Source: Candidatus Levyibacteriota bacterium (GTDB taxonomy: Bacteria > Patescibacteriota > Microgenomatia > Levybacterales > UBA12049). From it: DNA of 63,150 bases. Numbering within the stretch: the stretch's first letter is position 1; each line of letters opens with the position of its first letter. Shown one piece after another: positions 1 through 63,150 of the stretch. A program made the translations under genes and the position numbers. The stretch spans positions 3,726-66,875 of the forward strand of contig JBBDZP010000053.1 of NCBI GenBank assembly GCA_040900105.1. The letters are read 5' to 3'. Under the pieces are notes generated by a model. That model was not told the DNA's origin. It was given only the letters and a program-made list of their open reading frames with translations, and made no database searches.

Positions 1-128
1 ACCATCCCGTTCTGACTAAAGTAATTTTGTGAAAGCGCGAATGTCCAGACGTAGTAAGGAAGTTGAAACACAGCAAGATATGAAAACGCAGATGCGGCAA
101 TAAATATACCCAGTAGTTTTCTGGTCAT
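1..128 (-). CDS. 5' end of an unidentified, probably membrane, protein gene running off the left edge (partial)
   Basis: ATG at 128..126 opens a minus-strand frame that stays open to the window edge. My translation, MTRKLLGIFIAASAFSYLAVFQLPYYVWTF..., is hydrophobic. It is not in the ORF track and I recognise no family. Confidence 0.3.
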   Translation of the reverse strand, partial: MTRKLLGIFIAASAFSYLAVFQLPYYVWTFALSQNYFSQNGM

Positions 129-130
129 AA

Positions 131-838
131 ATGATATCTTCCTATGATATACTATCATGTGTGAATTTATCAATTATTCTACCGATCCTTAATGAGCAGG
201 AAGGAATTAGAGATTCTATTGCTGACATACTAAGCTATTCAAAGTATTTCTCTGAACTTGAAATAATAGCAGTTAATGACGGTTCTAAAGACAATACCCT
301 CTCCATTCTTGAGGATCTTAAAAAGAAAAATAAAAGGATTAAAATTGTAAGTCATAAAACAAATAGGGGTTATGGAGCGGCGCTTAGAAGCGGCATCAAA
401 AACTCTTCATATGACTGGGTATTTTTCACAGACGCGGATATGCAATTTGACATGAAGGAACTCCTGGGATTTTTACCTCATACCAAAAATTTTGATTTTA
501 TTGTTGGTTTTAGAGAAGGAAGAGCGGATCCACCTAAAGTAAAGTTTAGGTCATGGGTTTATAACAGACTCGTGCGAATGCTTTTTGGGCTCCCTCTAAA
601 AGATGTTGACTGCGCATTTAAGCTTATGAAAAAAACTGCCGTTTCAAAGATTCGTACATCTTCAAATAGTTTTTTTATAAGCGCAGAACTTATGACAAAA
701 GCTCACAAAAAAAGACTTAGGATTAAGGAAATTGGAGTAAAACACCGCCCAAGAAGGAAAGGAAAATCCACCGTGACAATAAAAAGAGTGCTACATACAA
801 TACTGGATCTTGTTAAACTAAGGTTATCTTACATATGA
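131..838 (+). CDS. GT2 glycosyltransferase, polyprenyl-phosphate sugar synthase-like (DPM1/GtrB/CsbB type), soluble form
   Basis: GT-A signatures LSIILPILNE, AVNDGSKDNT, GYGAALRSG and FTDADMQFD (DxD). About 235 aa with no C-terminal TM. Clear paralog of 60733..61443. GTG at 161 (VNLSIILP) is a possible alternative start. Its stop overlaps the next start (ATGA at 835..838). Confidence 0.8.
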   Translation: MISSYDILSCVNLSIILPILNEQEGIRDSIADILSYSKYFSELEIIAVNDGSKDNTLSILEDLKKKNKRIKIVSHKTNRGYGAALRSGIKNSSYDWVFFTDADMQFDMKELLGFLPHTKNFDFIVGFREGRADPPKVKFRSWVYNRLVRMLFGLPLKDVDCAFKLMKKTAVSKIRTSSNSFFISAELMTKAHKKRLRIKEIGVKHRPRRKGKSTVTIKRVLHTILDLVKLRLSYI

Positions 839-2112
839 AAGTTGCAATAATAGGTGCGGGCGTCACAGGTCTTGCCGCAGCTTGGGAGCTTAGTAAGAAA
901 GGTCACAAGGTTGTTGTATTCGAACGCTCAGAAGTTCCCGGAGGACTAGGTACCTACATCAAAGTAAAAAACAATTATGTAGAACGTTTTTATCACCATT
1001 TTTTTGAAAGCGATAGTGAGATAAAGAAAATGGCCAAAGAGCTTGGAATTTCCAGTAAGCTCAAATTTTACAAGGCAAAGACTGGAATATTTTCAGAGAA
1101 TAAGGTCTACCCATTCAGTTCTCCTTTTGATCTTTTAAGATTTAGCCCCCTTTCTTTTATTGACAGGCTAAGATGTGGACTAGCTACTGCATACTTGAAG
1201 TTTTTACCCTTTGCTCCTTACTCCTTGGACAAGACTCCGGCAGACAAATGGATTAAAAAGTATGAAGGAGAAACGGTTTACGAAAAAATATGGGGCCATC
1301 TTCTTGAGGGAAAATTTTCCAAATACTCAAGCAGGATTTCAGCCCTTTGGCTTTGGGGACGAGTCAAGGACAGAAGCCCCAAGCTCGGATATTTTGACGG
1401 AAGCGTAAAGATTCTCTTTGACAAGCTCATTGAAAGGATTAAAAAACAAGGAGGACAGATCAGGCTTGAGGCAGAAATTGGAGGAATTGAGAATAAGCAA
1501 GAAGGAATATTAATAAAAGGAACGGGCATTAGTGAACGATTTGATAAAGTAATAATTACAACTGTCTCCCCTATTGCAAACTTTTTAATAAAAGATGGGC
1601 TAAGTGATGAGTCTAGAAAAAAATTATCCTCAGTTGATCAATTAGGGGCAATTTGTCTAATTTTGGAATTAAAACATTCTATCCAATCGCAATACTGGTT
1701 AAATCTTTGCGATAAGAGGTCAAAAGTCCTGGTAATGGTAGAGCACACAAACATGATCGACAAGAAATACTACGGCGGAAGAACACTGGTTTATCTGGCA
1801 AATTACCTACATAGAAACGACCCGCGTTTCAAATTAACGGATGCTCAAGTTATAAAGCAGTACACGCAGATTTTAAAAGAGATTAACGGAAACTATAGAA
1901 ACTCTTGGATTTTGAAATCTTATATTTCCAGAGTGCCTCGCGCGCAAACAATTTTTAGCACCGGGGCGCTAAAAAAACTACCTCCTTTCAAAATATCCGA
2001 AAATATATACCTTGCAAATATTGACCAGATGTATCCGCATGACAGAAATCTTGACCAGGGTATAGAGTTGGGCAGGAAGGTAGCTGGGATGCTTCTGAAT
2101 AGAATTAACTAG
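835..2112 (+). CDS. FAD/NAD(P)-binding oxidoreductase (HemY/CrtI/amine-oxidase-like flavoprotein superfamily), substrate unknown
   Basis: N-terminal dinucleotide-binding fold MKVAIIGAGVTGLAAAWELSKKGHKVVVFE followed by PGGLG. 425 aa, soluble. Translationally coupled to the upstream GT2. Confidence 0.7.
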   Translation: MKVAIIGAGVTGLAAAWELSKKGHKVVVFERSEVPGGLGTYIKVKNNYVERFYHHFFESDSEIKKMAKELGISSKLKFYKAKTGIFSENKVYPFSSPFDLLRFSPLSFIDRLRCGLATAYLKFLPFAPYSLDKTPADKWIKKYEGETVYEKIWGHLLEGKFSKYSSRISALWLWGRVKDRSPKLGYFDGSVKILFDKLIERIKKQGGQIRLEAEIGGIENKQEGILIKGTGISERFDKVIITTVSPIANFLIKDGLSDESRKKLSSVDQLGAICLILELKHSIQSQYWLNLCDKRSKVLVMVEHTNMIDKKYYGGRTLVYLANYLHRNDPRFKLTDAQVIKQYTQILKEINGNYRNSWILKSYISRVPRAQTIFSTGALKKLPPFKISENIYLANIDQMYPHDRNLDQGIELGRKVAGMLLNRIN

Positions 2113-2114
2113 AT

Positions 2115-3782
2115 ATGCTTAATAAACTTATTATTGCATTCAGTTCCATAGCTACGGCTTCATTAGCGTGTTTTCTTTTATTTTTTCAATTTTTCCAACA
2201 GGATGAATGGCACGGCTTTGGAATTATTCTTTCTCAGGGAACACATTACATAACACTTAATAGATCTATTCCGGAACTTCTTTTGGGAGACAGGGTGGGC
2301 GCGCGTCTTCTAACATTTGGTCTATTTAATATTTTTCATTTAAATCCTCTACCCTATGGATTTATAGCGCTAACTTTGCATTTAGCAAACACGTTCCTGG
2401 TTTTTATACTTGCCCGAAAATTAACCAATAAAAAATCTATTGCCTTGCTATCTGCTCTATTCTTCATAGTTAACGAGGTGGGAAATGAAGCTTACGCTTG
2501 GTTTGGAACCATGAGTGGCTCTGCCGTCTCCGTTTTATTTTTTCTCATCTCTGCTTATTTTTTCTTAAGATTCATAGATACAAACAAAGTAAAATTCGCA
2601 GTAGTTTCAGCATTTATACTTTGGGTATCGTTTTTGTTTAAAGAGATAGCGGTTTTTGCCTTCGTCTTTTATCCTGTGCTCTTTTACCTCTACTCTCCTA
2701 AAAAGCTGAGTCCCCTAAAATTCATTAAAGCATATTCCCCTTTTTTAATTATTGCAACAGTTTTCTTATTGTATTTTGCAAAAACAGTCCTGTTTATCCC
2801 AGGAGACCAGGCAAATTATGTAGGTGCAAATGATTCATTTGTCCCCACACTTCTTGCACATATCGGGCAGTATCCATTAGAGGGCATGGTCCAAACATTC
2901 ATCCCAAATTTCTTTCTATTTATGCTCTCCCCTATTATTACAATGATCTTTGGTTTTCACATACCGAAAGACTCTCTAGAATTCCTTGTAGCAAGTCAAG
3001 GTCAGTACGCCGAATTGACAACGGTTCTTATCTTAATATCCGCAGTAGCAATGATCTTTTTTGTTCTTAGGAAAAGATGGAACAAGGTATCTCTTCTTTT
3101 TAAAAAAACACTGATATCTTCTTTATTGCTTACGGCGCTAAGTTTTATACCCTACATTGTTCTCAACAGGTCATTTGCCTATCTGGATTCAAGACACTAT
3201 TATATAGCTACAATAGGAGCATCTATCTTCCTAGCTACGCTTCTTTTTACTCTTTATCCATTAGTTAAAAGAAAAAGACAAATAATAGTCCTATTTATGG
3301 GAGCTATGTATCTAATCATACATAGCACAACTCTATTTATGGATTTTAAACTCCTGGGAGAAAGATCATATGAAAGACGGTTATTTCTTAAGCAAACACG
3401 ACAGCTAGTACCTAATTTGTCTGAAAAAACTGTGTTCTTTATAACAGGCGATTACGTAGGGTATTATGGATTACCGGAACTCAAGGTTCCTTTCCAGTCC
3501 GGTCTCGGGCACGTATTAATGGTTGTCTATGCAACGGATGAACAGTTAAATTCTAATTTCTTTAAAGAGGAGACCCTTATAAAAGCCCAGGATGTTGGGT
3601 TTTTATATGACATACTGGGTCAAGGGTACAGAGAGACAAACGGGCAAGGATTCGGATATTATCTTGATCGAACCGAACTACAGAAAGCCTTGGATAAAAA
3701 ATTATTTACAAAAGAAAATATCATTTCCTTATATTATGAGAGTGAAAAGAAAAGATTGATCAAAAAGAATAATGAATTTTAA
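2115..3782 (+). CDS. Polytopic membrane protein with GT-C-like layout (putative lipid-linked-sugar-dependent glycosyltransferase)
   Basis: 555 aa with many hydrophobic segments by eye. Acidic DE pair in the first loop (FQQDEWHG). Soluble C-terminal part of about 130 aa. Starts 3 nt after the oxidoreductase stop. Exact family not recognised. Confidence 0.5.
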   Translation: MLNKLIIAFSSIATASLACFLLFFQFFQQDEWHGFGIILSQGTHYITLNRSIPELLLGDRVGARLLTFGLFNIFHLNPLPYGFIALTLHLANTFLVFILARKLTNKKSIALLSALFFIVNEVGNEAYAWFGTMSGSAVSVLFFLISAYFFLRFIDTNKVKFAVVSAFILWVSFLFKEIAVFAFVFYPVLFYLYSPKKLSPLKFIKAYSPFLIIATVFLLYFAKTVLFIPGDQANYVGANDSFVPTLLAHIGQYPLEGMVQTFIPNFFLFMLSPIITMIFGFHIPKDSLEFLVASQGQYAELTTVLILISAVAMIFFVLRKRWNKVSLLFKKTLISSLLLTALSFIPYIVLNRSFAYLDSRHYYIATIGASIFLATLLFTLYPLVKRKRQIIVLFMGAMYLIIHSTTLFMDFKLLGERSYERRLFLKQTRQLVPNLSEKTVFFITGDYVGYYGLPELKVPFQSGLGHVLMVVYATDEQLNSNFFKEETLIKAQDVGFLYDILGQGYRETNGQGFGYYLDRTELQKALDKKLFTKENIISLYYESEKKRLIKKNNEF

Positions 3783-4401
3783 TAAGATCGTTGGTAGCTA
3801 TAAGGACGTACTGTATTACAAAAGTCTTGAAAAGGAGCTTAGAGGCTCGGCATCCGTTTTGGATGTCGGATGCGGGTCAGATTCACCGCTTTCTCATGTT
3901 AAAAAGACATTCATTAGTCATGGCATTGATGTTCACAGGCCAAGCGTCTTAAAAAGCAAGAAAAAGAAGATACACGACCAGTATACTACTGGAGATATAA
4001 CCAAGCTAAGTAAATACTTTAAACCTAAGTCCTTTGATGCGGTTGTAGCGCTGGATGTAATAGAACATTTCCCTAAAAACGAGTCCTATAAACTAATAAA
4101 GGACATGGAAAAAATTGCAAGAAAGAAAGTAATCCTTCTTACTCCAAATGGATTCTATCCCCAAGACGGATACGACAGTAATCCACACCAAATACATAGG
4201 TCGGGATGGAATACACAGGATCTAAGAAAAATCGGATATAAACTATACGGACTAAGAGGTCTAAAGTATTTACGAGGAGACTATGCGACACTAAAATATA
4301 AACCTTGGATTATTGTAGGAATTCTTGCTTTTATTTCAGAGCCGCTTTTATTTAACTGCCCAAGCCTTTCCTATGATCTTCTTGCAATAAAAGAAAAATA
4401 G
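3772..4401 (+). CDS. Class I SAM-dependent methyltransferase
   Basis: Motif I VLDVGCGSDSP and downstream AVVALDVIEHF. 209 aa. Overlaps the previous gene by 11 nt. Confidence 0.75.
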   Translation: MNFNKIVGSYKDVLYYKSLEKELRGSASVLDVGCGSDSPLSHVKKTFISHGIDVHRPSVLKSKKKKIHDQYTTGDITKLSKYFKPKSFDAVVALDVIEHFPKNESYKLIKDMEKIARKKVILLTPNGFYPQDGYDSNPHQIHRSGWNTQDLRKIGYKLYGLRGLKYLRGDYATLKYKPWIIVGILAFISEPLLFNCPSLSYDLLAIKEK

Positions 4402-4404
4402 AAA

Positions 4405-5190
4405 TCACTTACTGTCTTTTGTGAAGACAAATAGGCCACACCCATAATTCAAGTTCCTATAATCTCTGTAATCAACTTTTTCATGAAAATTTCCTTCGTC
4501 ATCAACAACTGAGAAAGAGACCAGCTTTAAATCAGAAAAATAATAAAGAACTGTTTTTGGAGATAATATCCTATGCGCATTAAAGCATATCTTCTCTCTT
4601 CCCATAGGAACGGAGAAATATAAAAAGCCGTCTTCCTGAAGCACTCTACTTAGCTCCTTGCAAGCCTTTTCGGTGCCCTTTGGGTCTATGGGATCTCCGT
4701 ATCGCCCTAACCCTATGTGCTCCACCACATGAAGACACGATAGTGAGCTGATTGAATTATCTTTAAAGGGAAGGTTTAATATGTCTCCTTTTTTTATTTC
4801 AAGATTTTTAAGCTTGGCTTTAAAAGGCCGCAGGTCAACAAATGTTGTTTTTGTGATTTTGGATATATATCCTACCATTTCATACCTGGAAGCAACATCC
4901 ACATGGTGAGATGGCATAGTTTTTAATACATTTTCAAAAACCCATAACTGTTGATAGAAATAATGCGAATCAAACTCATCATGCAGAGTAGTTTTGTCTG
5001 ACAGTATTGGAAACAGATTCATGCCCAAAAGTTTTGCTGACGGATCCTTAATTTTATAACTCACCATGTCGCGCAAATACCATCCGTAACCGGTAACCCC
5101 TTTTACAAAACGTATTGGATCAAAAATTGGGGAACCAATGCGGTAAATTAAATATGCAATGTTCTTTTTTTTGGAATCAAAAACTCTCAT
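4405..5190 (-). CDS. SAM-dependent methyltransferase-like protein (possibly DUF268-type)
   Basis: SLSCLHVVEHIGLGRYGDPIDP and GFLYFSVPMG resemble the methyltransferase fold and what I recall of the DUF268 family. This needs HMM confirmation. Confidence 0.6.
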   Translation of the reverse strand: MRVFDSKKKNIAYLIYRIGSPIFDPIRFVKGVTGYGWYLRDMVSYKIKDPSAKLLGMNLFPILSDKTTLHDEFDSHYFYQQLWVFENVLKTMPSHHVDVASRYEMVGYISKITKTTFVDLRPFKAKLKNLEIKKGDILNLPFKDNSISSLSCLHVVEHIGLGRYGDPIDPKGTEKACKELSRVLQEDGFLYFSVPMGREKICFNAHRILSPKTVLYYFSDLKLVSFSVVDDEGNFHEKVDYRDYRNLNYGCGLFVFTKDSK

Positions 5191-5942
5191 ACTTTTGCAG
5201 GTCCCCTCTTGGTTGCTTTTATATATATAAAGCTTGATAGATTATTTACTAAAGGTAAATTGTTTACAAGTTTATTAACATAATAAACAGGATAAAAAGA
5301 ATTAATAAATCTTATAGGTAAAAATCCAAAATAAGATACTTCAATATTTTCCAGCCTCAATTTTTTAAATATTTTCCTTAGGTTCTTTTCCGAACTTTTC
5401 AAAAAAGTTTTCTCTATATTCCAGGAAGCTTGATCTGAAAAAAGATAGAAGGGGTAGAAGAAAGGATTAAGTGGATTGGGCTCAATAAGAACTATGGTAC
5501 CATTCTCTTTAATCGCCTCTACCAAATTAGCAAGAATCTTGACTCTATCTTTTTCTTTACTTGCCAAGAGATGAAATGTACTAATGCAATATGCGCCATC
5601 AAATTTATTATGATACGGTGGTTTTGAAAAGTCCGAACAAAGTAGCGTAAGGTTCTTATCTAATTTTTTCTCTTTAGCAATTTGAAGCAAAATCTCATTG
5701 GAATCCTTAGATATATCAACTCCTGTAACCCGGTGACCACGCTTCAAAAGTCCCAATACGAATTTTCCGTAACCCGACCCCAATTCAACAACAGATGAGC
5801 CCTTCTTAAGGTTAAGAAATCTAAAGAATTTATCAAATTCCAGGTCTCTTGCCTTAGAAGGTATATACATATTCTTTTTTCTTCTCTGGGCAAATTCATC
5901 AAAAAATTTTTCTGTTTTTTTTCTGTACTTATTTTTATCCAT
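5187..5942 (-). CDS. Class I SAM-dependent methyltransferase
   Basis: Motif I VVELGSGYGKF, then HRVTGVDIS and GTIVLIEPN. 4-nt overlap with the downstream gene. Confidence 0.75.
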   Translation of the reverse strand: MDKNKYRKKTEKFFDEFAQRRKKNMYIPSKARDLEFDKFFRFLNLKKGSSVVELGSGYGKFVLGLLKRGHRVTGVDISKDSNEILLQIAKEKKLDKNLTLLCSDFSKPPYHNKFDGAYCISTFHLLASKEKDRVKILANLVEAIKENGTIVLIEPNPLNPFFYPFYLFSDQASWNIEKTFLKSSEKNLRKIFKKLRLENIEVSYFGFLPIRFINSFYPVYYVNKLVNNLPLVNNLSSFIYIKATKRGPAKV

Positions 5943-7119
5943 AAAAATATCTTAGTGTCTGACTAAAAGCACTACTGAAAATATTTTGCCATATGTATTT
6001 TTTTGAGAGCTCAATAGCATTCTTTCTATATTTTAGGTAGATCTTATTTTCCCCAAGAAGTTTAATTATAGCATTTGCCAATTCTTTTCTGTCGTAATCT
6101 ATTAGGATACCTGCTTCCTTTTCATCTATTTCTTGGGCGATTTCGGGAACACTTGTTATTATAACAGGGAGCCCCGCTGCCAGATAGACTTTTGGCTTTC
6201 CCGCATCTGAATAATATTCATATGAATCTTTTAGCGGCTCAAACATTGCAATACCAATCGATGCCTTTCTTAACTTCTCATCAATATCTTCATGCTTCTC
6301 TATAAATCCAGTAAAGGTAACATTTTCCGATATCTTTAGCTCCTTGGCTAATTTTTGCAAATCCTTGAGCATGGGTCCATCCCCTATTATTAGCAACCTT
6401 ACATCTTTAACTCTTACAAGAACATCAGCAAATGCGGTTATTAAAAGTTCTAATCCCAGTCTCTCGCGCAAATGTCCTACAAACGCAATCAGGTTTCTGT
6501 CAATTCTGGAAGTTGGCAGTCTCTTCTTTGGGTCAAAATTACTGCCGTCCGGAGTTATAATTGTTTTTGCTATTCTTCTTTTATCCGCCCCAATTTTTAC
6601 ACGTCCGTCATTCATCCTTGCCGAGCTATTCCATATAATATCCGCGTTATAACAACACCACCTATCAATAGCATGGTAAATATTGTTTAATATTTTATTT
6701 TTAAAACGGTTTGGTGCATAGTCTACGGTGTGATATACAACTTTTCGTATCCGTCCTAAATTTTTGAGAATTAATAGAACAGCCGTATTTAAATTATCAA
6801 CTCCTATAGCAAGGTCTATTTTATTTTTACATTTCCAAACATAATAAAATGTAAGGCATGCATCTTTAAGATAAAGCAAGATGCCTGATTTAATAAGAAA
6901 GGAGGATTTTTGTCTCTTCAAGAGTTTTCCTTCCCTGTATATTTCCATTTCCGAATTATGATACCTGTCGGGATATAGAGGATGGCCAATAAAAACAACT
7001 TCTTTTGATCTGCTAAGTAACCACTCCTTTAAAACCTGACTTAATCCGGTAGTTCTTGTATGAGTTGCTATAAGGATATTTAAATCCCCGAGGCATTTTT
7101 CAATTTCTTTTGTGCTCAT
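5935..7119 (-). CDS. GT4-type (GT-B fold) glycosyltransferase
   Basis: C-terminal Glycos_transf_1-like region: AFVGHLRERLGLELL, LLIIGDGP, GKPKVYLAAGLPVIIT. The ORF track starts at a TTG (7137). The first ATG is at 7119 (MSTKEIEK...), which I prefer. Confidence 0.75.
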   Translation of the reverse strand: MSTKEIEKCLGDLNILIATHTRTTGLSQVLKEWLLSRSKEVVFIGHPLYPDRYHNSEMEIYREGKLLKRQKSSFLIKSGILLYLKDACLTFYYVWKCKNKIDLAIGVDNLNTAVLLILKNLGRIRKVVYHTVDYAPNRFKNKILNNIYHAIDRWCCYNADIIWNSSARMNDGRVKIGADKRRIAKTIITPDGSNFDPKKRLPTSRIDRNLIAFVGHLRERLGLELLITAFADVLVRVKDVRLLIIGDGPMLKDLQKLAKELKISENVTFTGFIEKHEDIDEKLRKASIGIAMFEPLKDSYEYYSDAGKPKVYLAAGLPVIITSVPEIAQEIDEKEAGILIDYDRKELANAIIKLLGENKIYLKYRKNAIELSKKYIWQNIFSSAFSQTLRYFYG

Positions 7120-8041
7120 TTTGGAGATACCAATCAATTGTTTTTTTTATTCCCTCTTCCAATAAACAGGATGGAGAAAAACCCATTAGCCTCTGTGCTT
7201 TCGTAATATTTACGCTCCTTATCTTCTGTCCTTGGGGTTTTGTAGTATCGTATATCACTTTCCCTTTGAAGTTTGTTAGCTTCACAATCACATCAACCAA
7301 CTCCTTTATGGAAATTGGCTCTGCGGATCCAATATTTACAGGTTCGGATGTTTCCAGTTTTTCCGCTGCAAGAACCACCCCTTCCGCAAAATCCTCCACG
7401 TAGAAGAAATCTCTTTTCTGAGTGCCGTCTCCCCATACTTCCAGGTTTTTTTCAGTTAAACATTTCCTTATTAGGGAAGGGATTACATGTCCATGTTCAA
7501 GGTCAAAGTTGTCCCCTGGACCGTATGCGTTTGAAGAAAGCAAGACAGAAACATTCAGACCCCTCTCTTCATTGTACGCTCTTGACATAACTACAGACAT
7601 TCTTTTTGCAAATCCGTATCCATAACCACCCCTGGCCGGCTCTCCTATAAAAAGGTCTTCTTCGGAAAGAGGAGATGAAGCATCTACGGGATACGCCACT
7701 GCTGATGAGACACATACCATCCTTTTAATTTTTTCTGCTGCTGCAGCTTCAAAGATATTTGTATCTATCAAAAGGCAGTTTCTCATTTGCGTTGCTGGAT
7801 GAGAGCTACTGTATGCAATTCCTCCAACATCTGCTGCCAAATGCAAAATTACGTCAACTCCCTTGACAGTTTTTTTTGCATCTTCGTAAATTTTCAAATC
7901 GTAGTCTTTACTTCGGGGAACAACAATATTTTCTTGCGGCACTCCTCTTTTCTCAATAAGGTTTTTAATGACGTGACTTCCTACAAATCCACTCCCTCCA
8001 GTCACAAGGACTTTCTTACCATTCCAGAAGCTGCCGGCCAT
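7100..8041 (-). CDS. fcl: GDP-L-fucose synthase-like NDP-4-keto-6-deoxyhexose 3,5-epimerase/4-reductase (Fcl/WcaG family)
   Basis: VLVTGGSGFVGSH, LAADVGGI, YGYGFAKR, NAYGPGDNFDLEHGHVIPSLIRK, VWGDGTQKRDFFYVEDFA and DTTKPQGQ align by eye along the whole length of E. coli Fcl. Confidence 0.75.
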   Translation of the reverse strand: MAGSFWNGKKVLVTGGSGFVGSHVIKNLIEKRGVPQENIVVPRSKDYDLKIYEDAKKTVKGVDVILHLAADVGGIAYSSSHPATQMRNCLLIDTNIFEAAAAEKIKRMVCVSSAVAYPVDASSPLSEEDLFIGEPARGGYGYGFAKRMSVVMSRAYNEERGLNVSVLLSSNAYGPGDNFDLEHGHVIPSLIRKCLTEKNLEVWGDGTQKRDFFYVEDFAEGVVLAAEKLETSEPVNIGSAEPISIKELVDVIVKLTNFKGKVIYDTTKPQGQKIRSVNITKAQRLMGFSPSCLLEEGIKKTIDWYLQNEHKRN

Positions 8042-8042
8042 T

Positions 8043-9128
8043 CTACCAATCTACCCTTCCTATCCATTTGTCTCTATTTTTTGCATACCATTTAATTGTC
8101 TTTCTTAACCCTTCTTCCCAGGAAAAATTAGGAGTCCAACCTGTAAGCCTATTTAACTTCGCGTAGTCAACTCGGAGCTCCTCTACCTCGCTTTTCCCTA
8201 TGCGTCCTCTTTTACCAGTGTCCTTATTTATCAATTTTTTACTTTTCCAATACCCTTCTTCTCTTCCGATTTTTATAATAAGGTTATACCAATCTCCTAT
8301 TGAGATTGTTTCTCCGTATCCGTAAACATACACTTCCCCTGGGTTACCAAAAAGAGCTACGTTAATATGCCCCATCGCTCCGTCTTCAACAAAGCAGAAG
8401 TCCCTTTTTGGAGTGAGCGACCCAAGCTCTATAGTGTCTTTATCCAGAGCCTGGGTAATAATAGTTCCCGTTATGAATCTGGGATTTTGACGGGGTCCAT
8501 AGTTATTAAACATTCTGGTAACAACAGTGGGTACCCCATATGCACTGTAAAAATTGCGGGTCAAAAAGTCGGCAGCAACTTTAGAAGTTGCGTAAATACT
8601 TTGAGGATTAAGAGGAGATTTCTCGTCCAGAATTAGACCTCCTTTTTTATCAAAACGGTATTGATTTTTCATTTCCGGATTAACGTTTCCATATTCTTCC
8701 GACGTACCAGCAGTATCAAGCTTAAATAAATCCAAATCCAAATCAACAATTGTTTGCAAAAGGTTTAAAGTTCCAAGTGCATTTGTATTAAAAGTCTCAT
8801 AAGATCTCCTCCAAGATTCTCCTACATGTGCTTGTGCTCCGAGATGAAAAATAATTGGCTTTTCTCCTCCTTCGTTCTTTATTATTTTAAGAACTTCTTT
8901 TATTGCCTGTTTATCGGTTAGATCCCCGTGATGTACCGTTATTTTGCCTCTAAGATGTGGGATATTATGGAGCATCCCTGAAGAAGTTGCCCTAATCAAT
9001 ATATGCACATTGGAACCATAATCTACCAATTTTTCGGTCAGATGAGATGCTACAAATCCGTCCGCTCCCGTTATCAAAACCGCTCTGCCTTTAAGTATCT
9101 TTTGTATGTCCCGATCAGTTTTTTTCAT
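8043..9128 (-). CDS. Extended-SDR NDP-sugar 4,6-dehydratase-like enzyme (Gmd/RmlB-like)
   Basis: VLITGADGFVASHL, HHGDLTD, HLGAQAHV, GTSEEYG, YATSK (YxxxK) and MFNNYGPRQ. It sits directly upstream of the Fcl-like gene. Nucleotide specificity is not decidable by eye. Confidence 0.65.
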   Translation of the reverse strand: MKKTDRDIQKILKGRAVLITGADGFVASHLTEKLVDYGSNVHILIRATSSGMLHNIPHLRGKITVHHGDLTDKQAIKEVLKIIKNEGGEKPIIFHLGAQAHVGESWRRSYETFNTNALGTLNLLQTIVDLDLDLFKLDTAGTSEEYGNVNPEMKNQYRFDKKGGLILDEKSPLNPQSIYATSKVAADFLTRNFYSAYGVPTVVTRMFNNYGPRQNPRFITGTIITQALDKDTIELGSLTPKRDFCFVEDGAMGHINVALFGNPGEVYVYGYGETISIGDWYNLIIKIGREEGYWKSKKLINKDTGKRGRIGKSEVEELRVDYAKLNRLTGWTPNFSWEEGLRKTIKWYAKNRDKWIGRVDW

Positions 9129-10197
9129 AAAATTCTTTTATGTGGACGCAAATTGAAATTATATCAGAATCTGAAAGAAAAGTAGAGGATGGAAGCCACA
9201 GGCCATGTACCGATGCCCAAAGTGAATTTGGAAACTTTTCCCCAGATTTATATGGTTTTGTTGTATGAATGGCCGGATAGAAAAGCCTTGTTCCAACATC
9301 TTTACTTTTTAAGTATTTCGACAGCTCAACAGGATCATCAACAATAATATCTATAAACCATGGAGAAGTTTCCCCCAAATCAGTATTAAGGAAAGATACT
9401 TTAGGCAAGCCCTCAAGCTGTTTTTTGTATAAGGAGTACATTTCTTTTTTCCTCTTCAACCGCCAGTCCAACTTTCTCATTTGCGCAATTCCCATTGCTG
9501 CTTGAATATCTGTAAACTTAAAGTTGTAGCCTATTTCATCATGATCTTGTGAGTTTCTATCTATCCTCCCAAAGTCTTTAATTCCTACAATCTTATCGCT
9601 AAGTTCCTTACTGTCTGTAACCAGAGCCCCACCCTGTCCGGTTGTTATGACTTTTGGCGTGCTAAAGGAAAAACTTCCAATTTGTCCAAACGTTCCCAGG
9701 TGTTTTCCTTTGTAGTAACTTCCCAAAGCTTGAGCAGCGTCCTCAAGAATAAAGAGATTATACTTCTTTCCAATTTCCATAAGTCTTTCCATATCAGGAG
9801 ACCTACCATTAATAGGAACCGACATAATTACTTTTGTTTTTTTTGTTATTTTTTCCTCAACTTGATCTAAATCAAGACATAAATTCTCCTTTTCTATATC
9901 AACAAAAACAGGCTTTGCTCCGGCCATTACGACTGCATTGGGGCTTGCTACCATTGTAAAATCCGGAACAATTACTTCATCTCCAGCTCCTATACCCAGA
10001 GCTTTTAATCCCGCGAATAAAGAAACCGTTCCGTTGGAAAAAGTGTGTGCGTAGCGACTGCCAACGAAGGCACTAATCTGATCCTCAAACTCTTTTGTTT
10101 TAGAAGCCTCCGTTATCCAGCCGGAGTCAAGAACTTTACTGATTTCTTCTTTTTCTTCTTCGCCAATCCATGGCTCCATTTGGTTAATTCTTTTCAT
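9115..10197 (-). CDS. DegT/DnrJ/EryC1/StrS-family PLP-dependent sugar aminotransferase
   Basis: 360 aa. EDAAQALG, then FSFSTPKVITTGQGG (candidate PLP lysine), and N-terminal GWITE...EFE. Confidence 0.8.
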   Translation of the reverse strand: MKRINQMEPWIGEEEKEEISKVLDSGWITEASKTKEFEDQISAFVGSRYAHTFSNGTVSLFAGLKALGIGAGDEVIVPDFTMVASPNAVVMAGAKPVFVDIEKENLCLDLDQVEEKITKKTKVIMSVPINGRSPDMERLMEIGKKYNLFILEDAAQALGSYYKGKHLGTFGQIGSFSFSTPKVITTGQGGALVTDSKELSDKIVGIKDFGRIDRNSQDHDEIGYNFKFTDIQAAMGIAQMRKLDWRLKRKKEMYSLYKKQLEGLPKVSFLNTDLGETSPWFIDIIVDDPVELSKYLKSKDVGTRLFYPAIHTTKPYKSGEKFPNSLWASVHGLWLPSSTFLSDSDIISICVHIKEFYEKN

Positions 10198-10200
10198 GAG

Positions 10201-11181
10201 TTAAGAAAGTACATCTTCGTTTAGCCAAGAGGTATATCTTTCATCATATAAATTGCTAAAAACGTTATTTTTGACTGCCCAGAACATCTCATCAATCCCA
10301 TCTGTTACTTTCCTTTTAGGAACAAAGCCCAGTACTCTTTTTATTTTTTCGAAAGAAACTCTATAGTCTCTATTATCCGGAAGTCCCCCTTGCTTATCAA
10401 CAATGACATCAGGCACATATTTTTTGATTATATTCACAAGCTCTATCTTTTGATAATTTTCAGTCCCTACATTAAAAATCTCACTCTCCACCTTTGTCCC
10501 ATCGGCATCTAATACGGCAATTAGAGCCTCGGCGGCATCTTCCGTGTGGGTATATGGTCTCCATGCCTCTTCCTTGTAAAGAAGTAGTCTTTTCTTTACA
10601 AATGCTTCCCTAACCATTTCATTAATAAGCAAGTTAAAGCGCATGCGCGGAGAGAGTCCAAAAATTGTTGCAAGCCTCAAAATTGTTACAGAGAATTTAT
10701 CATTGGATAGTTTAAGGAGATCCTTCTCCGCATCTATTTTAGTTTCTGCGTATAAAGACAGTGCGTTAAGGGGAGATTCTTCTGTTGCCAAATCATTTAA
10801 GTTCGATACACCATAGTTGCTGCACGTTGAGGAGAATATGAATCTCTTTATTCCTTTTTCTCTAGCAACTTCTGCCACACGAACAGTTGACTCATGGTTA
10901 ATTTGTTTTGTTAAAATAGGATTGGGACTACAAGCAGGTTCGCCTACCAAAGCTGCCAGATGGAAAACCGCATCTATTCCCTCAAATGAGTCGGATAATG
11001 TCTCTACTTTCCTAACATCTGCTTTGATAAAGGTAAATTTTTTGTTGTAGATAAATGGTAGTATGCTTTCTCCGCCAAACATTAATGCGTCCAGTACGGT
11101 AGCTTCATGTCCTCTTTCCAAAAGTTTGCCTACTAATACACTGCCCAAGTATCCGGCTCCGCCGGTAACTAATATTTTCAT
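10201..11181 (-). CDS. NAD-dependent epimerase/dehydratase (extended SDR)
   Basis: MKILVTGGAGYLGS and YAETK (YxxxK). The track ORF extends to a TTG at 11307, inside the upstream GT2. The ATG at 11181 gives the canonical SDR N-terminus and an ATGA overlap with the upstream stop (11178..11181). Confidence 0.8.
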   Translation of the reverse strand: MKILVTGGAGYLGSVLVGKLLERGHEATVLDALMFGGESILPFIYNKKFTFIKADVRKVETLSDSFEGIDAVFHLAALVGEPACSPNPILTKQINHESTVRVAEVAREKGIKRFIFSSTCSNYGVSNLNDLATEESPLNALSLYAETKIDAEKDLLKLSNDKFSVTILRLATIFGLSPRMRFNLLINEMVREAFVKKRLLLYKEEAWRPYTHTEDAAEALIAVLDADGTKVESEIFNVGTENYQKIELVNIIKKYVPDVIVDKQGGLPDNRDYRVSFEKIKRVLGFVPKRKVTDGIDEMFWAVKNNVFSNLYDERYTSWLNEDVLS

Positions 11182-12017
11182 TTCCTGTTGCCTCTTTTCC
11201 GAGTTAATATTCCTTTTATAAATCCAATAAATCCGGCTGCTTGTTCGCCAAGCAACATTATCATCATACCAAAAGTGAGCTTGGGATTTCTTGTCAAAAG
11301 TTTCCAATTCCTATAGAAAGCGGGCCTTAAAAGATAAATAACCTGCTGGGCGGTAAGTTTGACAGGGTGATCATTGCTTAGATAATCAGGAACTTTCAAA
11401 CCGTAATAATACTTTTTCTTCATAAGAGTAAGTAAGGACACCCTCCCTTCATCATGAGATATAAAACTTTTCACTCTTCCGATTCTATATTTTTTTTTGA
11501 TTCTCTGGGGCAGGTCCCAATCTTCCGGCCCTGTTATTTTCTTATCGTACCCTCCAAACTCCCAAAAAACTTCCTTTTTAAAAAATCTTGCGGCTTCAAT
11601 AGACGAATCACCTTCATAGAGACTTCTCTCAAATGCTTTAACTTTTGTCCAGTATCCTTCCCCTACGGACTTCTCCGGAATAACAACAGCGCCGACTTGA
11701 CTAATTTCCATCTTCTTAGCACATTCCATTACTACGTTTTTTGTTAAGATCATATCTGCGTCTATGAATAATAGATACTCACCCTTTGCTTTTCTGGCGC
11801 CGAAATTTCTCTGAGCGCTCCTTTCGGGACCAAAGTTATAGACGTATTTTGTATATTTCCTAGATATTTGCTTCGTCCCATCAGACGAATTATTGTCAAC
11901 AACGATTACCTCTAATTTTCTATAAGATTGTTGAGAGATACTCTTAAGACATGCACCTATGTGACTTTGCTCATTTTTAGTAGTCACAACAATAGAGACA
12001 AGGGGATTATTTGACAT
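11178..12017 (-). CDS. GT2 glycosyltransferase
   Basis: LVSIVVTTKNE, VVDNNSSDGT and FIDADM (DxD). The track start at 12038 is a GTG. The first ATG (12017, MSNNPLVSIVV) is preceded on the coding strand by TATAAT. Confidence 0.8.
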   Translation of the reverse strand: MSNNPLVSIVVTTKNEQSHIGACLKSISQQSYRKLEVIVVDNNSSDGTKQISRKYTKYVYNFGPERSAQRNFGARKAKGEYLLFIDADMILTKNVVMECAKKMEISQVGAVVIPEKSVGEGYWTKVKAFERSLYEGDSSIEAARFFKKEVFWEFGGYDKKITGPEDWDLPQRIKKKYRIGRVKSFISHDEGRVSLLTLMKKKYYYGLKVPDYLSNDHPVKLTAQQVIYLLRPAFYRNWKLLTRNPKLTFGMMIMLLGEQAAGFIGFIKGILTRKRGNRK

Positions 12018-12052
12018 AATTATTGGATTATTATACACTATCTTGAGGCTAA

Positions 12053-12616
12053 ATGAAAAACGTATTTATATTTCTCGCACTCTCGATTGTTGTTCTTTTC
12101 TCTACAGGAACTGCCTTGGGAAAAGAAACTCTTGAGGAAGTGATAGATATTTCGAGCAAATCGGCTACAATAAAATACGATCTGGCATACCCTGGAATCT
12201 TACCCAACAATCCACTTTACAAATTAAAGGTTCTTAGAGACAAGATAACAGCACTGCTTATAAGTGACCCCTTGAAACGGGCAGAATTCTATCTTCTCCA
12301 AACAGATAAGGGAATTTTGGCAACTGCTATGCTTGTTGATAAAGGTGAAGCAAAATTAGCGGGAGAGACGGCTCTTAAAACCGAACACAACATGACCTTG
12401 CTTACTTACGAACTTAAGAGAATTACAAAAAAACCCAATTCCGATTTTATAAATAAATTGAAAACGGCATCTTTAAAACATCAGGAAGTCTTGAGTTCCT
12501 TGATTGAACGAGTGGCTCCGGATGAGCAGAAGACATTCACTACGGTAGTCAACTTTTCAAAAACAAATCTAGAGACCATAGAAAAATTTGAAAAAAAGAA
12601 GTTCTTGGCAAACTAA
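12053..12616 (+). CDS. Small secreted/anchored protein, DUF5667-like
   Basis: N-terminal signal or anchor MKNVFIFLALSIVVLFSTGTALG. PGILPNNPLYKLKVLRDKI motif, then a helical region. GAGG 5 nt upstream of the ATG. Resembles 29827..30354. Confidence 0.6.
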   Translation: MKNVFIFLALSIVVLFSTGTALGKETLEEVIDISSKSATIKYDLAYPGILPNNPLYKLKVLRDKITALLISDPLKRAEFYLLQTDKGILATAMLVDKGEAKLAGETALKTEHNMTLLTYELKRITKKPNSDFINKLKTASLKHQEVLSSLIERVAPDEQKTFTTVVNFSKTNLETIEKFEKKKFLAN

Positions 12617-13542
12617 TGATTTCTTATTCTATAGTTATCCCCGTAAAGGATGAGGCAGAATCAATTCCTACTCTCTATAAAGAAATAAAAGAAGTCTTCG
12701 ATAAGCTAAATAGACAATATGAGATTATTTTTATTGATGATGGATCAACAGATAAGTCTTCTCATATAATATCTACTCTGCAAAAAACCGATAGGAATAT
12801 CAACCTAGTTAAGTTTAGGGCCAATTTTGGCAAGTCAAAGGCTTTATCTGCTGGTTTTAGTGAGACAAAGGGAGAGTTGATCATAATAATGGATGCAGAC
12901 CTTCAGGATGATCCGAGAGATGTTCTTAAACTTCTTACAAAAATAGATGATGGTTATGATTTAGTGTCTGGGTGGAGAAAAAATAGAGCCGACAGCTTAA
13001 CAAAGCGTGTCTCAAGTTATCTTTTCAACAGAGGAACCTCTTTCATTTCGGGAGTTAAGATTCATGATTTTAACTGTGGACTTAAGGCTTTTAAAAAAGA
13101 GGTGGCAGATGAATTATTTCTTCATGGCGAATTGCACAGATTTATTCCGGTACTTGCTAAAAAGAGGAAATTTAAGGTAACGGAAATAGAGGTAAATAAT
13201 AGACCAAGAAAATTCGGTGAATCAAAATTTGGAAAGTTGGGAATTGCAAGAGGATGGAAAGGAATGCTGGACCTTCTAACAGCAATTTTTATAACTGACT
13301 ACTTAGACAAACCTGCTCATTTTTTTGGGGCAATAGGATTAAGTTTTTTTTCTATTGGATTTTTGATGGATTTATATGTAAGTTACATAAAATTGACAAC
13401 AGGAACAACCCAGGGAAGACTTCCATTACTTCTTGCAGGAGTATTATTTATTTTGCTTGGTATTCAATTAATATCAACCGGTCTTATTGCGGAAATGATG
13501 TCTCACTATCTTTCTTTAAGAAAAAAAAGCAGCTTAAGATAA
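12616..13542 (+). CDS. GT2 polyprenyl-phosphate sugar synthase (GtrB/ArnC/DPM1-like) with C-terminal membrane anchor
   Basis: YSIVIPVKDE, FIDDGSTDKS and MDADLQDDP, plus two C-terminal hydrophobic helices (FFGAIGLSFFSIGFLM and LLLAGVLFILLGIQLISTGLI), the classic GtrB/ArnC layout. TAATG overlap with the upstream gene. Confidence 0.8.
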   Translation: MISYSIVIPVKDEAESIPTLYKEIKEVFDKLNRQYEIIFIDDGSTDKSSHIISTLQKTDRNINLVKFRANFGKSKALSAGFSETKGELIIIMDADLQDDPRDVLKLLTKIDDGYDLVSGWRKNRADSLTKRVSSYLFNRGTSFISGVKIHDFNCGLKAFKKEVADELFLHGELHRFIPVLAKKRKFKVTEIEVNNRPRKFGESKFGKLGIARGWKGMLDLLTAIFITDYLDKPAHFFGAIGLSFFSIGFLMDLYVSYIKLTTGTTQGRLPLLLAGVLFILLGIQLISTGLIAEMMSHYLSLRKKSSLR

Positions 13543-13564
13543 TCCTTCAAGGGAATAATTCTTT

Positions 13565-15637
13565 CTACTTAAATCCGTAAATTTTAATATTCTCAACAAT
13601 CTTAAAACATGAATTTTCATCGTAGAAATTGATTCTTATATATTTAATGTTTTTATTTGCGAAATAATATATATATTCATTATTCTTCTGATATGTCGGA
13701 AAATAAAGTAAGACTCCTTGATCAGAAAGACTGTAATCAAGAACATCCCATGAGAGATTGTCCTCTGAAACCTCTATGGAACCTTCTTTTTCCTTAGCAC
13801 ATTCTCCGCTGAATCTTAATCTCATTTCTGTCATGTAATAATTTTTATCAAGCTCAATTGCCAGAGTATTTTCTTCAAGATGGTGCGACGGGTTCTCCTG
13901 CAATAAGAATGTGTCCTTGTACTCCTCTCGGGTATGTTCTGTGTCATTTTTCCATATCTTTAAAATTGACACGCCATCTACATCAACTTGATAAACCGGA
14001 ATTAAAAAATTATTCAGATACTGTAGGAAGTATTCATCTTCATATCCGCTATTATGTGTCAGGCCGATAATATATTCTCCTTTTCTTTGCATGGCGCTTC
14101 TGTAAAGATTTGAATGAGCGATATCCTCTCTAAATAGAGTCTCCGGAATATTTGCCCCCGATCCAAAATTAATTGCTACTTTAGCATTTTTTTCCGCATT
14201 CGCGTTTATCCAGCGGACCGCTTGTCTGTATGGATTACCCATGCTATCTCCCCAACCTGGCAGACTTTTATCTCTTGCTCCCTTAAGTCCTCCAATAATA
14301 GGATTAAAATAAACATCTTCATTAGGATGAATTGATATAAGCTTAAAAGTTATGGGAAGAAATGTAAGAATGATAACAAATTGCAGTAGAAATAATGGCT
14401 TAATAGCTAGATGGCTAAATAGTTTTGATTTTCTAACAATGTAGCTATGCAATACGGTAACCATGTAACTTGCTCCAATTCCACAAAGAATTGCCATTGC
14501 CGGAATATATTCCATAATTTGCCTTACTCCTCCATAGATGCCAGCATTAGGTATAGAAACTCTAAGTATTGGAAAGAGAAACCAGAGTAATACAAGAAGG
14601 GAGAACTTTTGCTTCTCTTTAATTCCCTTAGTAAATATATAAAATATTCCCAATGAGGAGAAAAATAGCATTACCAAAGGAGTCGTGTACAAAACCAATT
14701 GCACAGCATATGTATTAATTCTAAAAATCGTTAGAAATCTTGGATCAAAACCAGTGTCAATGCCTATACCCTTATAATAACCTACTACATCCATAAACTT
14801 TTCTATTGGAGATGGCCATAGAAAAGGCCACGATGCAACAAAGATTGAAGACGCAACTGCTATGTACAAGAAAAGGGAAGGGATAAGGAAAGTGAATTTT
14901 TTTAGTTTCTGTCTGAATGAATACAGATAAATGAGCGTCCAAGGTAAAATTATAAAAGGCAAAAATACTGCATTAAATTTTGTACCCCATGCAAATCCAA
15001 AAAATACAGATGAGGCAATCATCCATTTAATGCTTCTTCTTGTTAAGCCTTCATAGAAGGCGATTATAGTCAATGAATAGAATACAGTTTCAGGAATATC
15101 TTTTATGTTATTATGTGCTTCTCCAAGAAATATTGGGTGCAAAGATAGGGATAGAAAAGCAACAAGTCCTGCAAAAAAACCCCAGTATTTTGAAGTCCAC
15201 CAAAAAATTACCCCTACAAGAATTGCAGCAAGAAACAGACTATACACATGGTACGATTCCACATCGCTAATAAATCCTAACTTCTGGAAAAGGACCAGAT
15301 TAAAAAAAGATGCAAAAATGTCCGATAAGGGAGGGTGTCCTCCATCTTTCTCCATAAAAAATTTAAAATTTATTCCGTTATCCATGTATATGCTTCTCCT
15401 GTATATCTCGCTTCTTTCTTTATTAACGGGACTAAAGAACAAGGTATCGTCTTTTTGGGAGTACTTGGAAACTTGCGGTAAATCCCTATAATCCTTATTG
15501 CCTGTTAGGAAGTAATGTAAATATGCTTGCCCTCTATAAAAATGCGTTGCCTCATCCCAATTTGGATTGTAATGAGGCAATACATAAAGACCAGCTATGA
15601 AAAACAGAAAGCCAAAGATAAGTGCAGTTTTTTTCAT
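13565..15637 (-). CDS. GT39/PMT-like GT-C membrane glycosyltransferase with an extra C-terminal beta-sandwich (discoidin/CBM-like) domain
   Basis: 690 aa. First-loop NWDEATHFYRG and DGGHPPLSD resemble the PMT DE and HPPL motifs. Many TM segments. The soluble C-terminal ~130 aa ends ...IRINFYDENSCFKIVENIKIYGFK. Confidence 0.6.
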   Translation of the reverse strand: MKKTALIFGFLFFIAGLYVLPHYNPNWDEATHFYRGQAYLHYFLTGNKDYRDLPQVSKYSQKDDTLFFSPVNKERSEIYRRSIYMDNGINFKFFMEKDGGHPPLSDIFASFFNLVLFQKLGFISDVESYHVYSLFLAAILVGVIFWWTSKYWGFFAGLVAFLSLSLHPIFLGEAHNNIKDIPETVFYSLTIIAFYEGLTRRSIKWMIASSVFFGFAWGTKFNAVFLPFIILPWTLIYLYSFRQKLKKFTFLIPSLFLYIAVASSIFVASWPFLWPSPIEKFMDVVGYYKGIGIDTGFDPRFLTIFRINTYAVQLVLYTTPLVMLFFSSLGIFYIFTKGIKEKQKFSLLVLLWFLFPILRVSIPNAGIYGGVRQIMEYIPAMAILCGIGASYMVTVLHSYIVRKSKLFSHLAIKPLFLLQFVIILTFLPITFKLISIHPNEDVYFNPIIGGLKGARDKSLPGWGDSMGNPYRQAVRWINANAEKNAKVAINFGSGANIPETLFREDIAHSNLYRSAMQRKGEYIIGLTHNSGYEDEYFLQYLNNFLIPVYQVDVDGVSILKIWKNDTEHTREEYKDTFLLQENPSHHLEENTLAIELDKNYYMTEMRLRFSGECAKEKEGSIEVSEDNLSWDVLDYSLSDQGVLLYFPTYQKNNEYIYYFANKNIKYIRINFYDENSCFKIVENIKIYGFK

Positions 15638-15734
15638 TTCAAGACTCAGCGGGGAAAGACATTGTGGCGCTAGTGCTCTTTCTGTAGATCATTAAATCAT
15701 AATACCACAACATTCTTTTGGAAAACAAGTTTTT

Positions 15735-16490
15735 ATGTTAAAATTGACAATAAGGTACAACCATATGAAAACAAGCACTTCCAACTATTGGAATAAAATC
15801 GGAGAATCTTACGCTTCGGCCTGGAGTTATAATGGAAGGCAATACGTTTCCGATCAAGAACTACAATTTTTAAAAAATTCTATTAAAAAATATTTAACCA
15901 AAAAGGAACATGCGGTCAAAGCGCTCGATTTAGGTTGCGGGGCGGGGAGAATACTTTCCGCACTAGAGAACGTTAAAACAATAGATACTCTTATGGGCAT
16001 AGATTTTTCTGATGAGATGCTTCTCTATTGCAAACAAAGATTTATAAATTCAAAAAAAATAAAAAAGCTCATTCATCATGATATCTCAAAAAAACTCCCA
16101 TTTCAAAATGAAACCTTTGACGCTGTCACAAGCTTTCGGGCAGTTAAGTATAATATGAATTGGAAAGATATCATAAAGGAGTGCGAACGAATCCTTAAAA
16201 AGGGCGGTATATTCATTTTTGATATGCCAAATATAAATTCGATCAACCGACTTTCAAACATCGAGGTAGCTATACATAAAACTACACTCAAAGAGCTGAA
16301 GCAAACGCTTGAAAAAACTGGTTTTGAGATTATGGAAATCAAAGGCGGACCTATCCTCCCAGGATTCCTTTACGATACAATTAAAGGACCCATTCTTAAT
16401 GGGGCGATATCCGGTGAAAAGTTTTTTAAAATAATTTTTGGAGAAATATTTTTATCGCGCTTTATTTATATTGCTTGCCGTAAAATTTAA
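15735..16490 (+). CDS. Class I SAM-dependent methyltransferase
   Basis: Motif I ALDLGCGAGRIL, then GIDFSDEM and GGIFIFDMPN. Start is uncertain: ATG 15735, or ATG 15765, which has AAGG upstream. Confidence 0.75.
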   Translation: MLKLTIRYNHMKTSTSNYWNKIGESYASAWSYNGRQYVSDQELQFLKNSIKKYLTKKEHAVKALDLGCGAGRILSALENVKTIDTLMGIDFSDEMLLYCKQRFINSKKIKKLIHHDISKKLPFQNETFDAVTSFRAVKYNMNWKDIIKECERILKKGGIFIFDMPNINSINRLSNIEVAIHKTTLKELKQTLEKTGFEIMEIKGGPILPGFLYDTIKGPILNGAISGEKFFKIIFGEIFLSRFIYIACRKI

Positions 16491-16491
16491 C

Positions 16492-17811
16492 CTACTTTTT
16501 TTCACTTAGTGAATCTATTTGAGCTTGCAGTATGGTTTTCAGCTTAACCAAAATGTTTTTTTGTTTATAGCCGATATTATTTTTCTCTCCTGAATCCTTG
16601 GACAAATCATACAGTTCTTCTTTAACAACTTTGGTATTAACAGGAATTGTTTGAAAAAGATCTTCTTCCTTGCCCTCAAGAGTTTGGATGTATTTATATT
16701 TATTAAAAATTACACCTAACTTCCGCCGGCTTTTTTTAATAATATATTGACCAAATAAATTATCGTCAAAAAAGACAAAATCCCTCCCTTTCTTAGTAGT
16801 TCCTTTAATTAAAGGTAAAAGAGTTACTCCGTCAATTCCTTCTGGCCTATCAATACCAAGTAATTCTAGGATTGTTGGAAATATATCAATATTTTGGATA
16901 AGGGCATTTATCTTTTTAGGAAAAATGGCATTATTATAATAAAAAACAAGAGGAACTTTGACTACGACCTCATAAGGATCATGATGCGCTATGAAAATAT
17001 TGTGTTCGGTAAGACTTTCTCCATGATCAGCAGTAAAGATAATAAGGGTACTGTCTAATTCCCCTACCTTCTTAAGGTGCTCTATTAATCTCCCTATTTC
17101 CCCATCCATAAAACTGATTTCGGCATTGTATCTGTCTTCAATTGAGTTAAAAAGGTACGGGCGCAAGCCTTTAGGTCGTATATATGGAGAATGAGGATCA
17201 CGAAAATGAATATAAAGAAATAATTTTTTATCCTTGTATTTATTAATAACTTTTATTGCATCATCTATCATGGCATCAGCAGGATCCCGTGGAACTACTA
17301 CCTTTGAAAAAAAACAATAGTAAAAACGCACAAAAAGGTCCCGTTTCAAAATCCTGATAGACAAAGCATCCAGGTATCGTAAATATTCAAGAAATTGAAT
17401 GTTTTTACCGGCAATCTTTTTTTCATCTATATCCTTAACAACCTTCCCGCTATAATAGGCAAATCCTCTTTTGTGCCATCTCCCGAAATAATCGATAGCT
17501 GCCGTCTTAAAACCATTTTTTTGTAAAATTTCAGAAAGAAATGGAATTTTTTCTAAATTTCGCTCCTGTTCTTTAATAATCCATTTGCCATGACTAATAA
17601 GTCCAGTCGATATAGGATACCGTCCTGTCATAATCGCAGTAATTGAAGGATCACTTTTTGTGATAGAAGTATATGTATTTGCAAATACTGATCCTTTTTT
17701 ACCTAAACTATCTATCACGGGGGTGGGAGAAGGATTTGCCCCATATAATCCAACATTTTTAGCTCGGAGCGTATCGGCGATAATAAAGATGATTTTTTTT
17801 GGTTTCCTCAT
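16492..17811 (-). CDS. Sulfatase/alkaline-phosphatase-superfamily enzyme with a non-canonical nucleophile motif
   Basis: IIFIIADTLRAKNVGLYG...TPVIDSL and FTADHGESL are typical of the superfamily. The CxPxR position reads S-D-P-S-I (KSDPSITAIMTGRYP). No TM segments. Confidence 0.65.
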   Translation of the reverse strand: MRKPKKIIFIIADTLRAKNVGLYGANPSPTPVIDSLGKKGSVFANTYTSITKSDPSITAIMTGRYPISTGLISHGKWIIKEQERNLEKIPFLSEILQKNGFKTAAIDYFGRWHKRGFAYYSGKVVKDIDEKKIAGKNIQFLEYLRYLDALSIRILKRDLFVRFYYCFFSKVVVPRDPADAMIDDAIKVINKYKDKKLFLYIHFRDPHSPYIRPKGLRPYLFNSIEDRYNAEISFMDGEIGRLIEHLKKVGELDSTLIIFTADHGESLTEHNIFIAHHDPYEVVVKVPLVFYYNNAIFPKKINALIQNIDIFPTILELLGIDRPEGIDGVTLLPLIKGTTKKGRDFVFFDDNLFGQYIIKKSRRKLGVIFNKYKYIQTLEGKEEDLFQTIPVNTKVVKEELYDLSKDSGEKNNIGYKQKNILVKLKTILQAQIDSLSEKK

Positions 17812-17826
17812 TTAACTGTCCGTTAT

Positions 17827-19002
17827 TTATTTCCTATATCTTCGAATAATTTCCCTGACCGCGCTGATCACATCTTTAACATCTTTATCAGTTAAATTCG
17901 CACCCAAGGGAAGCGAAATAATTCTTTCACCTATAAATTCTGCATTAGGAAAATCTCCTTTTTTAAAACCAAATGTTTTCCTATAATAAGGGTGCAAATG
18001 AACTGGAGAAAAATGTACTCCAGATCCAATATTTTCATTTATTAAATGTCCGACAAATTCACTACGGTCTATTTTCATTTTCTCTAAATTAAGTAAAATT
18101 CCGTACAAATGCATACCATGGCGAGTATTTGGAGGGGTTGGTGCGGGAATAGTAAGCAGTGGCTCCTCTTTGAATGCATTGTCATACATTTCCCAAATTT
18201 GACTTCGCCTTTTAAGATTTTTCTCTATTCTTGCCAATTGATGTAAGCCAATGGCAGAAGCTATATCTGTAAGGTTATATTTAAATCCCAGTTCTACTGC
18301 CTCATAAAGGCTAAAATGTTTTACAGAATATCGTTTCCATGCATCCCGAGATAAACCATGAAGACGCAATATGTTTAGGCGCTCTTCCCATTTTTTATTA
18401 TTAGTTGTTATCATTCCCCCCTCTCCTGTTGCTAAGTTCTTTGTTACATAAAAAGAAAAAACAGTTGTGTCTCCAATTGAACCAATTTTCTTACCTTTAT
18501 AAATAGCTTCAATCGCGTGAGCTGCATCTTCGATGACAAAAAGATTATGTTTCTTAGCAAGATTCATTACAGCATCCATCTCAACCGGTCTGCCGTGTAA
18601 ATGCACCGGCAGAATTGCCCTGGTTTTGGAGGTTATTTTTTTAGCGATCTCAGCAGGATCTATATTCCAGGTTTTTATGTCGACATCCGCAAAAACCGGC
18701 TTTGCTCCTGCATGAATAATTACATTTGCCGAAGATACAAAGGTCAAAGGAGTAGTAATAACTTCATCTCCGGGATTAAGATTGAGCACCTTTAAAGCAA
18801 GGTGAAGACCGGCCGTTGCGGAATTAACAGCTATCGCGTATTTTGCCTTTGCATATTTCCTAAACTCTTTTTCAAAAAGTTCCGTCTTAGGCCCTGTTCC
18901 CCACCAACCGGAACGCAACGTGTCAACAACTTCCTTGATCTCTTCTTCTCCAATGAACGGTTTACCAAATACTAGAAAATTTTTTCTCCTCTTATAACTC
19001 AT
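17827..19002 (-). CDS. DegT/DnrJ/EryC1/StrS-family PLP-dependent sugar aminotransferase
   Basis: 391 aa. EDAAHAIEA, FSFYVTKNLATGEGG (candidate PLP lysine) and the N-terminal GWWGTGP motif. Confidence 0.8.
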   Translation of the reverse strand: MSYKRRKNFLVFGKPFIGEEEIKEVVDTLRSGWWGTGPKTELFEKEFRKYAKAKYAIAVNSATAGLHLALKVLNLNPGDEVITTPLTFVSSANVIIHAGAKPVFADVDIKTWNIDPAEIAKKITSKTRAILPVHLHGRPVEMDAVMNLAKKHNLFVIEDAAHAIEAIYKGKKIGSIGDTTVFSFYVTKNLATGEGGMITTNNKKWEERLNILRLHGLSRDAWKRYSVKHFSLYEAVELGFKYNLTDIASAIGLHQLARIEKNLKRRSQIWEMYDNAFKEEPLLTIPAPTPPNTRHGMHLYGILLNLEKMKIDRSEFVGHLINENIGSGVHFSPVHLHPYYRKTFGFKKGDFPNAEFIGERIISLPLGANLTDKDVKDVISAVREIIRRYRK

Positions 19003-19005
19003 ACA

Positions 19006-20190
19006 TCATTTTTTCATATTAGAAAGACCATCTTTTTCAAGCTCTTCACACAATGCAATAACTCGCACTGCTTCCTGATATGTAGTTATAATCTTCTCTT
19101 TACCCAAAATAGTAGATATAAAATTATCCATTACATACTGACAAGCGTAATCATGATTATAAACGGTAAAGGGGAAGCGGCGGAAACCAAAATCTGCCTC
19201 TCGCATAAATAGTAATGACAACTTGCTAAAAGTACGCATATATAAACTTGTTGCAAAGCTTAAGGTACGCATATATAGATTTATTGCAAAAGATAGTGGT
19301 TTTCGGGGAAATCCAATTTTAGTTTTTGTAATAATCATCTCGGTGTCAAACCAACCACTATCGCCAAAAAAGTCGGCAACCTGCGTGAATCCTTTGTCTC
19401 CCGTATATAAAACACCATCGATATACGTACCCTTATCTCCCATAATAATAAGATCATAAACCTGAGGGTAAACACAGGAACTATTAACATGAACCTTACC
19501 AATTATATTACTTGGGAATCGTAAGAGTATTGTTGCTGAGGTGTACGGAGCTTTATATTCGGTAAACGAATTTTTTGATACATAGGCGGTACCTTTAACA
19601 GGAGTTTCGTTTGTTAAATGCATCAGAAGATCAAGGGGATGACAACCATGTGCGAAAATGAGGCTTTGTCCGTCTTTTTGTCTCCACTCATCAAATTGAT
19701 TGAAGCGTTCCCGCATGTCGTGCCAGTAATTGGCCTCTATATAGAATAATTTCCCCAGTGTTCCTTTCTTAATAATTTCATGAGCTTTTAAGAATGCGGG
19801 AGCACACCTCATCTGGTGGTGTACGCCGAATACAAGGTTGTTATAGCGTTTTATATAAGGACCAAGACGCTTTGCCTCTGCAAGACTTGCAACCATTGGT
19901 TTTTCACTGAGCACGTGCTTTCCGGCTTCAAGAGAGGCAACAATATTATCAAAGTGTAAGTAATCGGGTGTACAAACCGTCACCGCATCAACACGATTAA
20001 ATAATTCTTCACGGCTTTCTACAATGGTTACATTTTCAATTCCTGCAATTCTCTTGGGATCAAAGCCAAAGATCTCCCCAACATGTGGATTGCGGTTAAG
20101 CCTACGGACATGTGCGCGGCCTGCTCCTCCCAAACCAATAACTCCTATTCGCAATTTTTTAGGTTCACTTTTTCTTCTATTTTGGCTCAT
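19006..20190 (-). CDS. Gfo/Idh/MocA-family NAD(P)-dependent sugar oxidoreductase (with an unusual repeat-containing insertion)
   Basis: LRIGVIGLGGAGRAH Rossmann N-terminus and the EKP motif (LSEKPMV). The track start (20193) is a TTG; the adjacent ATG is at 20190. The C-terminal half carries an in-frame 33-bp tandem duplication. Confidence 0.75.
   Translation of the reverse strand: MSQNRRKSEPKKLRIGVIGLGGAGRAHVRRLNRNPHVGEIFGFDPKRIAGIENVTIVESREELFNRVDAVTVCTPDYLHFDNIVASLEAGKHVLSEKPMVASLAEAKRLGPYIKRYNNLVFGVHHQMRCAPAFLKAHEIIKKGTLGKLFYIEANYWHDMRERFNQFDEWRQKDGQSLIFAHGCHPLDLLMHLTNETPVKGTAYVSKNSFTEYKAPYTSATILLRFPSNIIGKVHVNSSCVYPQVYDLIIMGDKGTYIDGVLYTGDKGFTQVADFFGDSGWFDTEMIITKTKIGFPRKPLSFAINLYMRTLSFATSLYMRTFSKLSLLFMREADFGFRRFPFTVYNHDYACQYVMDNFISTILGKEKIITTYQEAVRVIALCEELEKDGLSNMKK
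19225..19290. repeat. Imperfect 33-bp tandem duplication (2 copies, 28/33 identical) inside the Gfo/Idh/MocA gene
   Basis: Copy 1 is 19225..19257 (gctaaaagtacgcatatataaacttgttgcaaa). Copy 2 is 19258..19290 (gcttaaggtacgcatatatagatttattgcaaa). They encode FAINLYMRTLS and FATSLYMRTFS. Confidence 0.9.
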
Positions 20191-20205
20191 CAAAAATTAA
20201 CACAT

Positions 20206-20222
20206 ACCTTCTATGAGAAGGT
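20206..20222 (-). terminator. Weak hairpin between two same-strand genes (possible terminator or attenuator)
   Basis: ACCTTCT-ATG-AGAAGGT forms a perfect 7-bp stem with a 3-nt loop in the 69-nt gap 20191..20259. On the minus strand a T-run (TAATTTTT) follows only after 8 nt, so the terminator assignment is weak. Confidence 0.25.
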
Positions 20223-20259
20223 TTAATCCTGCTAGTTTAACAGAACGCTAAAAGGTGCG

Positions 20260-21057
20260 TCAATCTGCAGGTTTTTCAATAATGTAAACTACAATATTAG
20301 AAGTTCTAGAAAAAGGAATCTTTTCGTCCATTTTGTGGACAACATTAAGCGTCATATTAGCAAACTTAGGAAAAATTTTAGCTATGGTAAAAAGTGGAAG
20401 AAAAAACATAGTGAAAAACGGATATCCCTTTTTCTTAACAAGGACACCACCTGATTTCCTTACAAGCTTATCTATCAAATTCCACTCAAACGAAATACCA
20501 TATGTCTCAACTTTCTTTTTTACTAATATCTTCCTTAGAATAAAAGGTAGGATTCCAAAAAGCTTGATAATGTTATCTCCGGTTGTATTTGGTTCTATAA
20601 TAATAGCCTTTCCGCCCGGCTTTAAAACTCTCAGTACTTCATAAATTCCCAAGTATTGATCTTTTTTCGTACTTAGATACATTAAAGATACGATGCAGTA
20701 AATATAATCAAATGTGTTATTCTTAAATGGTATTTTACGTACATCTGCCACAATTCCCTTACCTCTTTTTCCGAGCTTTTCATTAAAAAGACTCACAAAC
20801 GTTTCAGAAATATCTATCCCATATACAAATGCCTCTTTATTCTTATTAACAACCTCAATTGCCATTCTCCCATATCCACACCCAATATCAAGACATACGC
20901 ACTTTACTTTTGGCAGACCCCTTAAAATTTCATCCTTATGTACTTTATGGATATATTCATTAAGCACTGGAGGAAATGACTGTTGCATTACCGCTTCTTT
21001 TTTATCTTCAAATTTCCTAGCTCTTTCTTCCCAAGCATTTACTAATTTCTTTTTCAT
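20260..21057 (-). CDS. Class I SAM-dependent methyltransferase
   Basis: Motif I CLDIGCGYGRMA, then GIDISE and GGKAIIIEPN. Confidence 0.75.
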   Translation of the reverse strand: MKKKLVNAWEERARKFEDKKEAVMQQSFPPVLNEYIHKVHKDEILRGLPKVKCVCLDIGCGYGRMAIEVVNKNKEAFVYGIDISETFVSLFNEKLGKRGKGIVADVRKIPFKNNTFDYIYCIVSLMYLSTKKDQYLGIYEVLRVLKPGGKAIIIEPNTTGDNIIKLFGILPFILRKILVKKKVETYGISFEWNLIDKLVRKSGGVLVKKKGYPFFTMFFLPLFTIAKIFPKFANMTLNVVHKMDEKIPFSRTSNIVVYIIEKPAD

Positions 21058-21062
21058 TTAAT

Positions 21063-22295
21063 TTATTTTATCCTCTTTGAACTAATTGCCTTTTCGAATA
21101 CAAGTGCATATGCCTCTCCTATTTTATCTATAGAAAGTTTCTCAACTGCAATTTTTCTACTTTTTAAGCCCATTTGTTTACGAAGTTTATTTGATAAAAC
21201 TAATTTTAACAATGCTGATTTTATTGCGTTAACATTCTTCTGCGGCACAAGAAATCCATTCACTTTATCCGCAACGGTCATAGAATTTCCTGGAAAATTA
21301 GTAGCCACTACCGGCAATCCACATGCCATAGCCTCAAGAAGTGCTACGGGCTGATCATCAATATTTCCTGCTGCATCACTGATAGAAGGCATAACAAAAA
21401 TATCTCCTAAATTATAGTACGAGAGAATTTTATCTCTGCCTATGCTTCCGGCAAATATAGTAGACTTATCTATCTTCCTTTTTTTAACTATAGCTAAAAG
21501 TTCTTCTTTTAAATCTCCCTCTCCAACTATAACCAATTTGACATTGGCATAGGTTTTTATAATCTCCCCCATGCTCTCTAGCAAATATTTAAATCCCTTT
21601 TTCTCTACTAGTCTTCCAACTGCAAGTATAACCACGTCCTGCTTGTAAAATCCAAAATGTTTTCTAAGATTAGCTGAAGCACTGTGATCCGATTTATATT
21701 TCATAACATCAACAGGATACGGAATTACTTCGCTTCTCTTTATATTTGCGCCTAACTGCTCAACCTTTCTAATAAATGTTGGACTGTCTGCAATTACAAT
21801 AGATGCTTGCTCTGCAGCAAAAATCGCTAATTTTTTGAATAAGATATTCATTCCTGCTACATATACATCCGAACCGGGAAGCGTTACTACGTATGGAACG
21901 CCAGTTAATTTTGAAACAATGGCGGCAATTAAACCGTTTGGAAGAAGCCAGTGAGCAGAAATAATATCGATCTTTTCTGATTTACAAATAGAAAGTAATT
22001 TAAAAATTCCAAAAATAAAAAGAAACGGTGCAATTATATATGCTCTTATTGGGAGCTGGAAGCCTCTTTTTAGAGTTGAGGAATATCCCAGGTTGTGTAA
22101 GAAAGAAGGCCAGATATATTTGTAAGAAATCACCCGATAGGGAAAACTAGCATGCTTCAATCCTTTTATGTATGGGATAACTACAATTGGATGATTTCCT
22201 GCATGCTTAAATCCCAACATTAAAGCGTATAGAAATGCGGCAGTCGACTCATTTTTGCTTTTCGGAAAGGTATGAGAAAGAACGGCAATTTTCAT
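21063..22295 (-). CDS. GT4 (GT-B) glycosyltransferase
   Basis: AVGRLVEKKGFKYLL, VIVGEGDLKEEL and VMPS...QPVALLEAMACGLPVVATN (EX7E region). Confidence 0.8.
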   Translation of the reverse strand: MKIAVLSHTFPKSKNESTAAFLYALMLGFKHAGNHPIVVIPYIKGLKHASFPYRVISYKYIWPSFLHNLGYSSTLKRGFQLPIRAYIIAPFLFIFGIFKLLSICKSEKIDIISAHWLLPNGLIAAIVSKLTGVPYVVTLPGSDVYVAGMNILFKKLAIFAAEQASIVIADSPTFIRKVEQLGANIKRSEVIPYPVDVMKYKSDHSASANLRKHFGFYKQDVVILAVGRLVEKKGFKYLLESMGEIIKTYANVKLVIVGEGDLKEELLAIVKKRKIDKSTIFAGSIGRDKILSYYNLGDIFVMPSISDAAGNIDDQPVALLEAMACGLPVVATNFPGNSMTVADKVNGFLVPQKNVNAIKSALLKLVLSNKLRKQMGLKSRKIAVEKLSIDKIGEAYALVFEKAISSKRIK

Positions 22296-23410
22296 GAAAC
22301 GAGTTTCGACAATGCTACTTTTGCAGTATTATCCCAGTCAAGCTTTTTTGCGGAAATAGTAGCGCCCTCTTGCAATCTTTTGTATAAACTATCATTAGCT
22401 AATATCCTTTTAATTCCCAAAGCCATAGAGCTAGGATTTATATCAACCACAAAACCATTTCTTCCATTTTGGATAATATCCCTAAGTCCTCCTACATTAT
22501 ATGCAACCGCTGGTGTTCCTACAATACCTGCCTCGGGAACTGTAAGTCCAAATCCCTCCTTAGTGGAAGGCACAACGAGCACGTGAGAACGACTGATTAA
22601 TTCGAATTTTTTATCTTGCTTTACAAATCCCTGAAATAGCACGCTCTTTTGGAGCCCAGATTCTTTAGCTTTACTTTTAAGCTTCTTTTCATACTCCTCT
22701 TCGCCTCTCCCTATAACCCAAAGTCTTATATCGGGAAGGTCTTGCTTTAAGATTTTGCCGACTTCAATTGCATCTTCAATTCCTTTCGCTTTTAAAAGTC
22801 TCCCAACAAAGACCATTGTTGGTTTTTTTTCTTTCTTGAAATTAGGAAGTTTTTTTGGCAGAGTAATTCCCATAGGAAGAACCGTTATATTTTTCTTGGA
22901 AACGCCGAATTTAATTAAATCATTTTTAGTTGAGTTTGAAATAGTTAAGAATGGTTCCTTTTTATAAAACCTGAAGTAATTTTTTTCTATTAATTTACCA
23001 ATCTTATTGAAAGGGAAAGGGAAGTTGACGTCCCAAATTTCATTCGCAACCTCGCATATTAAAGCGACTTTTTTCTTTTTTACGTATAATGGGGTGAAGA
23101 AAGGAAGCCCATGTATTTCATCAATCACAACATCAAATTTATTCTTATTCTTTTTATAATATAAAAAGGCCATGAAGTGGACAGAGCGATGAAAATGCCT
23201 AGCATCAGGATTTCCTCTTCTTATAATTTTTACTCCATCAATAATTTCTTCTTTTTTTGCTCCTTTGAAATAAGAGGAAAAATGGGACACCTCATACCCC
23301 CAGGTGGACCACCTTTTTGCAATCTCGTGGGTTAGTACTTCTGCTCCTCCTGAACTTGGATTTTTTATGTCTCTCCAGTTAAGAATTAGGATTCTAGGCT
23401 TTCGTGGCAT
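22292..23410 (-). CDS. GT4 (GT-B) glycosyltransferase
   Basis: FVGRLLKAKGIEDAI, VIGRGEEEYEKKL and VVPSTKEGFGLTVPEAGIVGTPAVA. ATGA overlap with the downstream gene. Confidence 0.8.
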   Translation of the reverse strand: MPRKPRILILNWRDIKNPSSGGAEVLTHEIAKRWSTWGYEVSHFSSYFKGAKKEEIIDGVKIIRRGNPDARHFHRSVHFMAFLYYKKNKNKFDVVIDEIHGLPFFTPLYVKKKKVALICEVANEIWDVNFPFPFNKIGKLIEKNYFRFYKKEPFLTISNSTKNDLIKFGVSKKNITVLPMGITLPKKLPNFKKEKKPTMVFVGRLLKAKGIEDAIEVGKILKQDLPDIRLWVIGRGEEEYEKKLKSKAKESGLQKSVLFQGFVKQDKKFELISRSHVLVVPSTKEGFGLTVPEAGIVGTPAVAYNVGGLRDIIQNGRNGFVVDINPSSMALGIKRILANDSLYKRLQEGATISAKKLDWDNTAKVALSKLVS

Positions 23411-24662
23411 TGCGATAGTATATCAGAAGGCTAAATAGAAGTAAAAATGAAACAAATATCATCCCTGCAATAACCTGACCGATACTTTCATGAAAAAACA
23501 TAATAAACACAGACTCCAAAGCTGCCGCGACTATAGTAAAATATAGAACCTTAGTTTTCCCTATCGAGAGATAAAAACTATTCAAAAGATAGCTCATGCA
23601 ATAGAAAAGTATAAATATAGAAAACGGTCCTAAATATGGAGCCAGGGAGAGATAAACACTGTTTGGAAAAAAGATACCGAGAATCATTTTAGGAAAGAAG
23701 AAATAAATAAAGCTCAATACAATAGATGGTAAAACTATAAGCGCTATGGATAGCAGTAGCGTACCTGTGAGTTGTTCTTTTCTTTCTTTCTTCTGAGCAA
23801 TTAGAGGGAAAAGAACAGATGCTATGGGAGAAACTACATAAAAAATAGATCTGCCCATAAGAGAAAGCGCCGCATATTGCCCTGCCAAAGTGGGACTAAA
23901 ATAATGCTTTACCAAAATTATATCTAGAGATATTAAAGAGATGATGCCTATATTTGATAAGAAGACTGGAATCGCATAAGCGTATGCCTTACTATGCAAA
24001 GAGCCGAGCGTGAACTTATCCTCCAATATCTGCACTTTTAGATGTTTAAAAAGAGGTAGAAATGAAAATAGATAAGCTGCTATGGCAGATAGAAAAAAGG
24101 CATAAATTGCACCCAATGTTTTTAATCCAATGGTTACTAAAAGTATTCCGAATATCAATTTAATCAGGGAAGAAAAGATATTTACAAAAGACAAATACCC
24201 AAATTTCATTAATCCTTGCAAAACTCCCTGAGGAACGCTTGTCAAAAAAGAGAAAAAGAGAGCAACAACAATAAGTACTATAAAACTTTGAGAGTTGATA
24301 TGTAAAAAATTGGATATCTGATATGAAAAAACTGCAAGCAGTCCACATATAAAAAGTGCCATCAATCCTACCCACTTTTTTCCCGCTATAACAAGAGAGC
24401 CAACAATCTTCTCCTTTTTCTGTCCTACAAGCGTTGCTGATAATTTTGCAAAAACCATCATTATTGCGATTGCAAACACAGAGAAAATATTAAATAGAGA
24501 CATCAGGGAAGCAAAAGTTCCATAGTCGGCAACCGAAAGAAACCTACCCATTGTTAAATTAAAGAGGTAATTAAGAAGACTGGCAGCCATGGATCCAGCA
24601 AAAATTACGCTACTTCCTAAAATGAGCGGGTGCTTTACCAACTGGTAAATGGTTTTTTTCAT
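23394..24662 (-). CDS. Wzx-like MOP-superfamily flippase (polysaccharide biosynthesis protein)
   Basis: 422 aa, about 12 hydrophobic helices by eye, with the N-terminal and general layout of Polysacc_synt-type transporters. Sits immediately downstream of a synthase-type GT2. Confidence 0.6.
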   Translation of the reverse strand: MKKTIYQLVKHPLILGSSVIFAGSMAASLLNYLFNLTMGRFLSVADYGTFASLMSLFNIFSVFAIAIMMVFAKLSATLVGQKKEKIVGSLVIAGKKWVGLMALFICGLLAVFSYQISNFLHINSQSFIVLIVVALFFSFLTSVPQGVLQGLMKFGYLSFVNIFSSLIKLIFGILLVTIGLKTLGAIYAFFLSAIAAYLFSFLPLFKHLKVQILEDKFTLGSLHSKAYAYAIPVFLSNIGIISLISLDIILVKHYFSPTLAGQYAALSLMGRSIFYVVSPIASVLFPLIAQKKERKEQLTGTLLLSIALIVLPSIVLSFIYFFFPKMILGIFFPNSVYLSLAPYLGPFSIFILFYCMSYLLNSFYLSIGKTKVLYFTIVAAALESVFIMFFHESIGQVIAGMIFVSFLLLFSLLIYYRNATKA

Positions 24663-24665
24663 AAA

Positions 24666-25406
24666 TCATTTTCCGTAGGAGTCTCTAATTTTCAATCTAT
24701 AGAATACGGCAAAAGTATCCCAAAGCATTAGGAAAATTATTTTCCAAAAGCTCTTTGAAGTAATGCTACTATCCTTATTAAATTTAAGTTTTATTGGGCC
24801 TTCATATATTCTATTGAATCCAAGAGAATAAGCAACAGCCAAAACCTCTATATCAAAAGCAAAGGCTTTAATAATTATTTTTGGGAAAACTTGCCTTACG
24901 ACTTCTTTTTTAAAAAACTTAATGCCGGTCTGGGTATCTTTAACATTGAATCCGAACATAAGCTGCGTAAGATTTCTGTACCCCCAGGTTAACATCCTCC
25001 TGCTTAATGGATAATCAACTTTTGAATCCGGATGAAGCTTACTCCCTACGATAATATCTGCATTTCTCCAAATCAGAGAATTAAGAAGTATTGATATACC
25101 GGTGGCCTCAATGTCCATTCCGGCATCAATGAAACCTATAACATCCCCCTTTGCCTTCAGCATTCCATACTTAACTGCATGTCCTTTGCCTATATTTTCC
25201 TTGTAACCAAAAACTTTTATCTTGTTGCTTTTTACTTTCCTAGCTCTCTCCTCTGTTCTGTCTACAATACCGTCAACGACAACTAAAATCTCATAGTCAA
25301 AAGGGAGGGTTGACAAGATATTATCCAGATTCTTAAGATCTTTTACAATTGTTTTCTCTTGTTTGTAGGCAGGAACGACAAGGGATAATAGTTTAATGTT
25401 GCGCAT
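24666..25406 (-). CDS. GT2 polyprenyl-phosphate sugar synthase-like glycosyltransferase
   Basis: LLSLVVPAYKQE, VVVDGIVDRT, GKGHAVKYG, FIDAGMD and DTQTGIKFFKKE. The track start (25427) is a TTG. I prefer the ATG at 25406 (MRNIKLLSLVV). Confidence 0.75.
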   Translation of the reverse strand: MRNIKLLSLVVPAYKQEKTIVKDLKNLDNILSTLPFDYEILVVVDGIVDRTEERARKVKSNKIKVFGYKENIGKGHAVKYGMLKAKGDVIGFIDAGMDIEATGISILLNSLIWRNADIIVGSKLHPDSKVDYPLSRRMLTWGYRNLTQLMFGFNVKDTQTGIKFFKKEVVRQVFPKIIIKAFAFDIEVLAVAYSLGFNRIYEGPIKLKFNKDSSITSKSFWKIIFLMLWDTFAVFYRLKIRDSYGK

Positions 25407-25962
25407 CTTGGGAAGGCGGGTTTTCAAAATTTTTTCTTACTAGGTCCCAAGAAAACAAAAGTCCGTTGGGAGCCTTAACTTGAGCCTCGTCGTATGGAAT
25501 CCTTGATTCCTCCGCCGGATTATAAACTACAGTTGGGAAATTAAGAAGGATTGCAGGAGTTTTGGAGACCACCATAAATCCATGGAGAGTATTCTTAGGT
25601 ATGAGAAGAATGTAGGGAGATTGATTAGGATTCATGTAGAATAAATTCAAAAGTCCTTTCGTAATTGATCCTTCTCTGTTATCCGCAACAGCTACAACTA
25701 TTTCTCCACTAATTACTAGAAATCTATCCTCCTGAACGGTTGGATGACAATGCCAAACATTCTCGTCCCGGGCAAGACCGGGGGGAGTTACGGAATAATA
25801 CTGCATGGCAAATTCGCGGCCGGGCCCATAGATAATGGGCCAGTCTTTTCTTAACGTCTCGACAAGAACTCCCGATTCATCCTTATTTATTTTTAAAGGA
25901 TGCAGTACAATATCTTTTACCAGGGTCATCTTATCCTTATTCTGAAGAGTTATAAATTCCAC
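25393..25962 (-). CDS. RmlC-like cupin (NDP-4-keto-6-deoxyhexose 3,5-epimerase-related)
   Basis: 189 aa, GTG start. DESGVLVETLRKDW, WHCHPTVQEDRFLVISGEIVVAVAD and IPKNTLHGF resemble the dTDP-4-dehydrorhamnose 3,5-epimerase-like cupin fold. Confidence 0.6.
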   Translation of the reverse strand: MEFITLQNKDKMTLVKDIVLHPLKINKDESGVLVETLRKDWPIIYGPGREFAMQYYSVTPPGLARDENVWHCHPTVQEDRFLVISGEIVVAVADNREGSITKGLLNLFYMNPNQSPYILLIPKNTLHGFMVVSKTPAILLNFPTVVYNPAEESRIPYDEAQVKAPNGLLFSWDLVRKNFENPPSQDAQH

Positions 25963-25992
25963 CTATCAAGTATATCAAATAATCCTACTTCG

Positions 25993-27087
25993 TTAAATAG
26001 ACCCTTGCCTCAGTACAGCTTCTTCATATACCCCTACAGTATCCTCAGCAGTCTTTTTCCAAGAAAATTTTTTTGACTGGGCAGTTCCTTTTTCCGATAA
26101 TTTTTTTTGCAACTTGGCATCATTAAAGACTCTTTCAAGTCCAAGAGCAATGTCGCTAATATTGTAAGCATCTACGTAGTAAGCAGCTTCTCCTGCAATT
26201 TCGGGAATTGAGCCCATTTTAGAAGTGACCACCGGACAACCGCAACCCATTGCCTCAAGAATAGGAAGCCCAAACCCTTCATAGAGAGATGGCATAGCAA
26301 AAACTGTTGCCATATTATAAAGAGCGACCAATTCCCCCTGCTCCACAAATCCCAAGACAAAAATATCACCGTCGTCTTTTATTAGCTCTTGTACTTTAAG
26401 CAGATCCTGATTCCAAGGATTAGTTTTATCAAACTCCGCTTGGGATATTGCCTTACCCACCATAACCAGAGGCACTCCTGCAATTTTTACGGCCCGTATA
26501 AGAGAAGGAAGATTTTTGTTCCATGTCACATCACCAACATATAGGACGAAACGCTCTGGTAAGCCGTATCGTTTCTTAATTTCCGACTTCCAACCTGCCT
26601 CGCCGGCAGGCAGGTTTCCGGTCTCCAATCTTCTGAACTCCTCTCCTGCTGCCAAATATACGACCGTTACTTTATCTTCTGGTATACCTACATATTTAAC
26701 AATATCTTTCTTTGAAGACATGGAATCCGTTATTATCCTTTTTGCCTTTCTTAGTCTTGCTTTCTGAATTTTCCATTTAATCTTACCTCTTAATCCTGCT
26801 GGAAAATTATTTGGGAAAACCAAAGGAGTTAAATCATGCACAGTTACAACAAACTTATTTTCGTTATTAAATGGCAGGGTTAGAAAAAAAGGTTCAAAGT
26901 ATGGATAGTGAACTAAATCAACTCCTAACGACACTTTCTCTCCTCTTGTAAAGTAAATATATTCATTGTTTGGATAATACTTCTCAAGTGAGCTTCTTAG
27001 GTTTTCCAGATAAAAGCCTGTTCCCCTTACTCTGTGCTGCAGAAAATGGCCGGATTTAAGCGGGGACACATCAATTGCTATGTTCAC
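25993..27087 (-). CDS. GT4 (GT-B) glycosyltransferase
   Basis: YVGDVTWNKNLPSLI and AMPSLYEGFGLPILEAMGCGCPVVTS. GTG start forming a GTGA overlap with the upstream stop. Confidence 0.8.
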   Translation of the reverse strand: MNIAIDVSPLKSGHFLQHRVRGTGFYLENLRSSLEKYYPNNEYIYFTRGEKVSLGVDLVHYPYFEPFFLTLPFNNENKFVVTVHDLTPLVFPNNFPAGLRGKIKWKIQKARLRKAKRIITDSMSSKKDIVKYVGIPEDKVTVVYLAAGEEFRRLETGNLPAGEAGWKSEIKKRYGLPERFVLYVGDVTWNKNLPSLIRAVKIAGVPLVMVGKAISQAEFDKTNPWNQDLLKVQELIKDDGDIFVLGFVEQGELVALYNMATVFAMPSLYEGFGLPILEAMGCGCPVVTSKMGSIPEIAGEAAYYVDAYNISDIALGLERVFNDAKLQKKLSEKGTAQSKKFSWKKTAEDTVGVYEEAVLRQGSI

Positions 27088-28721
27088 CTCTTAATTGTAA
27101 CAAAGAGTGCTCTTACAAACAAAATCAGAGTCGTTAGTAAAGCTAAGTAAAATCCCACAATGCCAACTTTTCGCACAGCAGTGTCTTCAAGTCTTATCAT
27201 TACCTCATGCGTACCCTCTGGCAATTGAAATGAAATTAGTCCGTCTTGCGTTTTTTGAACATCTATTCTTTTTCCTTCGACAAATACACCCCAACCGGGA
27301 AAGTGAGCCGTATTTACAACAATTTCAGAATCTTCACTAGCAGTCACGACGGCAAAGTATTCGGAGCTTTTAATCTCTTTTATGTTAAAAGTACCAGAAC
27401 CTTTATTAAAAACAAACTTTGCATCAGCTTTTTTCAGATTTCTGTTAAATCCAACAATTCCAAACGCATTTCCTGGACTATTTGTTCCGTCTATAAAAAC
27501 AGGGTTTGCTATGTAATAGTTGTCTTGTCTATCCATGTAATAAGCCACTTTTGCATATCCTATTCCCAAAATAAACGACACACCAATAAGAAATACAGCA
27601 AGAATCTTCTTTGCTTTCCCAAAATAGACCACTCCACCGGCTAAAAAAGACGTGATTATCATTTCAAGGCTTAAAAATCTCCAGGGAAATTGAAAATAAT
27701 TCATTAATGGTATAGTTTCCCAGATAAATTCGGATGCTCTAAGCATTAAGAGAAACACCACAGAAAACCAAAACAGGAAAAATAAAACAATAGTTTTTTT
27801 GTTATCTTTTTTTCTATATAGCAACAGGAAAATTGGACAGAGAAACATCACGGTCAGATTTGCAACTCCTATCTGGAAAGATATTTGATCTTGCAATCCT
27901 CCTTCGGATAACCCAGATCCCCATGTAGGAATAAGGAGTTGATATAAAAGGGGGAAGTTATTTGATACTTCATAAATATCAAGTCCTACAACATATTGCT
28001 TTTCTAAAAGAGCCGGTAACCAAAAGATAGACGATAAGCCTAATCCTAATACCAATATACTAGTATATTGGTATATTAATGACCTTTTGTCTTTTTCCTT
28101 GTAAACAAGAAGGCTTACATAAAAAACGAGGAAAGCCGAAAACATCAAAGCTAAAATATTGTGAGAGAATATTAAAAGGGCAAAAAATACAGATGACAGA
28201 GGAAAAAATACTTGTTTCTTTGTTTTGGCAAATTTTGTCACTGACCAAAGAAGTGCGGGGAAAATAGCAAGCGCTAAAACTTCTCCCACAGAACCTCTAA
28301 CGTATACATCTACGAAATGATAAGGCGTAAAGGTGTAAAATACAGAAGAAACAATTCCTCCCAATTCCCCCCAAAATTCCCTACTCCATAAGTAAAAAAA
28401 TATTGCACCAATAATAAGAGACAAAAACATCTGGATCTTGAAACTTTCTATGAATGAGAATCCAAAAGCGTGAATAAGTAGAGCAAAATAATTAGGCAGC
28501 GGATATACATAATTGAACAAAGGAACCCCATATCCCGCATTAAGATCTGAAGCCCATCTTGGGTAAAAATCACCATCAAAAAAAGCTCTACTAAACTCGT
28601 AGAATCTTATAACGTGAAACTCCCCATCGTGCGTTGGAATAAGTCCTTTGTGAAGCAACGCAAATCCTGCCACTAATGCAAAGCACGAAACTATTAAAAA
28701 CGAAAGAATCGTTTTTCCCAT
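27084..28721 (-). CDS. PTPS-related/YfhO-like GT-C-type integral membrane protein (paralog 1 of 4)
   Basis: THDGEFHVIRF, YPRWASDLNAGYGVPLFNYVYPLPNY, TPYHFVDVYVRGSVGE, FQFPWRF, and C-terminal HFPGWGVFVEGKRI...GLISFQLPEGTHEV followed by a final TM. Same motif set as 33569, 43640 and 61427. Confidence 0.7.
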   Translation of the reverse strand: MGKTILSFLIVSCFALVAGFALLHKGLIPTHDGEFHVIRFYEFSRAFFDGDFYPRWASDLNAGYGVPLFNYVYPLPNYFALLIHAFGFSFIESFKIQMFLSLIIGAIFFYLWSREFWGELGGIVSSVFYTFTPYHFVDVYVRGSVGEVLALAIFPALLWSVTKFAKTKKQVFFPLSSVFFALLIFSHNILALMFSAFLVFYVSLLVYKEKDKRSLIYQYTSILVLGLGLSSIFWLPALLEKQYVVGLDIYEVSNNFPLLYQLLIPTWGSGLSEGGLQDQISFQIGVANLTVMFLCPIFLLLYRKKDNKKTIVLFFLFWFSVVFLLMLRASEFIWETIPLMNYFQFPWRFLSLEMIITSFLAGGVVYFGKAKKILAVFLIGVSFILGIGYAKVAYYMDRQDNYYIANPVFIDGTNSPGNAFGIVGFNRNLKKADAKFVFNKGSGTFNIKEIKSSEYFAVVTASEDSEIVVNTAHFPGWGVFVEGKRIDVQKTQDGLISFQLPEGTHEVMIRLEDTAVRKVGIVGFYLALLTTLILFVRALFVTIKR

Positions 28722-29830
28722 AATTTATTCTTAACAAACATAAACATCAATACGCAAGTAACCGGCACAAAGGTTACCAAAGTCTTAATAAGAGGAGACG
28801 GATCAAGATGAGTTCCTAAAAGCATATAGGGAATATATCTAAGTAGCAATGAGAATGAAAAAACTAAGCTGACAACCATCATACTCTTTCTTCTAAGGAG
28901 CGCTACAAAGGGCAAAAACCAAATAGCGTACCATGGATAAATTTCTTCTCTAAAGGGGGCAAGCAGAAATGCCGTCAACATTAAAATAGCGCAAATTGCA
29001 TATATTTTATCCCAGTTCACAGTTTTATTTTTGATTCGTAAAAAAACTACATAGAGAAATACGGGTAAAAGTAAAAGCGTTGAATATTTAATTAAAATAG
29101 ACAGTAGTAACAAAATAAAAGCCAGGAGAATTTTCTTTTTTGACAAAAGATATAATCCGGAAAGTGCAAAAAATACTACAGCAATATCATTATGCCCGCT
29201 TACTAAAGTCTCTATGATGACAAGAGGGTTCAAGGAAAAAATAACCACAGACAAAAAGTCCTTGGATATTTTATAAAGCATCCATGCAGTTGCCGCATAA
29301 AAAGCTGCTGCCAGCAACTTAAAGTTAAAGAGAATAAGAATGAAATTCCCAAACCCCAAAAAATGAGGAATAGAGGTAATACCCAGCCAAGTGGGGCCGT
29401 AAAGTGCAATTTTATTTGCCGCATGCGTGAAAGCAAGAAAAGGATCTCCTGTAAACTGCATAGGCATTATGATATAGGGATTTTCTTTATAGAGATACAG
29501 CACTTTTGCAGTGAGAACATAATTAAAAATATCATAAGAAAGCATTGCCGGGTAAGAAATAAGCAATGTTAAACTTGTCATGCCAATAATCCACTTTATG
29601 TCTTTTTTTCCTAAAGTATTATTTAAATACATTCGCCAAAATAGAAAATAGAAAACAAAAAAGGTACATATAAAAGATGCGTACATAATTGATGTTAATT
29701 GCCTATTGTCAAAAATAAAATTGGAGTAAAATCTATTAAGATAAGATAAGTTGAAATCTATAAAAAGATATGAGTAAAAAATAAATGCTATTAAAAAAAC
29801 AGAATAGAAAGAGATAATCCACTTCTTCAT
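28694..29830 (-). CDS. Polytopic membrane protein, DUF2029/GT87-like GT-C candidate
   Basis: 378 aa, about 10 TM segments. LNPLVIIETLVSGHNDIAVVFFALSGLYLL...KYS resembles the DUF2029-type motif. Distant paralog of 45296..46519. Confidence 0.5.
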   Translation of the reverse strand: MKKWIISFYSVFLIAFIFYSYLFIDFNLSYLNRFYSNFIFDNRQLTSIMYASFICTFFVFYFLFWRMYLNNTLGKKDIKWIIGMTSLTLLISYPAMLSYDIFNYVLTAKVLYLYKENPYIIMPMQFTGDPFLAFTHAANKIALYGPTWLGITSIPHFLGFGNFILILFNFKLLAAAFYAATAWMLYKISKDFLSVVIFSLNPLVIIETLVSGHNDIAVVFFALSGLYLLSKKKILLAFILLLLSILIKYSTLLLLPVFLYVVFLRIKNKTVNWDKIYAICAILMLTAFLLAPFREEIYPWYAIWFLPFVALLRRKSMMVVSLVFSFSLLLRYIPYMLLGTHLDPSPLIKTLVTFVPVTCVLMFMFVKNKLWEKRFFRF

Positions 29831-30354
29831 AAGCTTTTATTCCTTAGCAGTATGGACAGTTGAATTGCAGCCTTAATTTTTAACTTTGAGGGTCTTTCTT
29901 TTTCTGGTTGCCAAATAAATTCTTCCGGCGCGTCTTTTGCAATAATTTCCAATATTTCAATATGCCTCTGAGCTGCAGATGAAAGGATCAATCTATTCTG
30001 AGTTATATTTTTTTCATCTTCTTGTGCTTTTTCAAGATTTGGAAGTGTTTCTTTAAAGTATCTATCTGATTTTTTAAGAGCGTTATATCCCAGTAAGTAT
30101 TGCTTATATTCAAAAAGTGTTTTTGCTTCCACTAAGTACTTGTCTGATTGCTTAAGGCTATAGGTAAATTGACCAAAATTGCCAAAATACCAATACTTAT
30201 TCAACTTCTCAAAAAGAAGGCGTGGTTTATATAAAAAACTTCCCGGCATAGCCGATGGGTAGGGAAGCACATAAGAAGACTGTGCAAAAATTGGAGCAAT
30301 GGAAAAAGTAAGAAGTATAAGTACGAGGAAAGGCACCCATAAGACTTTTTTCAT
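29827..30354 (-). CDS. Small secreted/anchored protein, DUF5667-like
   Basis: Signal or anchor MKKVLWVPFLVLILLTFSIAPIFA. MPGSFLYKPRLLFEKL motif, then a helical region. Same layout as 12053..12616. ATGA overlaps on both sides. Confidence 0.55.
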   Translation of the reverse strand: MKKVLWVPFLVLILLTFSIAPIFAQSSYVLPYPSAMPGSFLYKPRLLFEKLNKYWYFGNFGQFTYSLKQSDKYLVEAKTLFEYKQYLLGYNALKKSDRYFKETLPNLEKAQEDEKNITQNRLILSSAAQRHIEILEIIAKDAPEEFIWQPEKERPSKLKIKAAIQLSILLRNKSL

Positions 30355-31319
30355 TTTGGTTTTTTTCTATGCCAGGCAAATGCCGTCTCTACAATTGTAG
30401 CCAAGTCTGAACATTGGGTTGTAAAACCTAATCCCTCCCTTGCTTTCCTATTATCAGCAAAGATTTGAGGAGGGTCACCTTCTCTTCTTTCTACAATAGT
30501 TACGGGAATCTTGGCTCCGCTTACCTTCTCAACCATACTTAAAATTTCAAGATTAGAGTACCCTTTGCCTGTTCCCAGATTAAAACTGTCGCTTTTCTCT
30601 GATTTACCCAGTTTTTCCAAAGCGAGGATATGAGCCGTTGCCAAATCCTCAACATGGATATAATCACGGATGCAAGTTCCATCCGGAGTATCATAATCGT
30701 TGCCAAAAAGCGAAAACGCCGAACCTGTCAGAGCAGCTTCAATTGCAACAGGTATTATATGTGTCTCAGGGACGTGATCCTCCCCCAAGCTTCCATCAAG
30801 AGCTGCACCGGCTGCATTAAAATAGCGGAGATTTATGTGTTTTATTCCATAAATCTTGTCATACCAATTAAGCACATTTTCAAACATAAGCTTTGACTCA
30901 CCATACACACTCTCTGGAGATTTTTCCGATTCTTCAGTAACAGGTAAGGTTTTAGGTGTTCCATATACTGCGCACGTTGAGGAGAAAATAATATTTTTGA
31001 TTTTGGAGTCTCTCATAAATTCCAGAAGATTAAGCCCTCCTAAAATATTATTCTGAAAATATTTGTATGGCTGTTGCATGGATTCCCCAGCAAGAGCATA
31101 TGCGGCGAAATGAATAACTCCGTCAAAATTCTTCCCGGCTAGTCCATTTCTAAGAGACTCCTTATCCAATAAATCTCCGACAATCAGCTCTGTTGACACA
31201 GCTTCTTTGTGCCCGTTTATCAAATTGTCAAAAACTACAACTTCATGGCCTTTATTAGTTAAAGCCTTTGCTGTAATACTTCCAATGTATCCTGCTCCGC
31301 CTGTTACTAAAATTTTCAT
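30351..31319 (-). CDS. galE: UDP-glucose 4-epimerase
   Basis: MKILVTGGAGYIGS, VIHFAA, SSTCAVYG, YGESK, NLRYFNAAGA and DGTCIRDYIHVEDLA give a full-length match to the GalE pattern. Confidence 0.9.
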   Translation of the reverse strand: MKILVTGGAGYIGSITAKALTNKGHEVVVFDNLINGHKEAVSTELIVGDLLDKESLRNGLAGKNFDGVIHFAAYALAGESMQQPYKYFQNNILGGLNLLEFMRDSKIKNIIFSSTCAVYGTPKTLPVTEESEKSPESVYGESKLMFENVLNWYDKIYGIKHINLRYFNAAGAALDGSLGEDHVPETHIIPVAIEAALTGSAFSLFGNDYDTPDGTCIRDYIHVEDLATAHILALEKLGKSEKSDSFNLGTGKGYSNLEILSMVEKVSGAKIPVTIVERREGDPPQIFADNRKAREGLGFTTQCSDLATIVETAFAWHRKKPK

Positions 31320-31332
31320 ATCTATATTATAA

Positions 31333-32823
31333 CTAAAATTGCTCCCTAATCCACCATTTGGTATGAGAATCGTAAATTTGCCCGAATGTCACATATTTCC
31401 ATCCTTTATCTATTAATGATTTCTCCGATGCATCTGAAAAATTGTAGAGACCAATCGGGCTTATCTCTTTTGATCCGAGGTCTACGCCGCTTGGAAACTC
31501 ACAGTCACTGGAGAGTCCTATTTTCATACCTTCCTTATTAAATTTATGCTTTAAATCCAAAATGAATAAAAGCGAGTAAGTTTCTCTTTCGCGCGCAGTC
31601 TGAATTGTCAACGAGCATGTATAAAGCACAAAATTTTCATTGGGATAGGCTCTTTCCAAATCATCTATTGCAGAGTACATACTCATAGTAAAAGGGTCCT
31701 TTCCCAACTCAGGCATGACTTTTGGAATTGCAAAAAACGTAAGGATTAACAGAGCAAAAACTGCTGCGTACGCCCTAATTTTTATTCTTCCTAGGTGCAA
31801 TATGGTAAATGTTGTAAAAATGAAAACAAACGGTCTAAGGAAATTTAAATATCCAAAATATCTTGGTCCCCAATAATATCTAAGAAGAATAAAATTAAAA
31901 ACAAAAGCAACTATTATAAAGACCATGGGCAAGGAAAGCTTCTTTTTATAAAATGTCCATGCCAAAGCTGCAATAAGTACGGCAATAATTACATTTGCCA
32001 CCCACACCGGAGTACCTAATGCGTCCGACCAGAAAGATGGCCAAAAATCGCGGACATAAAAAAGCCAACGGTTTGGTACGTATATAGCATTTTTCCCTTC
32101 AGTCACATAATAAAAAATGTTTCTTGTATTAAACCAATTATTATTTAACTCAAAAAAGAGAAGCGGGACGAATGCAACAATTACACCCGCAGCTGAGGTA
32201 AGAAAATACAAATATTTTTTTCTCTTATAAAATAAGACTATTAAAGGCAGAATTAGCAGTCCTGCCATTTGGAAATGGAGATTCATGCCTACCCCTATAA
32301 CGATACCCAACGCAAATCCCCACCAGTAAGAAATATTTTTTGATAAAAGTTTTAAAAATATCCATATAGAGAGGGCGGCAAATAAGTTAGTATTATTGTG
32401 ACTTGTCAGATGGGTTGCGGAAATAACTTGGGCAGGAGAAATTGCGGAAATGAAAGCAAGGACTAGCCCAAATACCTTACCTCCCAGGAGGTAGCCAATT
32501 TTATACATTATAAAAACGTATAGAACCGAGATCACTCCTAGATAAATCCATGGTGTATATACAAATGGGAGGATAATCGTAGCTAAAATAAGCTGGTACG
32601 CATACCACGGACCAAAAGTGAAGGGCCCAAGAGATGAAAAAGAACCAACCAGAGGAAATTGTAACTGTCTTGCTCCTTCTATTCCAATGACTGCATCTCT
32701 GATAGTCTCCACCCCCATGCCGTACCTGTAAGGAACGTTATAAAATCTAAGTATCGCAGCACCAAGCAATATCAGAAATAAAACATAGAGATGGACATGC
32801 TTCTTTTTAAAAAACTTTTTCAT
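31333..32823 (-). CDS. COG1807/ArnT-like GT-C membrane glycosyltransferase candidate
   Basis: 496 aa, polytopic. LRFYNVPYRYGMGVETIRDAVIG...LGPFTFGPWYAY is paralogous to 46516..48048 (RFYNYDNRWSLAHDQARDALIG...MGPIWYW). Confidence 0.55.
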   Translation of the reverse strand: MKKFFKKKHVHLYVLFLILLGAAILRFYNVPYRYGMGVETIRDAVIGIEGARQLQFPLVGSFSSLGPFTFGPWYAYQLILATIILPFVYTPWIYLGVISVLYVFIMYKIGYLLGGKVFGLVLAFISAISPAQVISATHLTSHNNTNLFAALSIWIFLKLLSKNISYWWGFALGIVIGVGMNLHFQMAGLLILPLIVLFYKRKKYLYFLTSAAGVIVAFVPLLFFELNNNWFNTRNIFYYVTEGKNAIYVPNRWLFYVRDFWPSFWSDALGTPVWVANVIIAVLIAALAWTFYKKKLSLPMVFIIVAFVFNFILLRYYWGPRYFGYLNFLRPFVFIFTTFTILHLGRIKIRAYAAVFALLILTFFAIPKVMPELGKDPFTMSMYSAIDDLERAYPNENFVLYTCSLTIQTARERETYSLLFILDLKHKFNKEGMKIGLSSDCEFPSGVDLGSKEISPIGLYNFSDASEKSLIDKGWKYVTFGQIYDSHTKWWIREQF

Positions 32824-33587
32824 GCATTTATTATAAATTTTAGATAGGATAACGGAAATCTAAGTGCAGAAAAAAACGAAAAAACAAAACCCTGCCAACT
32901 ATCCATGAATCCCTTGTGTCTTATGTAGGTTAACAAAAACCACCATACGGGAAGAATAAGTAAGTATTTTATAGCAGTAACTGGATTGTACCATTTCACA
33001 TTTGATTCTTTAAGCTGCTTTGCTATAAATGACGTATATCTTTGCCACCTTTTAAAGTACCTCTCAAACTCCGGGTCTGACATATGAATAAGGGGATTTT
33101 TTAAATATCCAATTTCCCCTTCAACTACTGCCTGTTCATGAACATCTTTCTGTGGCAATCTCCCTTTTCCTTTTCTGTAGAGTCTTAAAGTATAGTCCGG
33201 ATATTGTCCTCCTTTCATAAGAAACCTGCCCAAAAACCAATTTTCCCGAGGAATCCAGTATCCGTTTATATTTGAGCATTTGATATTTGAGATTTGAGAT
33301 TTGATTTCATCACGAAGTGATGGTGTTACTCTCTCATCAGCATCAAGCTGCAGAATCCATTCTCTTGTTGCCATATCGATTGCTTTCTGTTTATTAATGT
33401 GAAAATTCTCACGATTCTCTACGACTTTAGTTTTAGCATTGTATTTTTTTGCAATCTCAAGCGTTGCATCTTTAGATGTACCGTCAACAATTACAATTTC
33501 ATCTGCTAAATTCCTAACTGACTTAAGACAGTCTGGTAAATTTTTCTCTTCGTTGTAAGTTGCAAGAACTACAGAAATCGTCGCCAT
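32820..33587 (-). CDS. GT2 glycosyltransferase (WaaE/KdtX-like type with hydrophobic C-terminal tail), paralog A
   Basis: ISVVLATYNEEKNLPDCL, VIVDGTSKDAT, LDADERV, YWIPRENWFLG and the C-terminal FMDSWQGF region. Paralogs at 56724..57473 and 58386..59291. Contains a heptamer array. Confidence 0.8.
   Translation of the reverse strand: MATISVVLATYNEEKNLPDCLKSVRNLADEIVIVDGTSKDATLEIAKKYNAKTKVVENRENFHINKQKAIDMATREWILQLDADERVTPSLRDEIKSQISNIKCSNINGYWIPRENWFLGRFLMKGGQYPDYTLRLYRKGKGRLPQKDVHEQAVVEGEIGYLKNPLIHMSDPEFERYFKRWQRYTSFIAKQLKESNVKWYNPVTAIKYLLILPVWWFLLTYIRHKGFMDSWQGFVFSFFSALRFPLSYLKFIINA
33278..33305. repeat. Heptanucleotide tandem array (ATTTGAK)x4 on the plus strand, inside the GT2 gene
   Basis: atttgat atttgag atttgag atttgat at 33278..33305. 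A fifth copy (33270..33276) is separated by one inserted c. The minus-strand reading encodes EIKSQISNIKCSNIN. Confidence 0.9.
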
Positions 33588-35200
33588 AATTTATTACTCC
33601 ATCTATTATAAGATAGCACCAATAGTAAAGCAGCTGCGCTTATTAAGTCTGCAAATAATCTTAGCTTTGTTTCCGTATAGATAACTTCAACTATATGCAC
33701 TCCTCTATCTACAGGAAAGGTTATAAGTCCCCTACTATTCCGGTCTTGGAACTGAACCTCCACAGGCTGCGAATCAACTAATACTTTCCATCCCGGAAAG
33801 TACAGGGTATTTTCCCTGAATCTCGCGCTAGTTTTTACATCAACTGTGTATACATGCTTTGTGGCCTTCCTTTGGGTGACTTGGACAAGAGCATCGCCGC
33901 TTATCACCTCTATTTCTGCCGCTGCTCTTTTTTCCATAAACCTAACGGACCATATGGGTCCACTTTCTCCCGTATCTGTAGTAGAGTTATAAATTCCGGT
34001 AAAAAATTGCTCCGGCTTTTGAAGATATCCTTGGGCATGCCAATAATCCTTACTTAGGAGCAGTATTGTAATGGTAAAGACTATCAAGCTAATTTTTTCC
34101 AGCTTAGCAGGTATTTTAGAAAATACTAACGCGGCAAGAGCTGATGTTGAAAAAACGGTTATTGCTAAAAATCTCCAAGGAAATTGAAAGTTCTGAAGAA
34201 TTATGAATCTACTCCAAATAAAGTCGGAGACCGGCAACATTATAAAGATTGCCAAAATAGAATACGCAACTAAGGACAGGATAAGAACATTCTCCTTCTT
34301 TCTTTTATTCCAGAAAAATAAAACCGGAGAAAGTATAAGAAAAAGCAGGTGCAAAATTCCAATCTGTAGGGTAAACTCTCCCGTTCCCCCAAAGCTCCAT
34401 GGTCCGTAAAAAAGGCTTTTGATATCAACGAATCTTTCCAGATATGCTCCTTTGGTTACTATATTTCTAAGTGTATATTTTGCTTCAATAAGTCCTGGAA
34501 TCCAGAAAAATGCGGATAGGGCAAGACCAAACACCAGAATCGCCCCTAAGCTTATGAGGTAATCTTTTCTATCTTTCTTATAAAAACCCAGAATCGTGCC
34601 GTAAACTAATAAAAACGGCATATATATTAAACTTATTGCGTTGTGGGAAAGTACCAAGAAAGCAACGGAAATGCTACCTAGTACTACGTATTTAGCGTTT
34701 ATTTTTTTACTTAGTTTTAAAATAAAATACAGAGAGACTGGCATAAATGCAAAAGCAAGATTCTCGCCAATATCTCCTCGTACATACAAATCAACAAATC
34801 TATAAGGAGCATACATGTAGAGAATTGCTCCTACAAATGCCGGTCCCCTACGAAGGAACTCGGCAAGCCACATGAACATAAAAATCCCAGACAGTACCAT
34901 CCCTAAGCCAAAAACTATTTTTGTTGAATCAATTAGTGAATAGCCCATAAAATGGAAAAGGGAGGCGATGTAAGATGGCAGCGGATAAAGAAATTCAAGA
35001 ACAGGGTGTCCATATCCCCAGTTTAGGTTTGGAGCCCACCTTGGAATAACATTTCCCTCTGATAGATTTAAATAGAAATTGGCAATCCTGGCAACATGAT
35101 CTTGTCCATCATGGGTAAACGGGAGTCCGGAGTGAAACAACCCCAGCACAGGAACAAGACACATTGCAAGCAAGGTTACAATTAGAAGCTTTTTATACAT
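33569..35200 (-). CDS. PTPS-related/YfhO-like GT-C-type integral membrane protein (paralog 2 of 4)
   Basis: THDGQDHVARI, IPRWAPNLNWGYGHPVLEFLYPLPSY, APYRFVDLYVRGDIGE, FQFPWRF, and C-terminal YFPGWKVLVDSQPV...GLITFPVDRGVHIV plus a final TM. Confidence 0.7.
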   Translation of the reverse strand: MYKKLLIVTLLAMCLVPVLGLFHSGLPFTHDGQDHVARIANFYLNLSEGNVIPRWAPNLNWGYGHPVLEFLYPLPSYIASLFHFMGYSLIDSTKIVFGLGMVLSGIFMFMWLAEFLRRGPAFVGAILYMYAPYRFVDLYVRGDIGENLAFAFMPVSLYFILKLSKKINAKYVVLGSISVAFLVLSHNAISLIYMPFLLVYGTILGFYKKDRKDYLISLGAILVFGLALSAFFWIPGLIEAKYTLRNIVTKGAYLERFVDIKSLFYGPWSFGGTGEFTLQIGILHLLFLILSPVLFFWNKRKKENVLILSLVAYSILAIFIMLPVSDFIWSRFIILQNFQFPWRFLAITVFSTSALAALVFSKIPAKLEKISLIVFTITILLLSKDYWHAQGYLQKPEQFFTGIYNSTTDTGESGPIWSVRFMEKRAAAEIEVISGDALVQVTQRKATKHVYTVDVKTSARFRENTLYFPGWKVLVDSQPVEVQFQDRNSRGLITFPVDRGVHIVEVIYTETKLRLFADLISAAALLLVLSYNRWSNKLWRRFL

Positions 35201-35201
35201 T

Positions 35202-36842
35202 CTATTTTTTTATTGTAAAAATTTTGATTGTCTTTTCTCCATTGAGATTCTCTATGTCTTTTATGGTTTCTATTTCAGGCGCTAACTTTTCCTCCTGAAA
35301 AAATTGAGAATAGTTACCTATAATTAGGTTCCTGGACTTTTCTTCTTCTATGCTCACTGGCCTAAATTCGTATTTACCAAACTCATGCGTTACGTTATAT
35401 CCACCAGATACGGTCCCACCCTGCTCTTGATAAAGTTTTGGGTCATATTTGGTATAGAAAAGAAAAAACATATATGACTGCGCAAGGTTATCATTGTTTG
35501 CAAAAATTACAGACTTATAATTTTTTTCATTTTCTTGGACATATCCTATTGCTTGAGACAAAGAGTATTGGAAACTATCCGATTGAGTTTTTGGAAAAAC
35601 ATAAAAATATTGCCTTGAAAAGGTCCATAGGCTAGCAAAAACAATTACCAAGCCCGAGGCAAGCAGAACATTTCTCCGGATTTTTTTATGAACTAATGAA
35701 AACATATAAACCAGTCCCAGACCCGAGAATATTTGCCATGTCGGTAAAAAAACCAAAGTTCTTAGAGCGTGAGGAGAATCTGTAGTTAAGGAAGCCGCTA
35801 TTGGAGCTGACAAAAACCAGACAAAGATTAGGACCTTAATCTTTTTATCAAAGTCTAGGCGCAAGAGAAAATATATGCCCAACATTATGAGTGGTAACTC
35901 CCAAATATACATAAGGCCCACTCCTGGAACTTTATGTCTATCTCCTGACGAATTTGTGAAGAGCCACACAGGATTAAAATGAGAAAGATACGATTCCGCA
36001 AAAATTTGAGACGTTACCAATCTTCTGTTATATAGGACTTCTGAAATTTTATCATTTTGCAAGATTGCGCTTTGAAGTATGGAGAACTGGTCTGTATATC
36101 TTGACTTATTCAACTCAAAAACATTCGTAGCAGAAAATCTTATGAGAGCATTCGGAGATAAGGTTTCTCTGATAAAAGGAACTAAAATAATTAAGGAAAA
36201 TACCGCGGCTATTAATATTTGTTTTTTTTGCTTAAGAAGGTCTTTATAGAAAACTACCGCAAGTCCAAAAATAACTGCGGGGATAAAAAGTTTCTCCGTT
36301 TGATAAGAAATAAAAGATATTACAAAAAACAGTGCAGCAAGGTAGATGTTCTTTCTTAGGAAGAAATACATTGCAAAGACAAAAGCAGAAAAGGCCAAAT
36401 TAACTTCGTGCCCCAGTCTTGAAATATAAATATGCCACGGAGAGATTGCGAGCAAAAATGCGCAGGCCAACGCTATATATTCTGATCTAAGCAGTTTCTG
36501 TTTCCTAAACATCTCATTTACCAAAAAATAAGTAGCAAGGACTGTTAAAACAGAAAGGATTACTGACGGAAGTCTAACCGATAGAACACTTAATCCAAGA
36601 AGCTTAATAAAGGGAATAACCATATATACATAGGTAGCAGGTCTCCAGTCATCAAAAGCTCTTAAAAGTATTGGAAACTTATATCCATACTCGTCTCCCC
36701 CAGTAGTTAGAATAGAAAATGCATTCCATCCTATACTTGCCTCATCCAGCGATGTGCTTGGCGGAACATTTCCTAGCTGATAAGTTCTAAGTGCAAATGC
36801 TAGAAAAATTATTAAAAACAGGAAAATAAAGTTTTTCTTCAT
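35202..36842 (-). CDS. GT39/PMT_2-like GT-C membrane glycosyltransferase (tandem paralog 1)
   Basis: LRTYQLGNVPPSTSLDEASIGWNAFS...DEYG, ISPWHIYISRLGHE, SPHALRTLVFLPTWQI, and a conserved C-terminal soluble domain SYMFFLFYTKYDPKLYQ...FGKYEFRP. Confidence 0.75.
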   Translation of the reverse strand: MKKNFIFLFLIIFLAFALRTYQLGNVPPSTSLDEASIGWNAFSILTTGGDEYGYKFPILLRAFDDWRPATYVYMVIPFIKLLGLSVLSVRLPSVILSVLTVLATYFLVNEMFRKQKLLRSEYIALACAFLLAISPWHIYISRLGHEVNLAFSAFVFAMYFFLRKNIYLAALFFVISFISYQTEKLFIPAVIFGLAVVFYKDLLKQKKQILIAAVFSLIILVPFIRETLSPNALIRFSATNVFELNKSRYTDQFSILQSAILQNDKISEVLYNRRLVTSQIFAESYLSHFNPVWLFTNSSGDRHKVPGVGLMYIWELPLIMLGIYFLLRLDFDKKIKVLIFVWFLSAPIAASLTTDSPHALRTLVFLPTWQIFSGLGLVYMFSLVHKKIRRNVLLASGLVIVFASLWTFSRQYFYVFPKTQSDSFQYSLSQAIGYVQENEKNYKSVIFANNDNLAQSYMFFLFYTKYDPKLYQEQGGTVSGGYNVTHEFGKYEFRPVSIEEEKSRNLIIGNYSQFFQEEKLAPEIETIKDIENLNGEKTIKIFTIKK

Positions 36843-38521
36843 GGTGACACTATTTTCATTGCCGCTTTACCATCTGGATAATGAACTACAGAATCATAGC
36901 TTATACTTTTCGGAAAATCTATTTCCCTTCCAACAAATAAAATATCCCTCTCCTGTTGATCCTGTTCCCAATTTATTGGCCTGAATTCAAATTTGCCAAA
37001 TGTATGATTTTCCCTAAATCCACCTGACGCATTAACACTTTGCTTCTGATAAAGATCGGGCGGATATTTTAGGTAAAAAAGAAAAAACATGTAGGATTGG
37101 TCCATGGGTGCTTCGTTTGAAACAACAATTTTTCTATAGTTCCCTTCCACTTTTTTTACTTCAGGGATTACCTTTTCGTATCCGTATTGCCATTCTCCGG
37201 CATTAAAATAGTTTTGTTGCACGAAGTACTGATTGAGGTAATATGTAAAATTAAATACAGCAAGTAACAAATAACAAATAGCAAATAGCTTCGCAATTCT
37301 TATACCTGATACCTGATACCTGATACCTGATACAAAACTTAGCGATGTAATTATGCCAATTGCCGTAAATATCTGGAAGGTAGGAAGAAAATTTAAAGTT
37401 CTTACTGCGTGAGGAACACCGCTTGTAATAGACGCTGGTACTGGGGTAAGCAGAAACCATGCAAATATAAAAATCTTAGTTTTCTTACTAAAGGGACCAA
37501 ATAAAAGCATATAAATACCTATTAGAAGAAGTGGTAATTCAAAAATGTATAGAAGGCCCATGCTTGGAGCATGATGACGGCTTATATCTCCTCTTGTAAA
37601 AAGCCAATTTAAATCAAAGTGGGATAAATAACCCGACACTACTTCTTTAGCAAAAAGAATGCGGCGGTTGTCCAAAACCATTCCCAAAACATCATGGTTC
37701 TCCACATCCACAAGTACCCTCTTGGTACTTTCGGACAAGAGTTGGGTGCTGTCTGAGAAAACGCTGACACCTTTTGCCCGCTGCAGCGAACTCCTATCTG
37801 TAAGGATGTGGAAAAACATGGGGGCAACTATAAGAGCGCCTAAAACTGCTGCTCCTAAAATATACTTTTTAGGTTTTGCTAAAATCTCCTTTCTATAGAT
37901 AGTAATAAGGGTGAGTATTACAAGTGGTACAAAAACCTTCTCACTTTGATAGACGTAGATAGATAGGCCCGCAAAGACCGCTGATAATATAAAAAACCAA
38001 GGTTTTTTTAAACCTTTCAGAAAAAACAGCATGGAAAAGACATTAAATGAAAGGCCTACGTTTGATTCAAAAGCTATCCTGCTAAATTGGATATGCCACG
38101 GGGAAATTGCCAGAAGGAAAGTAGCAAGAATTGGAATGTCTATAGTAAATCCTCTTGCTTCAAGCTTTAGATTTTTCTGCCCAAAAAGTTCCCTTAATAG
38201 AAAGTAAACTGCAATAACTGTAAGTGTTCCAAAAAGAGCAGACACGAATCTTACAGCAAAAACATTCATTCCAAAAACTGCAACTACCGGTATTGCAAGA
38301 TAGGAATAAAGCGCAGGTTTGTAGTCGTCAAAGGAGCGCATAACTATTGGCAGGAACTTTCCGTATTCATCCCGGCCTGTTTGCATTAGGGAATAAGCAT
38401 TGTATCCCAACGATACTTCATCCCAGTCTGGAGAGACAGGAACCTTCCCCAATTGCCAAAATCGCAGAATCCCCCCAATAAGTAAAATCGCAGATAGCAG
38501 AATAAAGGTCTTTTTTTTCAT
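36839..38521 (-). CDS. GT39/PMT_2-like GT-C membrane glycosyltransferase (tandem paralog 2)
   Basis: LRFWQLGKVPVSPDWDEVSLGYNAYS...DEYG, ISPWHIQFSRIAFE, VPHAVRTLNFLPTFQI and SYMFFLFYLKYPPDLYQ...FGKFEFRP. Contains two adjacent heptamer arrays. Confidence 0.75.
   Translation of the reverse strand: MKKKTFILLSAILLIGGILRFWQLGKVPVSPDWDEVSLGYNAYSLMQTGRDEYGKFLPIVMRSFDDYKPALYSYLAIPVVAVFGMNVFAVRFVSALFGTLTVIAVYFLLRELFGQKNLKLEARGFTIDIPILATFLLAISPWHIQFSRIAFESNVGLSFNVFSMLFFLKGLKKPWFFILSAVFAGLSIYVYQSEKVFVPLVILTLITIYRKEILAKPKKYILGAAVLGALIVAPMFFHILTDRSSLQRAKGVSVFSDSTQLLSESTKRVLVDVENHDVLGMVLDNRRILFAKEVVSGYLSHFDLNWLFTRGDISRHHAPSMGLLYIFELPLLLIGIYMLLFGPFSKKTKIFIFAWFLLTPVPASITSGVPHAVRTLNFLPTFQIFTAIGIITSLSFVSGIRYQVSGIRIAKLFAICYLLLAVFNFTYYLNQYFVQQNYFNAGEWQYGYEKVIPEVKKVEGNYRKIVVSNEAPMDQSYMFFLFYLKYPPDLYQKQSVNASGGFRENHTFGKFEFRPINWEQDQQERDILFVGREIDFPKSISYDSVVHYPDGKAAMKIVSP
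37261..37288. repeat. Degenerate heptanucleotide array (CAARTAR)x4, adjacent to the previous array
   Basis: caagtaa caaataa caaatag caaatag at 37261..37288. Coding strand is CTATTTG CTATTTG TTATTTG TTACTTG, encoding LFAICYLLL, part of a TM helix. Confidence 0.75.
37302..37333. repeat. Heptanucleotide tandem array (ATACCTG)x4.6 on the plus strand (coding strand GTATCAG), inside the GT39 gene
   Basis: Four perfect copies at 37302..37329 plus the partial copy atac. Encodes VSGIRYQVSGIR in a loop that is about 7 aa longer than in the neighbouring paralogs. Confidence 0.9.
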
Positions 38522-40155
38522 TATAAAGTATAAGCTTTTAACACCGTTTCTCCATTTAGCAAGAAGAAGCTTTTTACAATGCTTCCTTTAGGATGAACCG
38601 ATTTAGGAACATCTACGTAAAGAGTCCTGTCACTTTTGCTCTCAATCTCTGATAAATCCTTTGCAAATCTAAATTTGGAAAAACCATTGACCGAGACAAA
38701 ACCGAAAGCATCTCTTGAAATTTGAGCTGATTTTCTAAACTGCAGCGGGTTTGTTCTAGAATAGAAAAGATAATAAATATACGGTCTGCCTAGCTCTGTT
38801 GTAATATTTATTTGGTCATAGCTGTCTTGATGAGATAAAACATAATCTATTGACTCCTTATAACCATATTGCCATTCTCCGGAGAATTGTCTTGGATAAT
38901 GCGCCATATAACCATGGTAAAAGTACAAAAAGTTTCCAAATAGAAATAGTGCTAAAACTGCAGAAAATGCTCTGCCCCATTTCTTATTCCAAACCCACCC
39001 AAAAAGAACTGCAATTCCTACTGCGGAGATTATTTGAAAAGTAGGAAGGGCAGTTTCTATGCGCAATGCGTGCGGAGTTTCTCTTGCTGTTGCGGCAGGA
39101 ACTATTGCAATTAAAAGCCATAACGGAATAATCCACCAGTGCCCTTCTCTTTTTTTAAAAAGGAACAATAATCCGGCTACAAAAAATGGTAATTCCCAAA
39201 GATACATTTGTCCTACGTCTTGGGTTGAAAATTTTGGATTTCCATCTCCTTTAATAAAAAGGAATCCTGGGCTTAAATTATCCAAGTAATGACTCACGTA
39301 AGACACGGCATAAGCAAACCGTCTGTTGTGGATAATTTTTGACAATACAGTATTGCCGTCATTTTCTATTTCCTGATTTGCAGTATTTATAACTCCTATA
39401 TCGGAGAAGATGTTGACCTCCTTAAAACGCAGATTAGCCTGGGAAGACAATAGAAATTTAGATATAGGCAATATAAGCATAACACCCAGCAACAATGCCA
39501 GCGCCGCTTCTTTTTTTCGGTTTAATAACTCTTTTCTAAACGCAACAACAAGAGAAAGTACTAAAAGCGGGGAAACAATTCTCGCAGTATTAAATGTATA
39601 AAATGATAAAGCAAACGAAAGGGCTGACAACAGGAGGTACCATTTCTTACCTTGCACACCGGCAAGAAAACTAAAAACCCCAAAAACAATAAAGAAACTT
39701 GCTACGTTTGCTTCAAAAGCTGCTCTTGAAAGCATTATGTGCCAGGGGGAAATTGCCAGAAGAAAAGCACTAATCAATGCATACCTTTCTTTATTTGCAG
39801 ATTTAGGAAAGATCCTCTTTACTAAAAAGTAAGTTGTGATTACAGTTAAAACGCCAAAAAGTGCCGAAGGAAATCTCACCGCAAATTCGTTTAGTCCAAA
39901 TATTTTAACCGGCAAAATATCCAGATATGCATACACGGGAGGCTTAAAATCGCCGAAAGATTCAAGATAGTCATAGGGCAAAAACCTACCGAATTCGTCT
40001 CTTCCATCTATCCCCAAAGAGTGTGCATTATATCCCCAGGATGTTTCATCCCAAGTTAGAGCAGGGGGATTGTTGCCTAATTGATAGAATCTCAAGAACA
40101 GAGAAATAATAAGAATTAAAAAAAGCAACAGAGTTCTATTTTTAAGTATTTTCAT
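38521..40155 (-). CDS. GT39/PMT_2-like GT-C membrane glycosyltransferase (tandem paralog 3)
   Basis: LRFYQLGNNPPALTWDETSWGYNAHS...DEFG, ISPWHIMLSRAAFE and TPHALRIETALPTFQI. The track start (40158) is a TTG; the adjacent ATG is at 40155. TAATG overlap with the downstream paralog. Confidence 0.75.
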   Translation of the reverse strand: MKILKNRTLLLFLILIISLFLRFYQLGNNPPALTWDETSWGYNAHSLGIDGRDEFGRFLPYDYLESFGDFKPPVYAYLDILPVKIFGLNEFAVRFPSALFGVLTVITTYFLVKRIFPKSANKERYALISAFLLAISPWHIMLSRAAFEANVASFFIVFGVFSFLAGVQGKKWYLLLSALSFALSFYTFNTARIVSPLLVLSLVVAFRKELLNRKKEAALALLLGVMLILPISKFLLSSQANLRFKEVNIFSDIGVINTANQEIENDGNTVLSKIIHNRRFAYAVSYVSHYLDNLSPGFLFIKGDGNPKFSTQDVGQMYLWELPFFVAGLLFLFKKREGHWWIIPLWLLIAIVPAATARETPHALRIETALPTFQIISAVGIAVLFGWVWNKKWGRAFSAVLALFLFGNFLYFYHGYMAHYPRQFSGEWQYGYKESIDYVLSHQDSYDQINITTELGRPYIYYLFYSRTNPLQFRKSAQISRDAFGFVSVNGFSKFRFAKDLSEIESKSDRTLYVDVPKSVHPKGSIVKSFFLLNGETVLKAYTL

Positions 40156-40214
40156 CAAACAGACTTAAAGATATTATATCTAATTTAGTATATAATACAA
40201 ACCATATCATAGTA
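40156..40214. promoter_or_regulatory. Divergent intergenic region with candidate -10 boxes for both strands
   Basis: TATAAT at 40191..40196 lies 18 nt before the plus-strand ATG (40215). The palindrome AGATAT-T-ATATCT at 40169..40181 reads TATAAT on the minus strand, upstream of the GT39 operon start. No clear -35 or SD is seen. Confidence 0.35.
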
Positions 40215-41987
40215 ATGATAGTCCCATCCATTTTTAAAAAACATGGTTTCATTATCTCCTTCTTTATTGTTTTAATTTCTGCGCTTTCTTTTAGAATAAC
40301 GAATTTAAATTTAATAGAGTTTAAAAGCGATGAGGCTCTTAATATTTTTCTTGCGGCTCAGCCTATATTTGGACATTCATTTCTTCCCGGAGGAACAGTT
40401 TCAAGCTTGGGAGTACTAAACCCACCTATCTTCAACTATATTCTTTTTCCTGTCACCCTCTTGTCTTTGGATCCAAGAGTAATAACTTTATTTATGGCGC
40501 TTATGAACGTTGCAGGAATAATAGGTTTTTTTCTACTACTTAGAAAGTACTACGGCTTAGTGACAGCCACTGCTGCATCCTTACTTTTAAGCTTTTCACC
40601 ATGGGCAGTCTTGTATTCCCGAAAAATATGGATGCAAGATTTACTACTACCCTTCACGGTTCTAATGCTCTTTTCTGTCCATAAGCTAATTGTAGAAAAA
40701 AAAGACACATACTGGATTTTATATGCGGCCTCTTCCTTGATACTCATACAACTTCATCAATTGAGTGTGATTTTTGTTTTCATGATGACTGCTTTCATGT
40801 TAGCTAAGGTGAAATTAAACGTAAGATGCTTCACTTTAGGAATTTTGATCGGGCTACTTCCCCTTATTCCTTATATTATTTTTGAAATACAAAACAAGTG
40901 TCCCGACTGCTTTGCACTTCTTTCAAGCAGAACCAGACTAAATACAGGCTACTCTATAGAAGCATTTATGAGGCCTCTTCAGATAATGGGTGTTGGTGAC
41001 TTTCGCTACATTTTAGGAAATGACACCTTAACCTTTGCACAGAGGTTTCCGCTTGCGTACAAAGCCAGAGAATTTTTGTACCTGGAATATCTTCTTCTTC
41101 CTCTTGGACTGGCAATATTTATGACTAGATATAAAAAATTCTCTTTTTTGGGCTACGCGGTTTTGCTAACAATCTTTTCTTATTTTTTACTCAGGATTGA
41201 GTCATTCATGCACTACTATATAGTGCTTCTTCCGTTGCTTTTTCTTTTCCTGGCAACTGTTTTTTCCTTCTTTTTTAAAAGCAAGAATATTTTCTTAAGC
41301 ATTGGCTCTTTAGTACTACTAAGTATACTACTTTTAGCTTCCATAGCTTTTAACAAGTCGTTCTTTGACCTTTTAAAAACGACCGGAGGCACTAAGGGAG
41401 ACTATGGAGCAACATTTGCTTCCAAAGATAAAGACATAAAAGAAAGGCTTAAAAAATATGAGAACGATCCGCTCTTTGCGGAAAGAGCTTTATCAAGCTA
41501 CATTCCTCTCTCTTACATGTATGGATACGAACCCTTTGGAAAAATGCTTTATGGGAATGTATTTCCGGATGATATTACTATTCTTGAGAGCAAGCTTAAA
41601 AAAGACCCTCAGGATAAAATAGTTCAGTTTAAATTGCTTAATCTGCATACAAGAGGAGAAGAAACTGTTCAAACGCTTTATGTCCTTAGAATCAAGACCC
41701 AACAAATTCCTGAATACCTACCTATTTACAGAGAAGTATTCCAGCGTTATATGGCAAGAAATTTCAAAAAAGAATATTCCTCCTCAAGATTTACCTTCTT
41801 TTACCCCGAGCACTGGAACGCTAGGGAATTGGAAGATGGAAGTATAGTTTTGGGGAGTAACGAATATGAATTAACCATTAAAAACCTTGGCCTAAATAAT
41901 ATGGAGATAACCTGCGTTAAGCTAGCAGGAGAATGTGACAGCAGCAATATTTCAGAGATCAGAAATTCAATCAGACCTATTCAATAG
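40215..41987 (+). CDS. Polytopic membrane protein with GT-C-like layout (ArnT/PMT-like candidate) and soluble C-terminal domain
   Basis: 590 aa. First-loop acidic motif IEFKSDEALNIFLA, many TM segments, and about 200 aa of soluble C-terminus. It is the only large plus-strand gene in the 16.5-63 kb minus-strand run. Its 3' end overlaps the convergent GT39 gene by 21 nt. Confidence 0.5.
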   Translation: MIVPSIFKKHGFIISFFIVLISALSFRITNLNLIEFKSDEALNIFLAAQPIFGHSFLPGGTVSSLGVLNPPIFNYILFPVTLLSLDPRVITLFMALMNVAGIIGFFLLLRKYYGLVTATAASLLLSFSPWAVLYSRKIWMQDLLLPFTVLMLFSVHKLIVEKKDTYWILYAASSLILIQLHQLSVIFVFMMTAFMLAKVKLNVRCFTLGILIGLLPLIPYIIFEIQNKCPDCFALLSSRTRLNTGYSIEAFMRPLQIMGVGDFRYILGNDTLTFAQRFPLAYKAREFLYLEYLLLPLGLAIFMTRYKKFSFLGYAVLLTIFSYFLLRIESFMHYYIVLLPLLFLFLATVFSFFFKSKNIFLSIGSLVLLSILLLASIAFNKSFFDLLKTTGGTKGDYGATFASKDKDIKERLKKYENDPLFAERALSSYIPLSYMYGYEPFGKMLYGNVFPDDITILESKLKKDPQDKIVQFKLLNLHTRGEETVQTLYVLRIKTQQIPEYLPIYREVFQRYMARNFKKEYSSSRFTFFYPEHWNARELEDGSIVLGSNEYELTIKNLGLNNMEITCVKLAGECDSSNISEIRNSIRPIQ

Positions 41988-43643
41988 GTAAAATACTATA
42001 GAATTATCAGCGCGTTTTATTGTCTTAATAATTTTACTGTTTTGCGGAATGGGACAGTTGCCGCTGTTGACGTAGAGGATATTCTTTTCTCCCATTAAAA
42101 TTGGCCTATTAGTTTTTATTTCCGCTTTTAACGGACACTCTTCATCCGTAAAAACGTATTTTCCAAAACCAATACTGTCTGAGCGGCTCATATCAGCATT
42201 TCTTGTTTCATTTTGGAATTTCTGAGGTTCGTATTTTTCAAAGAATAGAAAAAATATAGTTGGAGCTGACTCCCTATTTGTGACTACAATGCTATTGTAG
42301 TTATCTGATACCGCCTTCACACTTGACACTAGCTGATTATACCCATCGCTTCTATACCATGGCCTATAAACAGGAGATTGTATGTGGTACTGAATCAAGT
42401 AGTAGGAAAAACTATAAACAATAACAAGGCTTATAAAAATTAAAAAGGGCTTCAAAAGAACGGGTTTTTTTGTTTTAAATACCAGCAATAAGGATAGCAA
42501 TCCATATGAAGACAGTATTGAGAAAGCAGGACTGGAAATTAGAGTCCTTTGGAGATTCGGAACATCGTCGAATGTTAAGGCGCTTCCTACGGGAACTAAG
42601 AGTATCCATGACAAAATCACAAGTCCTTCTCTCTTATCTTTCCGGAAAATATAAAATAAAGCAGATATTATAAGAAATAATTCGAAAATATATAATATTC
42701 CCATGTGGGGTATTCTATATCTGTCCGGGAAGCCTTTGTCTGAAAAAAGATACTCGAAGGAAAAATGTTTTGTGTAATTATCAAAAAAAATGCCTGAGTA
42801 ATTAACTACTTTATTATGGAAAACTCTCGTCAATACCCGAGGCAATCCCGCCTCTCCATCATTAGCAATCTCACTATTTATAACAAGCTGCGCTTCTGGA
42901 TGATTAAAGATGCTAAGCGTTCTAATTCTTAGAGAGATGTCGCTGGAAAAGACAACAAACAAAACAGGGCAAACAATAATAAAAGCATAGAGGAAAAAAA
43001 GTAGAATTCTCTTTTCTATGAGTTTTTTCTTGCCTAAAATGAGTAGAGCAGTAAAAGGAATAAAAACAGGAAGGAAAGCTCGCGGGGCCTGATAAATAGA
43101 TAACGTAACGCCAAACGACAAGAAAGAAAGGAACAACAGTAAATTTTTGCCTTTTCTTGCAAAGAGGAGCAATGGAAAAATACCAAGGACAATAAAAAAA
43201 GTAACAACTGTGTTTTCCGTAGCAGTTCTTGAAAGATTTATATGCCACGGAGAAATCGCAAGAAAAAAAGAACTGATGAGAGCAAGTTCATTTTTATATT
43301 TATTTTTATAAAAAAATTCTTTCACTAAGAAAAACAATGCAAAAATAGTTAAGAACCCAAAAAATGCTGAAGCAAATCTTACCGAAAATGAGCTTAGGTC
43401 AAATAATTTTATAAAGGGAATCGAAAAATAAGAATAGCCTGCAGGACTATAAAGGAAAGACTCCAGGTGGAAAGGAAAGACTTGGCCACTTATATCCTTG
43501 CCTGTTTCTAAAATAGAATAAGCATTATACCCTAAGAATGCTTCATCTCTATGTAAGGAGGATGGAACTTCTCCCAATGCCGCGAATCTAACAACAGCTC
43601 CAATAAGCAATATTATTCCAAGCAATGCTAAGTGTTTATTCAT
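41967..43643 (-). CDS. GT39/PMT_2-like GT-C membrane glycosyltransferase (paralog 4)
   Basis: VRFAALGEVPSSLHRDEAFLGYNAYS, ISPWHINLSRTATE, VPNLQRTLISSPAFSI and PTIFFLFFEKYEPQKFQ...FGKYVF. The track start (43655) is a TTG. The ATG at 43643 gives an ATGA overlap with the upstream stop. Confidence 0.75.
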   Translation of the reverse strand: MNKHLALLGIILLIGAVVRFAALGEVPSSLHRDEAFLGYNAYSILETGKDISGQVFPFHLESFLYSPAGYSYFSIPFIKLFDLSSFSVRFASAFFGFLTIFALFFLVKEFFYKNKYKNELALISSFFLAISPWHINLSRTATENTVVTFFIVLGIFPLLLFARKGKNLLLFLSFLSFGVTLSIYQAPRAFLPVFIPFTALLILGKKKLIEKRILLFFLYAFIIVCPVLFVVFSSDISLRIRTLSIFNHPEAQLVINSEIANDGEAGLPRVLTRVFHNKVVNYSGIFFDNYTKHFSFEYLFSDKGFPDRYRIPHMGILYIFELFLIISALFYIFRKDKREGLVILSWILLVPVGSALTFDDVPNLQRTLISSPAFSILSSYGLLSLLLVFKTKKPVLLKPFLIFISLVIVYSFSYYLIQYHIQSPVYRPWYRSDGYNQLVSSVKAVSDNYNSIVVTNRESAPTIFFLFFEKYEPQKFQNETRNADMSRSDSIGFGKYVFTDEECPLKAEIKTNRPILMGEKNILYVNSGNCPIPQNSKIIKTIKRADNSIVFYLLNRSD

Positions 43644-45295
43644 CTTTCCACCCAACTAAGTTTTTTGTAAAAGACTAAGCCAATTGTAACAAGTATAACT
43701 GCTGCAAGAGATAATATATCAGAAATAAATCTTATTGGTGATTCTTTAAATTCAACTTCTACAATTCTATTTCCTTTGGGAATATAAAAAGTTATTAGTC
43801 CACGGTGATTCATATCTTGAAATTCTATTGGTACTTTTTGTCCATCAACTTTAACCTGCCAACCAGGAAAATAAACAGTGTTGTCTAGAATTTGCGCATC
43901 TCTTTTGACATTGGCATTAAAAACGTGTCTCGTGGATGACCTTTCTAAATTTTCAATACTCACCTCTCCACCAATTATTTCAATTGGAGATTTTGAAGGC
44001 CGATCCTTATTAGAATCTGTCCATATGGAATTTGTTTGTCCATGAAAAGTAGTGTCTCCCGTGAAGTTTAGATAATGATCTTCATTAATTTTTCTGCGTT
44101 CTTTTGTCTCTGTAAACGGTGCGCTAATGTAAATCATCAGAGCTATAAAAGAGATTAATAACAATTTTCCTATATTCTTGCTTATCATTCTTCTAATAGG
44201 GTCTGTGTTTAAGATGTAAGCAGATATAAAAGATGCACATATTAATACTGCGGCATTTATTCTCCAGGGAAACTGCAGGTAAGGCAAAAAGGGTATTGTT
44301 TCCCAAAACGACTTTGACGCAGAAGTCATAAAAAAGATAGCCGCCGCAAAAACAATAAAAAAATAAAGTGCAAAAATATACCTTTTATTCTTCCACATAA
44401 AAACTAATGGAATAAAAGCAAGCAACGAAACTAGTTGTAAAGATCCAATCTGGGGAGACAGCCCTCCAGGCTTATTTACATCCGGCCCAAATCCCCACTG
44501 CGAATAAAGAAGCTGAGCTATGCTTGGGAAATGGTCAGCAAACATAGATCCAATTAAAATTTTTGCCTGTATGAATCTACTTTCCCAAAGGGCAGGAATC
44601 CAAAAAAATGCACTAAGCAGCAATCCAATGACAAAAAGTGAGATTCCATACACTAGATATCTCCTGTCCTTTAAGACAAAAAATGAGATCAGAAAGAAAA
44701 GAAACAATACGGGGCTGAAGATAAGTGCCAATCCGTTATGAGAAAGGATAAGCAATGCATAAAAAATTCCACCCAATGGGACATACATTTTATTTCCTTT
44801 TTTATAAAGCTTTGTCAATGCAAAAAGAACAAGAGGGACAAAAACTAGAGCCATCTCCTCCCCAATATCTCCCCTGACATACATATTTAAAAATCTGTAA
44901 GGAGCAAATCCGTAAACAAGAGCACCTATGAAAGCAGCCAATCTGTTTTTAAAGAATTCATTTAAAAATAAATACATAGATATATTTGCAGCTACAAAGG
45001 ATGCGGCGGTTATTATCTTAAAAGAATCAGACAAGCCTATCCCTAAAATGTACAAAGCAGCTCCCAAATATGAAGGCAGAGGGTACATAAATATTAGTAC
45101 CGGATGACCATATCCGAAATTTAAGTCACTTCCCCACCTAACAGGAAACTGTCCATCTATAATGGCTTTGTAATAAGCGGCAATACGGGCAATCTGAAGA
45201 TCTCCATCATGAGTTAAGAAAAGTCCATCATGGAGGAGCGGAAATAATCCAATGGTGCTTATTAGCAAAAGGATTAAAGGAAAAAGAAATTTCAT
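43640..45295 (-). CDS. PTPS-related/YfhO-like GT-C-type integral membrane protein (paralog 3 of 4)
   Basis: THDGDLQIARI, FPVRWGSDLNFGYGHPVLIFMYPLPSY, APYRFLNMYVRGDIGE, LQFPWRI and YFPGWQVKVDGQKV...GLITFYIPKGNRIV plus a final TM. Confidence 0.7.
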   Translation of the reverse strand: MKFLFPLILLLISTIGLFPLLHDGLFLTHDGDLQIARIAAYYKAIIDGQFPVRWGSDLNFGYGHPVLIFMYPLPSYLGAALYILGIGLSDSFKIITAASFVAANISMYLFLNEFFKNRLAAFIGALVYGFAPYRFLNMYVRGDIGEEMALVFVPLVLFALTKLYKKGNKMYVPLGGIFYALLILSHNGLALIFSPVLFLFFLISFFVLKDRRYLVYGISLFVIGLLLSAFFWIPALWESRFIQAKILIGSMFADHFPSIAQLLYSQWGFGPDVNKPGGLSPQIGSLQLVSLLAFIPLVFMWKNKRYIFALYFFIVFAAAIFFMTSASKSFWETIPFLPYLQFPWRINAAVLICASFISAYILNTDPIRRMISKNIGKLLLISFIALMIYISAPFTETKERRKINEDHYLNFTGDTTFHGQTNSIWTDSNKDRPSKSPIEIIGGEVSIENLERSSTRHVFNANVKRDAQILDNTVYFPGWQVKVDGQKVPIEFQDMNHRGLITFYIPKGNRIVEVEFKESPIRFISDILSLAAVILVTIGLVFYKKLSWVER

Positions 45296-46519
45296 CTAAT
45301 TTTCCGGTGGCCAAAAGTATGCCGTTATAAAAATCATTGAAATGTATCCCAAATGGCTATTGTTAAAGTATCTAGATAAATACCAAAACACGAAAAGAAA
45401 AATTCCATAAGAGAGAATAAGCCTCACTACGGTATTGTTTTTCTTCTGCCAAAGAAATAACACTACAACAAGAGGAAAACATATTAGTGTTTGAATAATC
45501 CAGAATGGGAAATACGAATGTACGTCTTTTATAACTTCTATATCATTTAAGAACATCCCAAATCCATAACCAGAAATTGGATAACTATTAGCAACATTTC
45601 CTGAAAGATATAGTATTGTACTATCCAAGAAAGCCTTCAAGTTCCAAAATGCAAAGGGCAAAACTATTGCGGAAAATACGGCAGTAAAAGGTAATAGCTG
45701 CTTAACAGTTTCCTTTATATTTTTATTTGAGAAGTACAAATAGAAAAAATAAAAGGGAAAAATTGGCCATACGGACTGCTTTACTGCAAAAGCAAGCGCC
45801 ATAGGGACACCTGCCCAAGAGAATCTTTTTTTATAGAGCAATATAAGTCCTAGAAAAAGAAAGGGGAACATAAAAATGTCATCCCTGCCTTCTATAAAGT
45901 ACCCAAGAGTAGCCGGATTAAATGCCAAAAGAATAATAAATTCCAATCTTTTCTGCTTATCCTTTATAAAAAACCACACCGAAACAATAAGCGCAGCAAA
46001 TAAAAAGACCAAAGGCATTCTCCCGTCAAAAAAGCCAATAGTCCTTGTGGAAATGAGATAAAAAGGTATGGCAAAAATCAGAAAAAATGGCTGCATTACA
46101 AAGTGATAGAGCGCCGGATTTACTTCCGTATCCGAATAGTGCCAATCTTCAAGAGGTGTACCAAAATAATTAGTCGCGTACGGATTCTGACCATGCAGCA
46201 AAAACCTAATTGCGGATTCCTGCTGTATGATTATGTCATGGATGTTATGTGTGGGAGAGCTTTGATGCCTTACAATTATTTCCGAATAAGATGTTGCACC
46301 AATACTGCCAATAATTAGAGCGGTAAGAAGTATACTTTTGAAAAGAAACCTCGTCTTCTCTCTCAAGCTGAATAAATCCAGGGATACATAGGATAATAGC
46401 CCTGCAAAGATTAACCCAAAAAGCCAGTAGGGAGTAGTCCCGGGACTAATCCTATAATTCATAATAAATGGCACCAGCAGCGCGAAAAGAAGTACGCTAT
46501 CAAGTCTTATATTTCTCAT
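45296..46519 (-). CDS. Polytopic membrane protein, DUF2029/GT87-like GT-C candidate
   Basis: FNPATLGYFIEGRDDIFMFPFLFLGLILLYKK...VKQS parallels the motif in 28694..29830. The track start (46540) is a GTG. The ATG at 46519 forms an ATGA overlap with the upstream stop. Confidence 0.5.
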   Translation of the reverse strand: MRNIRLDSVLLFALLVPFIMNYRISPGTTPYWLFGLIFAGLLSYVSLDLFSLREKTRFLFKSILLTALIIGSIGATSYSEIIVRHQSSPTHNIHDIIIQQESAIRFLLHGQNPYATNYFGTPLEDWHYSDTEVNPALYHFVMQPFFLIFAIPFYLISTRTIGFFDGRMPLVFLFAALIVSVWFFIKDKQKRLEFIILLAFNPATLGYFIEGRDDIFMFPFLFLGLILLYKKRFSWAGVPMALAFAVKQSVWPIFPFYFFYLYFSNKNIKETVKQLLPFTAVFSAIVLPFAFWNLKAFLDSTILYLSGNVANSYPISGYGFGMFLNDIEVIKDVHSYFPFWIIQTLICFPLVVVLFLWQKKNNTVVRLILSYGIFLFVFWYLSRYFNNSHLGYISMIFITAYFWPPEN

Positions 46520-48048
46520 AGGTCTTTTCCAAAGTACCACTCTTCTGTCGCCTTGTAAATGGAGCTAGGATTAACTAAAAACCACTTGGCCTTTGCCAAT
46601 TCCGCGCTAGACGATCCGCTTAGGTCGTAAATCCATCCTCCCTGATCATCTAATATGCGCGGGTATGTGGATTTAGTATCTGTAATAACTCCAATCCCTA
46701 CCGCCATTCCATTATCATCTATCTTACTATTAAAATCTAAATATAAGCTTAATGGCAACGTTGCATATCCGAATTTACGCTCATAGTCATAAACCTTAAA
46801 TTTTTCATGCGGGTATAATTTTGTTAAAACTTTCTCCCAGTGCCTTGCCTGATACGACGCATAGTTTGTACTGTTAAGAATATTGCTAATATCTTTACTG
46901 ATGCTTCCTATCAACAGGAATATAAAAAGCAATAATCCCAATATTCTTTTAAATTTAAATAAAGAATAAGTCACCCATCCTGTCAAAATTATAACAAGCG
47001 GATTAACAAATATCAGATAGCTATCGAGTCTTTCTCCGCGATAGAATCTCAAAAGAATAAATATCAAAAGGAAGCTTAAAATAATAAGAAGTAGTGGCCT
47101 TGTCATTTTCCTCTGTACTGTTGAGTACACAGTAAATATGGATATAAGGAAAATAGATATGTAGCCTAAAATTGTTTGACCTCCAATAATATGTCCCCAA
47201 GCGGAAGGCCAATAAGAGCCAGCGTAGGTTAACCACCTGTTAGGGACATAAATTCTATATTGTCCATAAAGATAATAGTCAATTAAAGACCGCAAATTAT
47301 AGAAGTTATGTTTTAAATCAAATACTATTAAAGGCAGAAACGGCAGAACAAATCCAGAAAATAAAGCAGCAAGGCCTTTTTTACCAGGCCTTTGTAAAAT
47401 TATTGAAACAAGGATGAGCGAAACTAAGCCAATTGCCTGTAGATGGATATTTATAGCCATAGCTATAAAGAAGGGAAATAAAAATAGGTAGAGATTCCTT
47501 TTGGTCTTTATATATCTAATTGAAAAGTAAATAGCAAGAGCGGAAAAAATAGAAACACCGGAGGGGTTTGTAAGATCAACGCTTTGGGCTATCTGGGATG
47601 GAGAAATGGCAGCCAATAAACCTACGACCAAGCCAAGTCGCTTACCTCCTAGCTCTTTTCCTATCAAAATCATTAGATAAACGACTAGAACATAAGACAA
47701 AGAAAGCACGATCCATGGAGTCAAAATTGACCATGGATATAAGATAGTTGCTACTGCAACCAGCCAATACCATATTGGCCCCATTACAAATGCCGACTGG
47801 GACGTGAATGGGCCAAGAGTTGGAATTTTATGCTGTCTTAATGCTTCTCTCCCAATCAAAGCGTCCCTTGCCTGATCATGCGCCAAGGACCAACGATTGT
47901 CATAATTGTAAAAACGAAGAATTACAGATAAGAGAATGACTAAAATAACACAAGCTCCAAACCAATGGTCTTTTAAAAAGGTTATCGATTTTATTACCTT
48001 AGTTGACAAAGCGATATTTAAAAAGGGTCCACAACGCAATTGTGCCAT
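46516..48048 (-). CDS. COG1807/ArnT-like GT-C membrane glycosyltransferase candidate
   Basis: Paralog of 31333..32823 (see motifs there). The ATG at 48048 gives a 50-nt overlap with the upstream GT2, so the true start may be further downstream (for example TTG at 48009). Confidence 0.55.
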   Translation of the reverse strand: MAQLRCGPFLNIALSTKVIKSITFLKDHWFGACVILVILLSVILRFYNYDNRWSLAHDQARDALIGREALRQHKIPTLGPFTSQSAFVMGPIWYWLVAVATILYPWSILTPWIVLSLSYVLVVYLMILIGKELGGKRLGLVVGLLAAISPSQIAQSVDLTNPSGVSIFSALAIYFSIRYIKTKRNLYLFLFPFFIAMAINIHLQAIGLVSLILVSIILQRPGKKGLAALFSGFVLPFLPLIVFDLKHNFYNLRSLIDYYLYGQYRIYVPNRWLTYAGSYWPSAWGHIIGGQTILGYISIFLISIFTVYSTVQRKMTRPLLLIILSFLLIFILLRFYRGERLDSYLIFVNPLVIILTGWVTYSLFKFKRILGLLLFIFLLIGSISKDISNILNSTNYASYQARHWEKVLTKLYPHEKFKVYDYERKFGYATLPLSLYLDFNSKIDDNGMAVGIGVITDTKSTYPRILDDQGGWIYDLSGSSSAELAKAKWFLVNPSSIYKATEEWYFGKDL

Positions 48049-48709
48049 CTTTCATTGCATGTAATTTTTTACCATCTTCATATCCCCGCGGCGTGGTGGT
48101 GATGGGTATTTCCAAAATCTTATATCCTCTTTTTAAAAGCTTTGATGTTATTTCAGGCTCAAAATCAAACCGCTTTGCTTTTAACTTCATATCTGTTACG
48201 GCTTTTTTTGGAAAAAGTTTGTAGCAGGTTTCCATATCCGTAAGCCATTGTCCATAAAGAATGCTAGTTAAAAGGCTTAAAAATCTATTGCCTAGATAAT
48301 GTATTAAAAACAAAGGTTTTCTTTCATCTCTTGAAAAATTTGGCAATCGCTTAAGTCTTGTCCCGTATACTACCTTTGCTTTCTTTTCCGTAACCTGGCT
48401 TAAAAGTTTCTTGATATCCTGGGGATCATATTCCAAATCCGCATCTTGGATAACTATATAATCTCCCGTGGCATGATGTATTCCTGTCTTTACTGCCGTA
48501 CCTTTACCGCTATTTTTATCATGGAAAAATACCTTAGTGTTTTTAAGATTTAATTTTTTCAGAATGCCAGGAGTCCCGTCTGTTGAACCATCATCAACAA
48601 CTATAACTTCTATATTAACAGAAGGCATTTTTAAAGCTTGTACTCTGTTGATAACTTTACCAATAGTCTTCTGCTCATTGAAGACCGGAATAATAATAGA
48701 TAATTTCAT
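47999..48709 (-). CDS. GT2 polyprenyl-phosphate sugar synthase-like glycosyltransferase (DPM1/GtrB type), soluble form
   Basis: KLSIIIPVFNEQKTIGKV, VVDDGSTDGT, GKGTAVKTG, QDADLEYDP and DMETCYKLF. Confidence 0.8.
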   Translation of the reverse strand: MKLSIIIPVFNEQKTIGKVINRVQALKMPSVNIEVIVVDDGSTDGTPGILKKLNLKNTKVFFHDKNSGKGTAVKTGIHHATGDYIVIQDADLEYDPQDIKKLLSQVTEKKAKVVYGTRLKRLPNFSRDERKPLFLIHYLGNRFLSLLTSILYGQWLTDMETCYKLFPKKAVTDMKLKAKRFDFEPEITSKLLKRGYKILEIPITTTPRGYEDGKKLHAMKDGTIALWTLFKYRFVN

Positions 48710-49656
48710 TCTTGCACAGAAGCTACAACTTCTCTATCTTTTTTTACAAACATTTTTTTTGACCTAGAATTAAATTCTATAACTTTTGGAAGTAATATGA
48801 AAGCACTAAACAGTCCTATAAAAAATGCCATGTCTAATCTTAAAAGCGCCTTTGCGATATGATAAGGGAGAAAAATAAGATGTTCTAATCTAATATCTAT
48901 ATCCGTAGCATTGCTCCAGACAAAGATAAACTGATTCCTGTATGCGATAGTTTTTACCTTGAATGGAGTATATGTTTTTTTAATTGCTCCTCTACTGTGC
49001 TCATGGAATACAATGCTTTCCGGTTCAAATAAAACTTTATAACCTGACTTTTGCGCCCTGTATGATAAATCTATATCCTCCCAGTAGAAAGGGTCATAGA
49101 GCTCATTCAATCCTCCCAGTTTTTCCCAAATGCTTCTCCTAAAAGCTCCGCTCCCCCCGCTTACCCATAGCGTATTTTTCTTACCAACATCCCCTCTTCT
49201 ATGAATAAGCAAACCTCTTTGCCAACTTCCCAAACCTCTTCCTCTTAAAACTACTCTATTGCCTTCAATGCTCTTATCCATGCACCCAACCGCAAAAACA
49301 TCCTCATCCTTAAAGTGCTTAAGAAGCGGTGTTAAAAGTCCTTTCTCGGAGTACACATCTGTATTTAAAAGCAATAAAATATCCCCCCTTGCTATAGATG
49401 CCCCCTTATTCACCGTCGAGGAGAACCCTAGATTTCTTTTGTTTTTAATAAATTTGAAACTTGAAATTTGTCCTGAGCTTGCCGAATGGATGAAATTTGA
49501 AATTACCGATTCGCTAGAATCGGTTGATGCATCGTCCACTACTATTACTTCAACGTCGCCGTCCTTATAATTTTGAAGCTCTTCAATGATTTTAGGAAGA
49601 TTTTTCTTCAATAAATTTTCCCCATTATAGTTTGGAATAACAACGCTAATGTTCAT
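48706..49656 (-). CDS. GT2 glycosyltransferase
   Basis: ISVVIPNYNGENLL, VVDDASTDSS, LLLNTDV and WEDIDLSYR (the ED motif typical of GT2 family members). Confidence 0.8.
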   Translation of the reverse strand: MNISVVIPNYNGENLLKKNLPKIIEELQNYKDGDVEVIVVDDASTDSSESVISNFIHSASSGQISSFKFIKNKRNLGFSSTVNKGASIARGDILLLLNTDVYSEKGLLTPLLKHFKDEDVFAVGCMDKSIEGNRVVLRGRGLGSWQRGLLIHRRGDVGKKNTLWVSGGSGAFRRSIWEKLGGLNELYDPFYWEDIDLSYRAQKSGYKVLFEPESIVFHEHSRGAIKKTYTPFKVKTIAYRNQFIFVWSNATDIDIRLEHLIFLPYHIAKALLRLDMAFFIGLFSAFILLPKVIEFNSRSKKMFVKKDREVVASVQE

Positions 49657-49657
49657 A

Positions 49658-51916
49658 TTAAAAAAGACTATTATAAAATACTATCTCATGTGTACCCTTT
49701 GGAACTAAGACTCCCCTAAAATTAAAATCGGTTAAATGAATTTTTACTTTTTTGCCATCGATTCTTGCTTTCCATGTTGGGTAGAAGCTGTCGGTTAAAA
49801 CCAGAAATCCTTCTTCGGTGTTTTGGGTTTTAACAATCACTTCGTTCTCATTATAATTTAAGATTTCTGCCGTTCCAACTCCAAAATTTCCGGATTCAAA
49901 GTTTTCAACCACCGCTAGATTATTTAAGGAATCTTTCTTGTCAAACAACATAACAACAGCTTCTTCCTTACTCTCCACGTCTACCACAACATTAACAAAA
50001 AATGCTCTTGGTAATACTTTTCTATTTTCATAAATTCTCGTCTCTCCCTCTTGAAAAACCTTGGTAAGATTTTCATTATCAACGTCTGAAAGACTCAATA
50101 CGTACTTCACTCCGAGCAAATTTATGATGCTTGATGAATAATTATGAGGATTTATAATTCTATTAAAACCGAAAGGTGGGTTGATGTTTGTGTTTCCGCG
50201 TTCAGATGCAGCGATTAGTTCTCCATATCTTAAAATATACAGCGGATCGTAGACATCTACGCTTTGAATTTTATAAACGGCTGAAAAATTAGGTGGAAAA
50301 ATTCTTGAATCTGTCGTCATAAACCTAAAATTTCCTAGATTTTCCTTAAGGTATGCTATGGTAGAGGTTGAAGGGAATAAATATTCTTTCTTAGTGAACG
50401 GATTAAATTTCAAGCTGAACCGTAGAAGGTCAATCATTACTAAAATAATGATTAAATACAAAACAGTCTGCAGAATCTTTTGATTCTTATAACGCCTTGC
50501 TAAGGCGTAACAGGTAATGATAACAATGGCCGCAAAAAACATAGCAGTTGGAAAAATAAGATTTTGTTTTGCAACAGATAGATGATCTACGGGTAAATAC
50601 TTATCTCCAAAAGTCACAAATGTCCACAAAGATATAAAGACTACCGCGATAAATCCCAGAGGATAAGCTATTCCTTTTCCGGTTTTAATAAACCTATCAA
50701 GGCCCAATGCCGCTAAAACACTTAACGAAAACCCTGTAATAAAAAGTAGCCTGGTTGGCTGGGATGTATCAACAAATGGGATATTAAGCATAAATGGAAG
50801 TTTTGCAAAAATTGTTGGAAGAGCAAAAATCAAAGACGCAAAAAATGCTGTACCGAAAAACAATGTTTTCTTGTCTCTTCTAAAAAATAGGGCAAATATG
50901 GAAAATATTAATGGCAGTATTCCAACATAACCAATAAATTCTCCCCAGTTCCATACTCCAAAATAGTTAAGCGTTACAGGATTTCCAAAAAAGTCCGGTG
51001 CGAAAAATTGGATAAGATGTTCCCAGGGGATAAACCAACCACCGGCTTGCCAATTTAAATCTATACCTCTGGCTGAAAGCATAATAAATTGCAACGTAGG
51101 GATCCACTGTACTGCGGTGAGTATTATGAATAGTGTAGTAAGTATTATGTATAAAAATAGTAAAATTTTCTTACTTTCTGAATTAAAAAATCTCGCAAGC
51201 AGATATGCAAAAGAAAAAATTATCAAATAAAAGAATACCTGTAAGTGACCTGCAAAAAATGATGAAGCAAGAGAAAAGAGATAAACAAAACTCCAAAGAA
51301 TGACATTTCTGTTTTTGATACTTACTATTTGATACTTACTATTTGATACTAACTTATCTATAGATAACAGAATAAGAGGAAGCCAAAGTGCTGTATGAAG
51401 AATTGTTCCCCACTCAAGCCAAGCGGTAAAGAACCCACACAGAGCAAATGTCATAGATCCTAGTACACTCGCTTCTTTTGAGAGTTTTAAATTAGATAAG
51501 TACATATACAGAAAAACTGCGGCAAGCAATGGTCCCAGAAATATAAGCAGGCTCCAAGCATAACTCATAGGCAGCATAAGAAATAGAATATTAAGGGGGT
51601 AAAAAGATGCGGACTGAAAATTTGCGAGAAGCGGTGCTCCAGCCGCGTTATACGGATTCCAAAGAGGAAGAGTGTTTTTTTTCTCAGCTTCTGCAACAAG
51701 CTGTTTCCACGGATACAATTGTCTCACAGGATCTGTAATTAGAGAATTTTTGAATGGTATCCCTCTTGGATAATCTTTTGCGTAAAGATCTCTAAAGGGG
51801 TGGTAGAGTCCAATAATAGTATCTGACGGGATTGGTAGGAGTCCCCGTGCTATGAATTGATAAAATAAAATTACTATGGCAGCTAAAATAAATAAAAACG
51901 GGAATAATTTTTTCAT
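49658..51916 (-). CDS. YfhO-family GT-C membrane glycosyltransferase
   Basis: 752 aa. DPVRQLYPW, LPLWNPYNAAGAPLLANFQSASFYPLN and C-terminal FYPTWKARIDGKKVKIHLTDFNFRGVLVPKGTHEI match my memory of the YfhO family. Contains a 14-nt tandem array. Confidence 0.7.
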   Translation of the reverse strand: MKKLFPFLFILAAIVILFYQFIARGLLPIPSDTIIGLYHPFRDLYAKDYPRGIPFKNSLITDPVRQLYPWKQLVAEAEKKNTLPLWNPYNAAGAPLLANFQSASFYPLNILFLMLPMSYAWSLLIFLGPLLAAVFLYMYLSNLKLSKEASVLGSMTFALCGFFTAWLEWGTILHTALWLPLILLSIDKLVSNSKYQIVSIKNRNVILWSFVYLFSLASSFFAGHLQVFFYLIIFSFAYLLARFFNSESKKILLFLYIILTTLFIILTAVQWIPTLQFIMLSARGIDLNWQAGGWFIPWEHLIQFFAPDFFGNPVTLNYFGVWNWGEFIGYVGILPLIFSIFALFFRRDKKTLFFGTAFFASLIFALPTIFAKLPFMLNIPFVDTSQPTRLLFITGFSLSVLAALGLDRFIKTGKGIAYPLGFIAVVFISLWTFVTFGDKYLPVDHLSVAKQNLIFPTAMFFAAIVIITCYALARRYKNQKILQTVLYLIIILVMIDLLRFSLKFNPFTKKEYLFPSTSTIAYLKENLGNFRFMTTDSRIFPPNFSAVYKIQSVDVYDPLYILRYGELIAASERGNTNINPPFGFNRIINPHNYSSSIINLLGVKYVLSLSDVDNENLTKVFQEGETRIYENRKVLPRAFFVNVVVDVESKEEAVVMLFDKKDSLNNLAVVENFESGNFGVGTAEILNYNENEVIVKTQNTEEGFLVLTDSFYPTWKARIDGKKVKIHLTDFNFRGVLVPKGTHEIVFYNSLF
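51314..51350. repeat. 14-nt tandem array (TACTATTTGATACT)x2.6 inside the YfhO gene
   Basis: Partial copy tttgatact at 51314..51322, then perfect 14-mers at 51323..51336 and 51337..51350. Coding strand is AGTATCAAATAGTA and encodes SNSKYQIVSIK. The loop is about 10 aa longer than in the YfhO paralog. Confidence 0.9.
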
Positions 51917-52971
51917 TTAATAATTTCCCTTAATTCTTTACAAAATCGCTCACCCGAAAAAAATTTAGCTCTTCTCTGCGCTGATTCGGACATTCTTTCA
52001 AGCAATATTTTATCTTTTACTAATTCTTCCGTTCTATTTTTAAGCTCCTCTAAAGTATCCCACAGAAAACCACTTCCCTTTTCAACTATTTCCTTTTGTC
52101 CTCCTGCGTTAATTACAATAGGAACGGCACCAGCCCCCATTGCCTCAACAGTTGAGATTCCAAAATGTTCCGCATACTCAGGATGCTCATTCAAATTTTC
52201 TCCATATCCTGCCGCATGCCAGTATATCTTAGATCTGGAATAAATATCCCAAAGCTCATTGCTTTCTTGGTTTATCAAAAATTCTATAGGATAGCCCTTT
52301 GCTGTTTTCTTTATTCTATCAAGCTCCGGTTCATCTTTCTTGGTGCACCCCGTTACTATCACAAGCTTCCATCCTCTTAATCCTTCTTCTACCATATTTT
52401 TAAATGCTCCAATCATTACGGTCTGTTTTTTAAAATCATCCAAGGGAATATTTTTGTATCTGAATTTTCCCACCGTCAAAACAATGTTTTCTTTTTTTAC
52501 ATCTTTTGTTTTTACTTCAACGGGAGGATACAAAACTACACCTTTTACTCCAAAGGTTTTATCTGCGTATGATTTCGTAAATTTTGAGTTATAGATAAAC
52601 TCAGCTACTCTTCTTATCTTAAGCTTTGCTTTTACGCTCGCCCTAACAAATGGTAGAGGCTGTTGGATGTGAACGTACAATTTCGAGGCGACAAACGGAA
52701 TACTTCCATCACTTAGAACAAACAGAAGATCATATTTTTTACTTTCGTTTAATCTCTTAAGAAACCCAACGTCTTTTGAAAATATATTTTTTGATAATTT
52801 GACTTTTGAAAGGCCTAAGGAAAACCTGTGCTTAAGTTTTTTAAAATCTTCTTCGTTGTCCCAAAAAATCGTAACGTTGTTGTCTTCGGAGAGACACTCT
52901 GCAATGCTTGTTATATATTTTTCCCCTCCGCCTAAGTCGTCTAAATAAGGATCGTAAATTCCAACCTTCAC
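51913..52971 (-). CDS. GT4 (GT-B) glycosyltransferase
   Basis: GTG start. C-terminal EHFGISTVEAMGAGAVPIVINAGGQKEIV (EX7E-like). ATGA overlap with the downstream YfhO gene. Confidence 0.75.
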   Translation of the reverse strand: MKVGIYDPYLDDLGGGEKYITSIAECLSEDNNVTIFWDNEEDFKKLKHRFSLGLSKVKLSKNIFSKDVGFLKRLNESKKYDLLFVLSDGSIPFVASKLYVHIQQPLPFVRASVKAKLKIRRVAEFIYNSKFTKSYADKTFGVKGVVLYPPVEVKTKDVKKENIVLTVGKFRYKNIPLDDFKKQTVMIGAFKNMVEEGLRGWKLVIVTGCTKKDEPELDRIKKTAKGYPIEFLINQESNELWDIYSRSKIYWHAAGYGENLNEHPEYAEHFGISTVEAMGAGAVPIVINAGGQKEIVEKGSGFLWDTLEELKNRTEELVKDKILLERMSESAQRRAKFFSGERFCKELREIIK

Positions 52972-53073
52972 AAGCTTATTCTAGCAACTTTTATCCCCGC
53001 CCGCCATAGCCTTGCCCAGACATTATGAGCGGACATATTGCAAAGCTTATAAAGGTATGATAATCTTAGCTTG

Positions 53074-53316
53074 ATGAATCCTTTCTCAGCGATTCCAAGC
53101 GCATTTCCGCCCTTAACATACCTTGTAATTTTGGTCTGGTCTCTTTTTTGGAAAGGACTTGCTCTATGGAGAGCGGCAAAATATGACCAAAGGAACTGGT
53201 TTATCGTAATTTTAATTGTTAATTTGGCGGGAATTTTAGAAATTATATATCTCTTTGGATTTGCTAAGAAAAAGCTTAGATTTTCCGAGCTAAAAATTTG
53301 GGAAACAAAGAAATAA
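53074..53316 (+). CDS. Small two-TM membrane protein, DUF5652-like
   Basis: LVILVWSLFWKGLALWRAAKYDQRNWFIVILIVNLAGILEIIYLF matches my memory of the DUF5652 pattern (W-K-G-x-A-L-W-x-A-A ... LGILEIIYL). The track uses the TTG at 53071; the ATG is at 53074. Its 3' end overlaps the convergent YfhO gene by 41 nt. Confidence 0.6.
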   Translation: MNPFSAIPSAFPPLTYLVILVWSLFWKGLALWRAAKYDQRNWFIVILIVNLAGILEIIYLFGFAKKKLRFSELKIWETKK

Positions 53317-55603
53317 CAACAATTCCCAAAGCTCCTCCTAACGCTAGCCAAAGCCCTATTGTAAAACTTTGAGGCTGATACCTGAATTTTACCAAATGCT
53401 TTCCACTTGTGACCGGCACTGCGCGGAATGTGTAGTTTGCTCTTAAGATTGGAACATTCTTGCCGTCTATCTCTGCCTTCCACCCTCTGTAATAATTATC
53501 TGACAGAAATAGCAACCCCGGCCTGGCAGAGGAGACTTCAATGTCTATTTCGTTGGGCTTATATTTTTTTATCTCCGCCAGGCCAACACTTTCCAGAGAT
53601 TTTAAAATCTCTGGATTCTCTTCAAGAATAATCTGTTTTCTAAGATCTATATTTTCTGAAACAAGATGGGTTATTATTTTTTGAGGGTCCTCCTCTACTA
53701 CGTAATCACCTACTAAAAAGGCACGGGGGGAAACATCTCTGTTCTCATAAATTTTATATGCTCGCTCCTGGTATATCTGGGCAAACTGTCCCCCCGGGTA
53801 AGTCCATACGGGGAATGTCCACCCCGCACCATCGTCAGAATTTTTATGAACCACATATTTTGTCCCCAAAAGATCCATCATGGCTGAGGTATTAGGACTA
53901 TCTTTTGGAAACATGACAACAGAACGGGAAGACTGCCTCAGCTTTCCATCTGCAATTGACGCGGCAAATTCCCCATATCTTTTTATGTAAAGAGCATCAT
54001 ATCCTTCAAGCGAAGGCAGCCTAAAGTAAATTGAAGCTTCGCCTCCAAAATTACTCATAATCCTGTTGGGGCTTGAGATTTGAGAGAAAGCAGAAGCTAC
54101 CGGAAGATCTGCGAAAACCAGATTTTTCGGAGAAAATTCCTGCCATTTACTGACAAACCGCAACATATCCAGCGATACTAAGACTAGAAGAAGTAAACCG
54201 CAAGCGTAAATGAATTTTTTATTTAGAGCGGAAAGAAGCACTATGCCTACCCCGGAGAAAAAAACTAAGGTTGGCAACTTAAGATTATTTTTTGCAATTA
54301 CGGCTTTAAGCGCTGGGATGTGAAACTCCAGATATACCGCCGCCCACATTAGAGCAATTAATGCTGCGAGAATGGAAAAAAAGATTGCTATCTTTTTTAT
54401 TTTTTTATCCTTGAGATCTCTGATCAAGCCGTCAAATCCAAACGCTGACAAAACCGCAAACATAAAACTATAAACAACAACAATCCTACTTGCTGCACTT
54501 GTTGAAATCACAGGAACTTTAACCCAGACTAAAAGATCTGCCAATTTAGTGTCCAGAGCAAAAAGAAGCGCGGCGGTGCCTGCGACAAGGAAAAATAGCA
54601 TCTCTTTTTTCTTCTTTACCGTTATCGCGTAAAGGGCAAGTATCAAAGGGATGACTCCAATAAATCCATTCCACTCCGCATAGTGTCCAAACCAATCATT
54701 TCTTGTAACAGGATTGCCAAAAAAATCCGGAGCAAAAAGCGTAGGAAGATAAGAAAGAGGAATTACTTCTGCTTTTTGGAAATTACTACTCCTGAAGGAT
54801 TGTAAATAAAATTCTGTAGATGGTAATAGTTGCGGCATGACAAGCAAGAGTCCAAAACCAACAAACAGTGATGTTTTTAAAAAGCTGCTTGAGTCCTTTG
54901 TAACAATCAATTTATATAAAATATATACGATTGCAAAAAGGAGAAAGTAAATACTTATCTGAAAATGTCCGCTAAAAAAAGACAGGAGAATTGTAAAAGA
55001 CAAAAGTGTTAAGAATCTTATTTTCTTTGTATTGAAATATTTTTCAACTGCAAAAAGGGTAAGTGGAAGTGGAAGTATTGCATATCCAAGCGTTCCATAG
55101 CCCATCCATGAAGTCATGAAACCACAAAACATAAATGAAATAGAAGAAATTAGACTGGCAATCTCACTTCTTTTAAGCGCTCTCACAAAAACATACATAG
55201 AAAGTCCCGCAAGTAGAGGCTGAAGAAGTATCAGAATGCTCCATCCGTCAACAAAAGGAAATATGAAAAATAATAGGTTGAGTGGTGAGAGAACAGCCGA
55301 TTGATAATTAGCAAGAAGCGGTGTACCTGCAAAACTGTAAGGATTCCATAGGGGAACTTGTCCGCTCTTCCAAATCTCAATTGCCAAATGTCTCCATGGA
55401 TATATTTGAGTTATTACGTCAGGCATTGCGCCATTTTTCACCGGTCCGGCAAACTGAGGATATGCACTCCATGGGGCAAAATTATTCAATTGGTAACTTG
55501 CTGCAAATGGGGCTCTGCCTTGTAGAAAATAAGGATTTGCAAAAATAAACCATATTACAAAAATAAAAATTAGCGGCCAAAATCTTAAACACAATTTCTT
55601 CAT
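53276..55603 (-). CDS. YfhO-family GT-C membrane glycosyltransferase
   Basis: 775 aa. DVITQIYPW, VPLWNPYSFAGTPLLANYQSAVLSPLN and C-terminal YYRGWKAEIDGKNVPILRANYTFRAVPVTSGKHLV plus a final TM. Confidence 0.7.
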   Translation of the reverse strand: MKKLCLRFWPLIFIFVIWFIFANPYFLQGRAPFAASYQLNNFAPWSAYPQFAGPVKNGAMPDVITQIYPWRHLAIEIWKSGQVPLWNPYSFAGTPLLANYQSAVLSPLNLLFFIFPFVDGWSILILLQPLLAGLSMYVFVRALKRSEIASLISSISFMFCGFMTSWMGYGTLGYAILPLPLTLFAVEKYFNTKKIRFLTLLSFTILLSFFSGHFQISIYFLLFAIVYILYKLIVTKDSSSFLKTSLFVGFGLLLVMPQLLPSTEFYLQSFRSSNFQKAEVIPLSYLPTLFAPDFFGNPVTRNDWFGHYAEWNGFIGVIPLILALYAITVKKKKEMLFFLVAGTAALLFALDTKLADLLVWVKVPVISTSAASRIVVVYSFMFAVLSAFGFDGLIRDLKDKKIKKIAIFFSILAALIALMWAAVYLEFHIPALKAVIAKNNLKLPTLVFFSGVGIVLLSALNKKFIYACGLLLLVLVSLDMLRFVSKWQEFSPKNLVFADLPVASAFSQISSPNRIMSNFGGEASIYFRLPSLEGYDALYIKRYGEFAASIADGKLRQSSRSVVMFPKDSPNTSAMMDLLGTKYVVHKNSDDGAGWTFPVWTYPGGQFAQIYQERAYKIYENRDVSPRAFLVGDYVVEEDPQKIITHLVSENIDLRKQIILEENPEILKSLESVGLAEIKKYKPNEIDIEVSSARPGLLFLSDNYYRGWKAEIDGKNVPILRANYTFRAVPVTSGKHLVKFRYQPQSFTIGLWLALGGALGIVVISLFPKFLARKI

Positions 55604-56748
55604 TTTCTTATTATATATTTGCGAGCAGATTCGTATAATGCTTTCGTAGCAATAATATAAATAAATGGAAGCAATGGCATAAAATATCTAACAGAAACAT
55701 TTCCCACCGATAGTAGGGCGCAGTAGGAAATTATCCAGAATAAAATTATTTTGTCTGCATTCTCCAGTTTTTTCTTTAATATTTTCTCTAAGAAAAACAA
55801 TATTGAAAGAATTGTTGAAATGGGCCATGCGATTATCCATTGAACATCCGAAGATATTGCCCTATCTGCCCACCATGTATGCCACCTGTTAAAAATCAAG
55901 AGATCCCAAAATGAAAGTATAATTCCAATCTCTGATTTGTGATATGTATAAATATATTTTTGAATACTGAATACACTTAACAGAGCATAACCATCCATAA
56001 TTGTTTTAAAATATGAAGCAATTAAAACAGCTAGCGATATAGGCAAAGTGAGGACGAAAGCAAAAATTTTCCTAATATCTCTTTCTAAGAGAAGATATGC
56101 AATAAATGCTAAAAGAAGAAATGCACCCAAAATAAAAAATCTGGTACTAATAACTGCTCCCAACATAACAGATACTAAAATAAACCATCTCGTATAATTT
56201 TTACTCCTGTTTGCCCTAATAAAAAAATATAAAGCAAAGATTATAAAAGGTAATTGAATCGGTTCTATAAGAGGCAAATTAACTGCAGTATTCAAAAAAA
56301 GAGGTTCGTTTAAAAAAACAGCCAAAGGTACAAGCGCCAGCAGGCTATTTTTAAGACTTGCTTTTGCTATTAAAAAAACTCCAAAAGCAGAAAGACCCAA
56401 AAGAATAATTGAAGTTGTTATCGCATTATCAAAAATAATAATCGAGAGCCCGATTAAATATAAACCGAGTGGAGGCTGGTCAGATAAAACCAGAATAGGA
56501 TTAGCTCCTCTTATAAGCGCTCCTCCCGCATACGCTTCCATAGTCTGGTCTGGAATTATCCCCGGATTTATTTTTGTAACATACTGCGAAGTTTCATAAG
56601 CCCGCTTTAGAGGTTCGTATTGATAGTTTCTGTAAAAGAAAGGCTCCCTATTTTGATAAAGCAGTATCGCGGGCCTTATTAAAATTAGAATCAAAAAACA
56701 CAACGCAAATATATTAGTTTTGTTTATCTTTTTCTTTGGAGCTCCCAT
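55600..56748 (-). CDS. Short PMT/GT39-like polytopic membrane protein (GT-C candidate)
   Basis: 382 aa. The first loop, DQTMEAYAGGALIRGANPILVLSDQPPLGLYLIGLS, resembles the PMT DE...HPPLGK motif region. About 9-10 TM segments. Confidence 0.45.
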   Translation of the reverse strand: MGAPKKKINKTNIFALCFLILILIRPAILLYQNREPFFYRNYQYEPLKRAYETSQYVTKINPGIIPDQTMEAYAGGALIRGANPILVLSDQPPLGLYLIGLSIIIFDNAITTSIILLGLSAFGVFLIAKASLKNSLLALVPLAVFLNEPLFLNTAVNLPLIEPIQLPFIIFALYFFIRANRSKNYTRWFILVSVMLGAVISTRFFILGAFLLLAFIAYLLLERDIRKIFAFVLTLPISLAVLIASYFKTIMDGYALLSVFSIQKYIYTYHKSEIGIILSFWDLLIFNRWHTWWADRAISSDVQWIIAWPISTILSILFFLEKILKKKLENADKIILFWIISYCALLSVGNVSVRYFMPLLPFIYIIATKALYESARKYIIRK

Positions 56749-57473
56749 AATCTTGCATAGGTTATAAAAATGCTAAAAGCCTGATACATACTTTCTATGA
56801 GTCCGGCTGTACCAACTTTAAATCCCTTTTGTAAGATATAGTAGTCAACAAAAGTTGATACCATAACCCGTGGAAATCTCCACCAGGACATCTTGGGGTG
56901 CCCGGCATCATACCTTAGCTGTGCTTCTACCTTTGACCATTCTATGGTCTTTTTGAGCATTTGGGAAAGATTTCTGTGCGTATAGTGGAGCAAGAATCCT
57001 GACAGCTCCCCTGATTTTCCGGTGGCGATTGGACTTTCATGTAATTTTCCCTCCCATCCTTTAAGATTTTCTCTTCTGAAGAGTCTTTCCATTTTTTCAT
57101 GCTGCGGCCATTCATGATTTCCTAAATAGAAATTCTTTCTTATAACTTTGTACGTCGCAATTTCAGAATATTTGATATTTGATATTTGATATTTGATATT
57201 TCGAGCAAGCTCGCTCGTTACTCTTTCATCCGCATCTACGTAAAACGCCCAATCTCCCGTTACTTGCTTAAGTCCCACATTTCTAAGCTGCGAAAAGTCA
57301 CTGGAGTCGACTCTCACAACTTTTGCGCCCATTCTTTCTGCAATTTGAGGTGTTCTGTCTTCTGAAGCATTATCAACAACAATTATCTCATCGCAAAAAG
57401 AAAGACTATCCAAGCAGTCCGCAATTCTTTCCTCTTCATTCTTTGCAATTACAATCCCCGATATTTTATTCAT
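56724..57473 (-). CDS. GT2 glycosyltransferase (WaaE/KdtX-like type), paralog B
   Basis: ISGIVIAKNEEERIADCL, IVVDNASEDRT, VDADERV, FYLGNHEW and HYTHRNLSQM. The track ORF (to 57683) runs 210 nt into the upstream gene. The ATG at 57473 gives the canonical N-terminus with an 8-nt overlap. Contains a heptamer array. Confidence 0.8.
   Translation of the reverse strand: MNKISGIVIAKNEEERIADCLDSLSFCDEIIVVDNASEDRTPQIAERMGAKVVRVDSSDFSQLRNVGLKQVTGDWAFYVDADERVTSELARNIKYQISNIKYSEIATYKVIRKNFYLGNHEWPQHEKMERLFRRENLKGWEGKLHESPIATGKSGELSGFLLHYTHRNLSQMLKKTIEWSKVEAQLRYDAGHPKMSWWRFPRVMVSTFVDYYILQKGFKVGTAGLIESMYQAFSIFITYARLWELQRKR
57168..57201. repeat. Heptanucleotide tandem array (ATATTTG)x4.9 on the plus strand (coding strand ATATCAA), inside the GT2 gene
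   Basis: Four perfect copies at 57168..57195 plus atattt. Encodes NIKYQISNIKY. It occupies the same loop position as the array in paralog A (33278..33305). Confidence 0.9.
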
Positions 57474-58386
57474 TCTTATAACTCCCTTTCCCAAATTTCC
57501 CTTGGTAGAAATCCATAATTCCTTTTTTTTGCCATTTTCTTCCAGACCTAAGTAACCTTGCGCTTTCTCTAAGTAGTGCAAGTTTTGAACGCAGGGGAGC
57601 ATAGCGCATCCCAAACAACATTCTGTTACGCGTAATATAGTAATCCTGCAAAGGAGATCCTGATCCGCCTGCTGAGCCGGCATTTTTATGCCAGATTACT
57701 GCCTTAGGGGCGTATAATATCTTAATTCCCCTTTTTCTTGTTCTCTGAGACAAATCATTATCTTCATAATAAAGGAAGTATTTCTTATCAAACATTCCTA
57801 CTTTTTCCAAAGTTTTTTTTGTTATAAGCATACAGCACCCGCTAACGTACTCGGTTTCGCAAGTTTCGCTGTATTGTCCTTTGTCAATCTCATCAACGCC
57901 CCTATGGTACCCTATGACATTCTTCCATTCCATTTCGCCTCCCGCGTACCAAAAAATTTTCCCTAAGTCTTTTGGACTATATCTTTCTTTGTGATATTCA
58001 AATCCTTTCGCAAAATAGATCTTGGGACCAACAATTCCTGCTTTTGGGTCTTTTTCCGCAGCTTGAACCATTTCGTAAACAAAATTTTTGCTGAGCTCGG
58101 TATCGTTGTTTAAGATAATTACATAGTCTGCGCCGGCAGAAAGCGCATATCTAATCCCTACGTTATGTCCTTCTGCAAATCCCAAATTTTCGCTGTTTCT
58201 TATAAAAATGAGGGGAATATTTTTAAGAAAGTCTTTGTCGATATCGAACTTTTCCTCGGAAGCGTTGTCTATTACTACTACCGTTGCCTTAAAATCTTTA
58301 ATCTTGATTTTGTCTAGTTCCCGTAAACAAGCAAGGGTATTTTCTCTTCCGTTGAAGTTAATTATAGAAATGAAAACATTTTTCAT
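57466..58386 (-). CDS. GT2 glycosyltransferase (rhamnosyltransferase/WbbL-like type)
   Basis: VFISIINFNGRENTLACL, VVIDNASEE, ILNNDT and YYEDNDLSQR. Confidence 0.8.
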   Translation of the reverse strand: MKNVFISIINFNGRENTLACLRELDKIKIKDFKATVVVIDNASEEKFDIDKDFLKNIPLIFIRNSENLGFAEGHNVGIRYALSAGADYVIILNNDTELSKNFVYEMVQAAEKDPKAGIVGPKIYFAKGFEYHKERYSPKDLGKIFWYAGGEMEWKNVIGYHRGVDEIDKGQYSETCETEYVSGCCMLITKKTLEKVGMFDKKYFLYYEDNDLSQRTRKRGIKILYAPKAVIWHKNAGSAGGSGSPLQDYYITRNRMLFGMRYAPLRSKLALLRESARLLRSGRKWQKKGIMDFYQGKFGKGSYKNE

Positions 58387-59291
58387 TATTTGCGGAAAAA
58401 GGCTTTATAGAAGATTTTTTTGGCAGGATTTTTTGTGTTTTTAATTTTTTCATTTCTTAGCCAGAATTTTAATTCTTTGCTTGCGGTTTGCATCTCATGA
58501 GTCGTTTTTTGGAGAATATTTCCTTTCTCAATTTCAGAGAAACCCTGTTTTTCCCAAACAAAAGCAAAAACACACAAATGGTAAAATGCCATAAGAAGTG
58601 AGAGCATAAGTCCATGAAATCCATCTCTATAGCCCTCTTGAGCAAAGAAGCGTGCAAGAAATTCCTTTAGCGGAAATTTTATTGCGTCCGCGAAATTTAC
58701 TTTATATCCCTTATTTATCAACACTTCGGCCTCATTGGGAACATAAATATTGCTCATTTTGTACAGAAACTGGGAGACAGTTTGATAGTTGTAGTGAAGC
58801 ATGGGCTCAGAAAGAGTACCTACTTCTCCGTTAACCTTAACCATTTCGTGCACATGCTTTTCTTCGAATTTACCCTTTGCACGCCTAAACAACCGAAGCT
58901 GCGGATCCGGATACCAGCCCGTATGCTCTATCCACTTGCCAAAGATTATATTTTTTCTTGGAATAAAGTATCCATCAAACTTTCCTACGCTGACTTTTAG
59001 CACTTCTTTTATTTCTTTTTCAAGCTCCGTAGTCACTCTTTCATCGTCGTCCAGACACAATATCCATTCGCCTGTTGCTTTGGAAAATCCGTAATTCTTA
59101 TTTACGTTAAGCATTGGATTATTAGGACGATCGAAGATTTTCGAGGTATATTTTTTTGCGATTTCTACAGTTTTATCGGATGAAGAATTATCAACCAAAA
59201 TAATTTCATCGGCAAATCGGATCGATTTGAGGCAATCTTCAATTTTATCCTGTGCGTTATAGGCAGAGATAACAACAGAAAGTCTGGTCAT
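58386..59291 (-). CDS. GT2 glycosyltransferase (WaaE/KdtX-like type), paralog C
   Basis: LSVVISAYNAQDKIEDCL, ILVDNSSSDKT, LDDDERV, YFIPRKNIIFGKW and DGFHGLMLS. It has no heptamer array in the loop where paralogs A and B have one. Confidence 0.8.
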   Translation of the reverse strand: MTRLSVVISAYNAQDKIEDCLKSIRFADEIILVDNSSSDKTVEIAKKYTSKIFDRPNNPMLNVNKNYGFSKATGEWILCLDDDERVTTELEKEIKEVLKVSVGKFDGYFIPRKNIIFGKWIEHTGWYPDPQLRLFRRAKGKFEEKHVHEMVKVNGEVGTLSEPMLHYNYQTVSQFLYKMSNIYVPNEAEVLINKGYKVNFADAIKFPLKEFLARFFAQEGYRDGFHGLMLSLLMAFYHLCVFAFVWEKQGFSEIEKGNILQKTTHEMQTASKELKFWLRNEKIKNTKNPAKKIFYKAFFRK

Positions 59292-60746
59292 TTATTTTTG
59301 CAGATTTGCTTTGACCAACTTGAAATCTTCCACCATTTGGCTTCGGGCCAAAGCAAGCATTGTAAGAAAGTATATCACAACACCCAGTATAATCATAAAA
59401 ATAAGAGTTGGAAAATCTTTGACTACATGCGGACTAAGCAAGTACACAACTGTACCCATAAGTAATGCCGAAAACGCGGGGTAACCGGTAATTTTTACTA
59501 TACTAAAATTAATATGTTGCTTAACTAAATAAACAACACCTACAACAGAGGTGGCAATAATTGCCGACGCAATAGAAACACCATTAAATCCGTACATATA
59601 AATAGCTAACGGAGTTAAAATCCAGGTTGCGCCGGTCCAGAAAATCATTAGATAGAGCGTTGTTTTTATTTTTCCTATTGCGTTTAGAGCATTTGTTAGT
59701 GGCGTTGACACGCACGAGAGTGCTGCGTTCAGCGAAAAGAAGGCAAGAGAAAAAAGAGCCGGCTCCCATTTAATATACTTGGGAATTAGGTTTACAAAAT
59801 ACGGAGACATTACAACAAGGCCTATAAGGGCAGGAAAAACAATAAGGCATGAGGCAAATATAGCTTTCTCTATTCCCTTTCCGAGCGTTTCCTTTTCACG
59901 CTGAAGGCGGGAGAAGGACGGAAAAGTTATTCTTATAACATTGTCCATAACGAGCCGAAGCGGCATAAGTGCCCATTTTTGAGCAAAGCCGATATATCCT
60001 ACTTGCGCAAGAGGCAAGACTTTCCCGATATAGACTATTAGTAAGTCGTCTTTAAGGAGTGCCAGAAAGCTATTGGCTTGAAATGGAATTCCAAATGAAA
60101 GCAATCTTCTTGCCGCAGGCTTTGAGAAAGAAAACCCGATCCTCCATGGATTTATCAGGTAAATTGTGATAACTCCACCAATTCCTCTAAGAAGTACCGC
60201 AACCGCAAAGCTTAAAACTCCAAATCCCGCCATTGCGAGAACAACTGCGCTGATATTAAAAAGAAGTGTTTCTACGATTTGTGGGACAACAAGTTTCTCA
60301 AACCGCAGCTCCCTTTCCAAAATTATAGAGGGAATAGTTTTAAATGAAGACAAAAAAAATGCTACAACCAGTGCTCTAAGAAGCCATAAGCCGTTTTCTT
60401 CCAGATTATAGAAAGAGGCAATCGTCCCTGACAGAAGAAGAGCAATCGCACAAACAATAGTTACCAGAACTTGCTGAATCGTAAAAGTTGTTCTTAGTTC
60501 TTCCCGGGTCGGGGACTCCTTTTTTTGTATGAGTGCGGCAGCAAGGCCAATGTCAGAAAAGTAAGAAAGAAATGCAATTGCCGCAGAAACGACAAAGAAA
60601 ATTCCAAAAACAGAAGGAGACAAATAAATTGTAAGAAGAAGAGTAGAGACAAATCCTACTAATTGAACAAAAAAAGTCCTCGAGGTTAAGGCAAAAATTC
60701 CCCTTATGGATCTCTTCGTGACTAGAGCAATATCAACTTCTTCCAT
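59292..60746 (-). CDS. Wzx-like MOP-superfamily flippase (oligosaccharide/polysaccharide flippase family)
   Basis: 484 aa, about 12-14 helices. The N-terminal KRSIRGIFALTSRTFFVQLVGFVSTLLLTIYLSPSVFGIF...GLAAALIQKKE is typical of Polysacc_synt-type transporters. Confidence 0.7.
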   Translation of the reverse strand: MEEVDIALVTKRSIRGIFALTSRTFFVQLVGFVSTLLLTIYLSPSVFGIFFVVSAAIAFLSYFSDIGLAAALIQKKESPTREELRTTFTIQQVLVTIVCAIALLLSGTIASFYNLEENGLWLLRALVVAFFLSSFKTIPSIILERELRFEKLVVPQIVETLLFNISAVVLAMAGFGVLSFAVAVLLRGIGGVITIYLINPWRIGFSFSKPAARRLLSFGIPFQANSFLALLKDDLLIVYIGKVLPLAQVGYIGFAQKWALMPLRLVMDNVIRITFPSFSRLQREKETLGKGIEKAIFASCLIVFPALIGLVVMSPYFVNLIPKYIKWEPALFSLAFFSLNAALSCVSTPLTNALNAIGKIKTTLYLMIFWTGATWILTPLAIYMYGFNGVSIASAIIATSVVGVVYLVKQHINFSIVKITGYPAFSALLMGTVVYLLSPHVVKDFPTLIFMIILGVVIYFLTMLALARSQMVEDFKLVKANLQK

Positions 60747-61443
60747 AATGTAAATCTTTCCACAGGACCAAGCTTTCCCTTATTGCTCTTATTATTACCC
60801 TTGCATTTCCGCCGCTCTGGTTTCCGTATTTTCTTGGATAGTGTGACACCTGTGCTTGCTCTACTTTAAGATTTTTCTTTCTTGCTTTTGCCAAAATCTC
60901 CGTTGTTATCATTGCGCCTTCTGACTTAAGAGGCATAAGCTTTCTGAGTGCTTCCTTTCTAAAAAGCTTAAAACCACAGTCTATGTCTTTAAAGTAAAGA
61001 CCAAACAAAACAAAATCCCAGATTTTTAAAAGGTTCATTAAAACGTGTCTGAAAGGATGGTCTAGTCTTCTTTTTCTAAAGCCTATAACCATGTCCGCAT
61101 TGTTAATCTTGGCAAGTAGCCTGGAAACTTCACCAAAATCAAATTGTCCGTCGCCATCGATGAAAACTACAAGATTGTATTTTGCGCTTGAGAAACCATG
61201 CTTTAGCGCCGCCCCATATCCTCTGTTTCTGGGATCTGCAACAACAACCAGATGAGAATCTTTCTGGGCAAGTTCTTTCGCAATTTTGAGAGTACTATCA
61301 GATGAGCCATCATCCACCATAATAATTTCCCACTTTGAAGCTACTTTTTGGGCAACAGGAATGGCTTTTCTTACAACCTTTTCTATGTTTTCTTCTTCGT
61401 TCCAGAATGGGAAGAAAATTGAAAGCTCAGGAACCTTGTCCAT
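60733..61443 (-). CDS. GT2 polyprenyl-phosphate sugar synthase-like glycosyltransferase (DPM1/GtrB type), soluble form
   Basis: LSIFFPFWNEEENI, MVDDGSSDST, GYGAALKHG, FIDGDGQFD and DIDCGFKLF. Paralog of 131..838. Confidence 0.8.
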   Translation of the reverse strand: MDKVPELSIFFPFWNEEENIEKVVRKAIPVAQKVASKWEIIMVDDGSSDSTLKIAKELAQKDSHLVVVADPRNRGYGAALKHGFSSAKYNLVVFIDGDGQFDFGEVSRLLAKINNADMVIGFRKRRLDHPFRHVLMNLLKIWDFVLFGLYFKDIDCGFKLFRKEALRKLMPLKSEGAMITTEILAKARKKNLKVEQAQVSHYPRKYGNQSGGNARVIIRAIRESLVLWKDLHYGRS

Positions 61444-63139
61444 ATTGTGTTTTTTTCTTAAATCGGATTATACCAACAATTATAGCTGCTAATCCAGCAA
61501 ATGAAATCAAATTTGCGATTTTTGCTGTGTTGCTTTCCTTAAATTTCATTTCCACCCGATGATTTCCGCTGGGCAAAGAAACGTCATATCCCTTACTCAC
61601 AATGCTTCCCTGTGGTACTCCGTCAACAGACAACTTCCAGGAAGGAAAATATGCTATATTGAAATGGATTTTAGTAGGCCGTGCTGCTTTTAAATTAAGA
61701 TCAATAACATGTGTTTTTTCTGTTCTGTTAATAATTTCAATGTCATTGGGGTTAAAAGTTACTCTTTCTCTTACGACATCGTCCTCATTTGTTGGTTTGG
61801 GAAAGTCTTTGGGCATATATTCATCTGAAATTTTTGATGTAAGCCACCTGAGAGTTTGCATATTTGTATAATCATCTGCAGCCTTACCCAGAATTGTCTG
61901 GGGAATAAAAAACTTAACATTTATAAGTAAGATTGCTACTATAATGGCTCCCGAAATTAAGCATTCCGTCCATTCATTCCTAACAGTTTTATGCATAACC
62001 CACAATAGTGATCCGGAGAGGATGGACGTAAAAAATGATGTCATGAGTAAAAATCTCCAGGGGAATTGAAAAAAGGCCATAAGGGAAATAGCGCTCCATA
62101 GGGGCTGCGAAAGAGGAAGCATAAGAAAGATCGAGAATAAGAGTCCGACTACACAAAACAGCATAATTACCACTTTCTCCTCTTTTCCTGAAATCTTTTT
62201 AAGAATTGAAAGTGCTATTATTGCGGCAGTCGCAAAAAGTGAAAGAATTATGTGTATTTTACCAATCATAAATGATGCCCCATCTATGCACCCCGGAGCA
62301 GAACCTCCAAACCCCCATTGACTCTGCCAGAGCTGGTAGACGCACACAAAATGGTCATTAAAATGAGCACCTCCTCCTATTTGAGACAGGATATTTGTAT
62401 ATCTTTGCTCCAAAAGCGCAGGAATAAAATAAAAGGCGGAAAGAGCAAGACCTAAAACAAAAGCGTACAGCGAATAGCGCATAGTGGACAGTTCCTTTTT
62501 TTTGACAGCGATATAACAATAGGACAATATAACAATTAGAATGAACGGCGTAACCATCATTGCTGTCAGATTATGTGAAAGTATTATCCCGGCATACCCA
62601 AGCGCTCCTACTACTATCCACTTGAAATTACCTTTTGTTTTGTAAACTTTGTAAAAACCAAGAAACGCAAGAGGTATAAATGCATATGCCCAAAACTCCG
62701 TGACATCTCCTCTTACATAAATGTCTACAGCGTGAAAAGGGGCATATACATAAAGCAGCGCCGAGACTATACCACCCAGCTTTCCCCAAAACTCCTTTGC
62801 CAGAAAATACATAAAAAGTCCGGACAGCAGAATGCCTAAGCCCATCATTATCTTAGTTGCCGCAAGCGCATCAAACCCTAAAAACTCAAAGGCCGAACCT
62901 ACATAATAAGCAAATGGTGCATAAAAACTAAAAATTGGATAACCGTAACCATATCCTAAATCTGCAACCCATCTCACGGGAAATATCCCATCTTTGAGCG
63001 ATTTTGTCATTTCGTATACCCTTGCAACCTGCGTGTCATCGTGAATGGGAAAAAACCCGGGAATAAAAAGAGGCTTAATGGCCCAATAGGATAAAAGAGT
63101 AACGACTGCTATTGGAACAATTATTTTAAAAAACTTCAT
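61427..63139 (-). CDS. PTPS-related/YfhO-like GT-C-type integral membrane protein (paralog 4 of 4)
   Basis: IHDDTQVARV, FPVRWVADLGYGYGYPIFSFYAPFAYY, APFHAVDIYVRGDVTE, FQFPWRF and YFPSWKLSVDGVPQ...LPSGNHRV plus a final TM. 17-nt overlap with the downstream GT2. Confidence 0.7.
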   Translation of the reverse strand: MKFFKIIVPIAVVTLLSYWAIKPLFIPGFFPIHDDTQVARVYEMTKSLKDGIFPVRWVADLGYGYGYPIFSFYAPFAYYVGSAFEFLGFDALAATKIMMGLGILLSGLFMYFLAKEFWGKLGGIVSALLYVYAPFHAVDIYVRGDVTEFWAYAFIPLAFLGFYKVYKTKGNFKWIVVGALGYAGIILSHNLTAMMVTPFILIVILSYCYIAVKKKELSTMRYSLYAFVLGLALSAFYFIPALLEQRYTNILSQIGGGAHFNDHFVCVYQLWQSQWGFGGSAPGCIDGASFMIGKIHIILSLFATAAIIALSILKKISGKEEKVVIMLFCVVGLLFSIFLMLPLSQPLWSAISLMAFFQFPWRFLLMTSFFTSILSGSLLWVMHKTVRNEWTECLISGAIIVAILLINVKFFIPQTILGKAADDYTNMQTLRWLTSKISDEYMPKDFPKPTNEDDVVRERVTFNPNDIEIINRTEKTHVIDLNLKAARPTKIHFNIAYFPSWKLSVDGVPQGSIVSKGYDVSLPSGNHRVEMKFKESNTAKIANLISFAGLAAIIVGIIRFKKKTQYGQGS

Positions 63140-63150
63140 GATTTTCTATA

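What the first reader, a model, noticed from the sequence alone, without database searches (positions are those of the whole stretch)
1..63150. 63 kb of almost uninterrupted glycosylation genes with about 18 GT-C-like polytopic membrane proteins
By my reading, 18 of about 55 genes encode large multi-TM proteins with the hallmarks of lipid-carrier-dependent extracytoplasmic glycosyltransferases. The hallmarks are an acidic motif in the first loop and PMT/ArnT/YfhO-like signatures. Their starts are 2115, 13565, 27084, 28694, 31333, 33569, 35202, 36839, 38521, 40215, 41967, 43640, 45296, 46516, 49658, 53276, 55600 and 61427.

They are interleaved with 11 GT2, 5 GT4, 2 Wzx-like flippases, nucleotide-sugar enzymes and 5 methyltransferases, with no housekeeping genes. 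Ordinary O-antigen, capsule or teichoic-acid loci carry zero to two GT-C enzymes. This looks like a combinatorial machinery for decorating extracellular acceptors (cell wall polymers, S-layer, pili or lipids).

The AT-rich sequence, pervasive gene overlaps and DUF5652/DUF5667-like small proteins suggest a CPR/Patescibacteria-type organism. Such loci are essentially uncharacterised there.
Basis: partly seen in the sequence, partly recalled or inferred. Interest (0 to 1): 0.7.

Follow-up and report, generated by a model that had tools for sequence, protein, structure and literature searches.

The report
Giant surface-sugar gene cluster in Levybacteria
An ultra-small uncultured bacterium (Candidatus Levyibacteriota) fills this whole 63 kb stretch with sugar-building genes, including 18 membrane enzymes that attach sugars outside the cell; the same cluster is conserved across its relatives, and I found no paper in the searched library describing it.

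Summary
The window holds 54 complete genes, all glycan-related or lineage-specific unknowns. The 18 listed genes are all polytopic GT-C-type enzymes:
- 12 reach a Pfam gathering score (PMT_2/PMT, PTPS_related, YfhO).
- 3 score just below it (31333, 46516, 45296), and 1 has only a weak MptA-like hit (28694). All four are tied to the others by profile-profile comparison.
- 2 have no Pfam or NCBIfam family (2115, 55600). Their confident AlphaFold models match only GT-C structures.

Also present are 11 GT2, 5 GT4, 2 Wzx-like flippases, 5 methyltransferases, 8 nucleotide-sugar enzymes, 2 DUF5667 genes and 1 DUF5652 gene. One GT2 is a full-length ArnC/GtrB homologue and three are small ArnC/Dol-P-hexose-synthase-like.

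The source is a Candidatus Levyibacteriota MAG. The cluster is not peculiar to it. All 80 best related loci, from Levy-, Gottesman-, Roizman- and Woesebacteria, carry 2-14 GT-C genes (4-14 in the fifty full-length ~21 kb loci) in conserved order. Two other Levybacteria genomes are collinear with parts of the window.

Best reading: a lineage-conserved system for glycosylation outside the membrane that uses polyprenyl-phosphate-sugar donors, with a fixed core and a variable set of accessory GT-Cs. The acceptor and the flippase are unknown. I rate it a new variant of a known kind, apparently undescribed in the searched literature.

The parts
1..127 (-). N-terminal 42 codons of a further membrane protein that runs off the left end
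   Evidence: Read directly from the sequence. The locus probably continues to the left.
131..838 (+). GT2, 235 aa, small ArnC/PpgS/Dol-P-hexose-transferase-like (candidate polyprenyl-P-sugar synthase)
   Evidence: Pfam PF00535 101.8 bits; NCBIfam ArnC, PpgS and Dol-P-hexose transferase, all below their cut-offs.
835..2112 (+). FAD oxidoreductase, amine-oxidase/phytoene-desaturase family
   Evidence: PF01593 94.5 bits; NF005560 419 bits. A homologue lies in the relative's locus L085.
2115..3782 (+). GT-C enzyme of a family seen here almost only in Patescibacteria records, with no Pfam model; invariant QQDEW after TM1
   Evidence: No Pfam or NCBIfam hit. Family alignment A2. AF2 pLDDT 90.5. Foldseek matches GT-C structures. 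hhalign 96-97.5% to PMT_2-like groups.
3772..4401 (+). SAM methyltransferase
   Evidence: PF08241.
4405..5190 (-). Methyltransferase (DUF268/Methyltransf_11)
5187..5942 (-). SAM methyltransferase
   Evidence: PF13649 and PF08241.
5935..7137 (-). GT4-type (GT-B) glycosyltransferase
   Evidence: PF00534 86.4 bits.
7100..8041 (-). NAD-dependent sugar epimerase/reductase
   Evidence: PF01370 166 bits.
8043..9128 (-). NDP-hexose 4,6-dehydratase (GDP-mannose dehydratase family)
   Evidence: PF16363 208.5 bits.
9115..10197 (-). DegT-type sugar aminotransferase
   Evidence: PF01041 338 bits.
10201..11307 (-). NAD-dependent epimerase/dehydratase. The true start is probably downstream: 326 aa in the Logan gene call.
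   Evidence: PF01370; gene calls.
11178..12038 (-). GT2
   Evidence: PF00535 88 bits.
12053..12616 (+). DUF5667 protein with an N-terminal hydrophobic segment (signal or anchor)
   Evidence: PF18915 31.8 bits; sequence.
12616..13542 (+). GtrB/ArnC-type polyprenyl-phosphate glycosyltransferase (GT2 domain plus C-terminal hydrophobic segments, consistent with the two TM helices of the ArnC/GtrB type)
   Evidence: PDB ArnC 9hwj E=1.4e-48, full length; GtrB 5ekp E=1e-28. NCBIfam ArnC 181 bits. Hydrophobic segments.
13565..15637 (-). GT-C, PMT_2 type, 690 aa, WDE motif
   Evidence: PF13231 37.3 bits; motif.
15735..16490 (+). SAM methyltransferase
   Evidence: PF08241 75.9 bits.
16492..17811 (-). 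Sulfatase-family protein without TM segments
   Evidence: PF00884 153.9 bits.
17827..19002 (-). DegT-type sugar aminotransferase
   Evidence: PF01041 441.6 bits.
19006..20193 (-). GFO/IDH/MocA sugar oxidoreductase
   Evidence: PF01408 and PF22725.
20260..21057 (-). SAM methyltransferase
   Evidence: PF08241.
21063..22295 (-). GT4-type glycosyltransferase
   Evidence: PF00534 135.9 bits.
22292..23410 (-). GT4-type glycosyltransferase
   Evidence: PF00534 139 bits.
23394..24662 (-). Wzx-like MOP flippase
   Evidence: PF13440, PF01943 and MatE.
24666..25427 (-). GT2
   Evidence: PF00535 58 bits.
25393..25962 (-). RmlC-like cupin (dTDP-sugar isomerase family)
   Evidence: PF00908 41 bits.
25993..27087 (-). 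GT4-type glycosyltransferase, syntenic in most relatives
   Evidence: PF00534 103 bits; 32 of 50 loci.
27084..28721 (-). GT-C, group A (PTPS_related with a YfhO C-terminal match)
   Evidence: PF10131 60.7 bits and PF09586 37.7 bits; paralogy.
28694..29830 (-). GT-C, GT87/MptA-like, 378 aa
   Evidence: TIGR03459 E=5e-6; hhalign 96.3% to the 45296 family.
29827..30354 (-). DUF5667 protein, syntenic in relatives
   Evidence: PF18915 E=1.3e-4, below gathering; synteny.
30351..31319 (-). NDP-sugar epimerase
   Evidence: PF01370 194 bits.
31333..32823 (-). GT-C, group C (PMT_2-like)
   Evidence: PF13231 24.7 bits, just under gathering; hhalign 91-97% to group B.
32820..33587 (-). GT2, paired with 33569 in 49 of 50 related loci
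   Evidence: PF00535 77.6 bits.
33569..35200 (-). GT-C, group A (PTPS_related)
   Evidence: PF10131 41.3 bits; more than 2000 homologues.
35202..36842 (-). GT-C, group B (PMT_2)
   Evidence: PF13231 29.2 bits; alignment A1, DE motif.
36839..38521 (-). GT-C, group B (PMT_2/PMT), core gene
   Evidence: PF13231 46.7 bits and PF02366 27.9 bits. Present in 50 of 50 loci by construction, since it is the search anchor.
38521..40158 (-). GT-C, group B (PMT_2/PMT), core gene
   Evidence: PF13231 58.8 bits and PF02366 49.2 bits; 50 of 50 loci.
40215..41987 (+). GT-C, PMT_2 type, accessory (2 of 50 loci)
   Evidence: PF13231 33.5 bits.
41967..43655 (-). GT-C, group B (PMT_2/PMT)
   Evidence: PF13231 42.7 bits and PF02366 30.1 bits.
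43640..45295 (-). GT-C, group A (PTPS_related)
   Evidence: PF10131 27.6 bits.
45296..46540 (-). GT-C, GT87-like, 414 aa
   Evidence: PF09594 23.6 bits, under the gathering score of 25. The syntenic gene in L087 has a recorded GT87 hit.
46516..48048 (-). GT-C, group C (PMT_2-like)
   Evidence: PF13231 24.9 bits; hhalign 93-97% to group B.
47999..48709 (-). GT2, 236 aa, AglJ/ArnC/DPMS-like (candidate polyprenyl-P-sugar synthase)
   Evidence: PF00535 128 bits; NCBIfam AglJ 126 bits; PDB ArnC and DPMS.
48706..49656 (-). GT2 with a C-terminal TM helix
   Evidence: PF00535 97 bits.
49658..51916 (-). GT-C, YfhO family, 752 aa
   Evidence: PF09586 76.5 bits.
51913..52971 (-). GT4-type glycosyltransferase
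   Evidence: PF00534 69 bits.
53071..53316 (+). DUF5652 small 2-TM protein. It replaces the probably spurious ORF 52968-53483(-).
   Evidence: PF18893 81.7 bits. Same position in L005, L019, L031, L041, L056 and L088.
53276..55603 (-). GT-C, YfhO family, 775 aa
   Evidence: PF09586 105.9 bits.
55600..56748 (-). Short GT-C (382 aa, ArnT-like membrane core, no C-terminal domain)
   Evidence: No Pfam hit itself, but homologues carry PF13231. AF2 pLDDT 87. ArnT 5F15 TM 0.65.
56724..57683 (-). GT2
   Evidence: PF00535 60.6 bits.
57466..58386 (-). GT2
   Evidence: PF00535 51.8 bits.
58386..59291 (-). GT2
   Evidence: PF00535 81.6 bits.
59292..60746 (-). Wzx-like MOP flippase
   Evidence: PF13440 178 bits.
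60733..61443 (-). GT2, 236 aa, ArnC/PpgS-like (candidate polyprenyl-P-sugar synthase). It overlaps the stop of GT-C 61427, and the pair is conserved in L089.
   Evidence: PF00535 100.9 bits; NCBIfam ArnC 86.5 bits.
61427..63139 (-). GT-C, group A (PTPS_related)
   Evidence: PF10131 36.6 bits.

Best explanation
The window is most of a lineage-conserved super-locus of Candidatus Levyibacteriota (Microgenomates, Patescibacteria). I propose it builds cell-surface glycan largely on the outer face of the cytoplasmic membrane.

Proposed steps:
1. Cytoplasmic enzymes make unusual nucleotide sugars (amino, deoxy and probably O-methylated). These enzymes are a 4,6-dehydratase, epimerases, two DegT aminotransferases, a GFO/MocA oxidoreductase, an RmlC-like cupin and five methyltransferases.
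2. GT4 and GT2 enzymes assemble one or two lipid-linked oligosaccharides, which the two Wzx-like proteins flip.
3. One GtrB/ArnC-type GT2 and three small Dol-P-hexose-synthase-like GT2 enzymes load single sugars onto polyprenyl phosphate.
4. After flipping by a component not yet identified, the 18 GT-C enzymes transfer those sugars to acceptors outside the membrane. They fall into three families: PMT_2-like, YfhO/PTPS_related and GT87-like. A conserved core set acts as a fixed pathway, and a variable accessory set differs between genomes.

The favoured acceptor is a wall-associated heteropolysaccharide. The logic is that of mycobacterial arabinan/mannan assembly and streptococcal or Gram-positive side-chain glycosylation.

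Shown here: the gene families, the fold of the two orphan GT-Cs, the taxonomy, the synteny and the core/accessory pattern. Inferred: donor type, topology of catalysis, order of steps and acceptor.
For: - GT-C identity of all 18.
- First-loop Asp/DE motifs.
- g12616 is a full-length ArnC/GtrB homologue. Three 235-aa GT2 enzymes resemble ArnC, AglJ, PpgS and Dol-P-hexose transferases.
- Overlapping GT2/GT-C gene pairs recur in relatives: 60733 with 61427, and 32820 with 33569 (49 of 50 loci).
- Two Wzx-like proteins, five GT4 and the nucleotide-sugar enzymes.
- No housekeeping genes and about 100% coding density, with operon-like overlaps.
- Conservation: all 80 best genome loci are Patescibacteria-type. 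Each has 2-14 GT-C homologues (4-14 in the 50 full-length loci). Of ORFs of at least 150 aa in those loci, 54% are GT-C and 87% have a homologue in the window.
- Two other Levybacteria genomes are collinear with parts of the window. In GCA_016186645.1 both ends of a span of at least 85 kb match the window's two ends; the middle was not fetched. In GCA_016182235.1 a contiguous 41 kb matches.
- Paralogues are old (29-41% identity), and there are no DNA repeats or invertible elements.
Against: - No biochemical data exist for any member.
- The window has no GtrA-like or ArnE/F-like flippase, no priming phosphoglycosyl transferase, no recognisable Wzy polymerase or ligase, no LCP ligase and no teichoic-acid synthase. 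The pathway as drawn is therefore incomplete within the window.
- Four GT-C assignments rest on sub-threshold HMM scores plus profile-profile links.
- Foldseek TM-scores for 2115 are modest (0.3-0.43).
- Group B also matches PF02366, the protein O-mannosyltransferase family, so protein acceptors are equally compatible.
Confidence: 0.55

Rival explanations
1. The GT-C array is mainly a protein O-glycosylation system, like actinobacterial Ppm1/Pmt or the Streptococcus mutans Pgf system. It would decorate S-layer proteins, pilins or other secreted proteins with oligosaccharides built sugar by sugar outside the membrane.
For: - Group B (36839, 38521, 41967) passes Pfam's PMT (PF02366) gathering score and has the DE motif.
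- NCBI names homologues 'glycosyltransferase family 39'.
- g12616 also matches PgfS at 140 bits.
- Some distant 2115 homologues carry an extracellular discoidin domain.
- From the literature: CPR cells appear Gram-positive-like, with pilus-related families prominent and sortase near-ubiquitous in Microgenomates (PMC6744442).
Against: - PMT_2 and PMT profiles do not separate protein-, lipid- and glycan-directed GT-Cs; ArnT is the best structural match of 55600.
- YfhO and GT87 relatives known so far act on teichoic acids or lipoglycans (family knowledge).
- No obvious acceptor protein is encoded: the two DUF5667 proteins have no Ser/Thr-rich tracts.
- Two Wzx-like proteins and five GT4 point to a lipid-linked oligosaccharide or polymer.
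Confidence: 0.25
2. The locus is a set of independent three-component-style modules that decorate several different acceptors combinatorially. It would serve mainly to diversify the surface against phages or to set host specificity, not to build one conserved structure.
For: - The accessory GT-C content differs between genomes. Within 10 kb of the anchor, 40215 is in 2 of 50 loci, 31333 in 5, 43640 in 10, 41967 in 10, 35202 in 15 and 46516 in 14.
- The closest relative, L003, lacks 41967, 43640, 46516 and 31333.
- Relatives carry other GT-C families absent here, such as DUF2079 and many weak 46516-like genes.
- Several GT2/GT-C pairs look like self-contained modules.
Against: - The core order 38521-36839-...-33569-32820-...-28694-27084-25993 is kept from Levy- to Gottesman-, Roizman- and Woesebacteria.
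- Orthologues diverge at ordinary rates (40-70% identity).
- There are no repeats, mobile elements or invertible switches, and no compositional island.
Confidence: 0.15
3. Many of the GT-C-like proteins are not sugar transferases. They could be, for example, transporters, polymerases or ligases for diphosphate-linked glycans, or inactive scaffolds.
For: - No activity has been tested.
- No Wzy or ligase was recognised, so some GT-C-like proteins could fill that role.
- The best Foldseek hits of 2115 are oligosaccharyltransferases, which use diphosphate-linked donors.
Against: - Transporters and GPCRs get Foldseek probability of 0.25 or less, against about 1.0 for GT-C enzymes.
- The first-loop acidic residues are invariant within the families aligned.
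- WaaL-type ligase scores only 0.20 probability against 55600.
Confidence: 0.05

Closest known systems
Mycobacterial arabinogalactan/LAM assembly (EmbA/B/C, AftA-D, MptA/B, PimE, with the Rv3779-Rv3809c cluster)
   Same: Many different GT-C enzymes act in sequence outside the membrane on polyprenyl-phosphate-monosaccharide donors. They extend a lipid-linked primer made in the cytoplasm by GT2/GT4-type enzymes. Several of the GT-C genes are clustered. GT87-like (MptA/PimE-type) and PMT_2-like members occur here too, and AftA/AftB/AftD/PimE appear among the structural matches.
   Different: No DprE1/DprE2/UbiA-type decaprenyl-P-arabinose pathway and no Emb-type (Arabinose_trans) Pfam hits were found. 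From my own knowledge, the mycobacterial cluster holds about six GT-Cs in about 35 kb of a 4.4 Mb genome; here there are 18 in 63 kb. Relatives' single contigs reach 0.6-1.2 Mb, so the genome is probably about 1 Mb. The phylum and envelope differ, and the YfhO/PTPS_related families dominate here.
Three-component glycosylation systems: GtrA/GtrB/GtrC, ArnC/ArnT (with ArnE/F) and CsbB/GtcA/YfhO
   Same: A GT2 polyprenyl-P-sugar synthase is paired with a GT-C transferase. g12616 is a full-length ArnC/GtrB homologue next to GT-C 13565. Two genes meet Pfam's YfhO threshold.
   Different: No GtrA/GtcA or ArnE/F-type flippase lies in the window. There is no lipid A or teichoic-acid machinery. There are 18 GT-Cs against about four candidate donor synthases, instead of a 1:1:1 arrangement.
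Streptococcal rhamnopolysaccharide side-chain systems and the S. mutans Pgf system (PgfS/PgfM1/PgfM2/PgfE)
   Same: A GtrB-like GT2, one or two GT-C membrane enzymes and an epimerase are embedded in a glycan locus of a monoderm. g12616 matches NCBIfam PgfS at 140 bits.
   Different: That score is far below the equivalog cut-off of 500. Those systems have one or two GT-Cs and a defined acceptor (rhamnan, or the adhesins Cnm and WapA). No rhamnan ABC-transporter pathway is present here.
Wzx/Wzy-dependent O-antigen or capsule loci
   Same: Nucleotide-sugar genes, GT2/GT4 enzymes and Wzx-like flippases sit in one operon-like block.
   Different: No Wzy, chain-length regulator, ligase or priming transferase was recognised. 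From my own knowledge, such loci hold zero to two GT-Cs.

Membership tests
GT-C glycosyltransferase superfamily (fold and clan) | Polytopic membrane core (about 8-13 TM helices) | tested here: met
   The Kyte-Doolittle scan finds many hydrophobic segments in all 18. The AF2 models of 2115 and 55600 are helical bundles.
GT-C glycosyltransferase superfamily (fold and clan) | Significant match to a GT-C clan family model | tested here: met
   12 of 18 reach Pfam gathering scores (PMT_2, PMT, PTPS_related, YfhO). Three are just below (31333, 46516, 45296). 28694 has only a weak MptA-like hit. 2115 and 55600 have none. The gaps are closed by hhalign links of 91-97.5% and by homologues' Pfam hits. 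That PTPS_related belongs to the GT-C clan is from my memory of Pfam, not tested; the hhalign link to YfhO (98-99.8%) supports it.
GT-C glycosyltransferase superfamily (fold and clan) | GT-C fold by structure comparison | tested here: met
   Done only for the two orphans. The high-probability matches of 2115 and 55600 are almost all GT-C enzymes. The other 16 were not modelled.
GT-C glycosyltransferase superfamily (fold and clan) | Conserved acidic residue in the first extracytoplasmic loop | tested here: met
   DE is invariant in group B, QQDEW in the 2115 family and P-D67 in the 55600 family. HD(G/D) occurs in group A, and an Asp is present in the rest (read by eye). The side of the membrane was not tested.
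GT-C glycosyltransferase superfamily (fold and clan) | Use of a polyprenyl-phosphate-linked sugar donor | not testable with these tools
   This needs enzymology. It is supported only indirectly, by the adjacent ArnC/GtrB-like GT2 genes.
Gtr/Arn/CsbB-YfhO three-component systems | GtrB/ArnC/CsbB-type polyprenyl-P glycosyltransferase | tested here: met
   g12616 against ArnC 9hwj: E=1.4e-48, residues 4-297 of 308.
Gtr/Arn/CsbB-YfhO three-component systems | Small GtrA/GtcA or ArnE/F flippase encoded alongside | tested here: not met
   No such Pfam hit in any gene, and no unassigned coding space. The only small multi-TM protein is DUF5652.
YfhO-type teichoic-acid glycosylation | YfhO family membership | tested here: met
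   49658 scores 76.5 bits and 53276 scores 105.9 bits, against a cut-off of 28.5.
YfhO-type teichoic-acid glycosylation | Teichoic-acid synthesis genes (TagF/TarL/LtaS type) as the source of the acceptor | tested here: not met
   None in the window. The sulfatase-family protein 16492 has no TM domain and only 21 bits to the LtaS model. The rest of the genome was not seen.
Protein O-mannosyltransferase (GT39/PMT) | PF02366 match with the DE motif | tested here: met
   36839, 38521 and 41967 pass the gathering score of 22.7 (27.9, 49.2 and 30.1 bits). DE motif.
Protein O-mannosyltransferase (GT39/PMT) | Ser/Thr of secreted proteins as the acceptor | not testable with these tools
   No acceptor can be read from the sequence.
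Wzx/Wzy-dependent polysaccharide locus | Wzx flippase | tested here: met
   23394 and 59292 match Polysacc_synt/Polysacc_synt_3.
Wzx/Wzy-dependent polysaccharide locus | Wzy polymerase and a priming phosphoglycosyl transferase | tested here: not met
   No Wzy_C/O-antigen-polymerase or WecA/WbaP-type hit in the window. They could lie elsewhere in the genome.
Mycobacterial arabinan-type pathway | Decaprenyl-P-arabinose pathway (DprE1/E2, UbiA) and Emb/Aft-type Pfam families | tested here: not met
   No such hits. The FAD enzyme 835 belongs to the amine-oxidase/phytoene-desaturase family, not the DprE1 type.

The most novel reading that the evidence does not exclude
Microgenomates (Levy-, Gottesman-, Roizman- and Woesebacteria) build their main envelope glycopolymer almost entirely outside the membrane. 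They would use the largest clustered GT-C assembly line known: at least 16-18 enzymes in a super-locus of 60 kb or more, roughly 5-10% of a genome of about 1 Mb. The line would include a GT-C family found so far almost only in Patescibacteria and lacking any Pfam or NCBIfam model (the 2115 type, QQDEW motif). It would depend on lineage-specific small proteins in place of the canonical GtrA/ArnEF flippase and other accessory factors: DUF5652, which is syntenic with the YfhO pair, and DUF5667, which is syntenic inside the core.
Probability: 0.2. Interest if true: 0.8.

Novelty: new variant of a known kind. Interest (0 to 1): 0.6.

Why it matters
CPR/Patescibacteria make up a large share of bacterial diversity. 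They are thought to live attached to host cells, and their envelopes are almost unknown biochemically.

A conserved block that may take up 5-10% of a roughly 1 Mb genome, dominated by enzymes that glycosylate outside the membrane, says that an elaborate surface glycan is central to the biology of the Microgenomates lineages. Possible roles are attachment, protection or host specificity.

The block gives concrete targets:
- GT2/GT-C pairs for heterologous assays.
- A GT-C family with no existing model.
- DUF5652 and DUF5667 as candidate accessory factors.

It also gives a genomic marker for the lineage. For glycobiology it would be the densest known natural collection of GT-C paralogues, which is useful for learning what sets their donor and acceptor specificity.

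Tried and rejected
- **Flanks of the source contig.** The NCBI contig is 75,473 bp. Exact-protein look-ups returned only fragmented Logan contigs of SRR27977660 with no extra context, so the locus boundaries remain unknown.
- **Sequence search of PDB.** Profiles of group B, the 2115 family, the 55600 family and YfhO 53276 found no GT-C or otherwise credible match; the only hit at E<=1 was a ricin-B lectin at E=0.51 for the 2115 profile. Only fold comparison worked.
- **Function of FAD enzyme 835.** PDB sequence search shows only generic phytoene-desaturase/amine-oxidase similarity. I considered a DprE1-like or UDP-galactopyranose-mutase-like role, but nothing supports either.
- **DUF5667 proteins as glycosylation acceptors.** Rejected as an obvious reading because they lack Ser/Thr-rich tracts.
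- **Recent duplication, mobile island or phase-variable switch.** Rejected. Paralogues share only 29-41% identity. The only repeats are short stretches, about 24-45 nt; the largest families fall within paralogous GT-C genes. GC is flat, and there are no tRNA or Rfam elements.
- **Transporter identity for the polytopic proteins.** Rejected.
- **Literature.** Seven searches and three papers read found no description of GT-C arrays in CPR. The nearest statements are '29 genes of glycosyl transferases' in a Microgenomates genome (PMC7143001) and 35 Microgenomates-enriched, mostly hypothetical families, 14 of them membrane-located (PMC6744442).
- **A first all-against-all hhalign run** timed out and was repeated with timeouts.

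Full report
**What is in the window.** The longest-ORF listing gives 54 non-nested genes that cover essentially 100% of the 63,150 bases. Of the 53 junctions, 33 overlap, and only six gaps exceed 20 nt. GC is flat at 0.34-0.39. There are no tRNA genes, Rfam elements or long repeats. Nearly all genes from 63,139 down to 16,492 lie on the minus strand in operon-like order.

One listed ORF, 52968-53483(-), has no family hit and looks like junk sequence. The real gene there is an 81-aa, two-helix DUF5652 protein at 53071-53316(+) (Pfam 81.7 bits). Overlaps above 100 nt are artefacts of choosing the longest ORF, since the independent gene calls on the Logan contigs are shorter. The first 127 bases encode, on the minus strand, the N-terminus of another membrane protein that runs off the window.

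**Are the 18 proteins GT-C enzymes?** Yes. All are polytopic.

Pfam places them as follows:
- Six in PMT_2/PMT at or above gathering: 13565, 35202, 36839, 38521, 40215, 41967.
- Two in PMT_2 about 1.3 bits below gathering: 31333, 46516.
- Four in PTPS_related, two of them (27084, 33569) with a YfhO C-terminal match: 27084, 33569, 43640, 61427.
- Two in YfhO: 49658, 53276.
- One in GT87, 1.4 bits below gathering: 45296.

Three had no Pfam hit even at E<=10:
- **28694** has a weak MptA-like NCBIfam hit (E=5e-6). Its family profile matches that of 45296 at 96.3% hhalign probability.
- **55600** is identical to NCBI protein WD992_03275. Many of its 198 homologues carry PF13231 and the name 'glycosyltransferase family 39'. 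Its AlphaFold2 model (pLDDT 87) superposes on ArnT 5F15 with TM 0.65 and rmsd 4.3 A, and the high-probability matches are GT-C enzymes.
- **2115** (WD992_03050) belongs to a family found here almost only in Patescibacteria records. Most members have no Pfam domain, a few distant ones hit PMT_2/PMT, and some carry a C-terminal discoidin domain. A QQDEW motif directly after the first helix is invariant or nearly so. The model has pLDDT 90.5. Its high-probability Foldseek matches are almost all GT-C enzymes (STT3/PglB/AglB, ArnT, ALG12, Pmt4, AftA/B/D, PimE), with one GPI-transamidase subunit among them, while transporters score 0.25 or less; the TM-scores are only 0.3-0.43. Its profile matches the PMT_2-like groups at 96-97.5%.

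An Asp or DE pair is seen in the putative first loop of all 18. It is invariant where I built alignments.

BLASTP and hhalign sort the 18 into old paralogue groups with 29-41% identity:
- Group A: 27084, 33569, 43640, 61427.
- Group B: 35202, 36839, 38521, 41967.
- Group C: 31333, 46516.
- Group D: 49658, 53276.
- Singletons: the remaining six.

Groups A and D join at 98-99.8% probability. Groups B and C, 40215 and 2115 join at 73-99% probability (most links at or above 88%). 28694 and 45296 join with each other.

**The rest of the locus**.
- 11 GT2 and 5 GT4-type enzymes.
- 2 Wzx-like MOP proteins.
- 5 SAM methyltransferases.
- Nucleotide-sugar enzymes: a 4,6-dehydratase, four epimerase/reductase-type enzymes, two DegT aminotransferases, a GFO/MocA oxidoreductase and an RmlC-like cupin.
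- A cytoplasmic sulfatase-family protein and an FAD oxidoreductase of the phytoene-desaturase/amine-oxidase family.
- Two DUF5667 proteins and DUF5652.

There are no housekeeping genes.

Among the GT2 enzymes, 12616 (308 aa, C-terminal hydrophobic segments) is a full-length homologue of ArnC (E=1.4e-48) and GtrB. Genes 131, 47999 and 60733 (235-236 aa) resemble ArnC, AglJ, PpgS and Dol-P-hexose synthases. These four are the likely makers of polyprenyl-phosphate-monosaccharide donors.

Not found in the window: a GtrA-like or ArnE/F-like flippase, a priming phosphoglycosyl transferase, a Wzy polymerase or ligase, an LCP ligase, and teichoic-acid synthases.

**Origin and relatives.** The window is part of a 75,473-bp contig of an NCBI MAG named Candidatus Levyibacteriota bacterium. 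The same genome appears in fragments in Logan run SRR27977660.

A scan of one genome per GTDB species with the group-B alignment found at least 571 relatives. The best 80 loci are all Patescibacteria: Levy-, Gottesman-, Roizman- and Woesebacteria and 'Microgenomates'. Many TPA records among them are titled 'uncultured Gammaproteobacteria', which I take to be mislabelling. The best identity is 70%.

Each of these loci contains 2-14 homologues of the window's GT-Cs, with 4-14 in the fifty full-length (~21 kb) loci and a median of 7.5. Of their ORFs of at least 150 aa, 54% are GT-C and 87% have a homologue in the window.

The following order recurs across these candidate phyla:

45296 - (41967/40215) - 38521 - 36839 - 35202 - 33569 - GT2 32820 - epimerase 30351 - DUF5667 29827 - 28694 - 27084 - GT4 25993

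In 50 full-length loci:
- 38521 and 36839 are always present. They are the search anchor, so this is by construction.
- GT2 32820 is in 49.
- 49658 is in 36, 25993 in 32 and 33569 in 29.
- 40215 is in 2, 31333 in 5, 43640 and 41967 in 10 each, 46516 in 14 and 35202 in 15.

Two other Levybacteria genomes are collinear with parts of the window:
- **GCA_016186645.1:** the 55600 homologue lies at 6.3 kb and the 2115 homologue at about 74 kb of one contig. The same flanking modules occur at both ends, and further glycan genes lie beyond. The middle of the span was not fetched.
- **GCA_016182235.1:** a contiguous 41 kb holds about 16 GT-C or GT-C-like genes, including a DUF2079 member that is absent from the window.

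DUF5652 sits in the same place, divergent and upstream of the GT4-YfhO pair, in six relatives.

**Interpretation.** By family knowledge, GT-C enzymes take sugars from polyprenyl-phosphate carriers on the outer face of the membrane. The window combines several features:
- four candidate donor synthases;
- overlapping GT2/GT-C gene pairs that are conserved in relatives;
- two Wzx/GT4/GT2 blocks;
- enzymes for amino, deoxy and methylated sugars.

Together these fit a factory for surface glycan. A lipid-linked oligosaccharide or polymer would be made inside and flipped. It, or another acceptor, would then be extended and decorated outside by a fixed core of GT-Cs plus a genome-specific accessory set.

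The nearest functional analogues are mycobacterial arabinan/mannan assembly, streptococcal and Gram-positive side-chain glycosylation (GtrB-like enzyme plus GT-C, and CsbB/YfhO), and the Pgf and Pmt protein O-glycosylation systems.

I cannot decide between a polysaccharide and a protein acceptor. Group B meets the PMT family threshold, while ArnT is the best structural match for 55600. The flippase for the monosaccharide carriers is also unidentified.

**Novelty.** Seven full-text searches and three papers read found nothing linking CPR/Patescibacteria or Microgenomates to GT-C, YfhO, GT39, GT83 or GT87 arrays. The only near statements are a count of 29 glycosyl transferase genes in one Microgenomates genome (PMC7143001) and a note that 35 Microgenomates-enriched families are mostly hypothetical, 14 of them membrane-located (PMC6744442). 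The library covers only open-access papers and preprints, so a description elsewhere cannot be excluded.

The components are of known kinds. What is new is the scale and clustering, the conservation across a large uncultured lineage with genomes of about 1 Mb, and the 2115-type GT-C family that has no model. I therefore rate it a new variant of a known kind, with interest 0.6.

Noticed in passing
window 52968-53483 (-) and 53071-53316 (+): The 171-aa minus-strand ORF has no family hit and is probably spurious. The real gene there is an 81-aa, two-helix DUF5652 protein on the + strand (Pfam 81.7 bits). It sits divergently upstream of the GT4 (51913) and YfhO (49658) pair, and it is in the same place in L005, L019, L031, L041, L056 and L088.
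   Followed up: yes
window 1-127 (-): This is the N-terminus (MTRKLLGIFIAASAFSYLAVF...) of another membrane protein that runs off the left end. The locus probably continues, since the source contig is 75,473 bp against a window of 63,150 bp.
   Followed up: partly
window 835-2112 (+); L085 4317-5600: An FAD oxidoreductase of the phytoene-desaturase/amine-oxidase family (NF005560, 419 bits) lies between a donor-synthase-like GT2 and GT-C 2115. A homologue is also in the relative's locus. It might modify a lipid-linked sugar or the polyprenol, but nothing tested here says which.
   Followed up: partly
window 16492-17811 (-): A sulfatase-family protein with no membrane segment sits at the end of the Wzx/GT4 operon. 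Its role there is unexplained.
   Followed up: no
loci L005, L015, L021, L023 and many others: Dozens of TPA genome records titled 'uncultured Gammaproteobacteria bacterium' carry arrays collinear with those of Levy- and Gottesmanbacteria at 40-58% identity. These record titles are probably wrong.
   Followed up: no
proteins P0179, P0188, P0189 and others: Distant homologues of GT-C 2115 are about 690 aa long and carry a C-terminal discoidin (F5/8 type C) domain. This fits an extracellular, carbohydrate-facing role.
   Followed up: no
L089 18132-19538; L004, L014 and L018 downstream of the 36839 orthologue: Relatives carry further GT-C-type genes with no close counterpart in the window: a DUF2079 member, and runs of up to four genes that hit 46516 at only 25-65 bits. 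The lineage's GT-C repertoire is therefore larger than the 18 seen here.
   Followed up: partly
window 12053-12616 (+) and 29827-30354 (-): Two DUF5667 proteins have an N-terminal hydrophobic segment (signal or anchor) and no Ser/Thr-rich tracts. The second is syntenic between the epimerase and GT-C 28694 in many relatives. Their function is unknown.
   Followed up: partly
window 10201-12038, 56724-58386: The overlaps of 130 and 218 nt between neighbouring genes come from taking the longest ORF. Independent gene calls on the Logan contigs start 10201 and 11178 further downstream (326 and 279 aa).
   Followed up: partly

Follow-up and report, generated by a model that had tools for sequence, protein, structure and literature searches.

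Heptanucleotide tandem arrays within glycosyltransferase genes of a Candidatus Levyibacteriota glycan island give no sign of on/off switching

Do short tandem arrays with a 7-nt unit, lying within glycosyltransferase genes, act as on/off switches of a surface glycan? The question is raised by a 63,150-nt stretch of a Candidatus Levyibacteriota (CPR/Patescibacteria) metagenome-assembled genome (MAG), hereafter the window, a 63-kb glycan island with a GC content of 35–39% in which nearly all genes are glycan-related. The original prediction described arrays with a shared RTATCAR core in four minus-strand genes, and proposed that they are contingency loci. By Tandem Repeats Finder and by direct reading of the sequence, we confirmed all four on the minus (coding) strand and added a fifth. 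All four are in frame and, as predicted from a unit length not divisible by three, the computed gain or loss of one unit truncates each enzyme (GT2b to 105–108 aa, GT2a to 104–152 aa, GT39 to 404–425 aa, and YfhO to 188–194 aa). The window was compared with 80 loci from other Levybacteria, giving a set of 81 loci and 1.36 Mb.

GT2b is a family-2 glycosyltransferase of 249 aa (56724–57473, minus strand; Pfam PF00535, precomputed for the identical protein P0001); a longer open reading frame (ORF) reaching 57683 was rejected as a spurious 5′ extension. Its array, ATATCAA × 4.9, is perfect over 34 nt (57168–57201, minus strand) and encodes RNIKYQISNIKY (aa 91–102). In a confident AlphaFold model (pLDDT 91.6), these residues form the C-terminal part of a helix (residues 87–98) and the following turn. 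An alignment of 36 orthologues (alignment A1) showed that related peptides are kept at the site (IKYQISNIK, IKYHISNIK, and IKYEVSSMK). Two relatives, L003 and L021 (82% and 62% amino acid identity, respectively), carry the identical perfect array, and in L021 the surrounding protein region is unchanged in length. Between the window and L003, 11 of the 12 array codons are identical, compared with a synonymous-codon identity of 58% elsewhere in the gene, and the array is the sole 100%-identical stretch of at least 33 nt between their genes. We also noted that Logan contig L203, from the same sample, breaks off inside this array at 57173, and that L223 ends inside an ATATCAA array at position 13503 of L218; such stops in independent assemblies could reflect unit-number heterogeneity in the reads.

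GT2a, another family-2 glycosyltransferase (255 aa; 32820–33587, minus strand; Pfam PF00535 in the L001 gene table), is a paralogue of GT2b, with 34% identity in alignment A1. It carries an imperfect mix of ATCTCAA and ATATCAA, about five units with 81% matches (33268–33305, minus strand), that encodes IKSQISNIKCSNI (aa 95–107). The arrays occupy a homologous position in the two paralogues, directly after the DADERVT motif; hence the arrays represent three independent sites and not four. At this same site, GT2a orthologues have perfect arrays of other motifs (AGACCAA, AGCCATC, AAAATCC, AAAATCA, and CCACGAG).

A GT39/PMT_2-type membrane glycosyltransferase of 560 aa (36839–38521, minus strand; Pfam PF02366, weak, and PF13231 in the L001 gene table) contains GTATCAG × 4.6, perfect over 32 nt (37302–37333, minus strand) and encoding VSGIRYQVSGI (aa 397–407). 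The fifth array, missed by the original prediction, lies 12 nt downstream: ATTTGCT × 4.4 with 87% matches (37259–37289, minus strand), which encodes the membrane-helix segment LFAICYLLLAV (aa 411–421). The 557-aa orthologue in L077 has AAATATC × 3.9 (KISNIKYQIL) at aa 391, and the ATTTGCT motif class (TGCTATT/TGTTATT, encoding LLFAICF/LLFVICY) is also found at a transmembrane hot spot of the YfhO proteins of L008 and L009. In the YfhO-family membrane glycosyltransferase of the window (752 aa; 49658–51916, minus strand; Pfam PF09586 in the L002 gene table), the unit is 14 nt long, AGTATCAAATAGTA, and consists of two diverged heptamers; 2.6 perfect copies (2.9 by Tandem Repeats Finder; 51314–51354, minus strand) encode SNSKYQIVSIK (aa 188–201). 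The same loop holds AATATCA, GTATCAA, or AAATTTC arrays in five relatives (L010, L012, L034, L038, and L051), and its length changes stepwise among relatives, from 24–29 to 32–37 to 43–46 aa. Lastly, a weak CAAATTT × 3.0 array (85% matches; 49450–49470, minus strand), encoding QISSFKF (aa 63–69) of the GT2 gene at 48706–49656, marks a hot spot just after the DDxSTD motif, where 14 related GT2 proteins have perfect arrays. The initial assignment of the arrays to loops was partly right: the GT2b array is a helix end plus a turn, and the additional GT39 array is part of a membrane helix.

The arrays are not random AT-rich low-complexity sequence. Simulating the window 40 times with a first-order Markov model (2.5 Mb in total) produced not a single array that kept perfect period identity over at least 14 nt at any period of 2–24, while the window itself has three; when mismatches are allowed (at least 18 of 21 positions matching), the window gives hits at periods 7 and 14 only. 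Across the 1.36 Mb, the perfect criterion returned 39 arrays of period 7, 14 of period 14, and 6 of period 21, with 5 arrays at the remaining periods of 2–24 combined and none at periods 3, 6, 9, or 12. Run lengths are distributed bimodally, a mode falling at an array length of 32–33 nt (4.6–4.7 units), and approximately 55 of 60 arrays lie inside long intact ORFs. Heptanucleotides are the most abundant class of long simple sequence repeats (SSRs) in several bacterial groups, for which a polymerase contact spanning 7 nt has been suggested as the reason (PMC4679880, PMC4692102).

Upon inspection of reading frames in the 81 loci, all 65 in-gene arrays were found to keep the frame (0/65 frameshifted, 95% upper bound ~4.5%). 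No in-gene array exceeds 5.3 units; a single array of 7.9 units is intergenic. Hot spots repeat at orthologous positions in YfhO, PMT_2-like, GT39, and GT1 proteins and in three GT2 subfamilies, and arrays recur at equal protein positions in genomes with only 62–82% protein identity. In consensus sequences of MAGs and contigs, which hide minority variants, 0 of 21 array-by-strain comparisons at 0–2% divergence showed a change in length. The comparison of orthologues and strains that had been proposed as a check on the original prediction thus gave equal unit numbers in orthologues of 62–82% identity and no length variation between these strains. The shared orientation of the arrays relative to the gene was correctly observed but is forced, since the complementary YTGATAY places TGA in all three frames.

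The location of the arrays in glycosyltransferase genes carries no information because genes of this kind make up the entire window and every related locus. Arrays of this motif also occur outside glycosylation genes: among 50 metagenomic ORFs with at least four RTATCAR units, 3 encode glycosyltransferases, and the others include TsaD, MnmA, MiaA, DnaX, a class-I aaRS, GatB, PurH, a PBP, and GAPDH. In 120 CPR orthologues of TsaD, there are 38 peptide repeats at lag 7 as opposed to 0–8 at other lags. In 44 of 105 orthologues, the PGGP..PRP segment of this protein measures 19 aa; it is 7-periodic with a motif that differs in each species; the peptides (for example KFKIQNS, QPTTNNQ, and KLKVKSE) are fully unlike one another, and each is internally periodic. 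Perfect DNA arrays in tsaD were confirmed in L204–L210, and this essential gene of CPR bacteria carries equivalent in-frame arrays no less often than GT2b does. Heptamer arrays are not specific to glycan genes.

The shared RTATCAR core, which had been singled out as odd, is real. With all rotations counted, it accounts for 0.54% of the stop-free heptamers on coding strands of the lineage but for 8 of 39 (~20%) perfect period-7 arrays, a preference of about 30-fold over k-mer frequency. A metagenome scan for four units of RTATCAR returned at least 120 contigs with GC contents of 0.16–0.71 and arrays of up to 18.6 units, both intergenic and in ORFs; the scan covered RTATCAR alone, and this abundance is thus without a baseline. 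RTATCAR is one base from the published TAACTGA repeat, and units of the two classes adjoin in L161. An intergenic RTATCAR-type array, (CTGATAC)n, lies 5 nt upstream of an ATG in L130 and L131 and differs by four units between them, with flanks 99.8% identical. Both the motif preference and the occurrence at up to 71% GC go beyond generic slippage and count against the explanation that we favor below.

Collectively, our results suggest, with a probability that we put at roughly 0.65, that the arrays are self-homogenizing heptanucleotide microsatellites of which selection lets through only three-unit increments, and not a glycan on/off switch. Arrays would arise when the nascent strand is misaligned by 7 nt at short local seeds, for example AAT-ATC-AAA (Asn-Ile-Lys). 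Within genes, only motifs that are stop-free in all three frames persist, which fixes their orientation relative to the gene, and only additions of three-unit multiples (21 nt, 7 codons) persist, which accounts for arrays of 4–5 units and 32–33 nt that encode 7-residue-periodic peptides (NIKYQIS-NIKY). The segments so occupied (helix-turn, loop, or membrane helix) are tolerant ones. Once formed, arrays last very long at a fixed length, their perfection probably being kept by repeat-internal homogenization (concerted evolution, to which the TsaD repeats also point), possibly through a transient one-unit misalignment that copies the neighboring unit and leaves the length unchanged. Loop length and sequence are remodeled in glycosyltransferases and housekeeping enzymes alike, and on the rare occasion of a slip by one unit the gene would be inactivated. 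We infer the slippage and homogenization steps; growth from ~1.6 to ~4.6 units has to pass through frameshifted intermediates or to leap three units at once, and the loci compared showed no case of either. There was no sign of a regulated or selected on/off switch in the 65 in-gene arrays and the 21 strain comparisons. Among the Levybacteria and other Microgenomates that make up this CPR lineage, heptamer repeats are the dominant class; they occur throughout this group of ultra-small bacteria, essential housekeeping genes included, and seem to represent an unusual way for protein loops to evolve.

We consider it unlikely that the arrays are contingency loci, that is, that slipped-strand gain or loss of one heptamer toggles single glycosyltransferases and diversifies the surface glycan within a population, as with neuO of Escherichia coli K1. 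Such a role is consistent with the truncation of all four enzymes by a one-unit change and with the perfect or near-perfect state of three arrays, and the loss of one gene may be tolerable given the many GT2, YfhO, and PMT_2 paralogues of the island. The 7-aa steps of the YfhO loop imply past frameshifted intermediates or three-unit jumps, the intergenic array of the same motif did change by four units between L130 and L131, and neuO is a precedent for a variable-number tandem repeat (VNTR) of heptamers within a glycan-modifying gene (PMC8653822). The contigs that stop inside ATATCAA arrays (L203 and L223) point the same way but are ambiguous, since identical arrays elsewhere in the genes and genomes of these communities also branch assembly graphs. 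Against such switching, the 4–5 units here compare with 14–39 in neuO and 13–38 in hmw (PMC8653822, PMC2651432), and the one longer array of the related loci is outside genes. The window arrays lie mid-gene, 36–71% along; species that phase-vary via coding-region SSRs show SSR enrichment near protein N-termini (PMC3315296). Full-unit number and protein-region length are, moreover, equal in the orthologues of 62–82% identity. All comparative tests run (orthologues, frames, strains, and essential genes) were negative, and the contingency reading is not supported because equivalent arrays occur in essential genes, which cannot be switched off without killing the cell, none of 65 is frameshifted, and none of 21 strain comparisons changed in length. 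As a whole, the original interpretation is partly supported.

Alternatively, NTATCAR-type arrays could be made and maintained by a dedicated or sequence-specific process, whether templated addition, a mobile element of very small size, or a functional DNA or RNA site to which a protein binds; if so, the four genes would carry copies of a single element rather than repeats that slippage produced at each locus. The ~20% share of perfect arrays, the wide GC range of the RTATCAR contigs, the closeness to TAACTGA (equivalent to TTATCAG), the side-by-side units in L161, and the conservation of array DNA above the synonymous background all argue for it. TAACTGA is, furthermore, the sole array-forming heptamer in a Beggiatoaceae genome and is common to cyanobacteria and Bacteroidetes, with a transfer mechanism that is not known (PMC4679880). 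Nevertheless, this process is improbable: equivalent arrays are built at the same hot spots from AGACCAA, AGCCATC, AAAATCC, AAATTTC, CCACGAG, and TGCTATT, the TsaD hot-spot motif varies from species to species, local seeds are present (ATATCAA can be read within AAT-ATC-AAA), neither an associated gene nor a signature in the flanks came to light, and the metagenomic abundance has no baseline. We regard as very improbable a selected need at these sites for a peptide with a 7-residue period (amphipathic helix or heptad), of which the DNA periodicity would be a codon-usage by-product. The surface helix in the GT2b model and the related peptides of its orthologues would fit, and neuO offers a case in which poly-psi heptads influence the activity of the enzyme (PMC8653822). 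However, perfect 7-nt periodicity can be written only with particular codons, some of them non-preferred (Ile as ATC and ATA, Ser as TCA), codon identity reaches 11 of 12 in the array between genes that share only 58% of their synonymous codons elsewhere, the same DNA motifs are also intergenic, and the wholly different but periodic TsaD peptides are contrary to what a structural requirement predicts. Finally, an assembly or sequencing artefact, or chance low complexity, might be suspected from the AT-rich composition and from the disturbance that tandem repeats often cause in assemblies; this was excluded by the simulations, by independent SRR27977660 Logan contigs that match the MAG exactly throughout the GT2a, GT39, and YfhO arrays and over most of the GT2b array, and by orthologous arrays in dozens of independent MAGs and metagenomes.

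Among known systems, the poly-psi VNTR of neuO in the E. coli K1 prophage CUS-3, (AAGACTC)n, is likewise an in-coding heptamer in a surface-glycan-modifying enzyme; all three frames give a 7-residue repeat, and translation is full-length at certain unit numbers only (PMC8653822). Its 14–39 units stand at the gene's 5′ end, as opposed to 4–5 units mid-gene here, and its unit number varies between colonies, with 1–2% switching over four generations and common off alleles (PMC8653822). By contrast, unit number in the Levybacteria arrays is equal across species, with 0/65 off alleles and no strain-level variation. The SSRs of Haemophilus influenzae, (TGAAAGA)13–38 at the hmw1A/hmw2A promoters, (AATTTTG)14 within the hmw1a ORF, and AACAACC tracts, share the 7-nt unit and the association with surface-structure genes, and act by slipped-strand mispairing; they are mostly promoter-borne, long, and strain-variable in unit number, and a frameshifted allele has been observed (PMC2651432). 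None of these features (promoter siting, long tracts, strain variation, and frameshift) was found among the in-gene arrays here.

The TAACTGA repeats of marine Beggiatoaceae, cyanobacteria, and some Bacteroidetes read TTATCAG on the other strand after rotation (PMC4679880), one base from GTATCAG and two from ATATCAA. They form sets of 2–6 units, scattered across phyla and translatable only in the 'reverse' orientation, as LSVISYQ (PMC4679880), which compares with VSGIRYQ and ISNIKYQ here; the (CTGATAC)n array 5 nt upstream of the ATG in L130/L131 resembles their described siting (PMC4679880). They are, however, overwhelmingly intergenic, directly upstream of start codons, and of a single motif (PMC4679880), whereas the arrays here are in genes, in frame, and of many motifs, in a CPR lineage absent from the list in that study. 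In the Xanthomonas campestris-type heptanucleotide SSRs, period 7 is the dominant long-SSR class, as it is here. Their GGGAATC repeats have four units in 56% of cases, and several motif families per genome and composite arrays are common to both systems. The Xanthomonas repeats lie between genes, are under-represented in coding sequence, and are held to favor four units because they form G-quadruplexes; the arrays described here are A/T-rich and coding, and their mode of 4–5 units fits frame preservation, one unit plus three.

Tandem Repeats Finder and direct reading both placed the four originally predicted arrays on the minus strand of the window, in frame and along the coding strand of their genes: ATATCAA × 4.9 at 57168–57201 in the glycosyltransferase gene GT2b (56724–57473); an imperfect ATCTCAA/ATATCAA array at 33268–33305 in its paralogue GT2a (32820–33587), at the site homologous to that in GT2b; GTATCAG × 4.6 at 37302–37333 in a GT39/PMT-type gene (36839–38521); and a 14-nt unit × 2.6–2.9 at 51314–51354 in the YfhO gene (49658–51916). 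The list was incomplete, having missed ATTTGCT × 4.4 at 37259–37289 (minus strand). This array belongs to the GT39 gene too, 12 nt downstream of GTATCAG × 4.6, and the peptide it specifies, LFAICYLLLAV, is part of a membrane helix. This motif class also occurs at a YfhO membrane-helix hot spot in two related loci (L008 and L009). Lastly, a weak CAAATTT × 3 repeat at 49450–49470 (minus strand) covers aa 63–69 of a further GT2 gene (48706–49656), just after its DDxSTD motif; at this site, 14 related GT2 proteins from other genomes have perfect heptamer arrays. The motif families of the window are ATATCAA, GTATCAG, ATTTGCT, and CAAATTT.

Array units are 7 or 14 nt long, all arrays are in frame, and a gain or loss of one unit truncates each of the four products, as anticipated. 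Because the heptamer gets read in all three frames, the encoded peptides are 7-residue-periodic (NIKYQIS-NIKY, IRYQVSG-IR, SKYQIVS-IK). The assignment of the arrays to loops held only in part: an AlphaFold model of GT2b (pLDDT 91.6) places residues 91–102 at the end of helix 87–98 and in the next turn, so that this site is predicted to be a variable surface element, more than a plain loop, and the additional GT39 array falls in a membrane helix. We also noted an open reading frame at 56724–57683 (minus strand) that adds 70 codons (57474–57683) upstream of GT2b and overlaps the preceding GT2 gene (57466–58386). This 5′ extension is spurious; orthologues and the database protein P0001 begin at 57473.

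Perfect arrays with at least three copies number three in the whole 63 kb, two of them being the ATATCAA and GTATCAG heptamers, and under a looser criterion periods 7 and 14 were the only ones with matches in the window. Composition-matched simulations of 2.5 Mb in total produced zero such arrays, ruling out a chance or low-complexity origin. The highest-scoring tandem repeat of the window is not of period 7: a 33-nt direct repeat × 2.0 (84% matches) at 19225–19290, within a GFO_IDH_MocA oxidoreductase gene (19006–20193), is an in-frame 11-residue duplication (LSFAINLYMRT/LSFATSLYMRT).

Logan contigs from run SRR27977660 are identical to the window, arrays included, and P0001, which is 100% identical to GT2b, is encoded on a 75-kb NCBI contig of a Candidatus Levyibacteriota MAG. 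For GT39, YfhO, and GT2, the only matches in exact-protein look-ups were Logan contigs, all from one run and without a difference from the window (100% identity); look-ups with GT2b, a 382-aa neighbour, and a 690-aa PMT_2 protein returned no match. The closest GT2b relative in the protein database has 82% identity; strain comparisons therefore come from other species. By Pfam, the window is a single continuous glycan island, with about 12 GT2 genes, six GT1/GT4 genes, about 15 membrane GT-C enzymes (PMT_2, PMT, PTPS_related, YfhO, GT87), two flippases, and sugar-nucleotide epimerases, dehydratases, aminotransferases, and methyltransferases. The location of the arrays inside glycosyltransferase genes is therefore the default and uninformative.

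A GT2b-alignment scan of species-representative genomes yielded 80 Levybacteria/Patescibacteria loci (1.3 Mb; 1.36 Mb with the window). In this set, perfect period identity over 14 nt or more was seen in 39 arrays of period 7, 14 of period 14, and six of period 21, a total of 59 multiples of seven versus five of any other period, with periods 3, 6, 9, and 12 at zero. The metagenome loci likewise held 65 unselected period-7 arrays versus at most 14 for any period not a multiple of seven. The period-7 run-length histogram has a second mode at 32–33 nt (about 4.6–4.7 units); unit numbers are 2.6–4.9 in the window and reach 5.3 within genes across the 1.36 Mb, the sole longer array being intergenic. 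About 55 of 60 arrays in the Levybacteria loci lie within intact genes, in loci that hold almost no intergenic DNA. Composite arrays were found in L161, L178, L098, and L129. Repeats in this lineage are of the period-7 class; within genes, the arrays are in frame, stop-free in three frames, and about 4.6 units long.

Array positions recur across genomes at hot spots: the helix-turn after the DxDE motif in GT2b and its paralogue, the segment after DDxSTD in the second GT2 type, the loop at aa 190–205 and the membrane helix at aa 250–287 of YfhO, membrane helices of PMT_2-like proteins, and aa 391–397 of GT39. Three independent window sites each carry an array with the shared RTATCAR-type core elsewhere as well (GT2b in L003 and L021, YfhO in L010, L012, and L034, GT39 in L077). 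A further heptamer hot spot lies where the GT2b stop gives way to the next gene's start (L008 8770–8788, L013 2864–2881, L022 10733–10765, L029 10753–10784, L034 6250–6281, L064 10748–10802). The L064 array, intergenic AACCATT × 7.9, is the longest of the data set, and some junction units contain ATG and TGA (AAAATGA, AAAAATG); these arrays could influence translational coupling or start-site choice.

Upon comparing orthologues, we found that the arrays are positionally conserved, and conserved or homogenised at the DNA level. Between the window and L003, the GT2b genes share 79% DNA identity and their synonymous codons agree at 58% outside the array, versus 11/12 inside; the array is the sole 100%-identical stretch of at least 33 nt. 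In L021, whose GT2b is 62% identical at the protein level, this perfect array recurs and the protein region that contains it is equally long; other GT2b orthologues carry decayed versions (IKYHISNIK, IKYEVSSMK, IKFQISNI). The YfhO loop measures 24–29 aa without arrays, 32–37 aa with arrays, and then 43–46 aa, having grown by 7 residues (21 nt) per step. An exact +7-aa insertion at each site was considered as a general rule and holds for the YfhO loop only; the GT2b region is about the same length with or without an array, and the rule fails there and in GT39.

The 80 loci were unfit as a non-glycan background because six glycosyltransferase families plus a flippase, seven glycan-related families in all, account for about 80% of their DNA, the remainder being mostly glycan- or membrane-like; they were replaced for this purpose by Pfam annotation of array-bearing metagenomic ORFs and by a count of 7-residue (lag-7) peptide repeats in TsaD, an essential housekeeping enzyme. 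A metagenome scan for RTATCAR × 4 returned at least 120 contigs, which makes this motif, scanned on its own, apparently ubiquitous; those listed have a GC content of 0.16–0.71, with arrays of up to 18.6 units outside long ORFs and mostly 4.0–5.7 inside them. Glycosyltransferases account for 3/50 array-bearing ORFs in the listed contigs; others encode TsaD, MnmA, MiaA, DnaX, a class-I tRNA synthetase, GatB, PurH, a penicillin-binding protein, GAPDH, and KsgA. The same listed contigs hold 65 more heptamer arrays with other motifs, and period 7 is again dominant. One class-I aminoacyl-tRNA synthetase gene, on a 40%-GC metagenome contig (L115 6185–8338), has three separate in-frame heptamer arrays (AAGTATC at 6776–6806, GGAAAAT at 7429–7463, GAAAATG at 7591–7624).

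The TsaD protein with KYQISNIKYQK belongs to CPR Microgenomates, with source names that include Gottesmanbacteria and Patescibacteria. Its 120 closest orthologues contain 38 lag-7 repeats (43,399 aa) versus 0–8 at other lags, and in the same test 120 GT2b orthologues contain 11 (30,299 aa). Heptamer-encoded repeats in TsaD of CPR Microgenomates (P0121–P0240) concentrate at two hot spots, around aa 190–210 and 290–330, and perfect DNA arrays in tsaD were confirmed in L204–L210 (in L204 at 10586–10618 and 10886–10920). At the first of these hot spots, between PGGP and PRP, 44 of 105 orthologues have a 19-aa segment that is internally 7-periodic, with a motif that differs in nearly every species (KFKIQNS, KLKVKSE, KFEIRNS, QPTTNNQ, and others). 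These alignments bear the marks of a repeat that evolves in concert at fixed length, and does so in an essential gene. Selection at the protein level as the cause of the arrays was discarded on the codon analysis and on such species-specific motifs at one site.

The original prediction read the arrays as phase-variable contingency loci in glycosyltransferase genes, and their geometry agrees: a unit not divisible by three, an intact reading frame at present, and truncated products after any one-unit change. The true precedent for this idea is neuO of E. coli K1: with 14–39 copies of AAGACTC at its 5′ end, the gene is on only when their number is a multiple of three, and 1–2% of cells switch within four generations (PMC8653822). 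In H. influenzae, heptamer tracts comprise 13–38 units (PMC2651432). Against such tracts (13–39 units in the known heptamer examples; PMC8653822, PMC2651432), the 2.6–4.9 units of the window are short. Position also speaks against the proposal, since coding SSRs cluster towards the N-termini in species where they serve phase variation (PMC3315296). Predicted length variation between strains or orthologous loci did not appear in any of 21 array-by-strain comparisons at 0–2% flank divergence (L218–L227, L211–L213, and L205–L210, from two Levybacteria populations in several metagenomes and one TsaD population). Off alleles were likewise absent, with 0/65 in-gene heptamer arrays of the window and the 80 Levybacteria loci breaking frame; six apparent frame shifts were junctions between GT2b and the next, separate gene. 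Nor are the arrays specific to surface genes, given the higher lag-7 count in CPR TsaD than in GT2b (120 orthologues of each), and because TsaD is essential, an off state cannot be the function of its arrays. The arrays thus agree with a contingency locus in geometry only; tract length, position, constant unit number, the absence of off alleles, and the spread over gene classes all count against this reading, which is not supported.

Nevertheless, two independent assemblies contain a contig that ends inside an ATATCAA-type array (L203, at window position 57173, and L223, at position 13503 of L218), in arrays shorter than or about equal to typical assembly k-mers. These ends may reflect unit-number heterogeneity in the reads or graph branching from identical arrays in the community; we did not accept them as proof of heterogeneity, since assembly graphs also branch at identical arrays carried by other genes and genomes of that community. 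The YfhO length steps in turn imply past frameshifted intermediates or three-unit jumps. Because of these contig ends and length steps, and because consensus sequences mask minority variants, low-rate switching in highly paralogous glycosyltransferase families is possible. Strains of one Levybacteria population also differ by two indels of 2 nt, one a deletion and one an insertion, separated by 14 nt (L211 9459–9473 versus L212, L214, L215, and L217). This compensating frameshift pair is just downstream of GT2b, either intergenic or in the 5′ region of the next gene, whose called start varies among the contigs (354 or 375 aa).

The shared core had been taken as a hint of a common generating mechanism, and this was borne out in part. 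RTATCAR rotations make up 0.54% of stop-free coding heptamers versus 8/39 perfect arrays of period 7, spread over about four independent sites, an excess unexplained by generic slippage. By contrast, the shared orientation had to be dropped as a mark of common origin: the reverse complement YTGATAY has TGA in every frame, which forces the common orientation of the four arrays.

Collectively, our results identify the feature as a coding, fixed-length, probably self-homogenising variant of the heptanucleotide SSR class that is lineage-wide in CPR bacteria. We infer that local seeds would give rise to arrays through 7-nt misalignment (the codons AAT-ATC-AAA for Asn-Ile-Lys, for example, include ATATCAA), that selection would let through three-unit increments only, and that transient misalignment copying a neighbouring unit might keep arrays perfect at constant length. 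Seven nucleotides has been proposed to match a polymerase contact length (summarised in PMC4679880). A wider proposal, which we put at roughly one chance in five, is that in CPR and possibly other phyla an undescribed, sequence-biased process installs heptamer arrays of about 4–5 units at tolerant sites of coding DNA and goes on re-homogenising them, with NTATCAR (any first base), closely related to the enigmatic TAACTGA repeat, as the favoured unit; loops in essential and non-essential genes would then change as a non-triplet microsatellite evolves in concert, and in highly paralogous glycosyltransferase families the arrays could serve as low-rate frameshift switches too. The literature searched on heptamer repeats in CPR/Patescibacteria and on their concerted evolution in coding regions gave no account of this situation.

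Non-triplet microsatellites are usually depleted in coding DNA. It is thus unusual to see no tandem-repeat class here other than period-7-type arrays, which occupy conserved positions in many proteins, essential ones included, without breaking the frame, and which remain perfect where synonymous sites are largely randomised while their motif drifts between species. These arrays offer a clean natural system for the 7-nt slippage preference in bacteria, open since the 2007 SSR surveys, for repeat homogenisation at constant length, and for loop-length evolution by 7-residue steps. In practice, the arrays break short-read assemblies, and in CPR MAGs they can produce frameshifts that are not real or lead to genes being wrongly called phase-variable. 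Contingency loci here would have been the first phase variation in an uncultured CPR bacterium; that the evidence opposes them averts a mis-annotation.

Among known systems, TAACTGA (equivalent to TTATCAG) is one base from RTATCAR. Arrays of this repeat are reported in Beggiatoaceae, cyanobacteria, and Bacteroidetes (PMC4679880). A composite at L161 1262–1370 has adjacent units of TCAGTTA (TAACTGA class), TATCAGG (RTATCAR class), and CAGATAA, which suggests that these motifs interconvert. The unit sequence itself is, however, not matched by the window arrays, whose units in the TAACTGA register are TACCTGA (one mismatch) and TATTTGA (two mismatches), and whereas TAACTGA repeats (MacGregor 2015) run forward directly upstream of start codons, the window arrays run in reverse inside ORFs. 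The forward pre-start situation was seen only in two unrelated contigs of about 70% GC from sibling samples, L130 (3359–3391, × 4.7) and L131 (932–992, × 8.7), where a CTGATAC array lies 5 nt upstream of an opposite-strand ATG and differs by exactly four units between flanks 99.8% identical. This is a real, intergenic copy-number polymorphism of the same motif, and not an in-gene frameshift polymorphism, the long "ORFs" there being antisense artefacts; the motif can therefore be unstable when long and non-coding. With the heptanucleotide long-SSR (STRR-like) class as a whole, the window-lineage arrays share head-to-tail 7-nt direct repeats, a period-7 excess, several motif families, and composites. 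STRR, GGGAATC, and TAACTGA repeats are described as mostly intergenic (PMC4692102, PMC4679880), whereas the arrays of the window lineage are coding.

Follow-up and report, generated by a model that had tools for sequence, protein, structure and literature searches.

A Perfect Heptanucleotide Array Translated Within a Family-2 Glycosyltransferase of Candidatus Levybacteria, and the Genome-Wide Repeat Class to Which It Belongs

The Array and Its Host Gene

The window analysed here is a 63,150-nt stretch of contig JBBDZP010000053.1, from a draft genome of 682,083 bases in 65 contigs (39% G+C, about 90% complete; hereafter G000). Within its large glycosylation cluster, at 56724..57473 on the (-) strand, lies a gene for a 249-aa family-2 glycosyltransferase (GT2) of GT-A fold, identified from the ORF list, Pfam, AlphaFold2 and Foldseek; its start is taken at the ATG that gives an 8-nt overlap with the stop codon of the GT2 gene upstream. 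The product matches Pfam PF00535 (1.3e-16; 61.4 bits against a cut-off of 23.3), and its nearest sequence match in the PDB is the GT2 domain of GmaR (5.7e-26). The AlphaFold2 model, built with 120 homologs, has a mean pLDDT of 93 (about 92 locally at the array described below), and its Foldseek neighbours include SunS, ThuS, TarS and SpsA, with probability 1.00, as well as a Leptospira glycosyltransferase. A DxD motif, D80-A81-D82 (57228..57236, (-) strand), lies 10 codons upstream of the array, and D80 and D82 are invariant across 120 orthologs. With family domain, motif and fold all present, the host is a standard GT-A enzyme. Full-length orthologs, free of internal stops and in conserved synteny, occur in 53 of 61 related genomes, and the gene forms part of the order's syntenic, conserved core; the 90% cluster of the protein itself has one member. 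Names carried by the homologs assign the organism to Candidatus Levybacteria/Levyibacteriota, in the Microgenomates of the CPR.

Tandem Repeats Finder, together with the sequence, frame and run length, places a perfect heptanucleotide array, (AATATCA)x4.9, at 57168..57201 on the (-) strand (period 7, 4.9 copies, matches 100%, score 68). Read on the coding strand with its flanks, it runs from cgA through four AATATCA units and a partial AATAT into tct. The first base of the array is nucleotide 274 of the gene (frame 0), and codons 92-102 (57168-57200) specify N92-I-K-Y-Q-I-S-N-I-K-Y102 (NIKYQISNIKY), flanked by D80-A-D82-E-R-V and F115-Y-L-G-N-H-E-W. The initial annotation had described an array of 4.9 copies between the DxD and FYLGNHEW blocks, and repeat finding, sequence and translation all agree with it. 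The array alone in this genome yields a self-matching run of 27 bases, and is the longest perfect heptamer array there. Its origin by chance is excluded, because a first-order Markov copy of the genome holds no perfect array of at least 3 copies at any period of 6 or more, compared with 10 of period 7 in the real genome.

According to DSSP on the AlphaFold2 model, the array supplies the C-terminal half (N92-S98) of the helix which follows the DxD motif (model helix 87-98; codons 87-97 lie at 57183..57215, (-) strand), while the remainder, N99-Y102, forms a turn ahead of the strand at 105-116. Among 120 orthologs, I93 is nearly invariant. We rejected the idea that the array represents a net insertion, as the length of the region is within 0-4 residues of that in array-free orthologs. 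An equivalent helix in a paralogous GT2 gene of the same window (32820-33587) carries a degenerate heptamer array, ATCTCAA/ATATCAA, at 33268..33305 on the (-) strand, which encodes EIKSQISNIKCSNIN (Tandem Repeats Finder and ORF translation); and in another genome (L259), a paralog at 39% identity has (AATATCA)x5, likewise at the post-DxD helix.

Simple arithmetic on copy number indicates the consequences of a change in length. Loss of one unit gives a product of 108 aa and gain of one unit a product of 105 aa, whereas gain or loss of three units keeps the frame. The truncation that had been predicted for a change of one unit in either direction is thereby confirmed by the computed frameshifted products.

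Age and Conservation of the Array

The same 34 nt are present in a congener whose enzyme shares 82% amino acid identity (G001), and five units of AATATCA occupy the same codons in a member of another family at 62% identity (G038). A further genome of the same genus (G003) has AGTATCA/AGTATGA x4.4 at this site, and in more distant orthologs there is either a degenerate trace of the array or unremarkable sequence. In the rest of the gene, codons for conserved residues differ synonymously at 42% (G001) and 59% (G038), compared with none of the 11 array codons; the corresponding probabilities are 0.002 and 5e-5 or, at residue-specific rates, 0.012 and 4e-4. This disparity argues that the array is not recent. 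It is older than the split from the congener, and probably also older than the split from the other family.

The encoded peptide has a conservation of its own. The motif [NS]IKYQ[IV][SL][NS]IKY is frequent at the array site among 120 homologs of 63-82% identity, and in three orthologs (L232, L233 and L234) the peptide (N/Y/D)IKYQISNIKY is retained although the repeat has decayed, via ATC>ATT/ATA and AAA>AAG, with about 6 synonymous changes compared with 2 non-synonymous. As orthologs preserve NIKYQISNIKY through synonymous substitutions, the peptide is under purifying selection; in some lineages, the DNA repeat is in addition conserved beyond the needs of the peptide. The initial annotation had taken the perfection of the copies as a sign of recent slippage rather than of selection on the peptide. 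Neither part of that reading is supported, given the identical 34 nt in the congener and the identical unit in another family on the one hand, and the synonymous drift around a retained and common peptide motif on the other. Conservation of the perfect tract at the nucleotide level is, however, equally expected from selection for mutability, a point to which we return below.

A Genome-Wide Class of Heptamer Arrays

The array is one member of a populous class. Period 7 accounts for 144 of the 445 Tandem Repeats Finder rows in the genome, and periods 14 or 21 for 41 more; there are 10 perfect arrays of at least 3 copies at period 7, compared with 0-1 at every other period between 5 and 15, and a long tail of run lengths is found solely at periods 7, 14 and 21, being absent for 5, 6 and 8-11. 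The congener G001 likewise over-represents period 7. After merging, 138 arrays remain in the window's genome, with an A+T content of 76% and dozens of different units. Overall, this 0.68-Mb Candidatus Levybacteria (CPR) genome contains roughly 70-140 seven-base arrays. Two of them, AGCAAAT x4.4 and a perfect ATACCTG x4.6, lie at 37259..37333 on the (-) strand of the window in an open frame of 582 codons (Tandem Repeats Finder), and are members of the same genome-wide class.

Between 59 and 73% of arrays fall within long ORFs, which make up 90% of the genome; the arrays are thus relatively enriched between genes, yet mostly translated. Hosts confirmed by Pfam include ribosomal protein L4 (rplD), LeuRS (leuS), a ValRS-type synthetase (valS) and topoisomerase I (topA), as well as a PBP transpeptidase, RecR (recR), thymidylate synthase (thyA) and MurG (murG). 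Given such residence in essential genes, a heptamer array is no mark of a contingency gene in this organism. Nor is the glycosylation window enriched in arrays, as it contains 7 of the 144 period-7 rows in 9% of the genome, where about 13 would be expected.

Array length is sharply peaked. Arrays are most often 30-34 nt (4-5 units) long, whether they fall within long ORFs or beyond them, and few have 3-4 units; we therefore rejected a constraint from the reading frame as the source of this mode, which non-coding arrays share. Across 245 genomes of the order, (AATATCA)n does not exceed 5 units, and is present in 36 genomes compared with 2 for a reversed control; (AATATCA)>=4 also recurs in unrelated ORFs of many phyla. 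The ceiling of 5 units and the 30-34-nt mode, which extends outside genes, are at odds with simple stepwise slippage, which does not predict them. We speculate that the ceiling is caused by out-of-register homology of about 28 bp reaching a threshold for recombinational contraction.

Heptamer density is patchy among relatives, being high in seven genomes (G000, G001, G003, G016, G035, G037 and G038) and about zero in 40 kb of G002, of the same genus, and in eleven other relatives, which hints at a genome-specific cause. Neither reverse transcriptase (PF00078) nor recJ is associated with heptamer richness across 61 relatives; and mutS is missing in all seven heptamer-rich genomes, but also in most of the heptamer-poor genomes in that set.

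Nested GC-Rich Elements

Several arrays and their orthologous sites accommodate small GC-rich sequences. Two orthologs of the glycosyltransferase (L235 and L237) carry related inserts of 24 and 27 nt (CCTTCG...CTCAGGGC.AGG.C), positioned after ...ATC inside the GT2 array. In the same loop, a third (L236) has a GC-rich imperfect palindrome of about 90 nt, which shares 88% identity with a palindrome placed in frame within topA of the window's genome. The palindrome CCTGCC(N1-2)GCCGGC(A)AGGCAGG occurs eight times in that genome, with several copies embedded in heptamer arrays or positioned in frame within genes; the copy in a GT4 gene (26594-26614) encodes LPAGEAG. The window's own GT2 array is without a palindromic insert, unlike its orthologs in L235 and L237. 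As tiny palindromes in frame within protein-coding genes, the inserts resemble the palindromic elements of Rickettsia, and the small dispersed repeats of Nostoc, reportedly treated by Elhai and colleagues in 2008, are said to be similar. No transposase was identified for the nested inserts, and the likeness to the Rickettsia and Nostoc elements is one of behavior.

Why the Array Stays Perfect

We consider it reasonably likely that the array is an old, frozen, in-frame translated microsatellite, the product of neither a recent expansion nor a dedicated switch. The proposal turns on the relation between unit and codon. As 7 and 3 share no factor, each position in the unit serves in turn as the first, second and third base of a codon, and when each of the 21 possible single-base changes was simulated in every copy, all altered at least 2 residues and none was silent. 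Of these homogenized changes, 6 create stop codons, 17 alter I93 or K94, and 4 keep I93-K94; one of the latter four, AGTATCA (SIKYQVSSIKY), is the variant seen in many orthologs. Slippage or conversion within the array, partly in 14-nt steps, would erase changes confined to a single copy, while changes that spread to every copy would be exposed in three frames and then removed by selection on the peptide. With single-copy changes erased and spread changes selected against, the array would stay perfect. Slips of one unit in either direction presumably occur at a low rate and would yield a truncated, inactive enzyme, producing deleterious mutants rather than a regulated on/off state, by the same reasoning that applies to arrays in essential genes.

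We infer homogenization of copies from a comparison of arrays between G000 and G001, which covered 26 orthologous sites in 449 kb. At many of these sites both genomes have an array, and the two arrays often match in length while differing in unit, for example SYGILYTVYGIL compared with SYLILTTLYLIL in valS, AGCGTCC with AAATCTC in topA, and ATTGACC with ATTTGCC in a GT4 gene, while at other pairs of sites the units are 1-2 bases apart. Among unit patterns, ABAB was found 10 times, compared with 4 for AABB plus ABBA, and this excess points to two-unit events. Homogenization in essential genes would nonetheless have to avoid passing through frameshifts, which counts against the frozen-array reading.

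The peaked lengths invite another explanation, namely that arrays of about 32 nt do not grow by ordinary polymerase slippage but are written or rewritten at hot spots, each in a single step, by a dedicated or element-linked process; the small GC-rich palindromes that the arrays harbor may have a part in it, and the GT2 site would have come under selection for its peptide only later. We regard this as rather unlikely, although a good deal of the genome-wide evidence is compatible with it. The peak at 30-34 nt in coding and non-coding DNA alike, with few 3-4-unit arrays, and the failure of (AATATCA)n to exceed 5 units in the 245 genomes of the order, are features in its favor, as are same-length orthologous arrays with unrelated units (AGCGTCC and AAATCTC in topA), the patchy density within a single genus (about zero in G002), and the recurrence of (AATATCA)>=4 in unrelated ORFs of many phyla. 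The GC-rich inserts inside the GT2 array in L235 and L237, the element of about 90 nt in L236, and the palindrome CCTGCC..GGCAGG within arrays at several loci of the window's genome also accord with it. Against this, graded differences between orthologous arrays (in PBP2, a DHH-like gene and murG) resemble point mutation followed by partial homogenization; saturated neutral divergence can by itself make units seem unrelated; no candidate enzyme, whether reverse transcriptase, recJ or mutS, tracks the trait; and ordinary heptamer simple sequence repeats in Xanthomonas and Nostoc already display a four-unit preference (PMC4692102). A broader form of the idea, in which some CPR lineages, scattered even inside a single genus, possess a heptamer-specific process of repeat formation and homogenization that writes or maintains arrays of about 32 nt at set positions in ordinary and essential genes, turns over their units at constant length and offers landing sites to tiny GC-rich palindromes translated in frame, the GT2 array being a case frozen by three-frame constraint on its peptide, is one we put forward as tentative and doubtful.

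A contingency locus is a further interpretation. Under it, slipped-strand gain or loss of one unit, at a useful rate, would toggle a surface-glycan enzyme, and second-order selection for mutability would keep the tract. In unit and position the array has what such a locus needs: a 7-nt unit, not a multiple of 3, begins at codon 92, and a change of one unit truncates the enzyme at 105 or 108 aa. A glycosyltransferase within a large glycosylation cluster is moreover a classical target of phase variation; the tract is the longest perfect heptamer array of its genome; and its nucleotide conservation exceeds what the peptide requires. We nevertheless find the proposal quite unlikely. The array has only 4.9 copies, while established heptanucleotide switches have far more and vary widely; the host gene belongs to the order's conserved core and keeps its synteny; similar arrays reside in essential genes such as rplD, valS, topA and thyA, for which an OFF state would be lethal; and the glycosylation window has no excess of arrays. 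Instead of being confined to accessory or surface genes, arrays occupy those for L4, LeuRS, ValRS, TopA, PBP, RecR, ThyA and MurG.

The search for variant alleles is also pertinent. The gene is uninterrupted in the 53 genomes which have it, all of which give full-length matches, and no OFF allele was found in these genomes or in the protein database. No variants of plus or minus 7 aa occur at the array among orthologs (120 homologs), and relatives yielded no allele shifted by three units or out of frame. A protein search with the N-terminal 107 aa returned 12 short proteins, none of which ends in an array-shifted frame; they are fragments cut off by contig ends or else unrelated truncations. 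A single ortholog (P0130/L190) is truly split; it is broken near an A7 run and lacks a heptamer array. Metagenome contigs gave 0 matches to a pattern requiring both flanks with a gap, and 0 to a degenerate pattern of flank plus array. Tract length is the same in G000, G001 and G038, and is 4.4 units in G003. Copy number in related strains, by which the initial annotation proposed to judge its reading, is fixed as far as it can be compared, with neither a length variant nor a frameshifted allele found. The perfect array is present in the GT2 gene of three genomes only, so that 'all ON' describes a small sample and, with arrays capped near 5 units, 4.9 copies may be the only reachable ON state, in which case a constant ON length is not decisive. 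Low-frequency variants of one unit surely arise, and there is no evidence of their use. The array is probably not an on/off switch, and on these sequence comparisons, switching appears mechanically plausible and comparatively unsupported.

Conservation of nucleotides beyond the needs of the peptide might alternatively reflect a signal in DNA or RNA, such as a promoter for antisense transcription from within the gene or a periodically repeated binding site, and the array does include a sigma-70-like TTGATA-17-GATATT on the + strand. This is very improbable. As a promoter the sequence is a weak match (9 of 12), and 3 such matches were found compared with 1.2 +/- 1.1 in shuffles, which is not clearly more; RNA structure is lacking at the array (z = 0); units vary so widely among the genome's arrays that they offer no common binding motif; and orthologs drop the DNA repeat while the peptide stays. 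An RNA structure or terminator (z-score 0) and an antisense promoter (nothing beyond the weak consensus match) were accordingly set aside as annotations of the array, and a small hairpin 5' of it is not conserved in G001. An assembly or sequencing artefact, or a chance repeat, merits negligible weight: the genome is a 65-contig metagenome-assembled draft, but the artefact is already refuted by independent assemblies of other species, in which an identical array stands at the same codon positions; here the ORF is open and matches orthologs on both sides of the array, and the Markov copy leads one to expect no such repeat by chance.

The frozen-microsatellite reading has practical consequences. 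By itself, the GT2 array is a microsatellite of an ordinary kind within the gene for a glycosyltransferase, and its annotation as a phase-variation switch would not be warranted. More generally, a heptamer read in three frames, whose copies co-evolve, has no silent sites and can persist intact through divergence at the level of families; that a repeat is perfect is thus poor ground for inferring either recent slippage or a contingency locus. The array also adds to evidence that, in reduced CPR genomes, microsatellites read in frame and the mini-palindromes nested in them are tolerated and conserved within essential proteins.

Comparison With Known Heptamer Repeats

Short heptanucleotide repeats known as STRR are familiar from cyanobacteria, where they are tandem, dispersed and sporadic in their distribution. 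Text searches of the literature found no paper on heptamer arrays in CPR, and the nearest published systems come from other bacteria. The TAACTGA repeats of Beggiatoaceae and cyanobacteria are dispersed short tandem heptamers with 2-6 copies per site and a sporadic phylogenetic spread (PMC4679880); like STRR, they involve one or a few fixed units, and lie mostly between genes or just upstream of starts (PMC4679880, PMC4692102). The arrays described here are short, dispersed heptamers too, but have dozens of unrelated units and are mostly translated.

The closest precedent in genomic scale is that of the long simple-sequence repeats of prokaryotes, LSSR5-11 (Mrazek, Guo and Shah 2007). In summaries of that work, 7-nt units exceed every other unit length genome-wide, and the repeats are put down to polymerase slippage as a general tendency, with no specific function; they are attributed mainly to large genomes of non-pathogens (Burkholderia, Xanthomonas, cyanobacteria and actinobacteria), and mostly to sequence between genes (PMC4679880, PMC4692102). 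The genome-wide excess of 7-nt units, with copies above chance, is shared. Here, however, the genome measures 0.68 Mb, long ORFs, among them essential genes, contain 59-73% of the arrays, and the GT2 array is conserved across species. Put differently, the tandem excess and the over-representation of period 7 which characterize LSSR- and STRR-like repeats are both present, whereas a mostly intergenic location and a small repertoire of units are not, given the proportion in long ORFs and the dozens of units.

A preference for length is common to another group, the GGGNATC heptamers of Xanthomonas and Nostoc, which are dispersed and favor about four units (Rehm et al. 2015; PMC4692102). Those repeats are G-rich and under-represented in coding regions, and their four-unit preference has been ascribed to G-quadruplex formation (PMC4692102). 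The present arrays are alike in their dispersal and their preference for about four units, but comprise many units and are 76% A+T; as they cannot form G-quadruplexes, the shared length preference needs another cause, and a preference for four to five units among bacterial heptamers is evidently possible without such structures.

Among true switches, neuO of E. coli K1 offers the most instructive comparison. Its (AAGACTC)n tract, in the 5' region of the gene, has 3-53 repeats, is OFF in 66% of complete genomes, and occurs in mixed populations which can be measured (PMC13001214). Like neuO, the GT2 gene combines a coding heptanucleotide repeat with an enzyme that modifies surface glycans, encodes heptad peptides, and is in frame at only some copy numbers. 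Unlike neuO, its array is internal (residues 92-102) rather than a variable run of N-terminal heptads, and has 4.9 copies, a fixed length in relatives, and no OFF allele that could be found. Promoter heptanucleotides of hmw1A and hmw2A in H. influenzae reach 13-38 copies in a strain-dependent manner, and the same species has an intragenic (AATTTTG)14 with a frameshift (PMC2651432). These resemble the present arrays in having AT-rich 7-nt units, one of them intragenic; they are found at surface-protein genes and, unlike the arrays of the window's genome, are not part of a genome-wide set which takes in essential genes. A tiny genome, mostly translated arrays, many different units and, in the GT2 array, nucleotide conservation across families distinguish this system from the nearest published heptamer repeats.

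Recurrence of arrays at the post-DxD helix

The position of the (AATATCA)x4.9 array within its host glycosyltransferase is not unique to that gene. A GT2 paralog with 39% identity to the host protein (L259, on contig C1 of another genome, G185) has (AATATCA)x5 at this post-DxD helix as well (DADERVSEALASEISNIKYQISNINGF), the repeat there being in another register. Taken with the degenerate heptamer array at window 33268-33305 (-), in another paralogous GT2 gene, this array shows that the post-DxD helix is a place where arrays recur across paralogous GT2 families. In one ortholog of the host gene, on a JGI metagenome contig (L190:1501-2267), a frameshift close to an A7 run divides the coding sequence into three ORFs; the gene is a pseudogene, or else the homopolymer was misread in sequencing.

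GC-rich elements

Some GC-type insert occupies the GT2 array site in ~9/120 orthologs. Two orthologs from Logan assemblies, L235 and L237, have mutually related GC-rich inserts of 24 and 27 nt, placed after ..ATC within the orthologous heptamer array and encoding LRLRSGQA and LRPELRARA, respectively. In the ortholog of another Levybacterium (L236), an insert at the array loop (~480-580) is 88% identical to a ~90-nt GC-rich imperfect palindrome in the topA ORF of G000, the genome of the window (C18:578-665, outside the window), where it is translated in frame as ..GPVASSSRPTSSRSLRSLDGTPSGRATP... The ~90-nt palindrome looks like a mobile in-frame element.

A further GC-rich palindrome, CCTGCCTCGCCGGCAGGCAGG, has 8 copies in G000, several of them within heptamer arrays or genes, including topA, where it is read as ..CLPAGRQG... 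The copy at window 26594-26614 (+) is flanked by degenerate heptamers and lies within, and in frame with, a GT4 ORF (25993-27087, -), being translated as ..NLPAGEAGW... No copy was found in the 449 kb covered of the congeneric genome G001.

Other repeats in G000 include a recurring intergenic module of (ATTAGAA)n arrays, a CAAATC(C/T)AAA spacer and an A/T-rich (AAATTTA)n stretch, sometimes adjoined by the GC palindrome (C34:19027-19132, C40:11161-11262, C52:9767-9888, C10:8564-8628, C29:15419-15449 and C3:5728-5758). The top-scoring tandem repeat of the genome, and its sole long octamer array, is a perfect (TTTGATTG)x7.9 (C65:1786-1848). The window also holds a heptamer-derived doublet, the 14-nt repeat TTTGATACTTACTA x2.9 (51314-51354), and a 33-nt repeat x2 (19225-19290).

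Distribution of heptamer arrays

The density of heptamer arrays varies patchily among relatives G001-G058, of which samples of 20-57 kb (449 kb for G001) were covered: G001, G003, G016, G035, G037 and G038 have 7-17 arrays per 100 kb, and G002, of the same genus as G000, and eleven other relatives have ~0. A mutS match is absent from all heptamer-rich genomes, and from many heptamer-poor ones too. More broadly, arrays of at least four AATATCA units occur on genome contigs (L031-L149) of >119 genomes from many phyla, with many CPR carriers as well as Gammaproteobacteria, Bacteroidota, Oscillospiraceae and Richelia; these arrays frequently lie in frame inside long unrelated ORFs, and their copy number is almost always 4-5.
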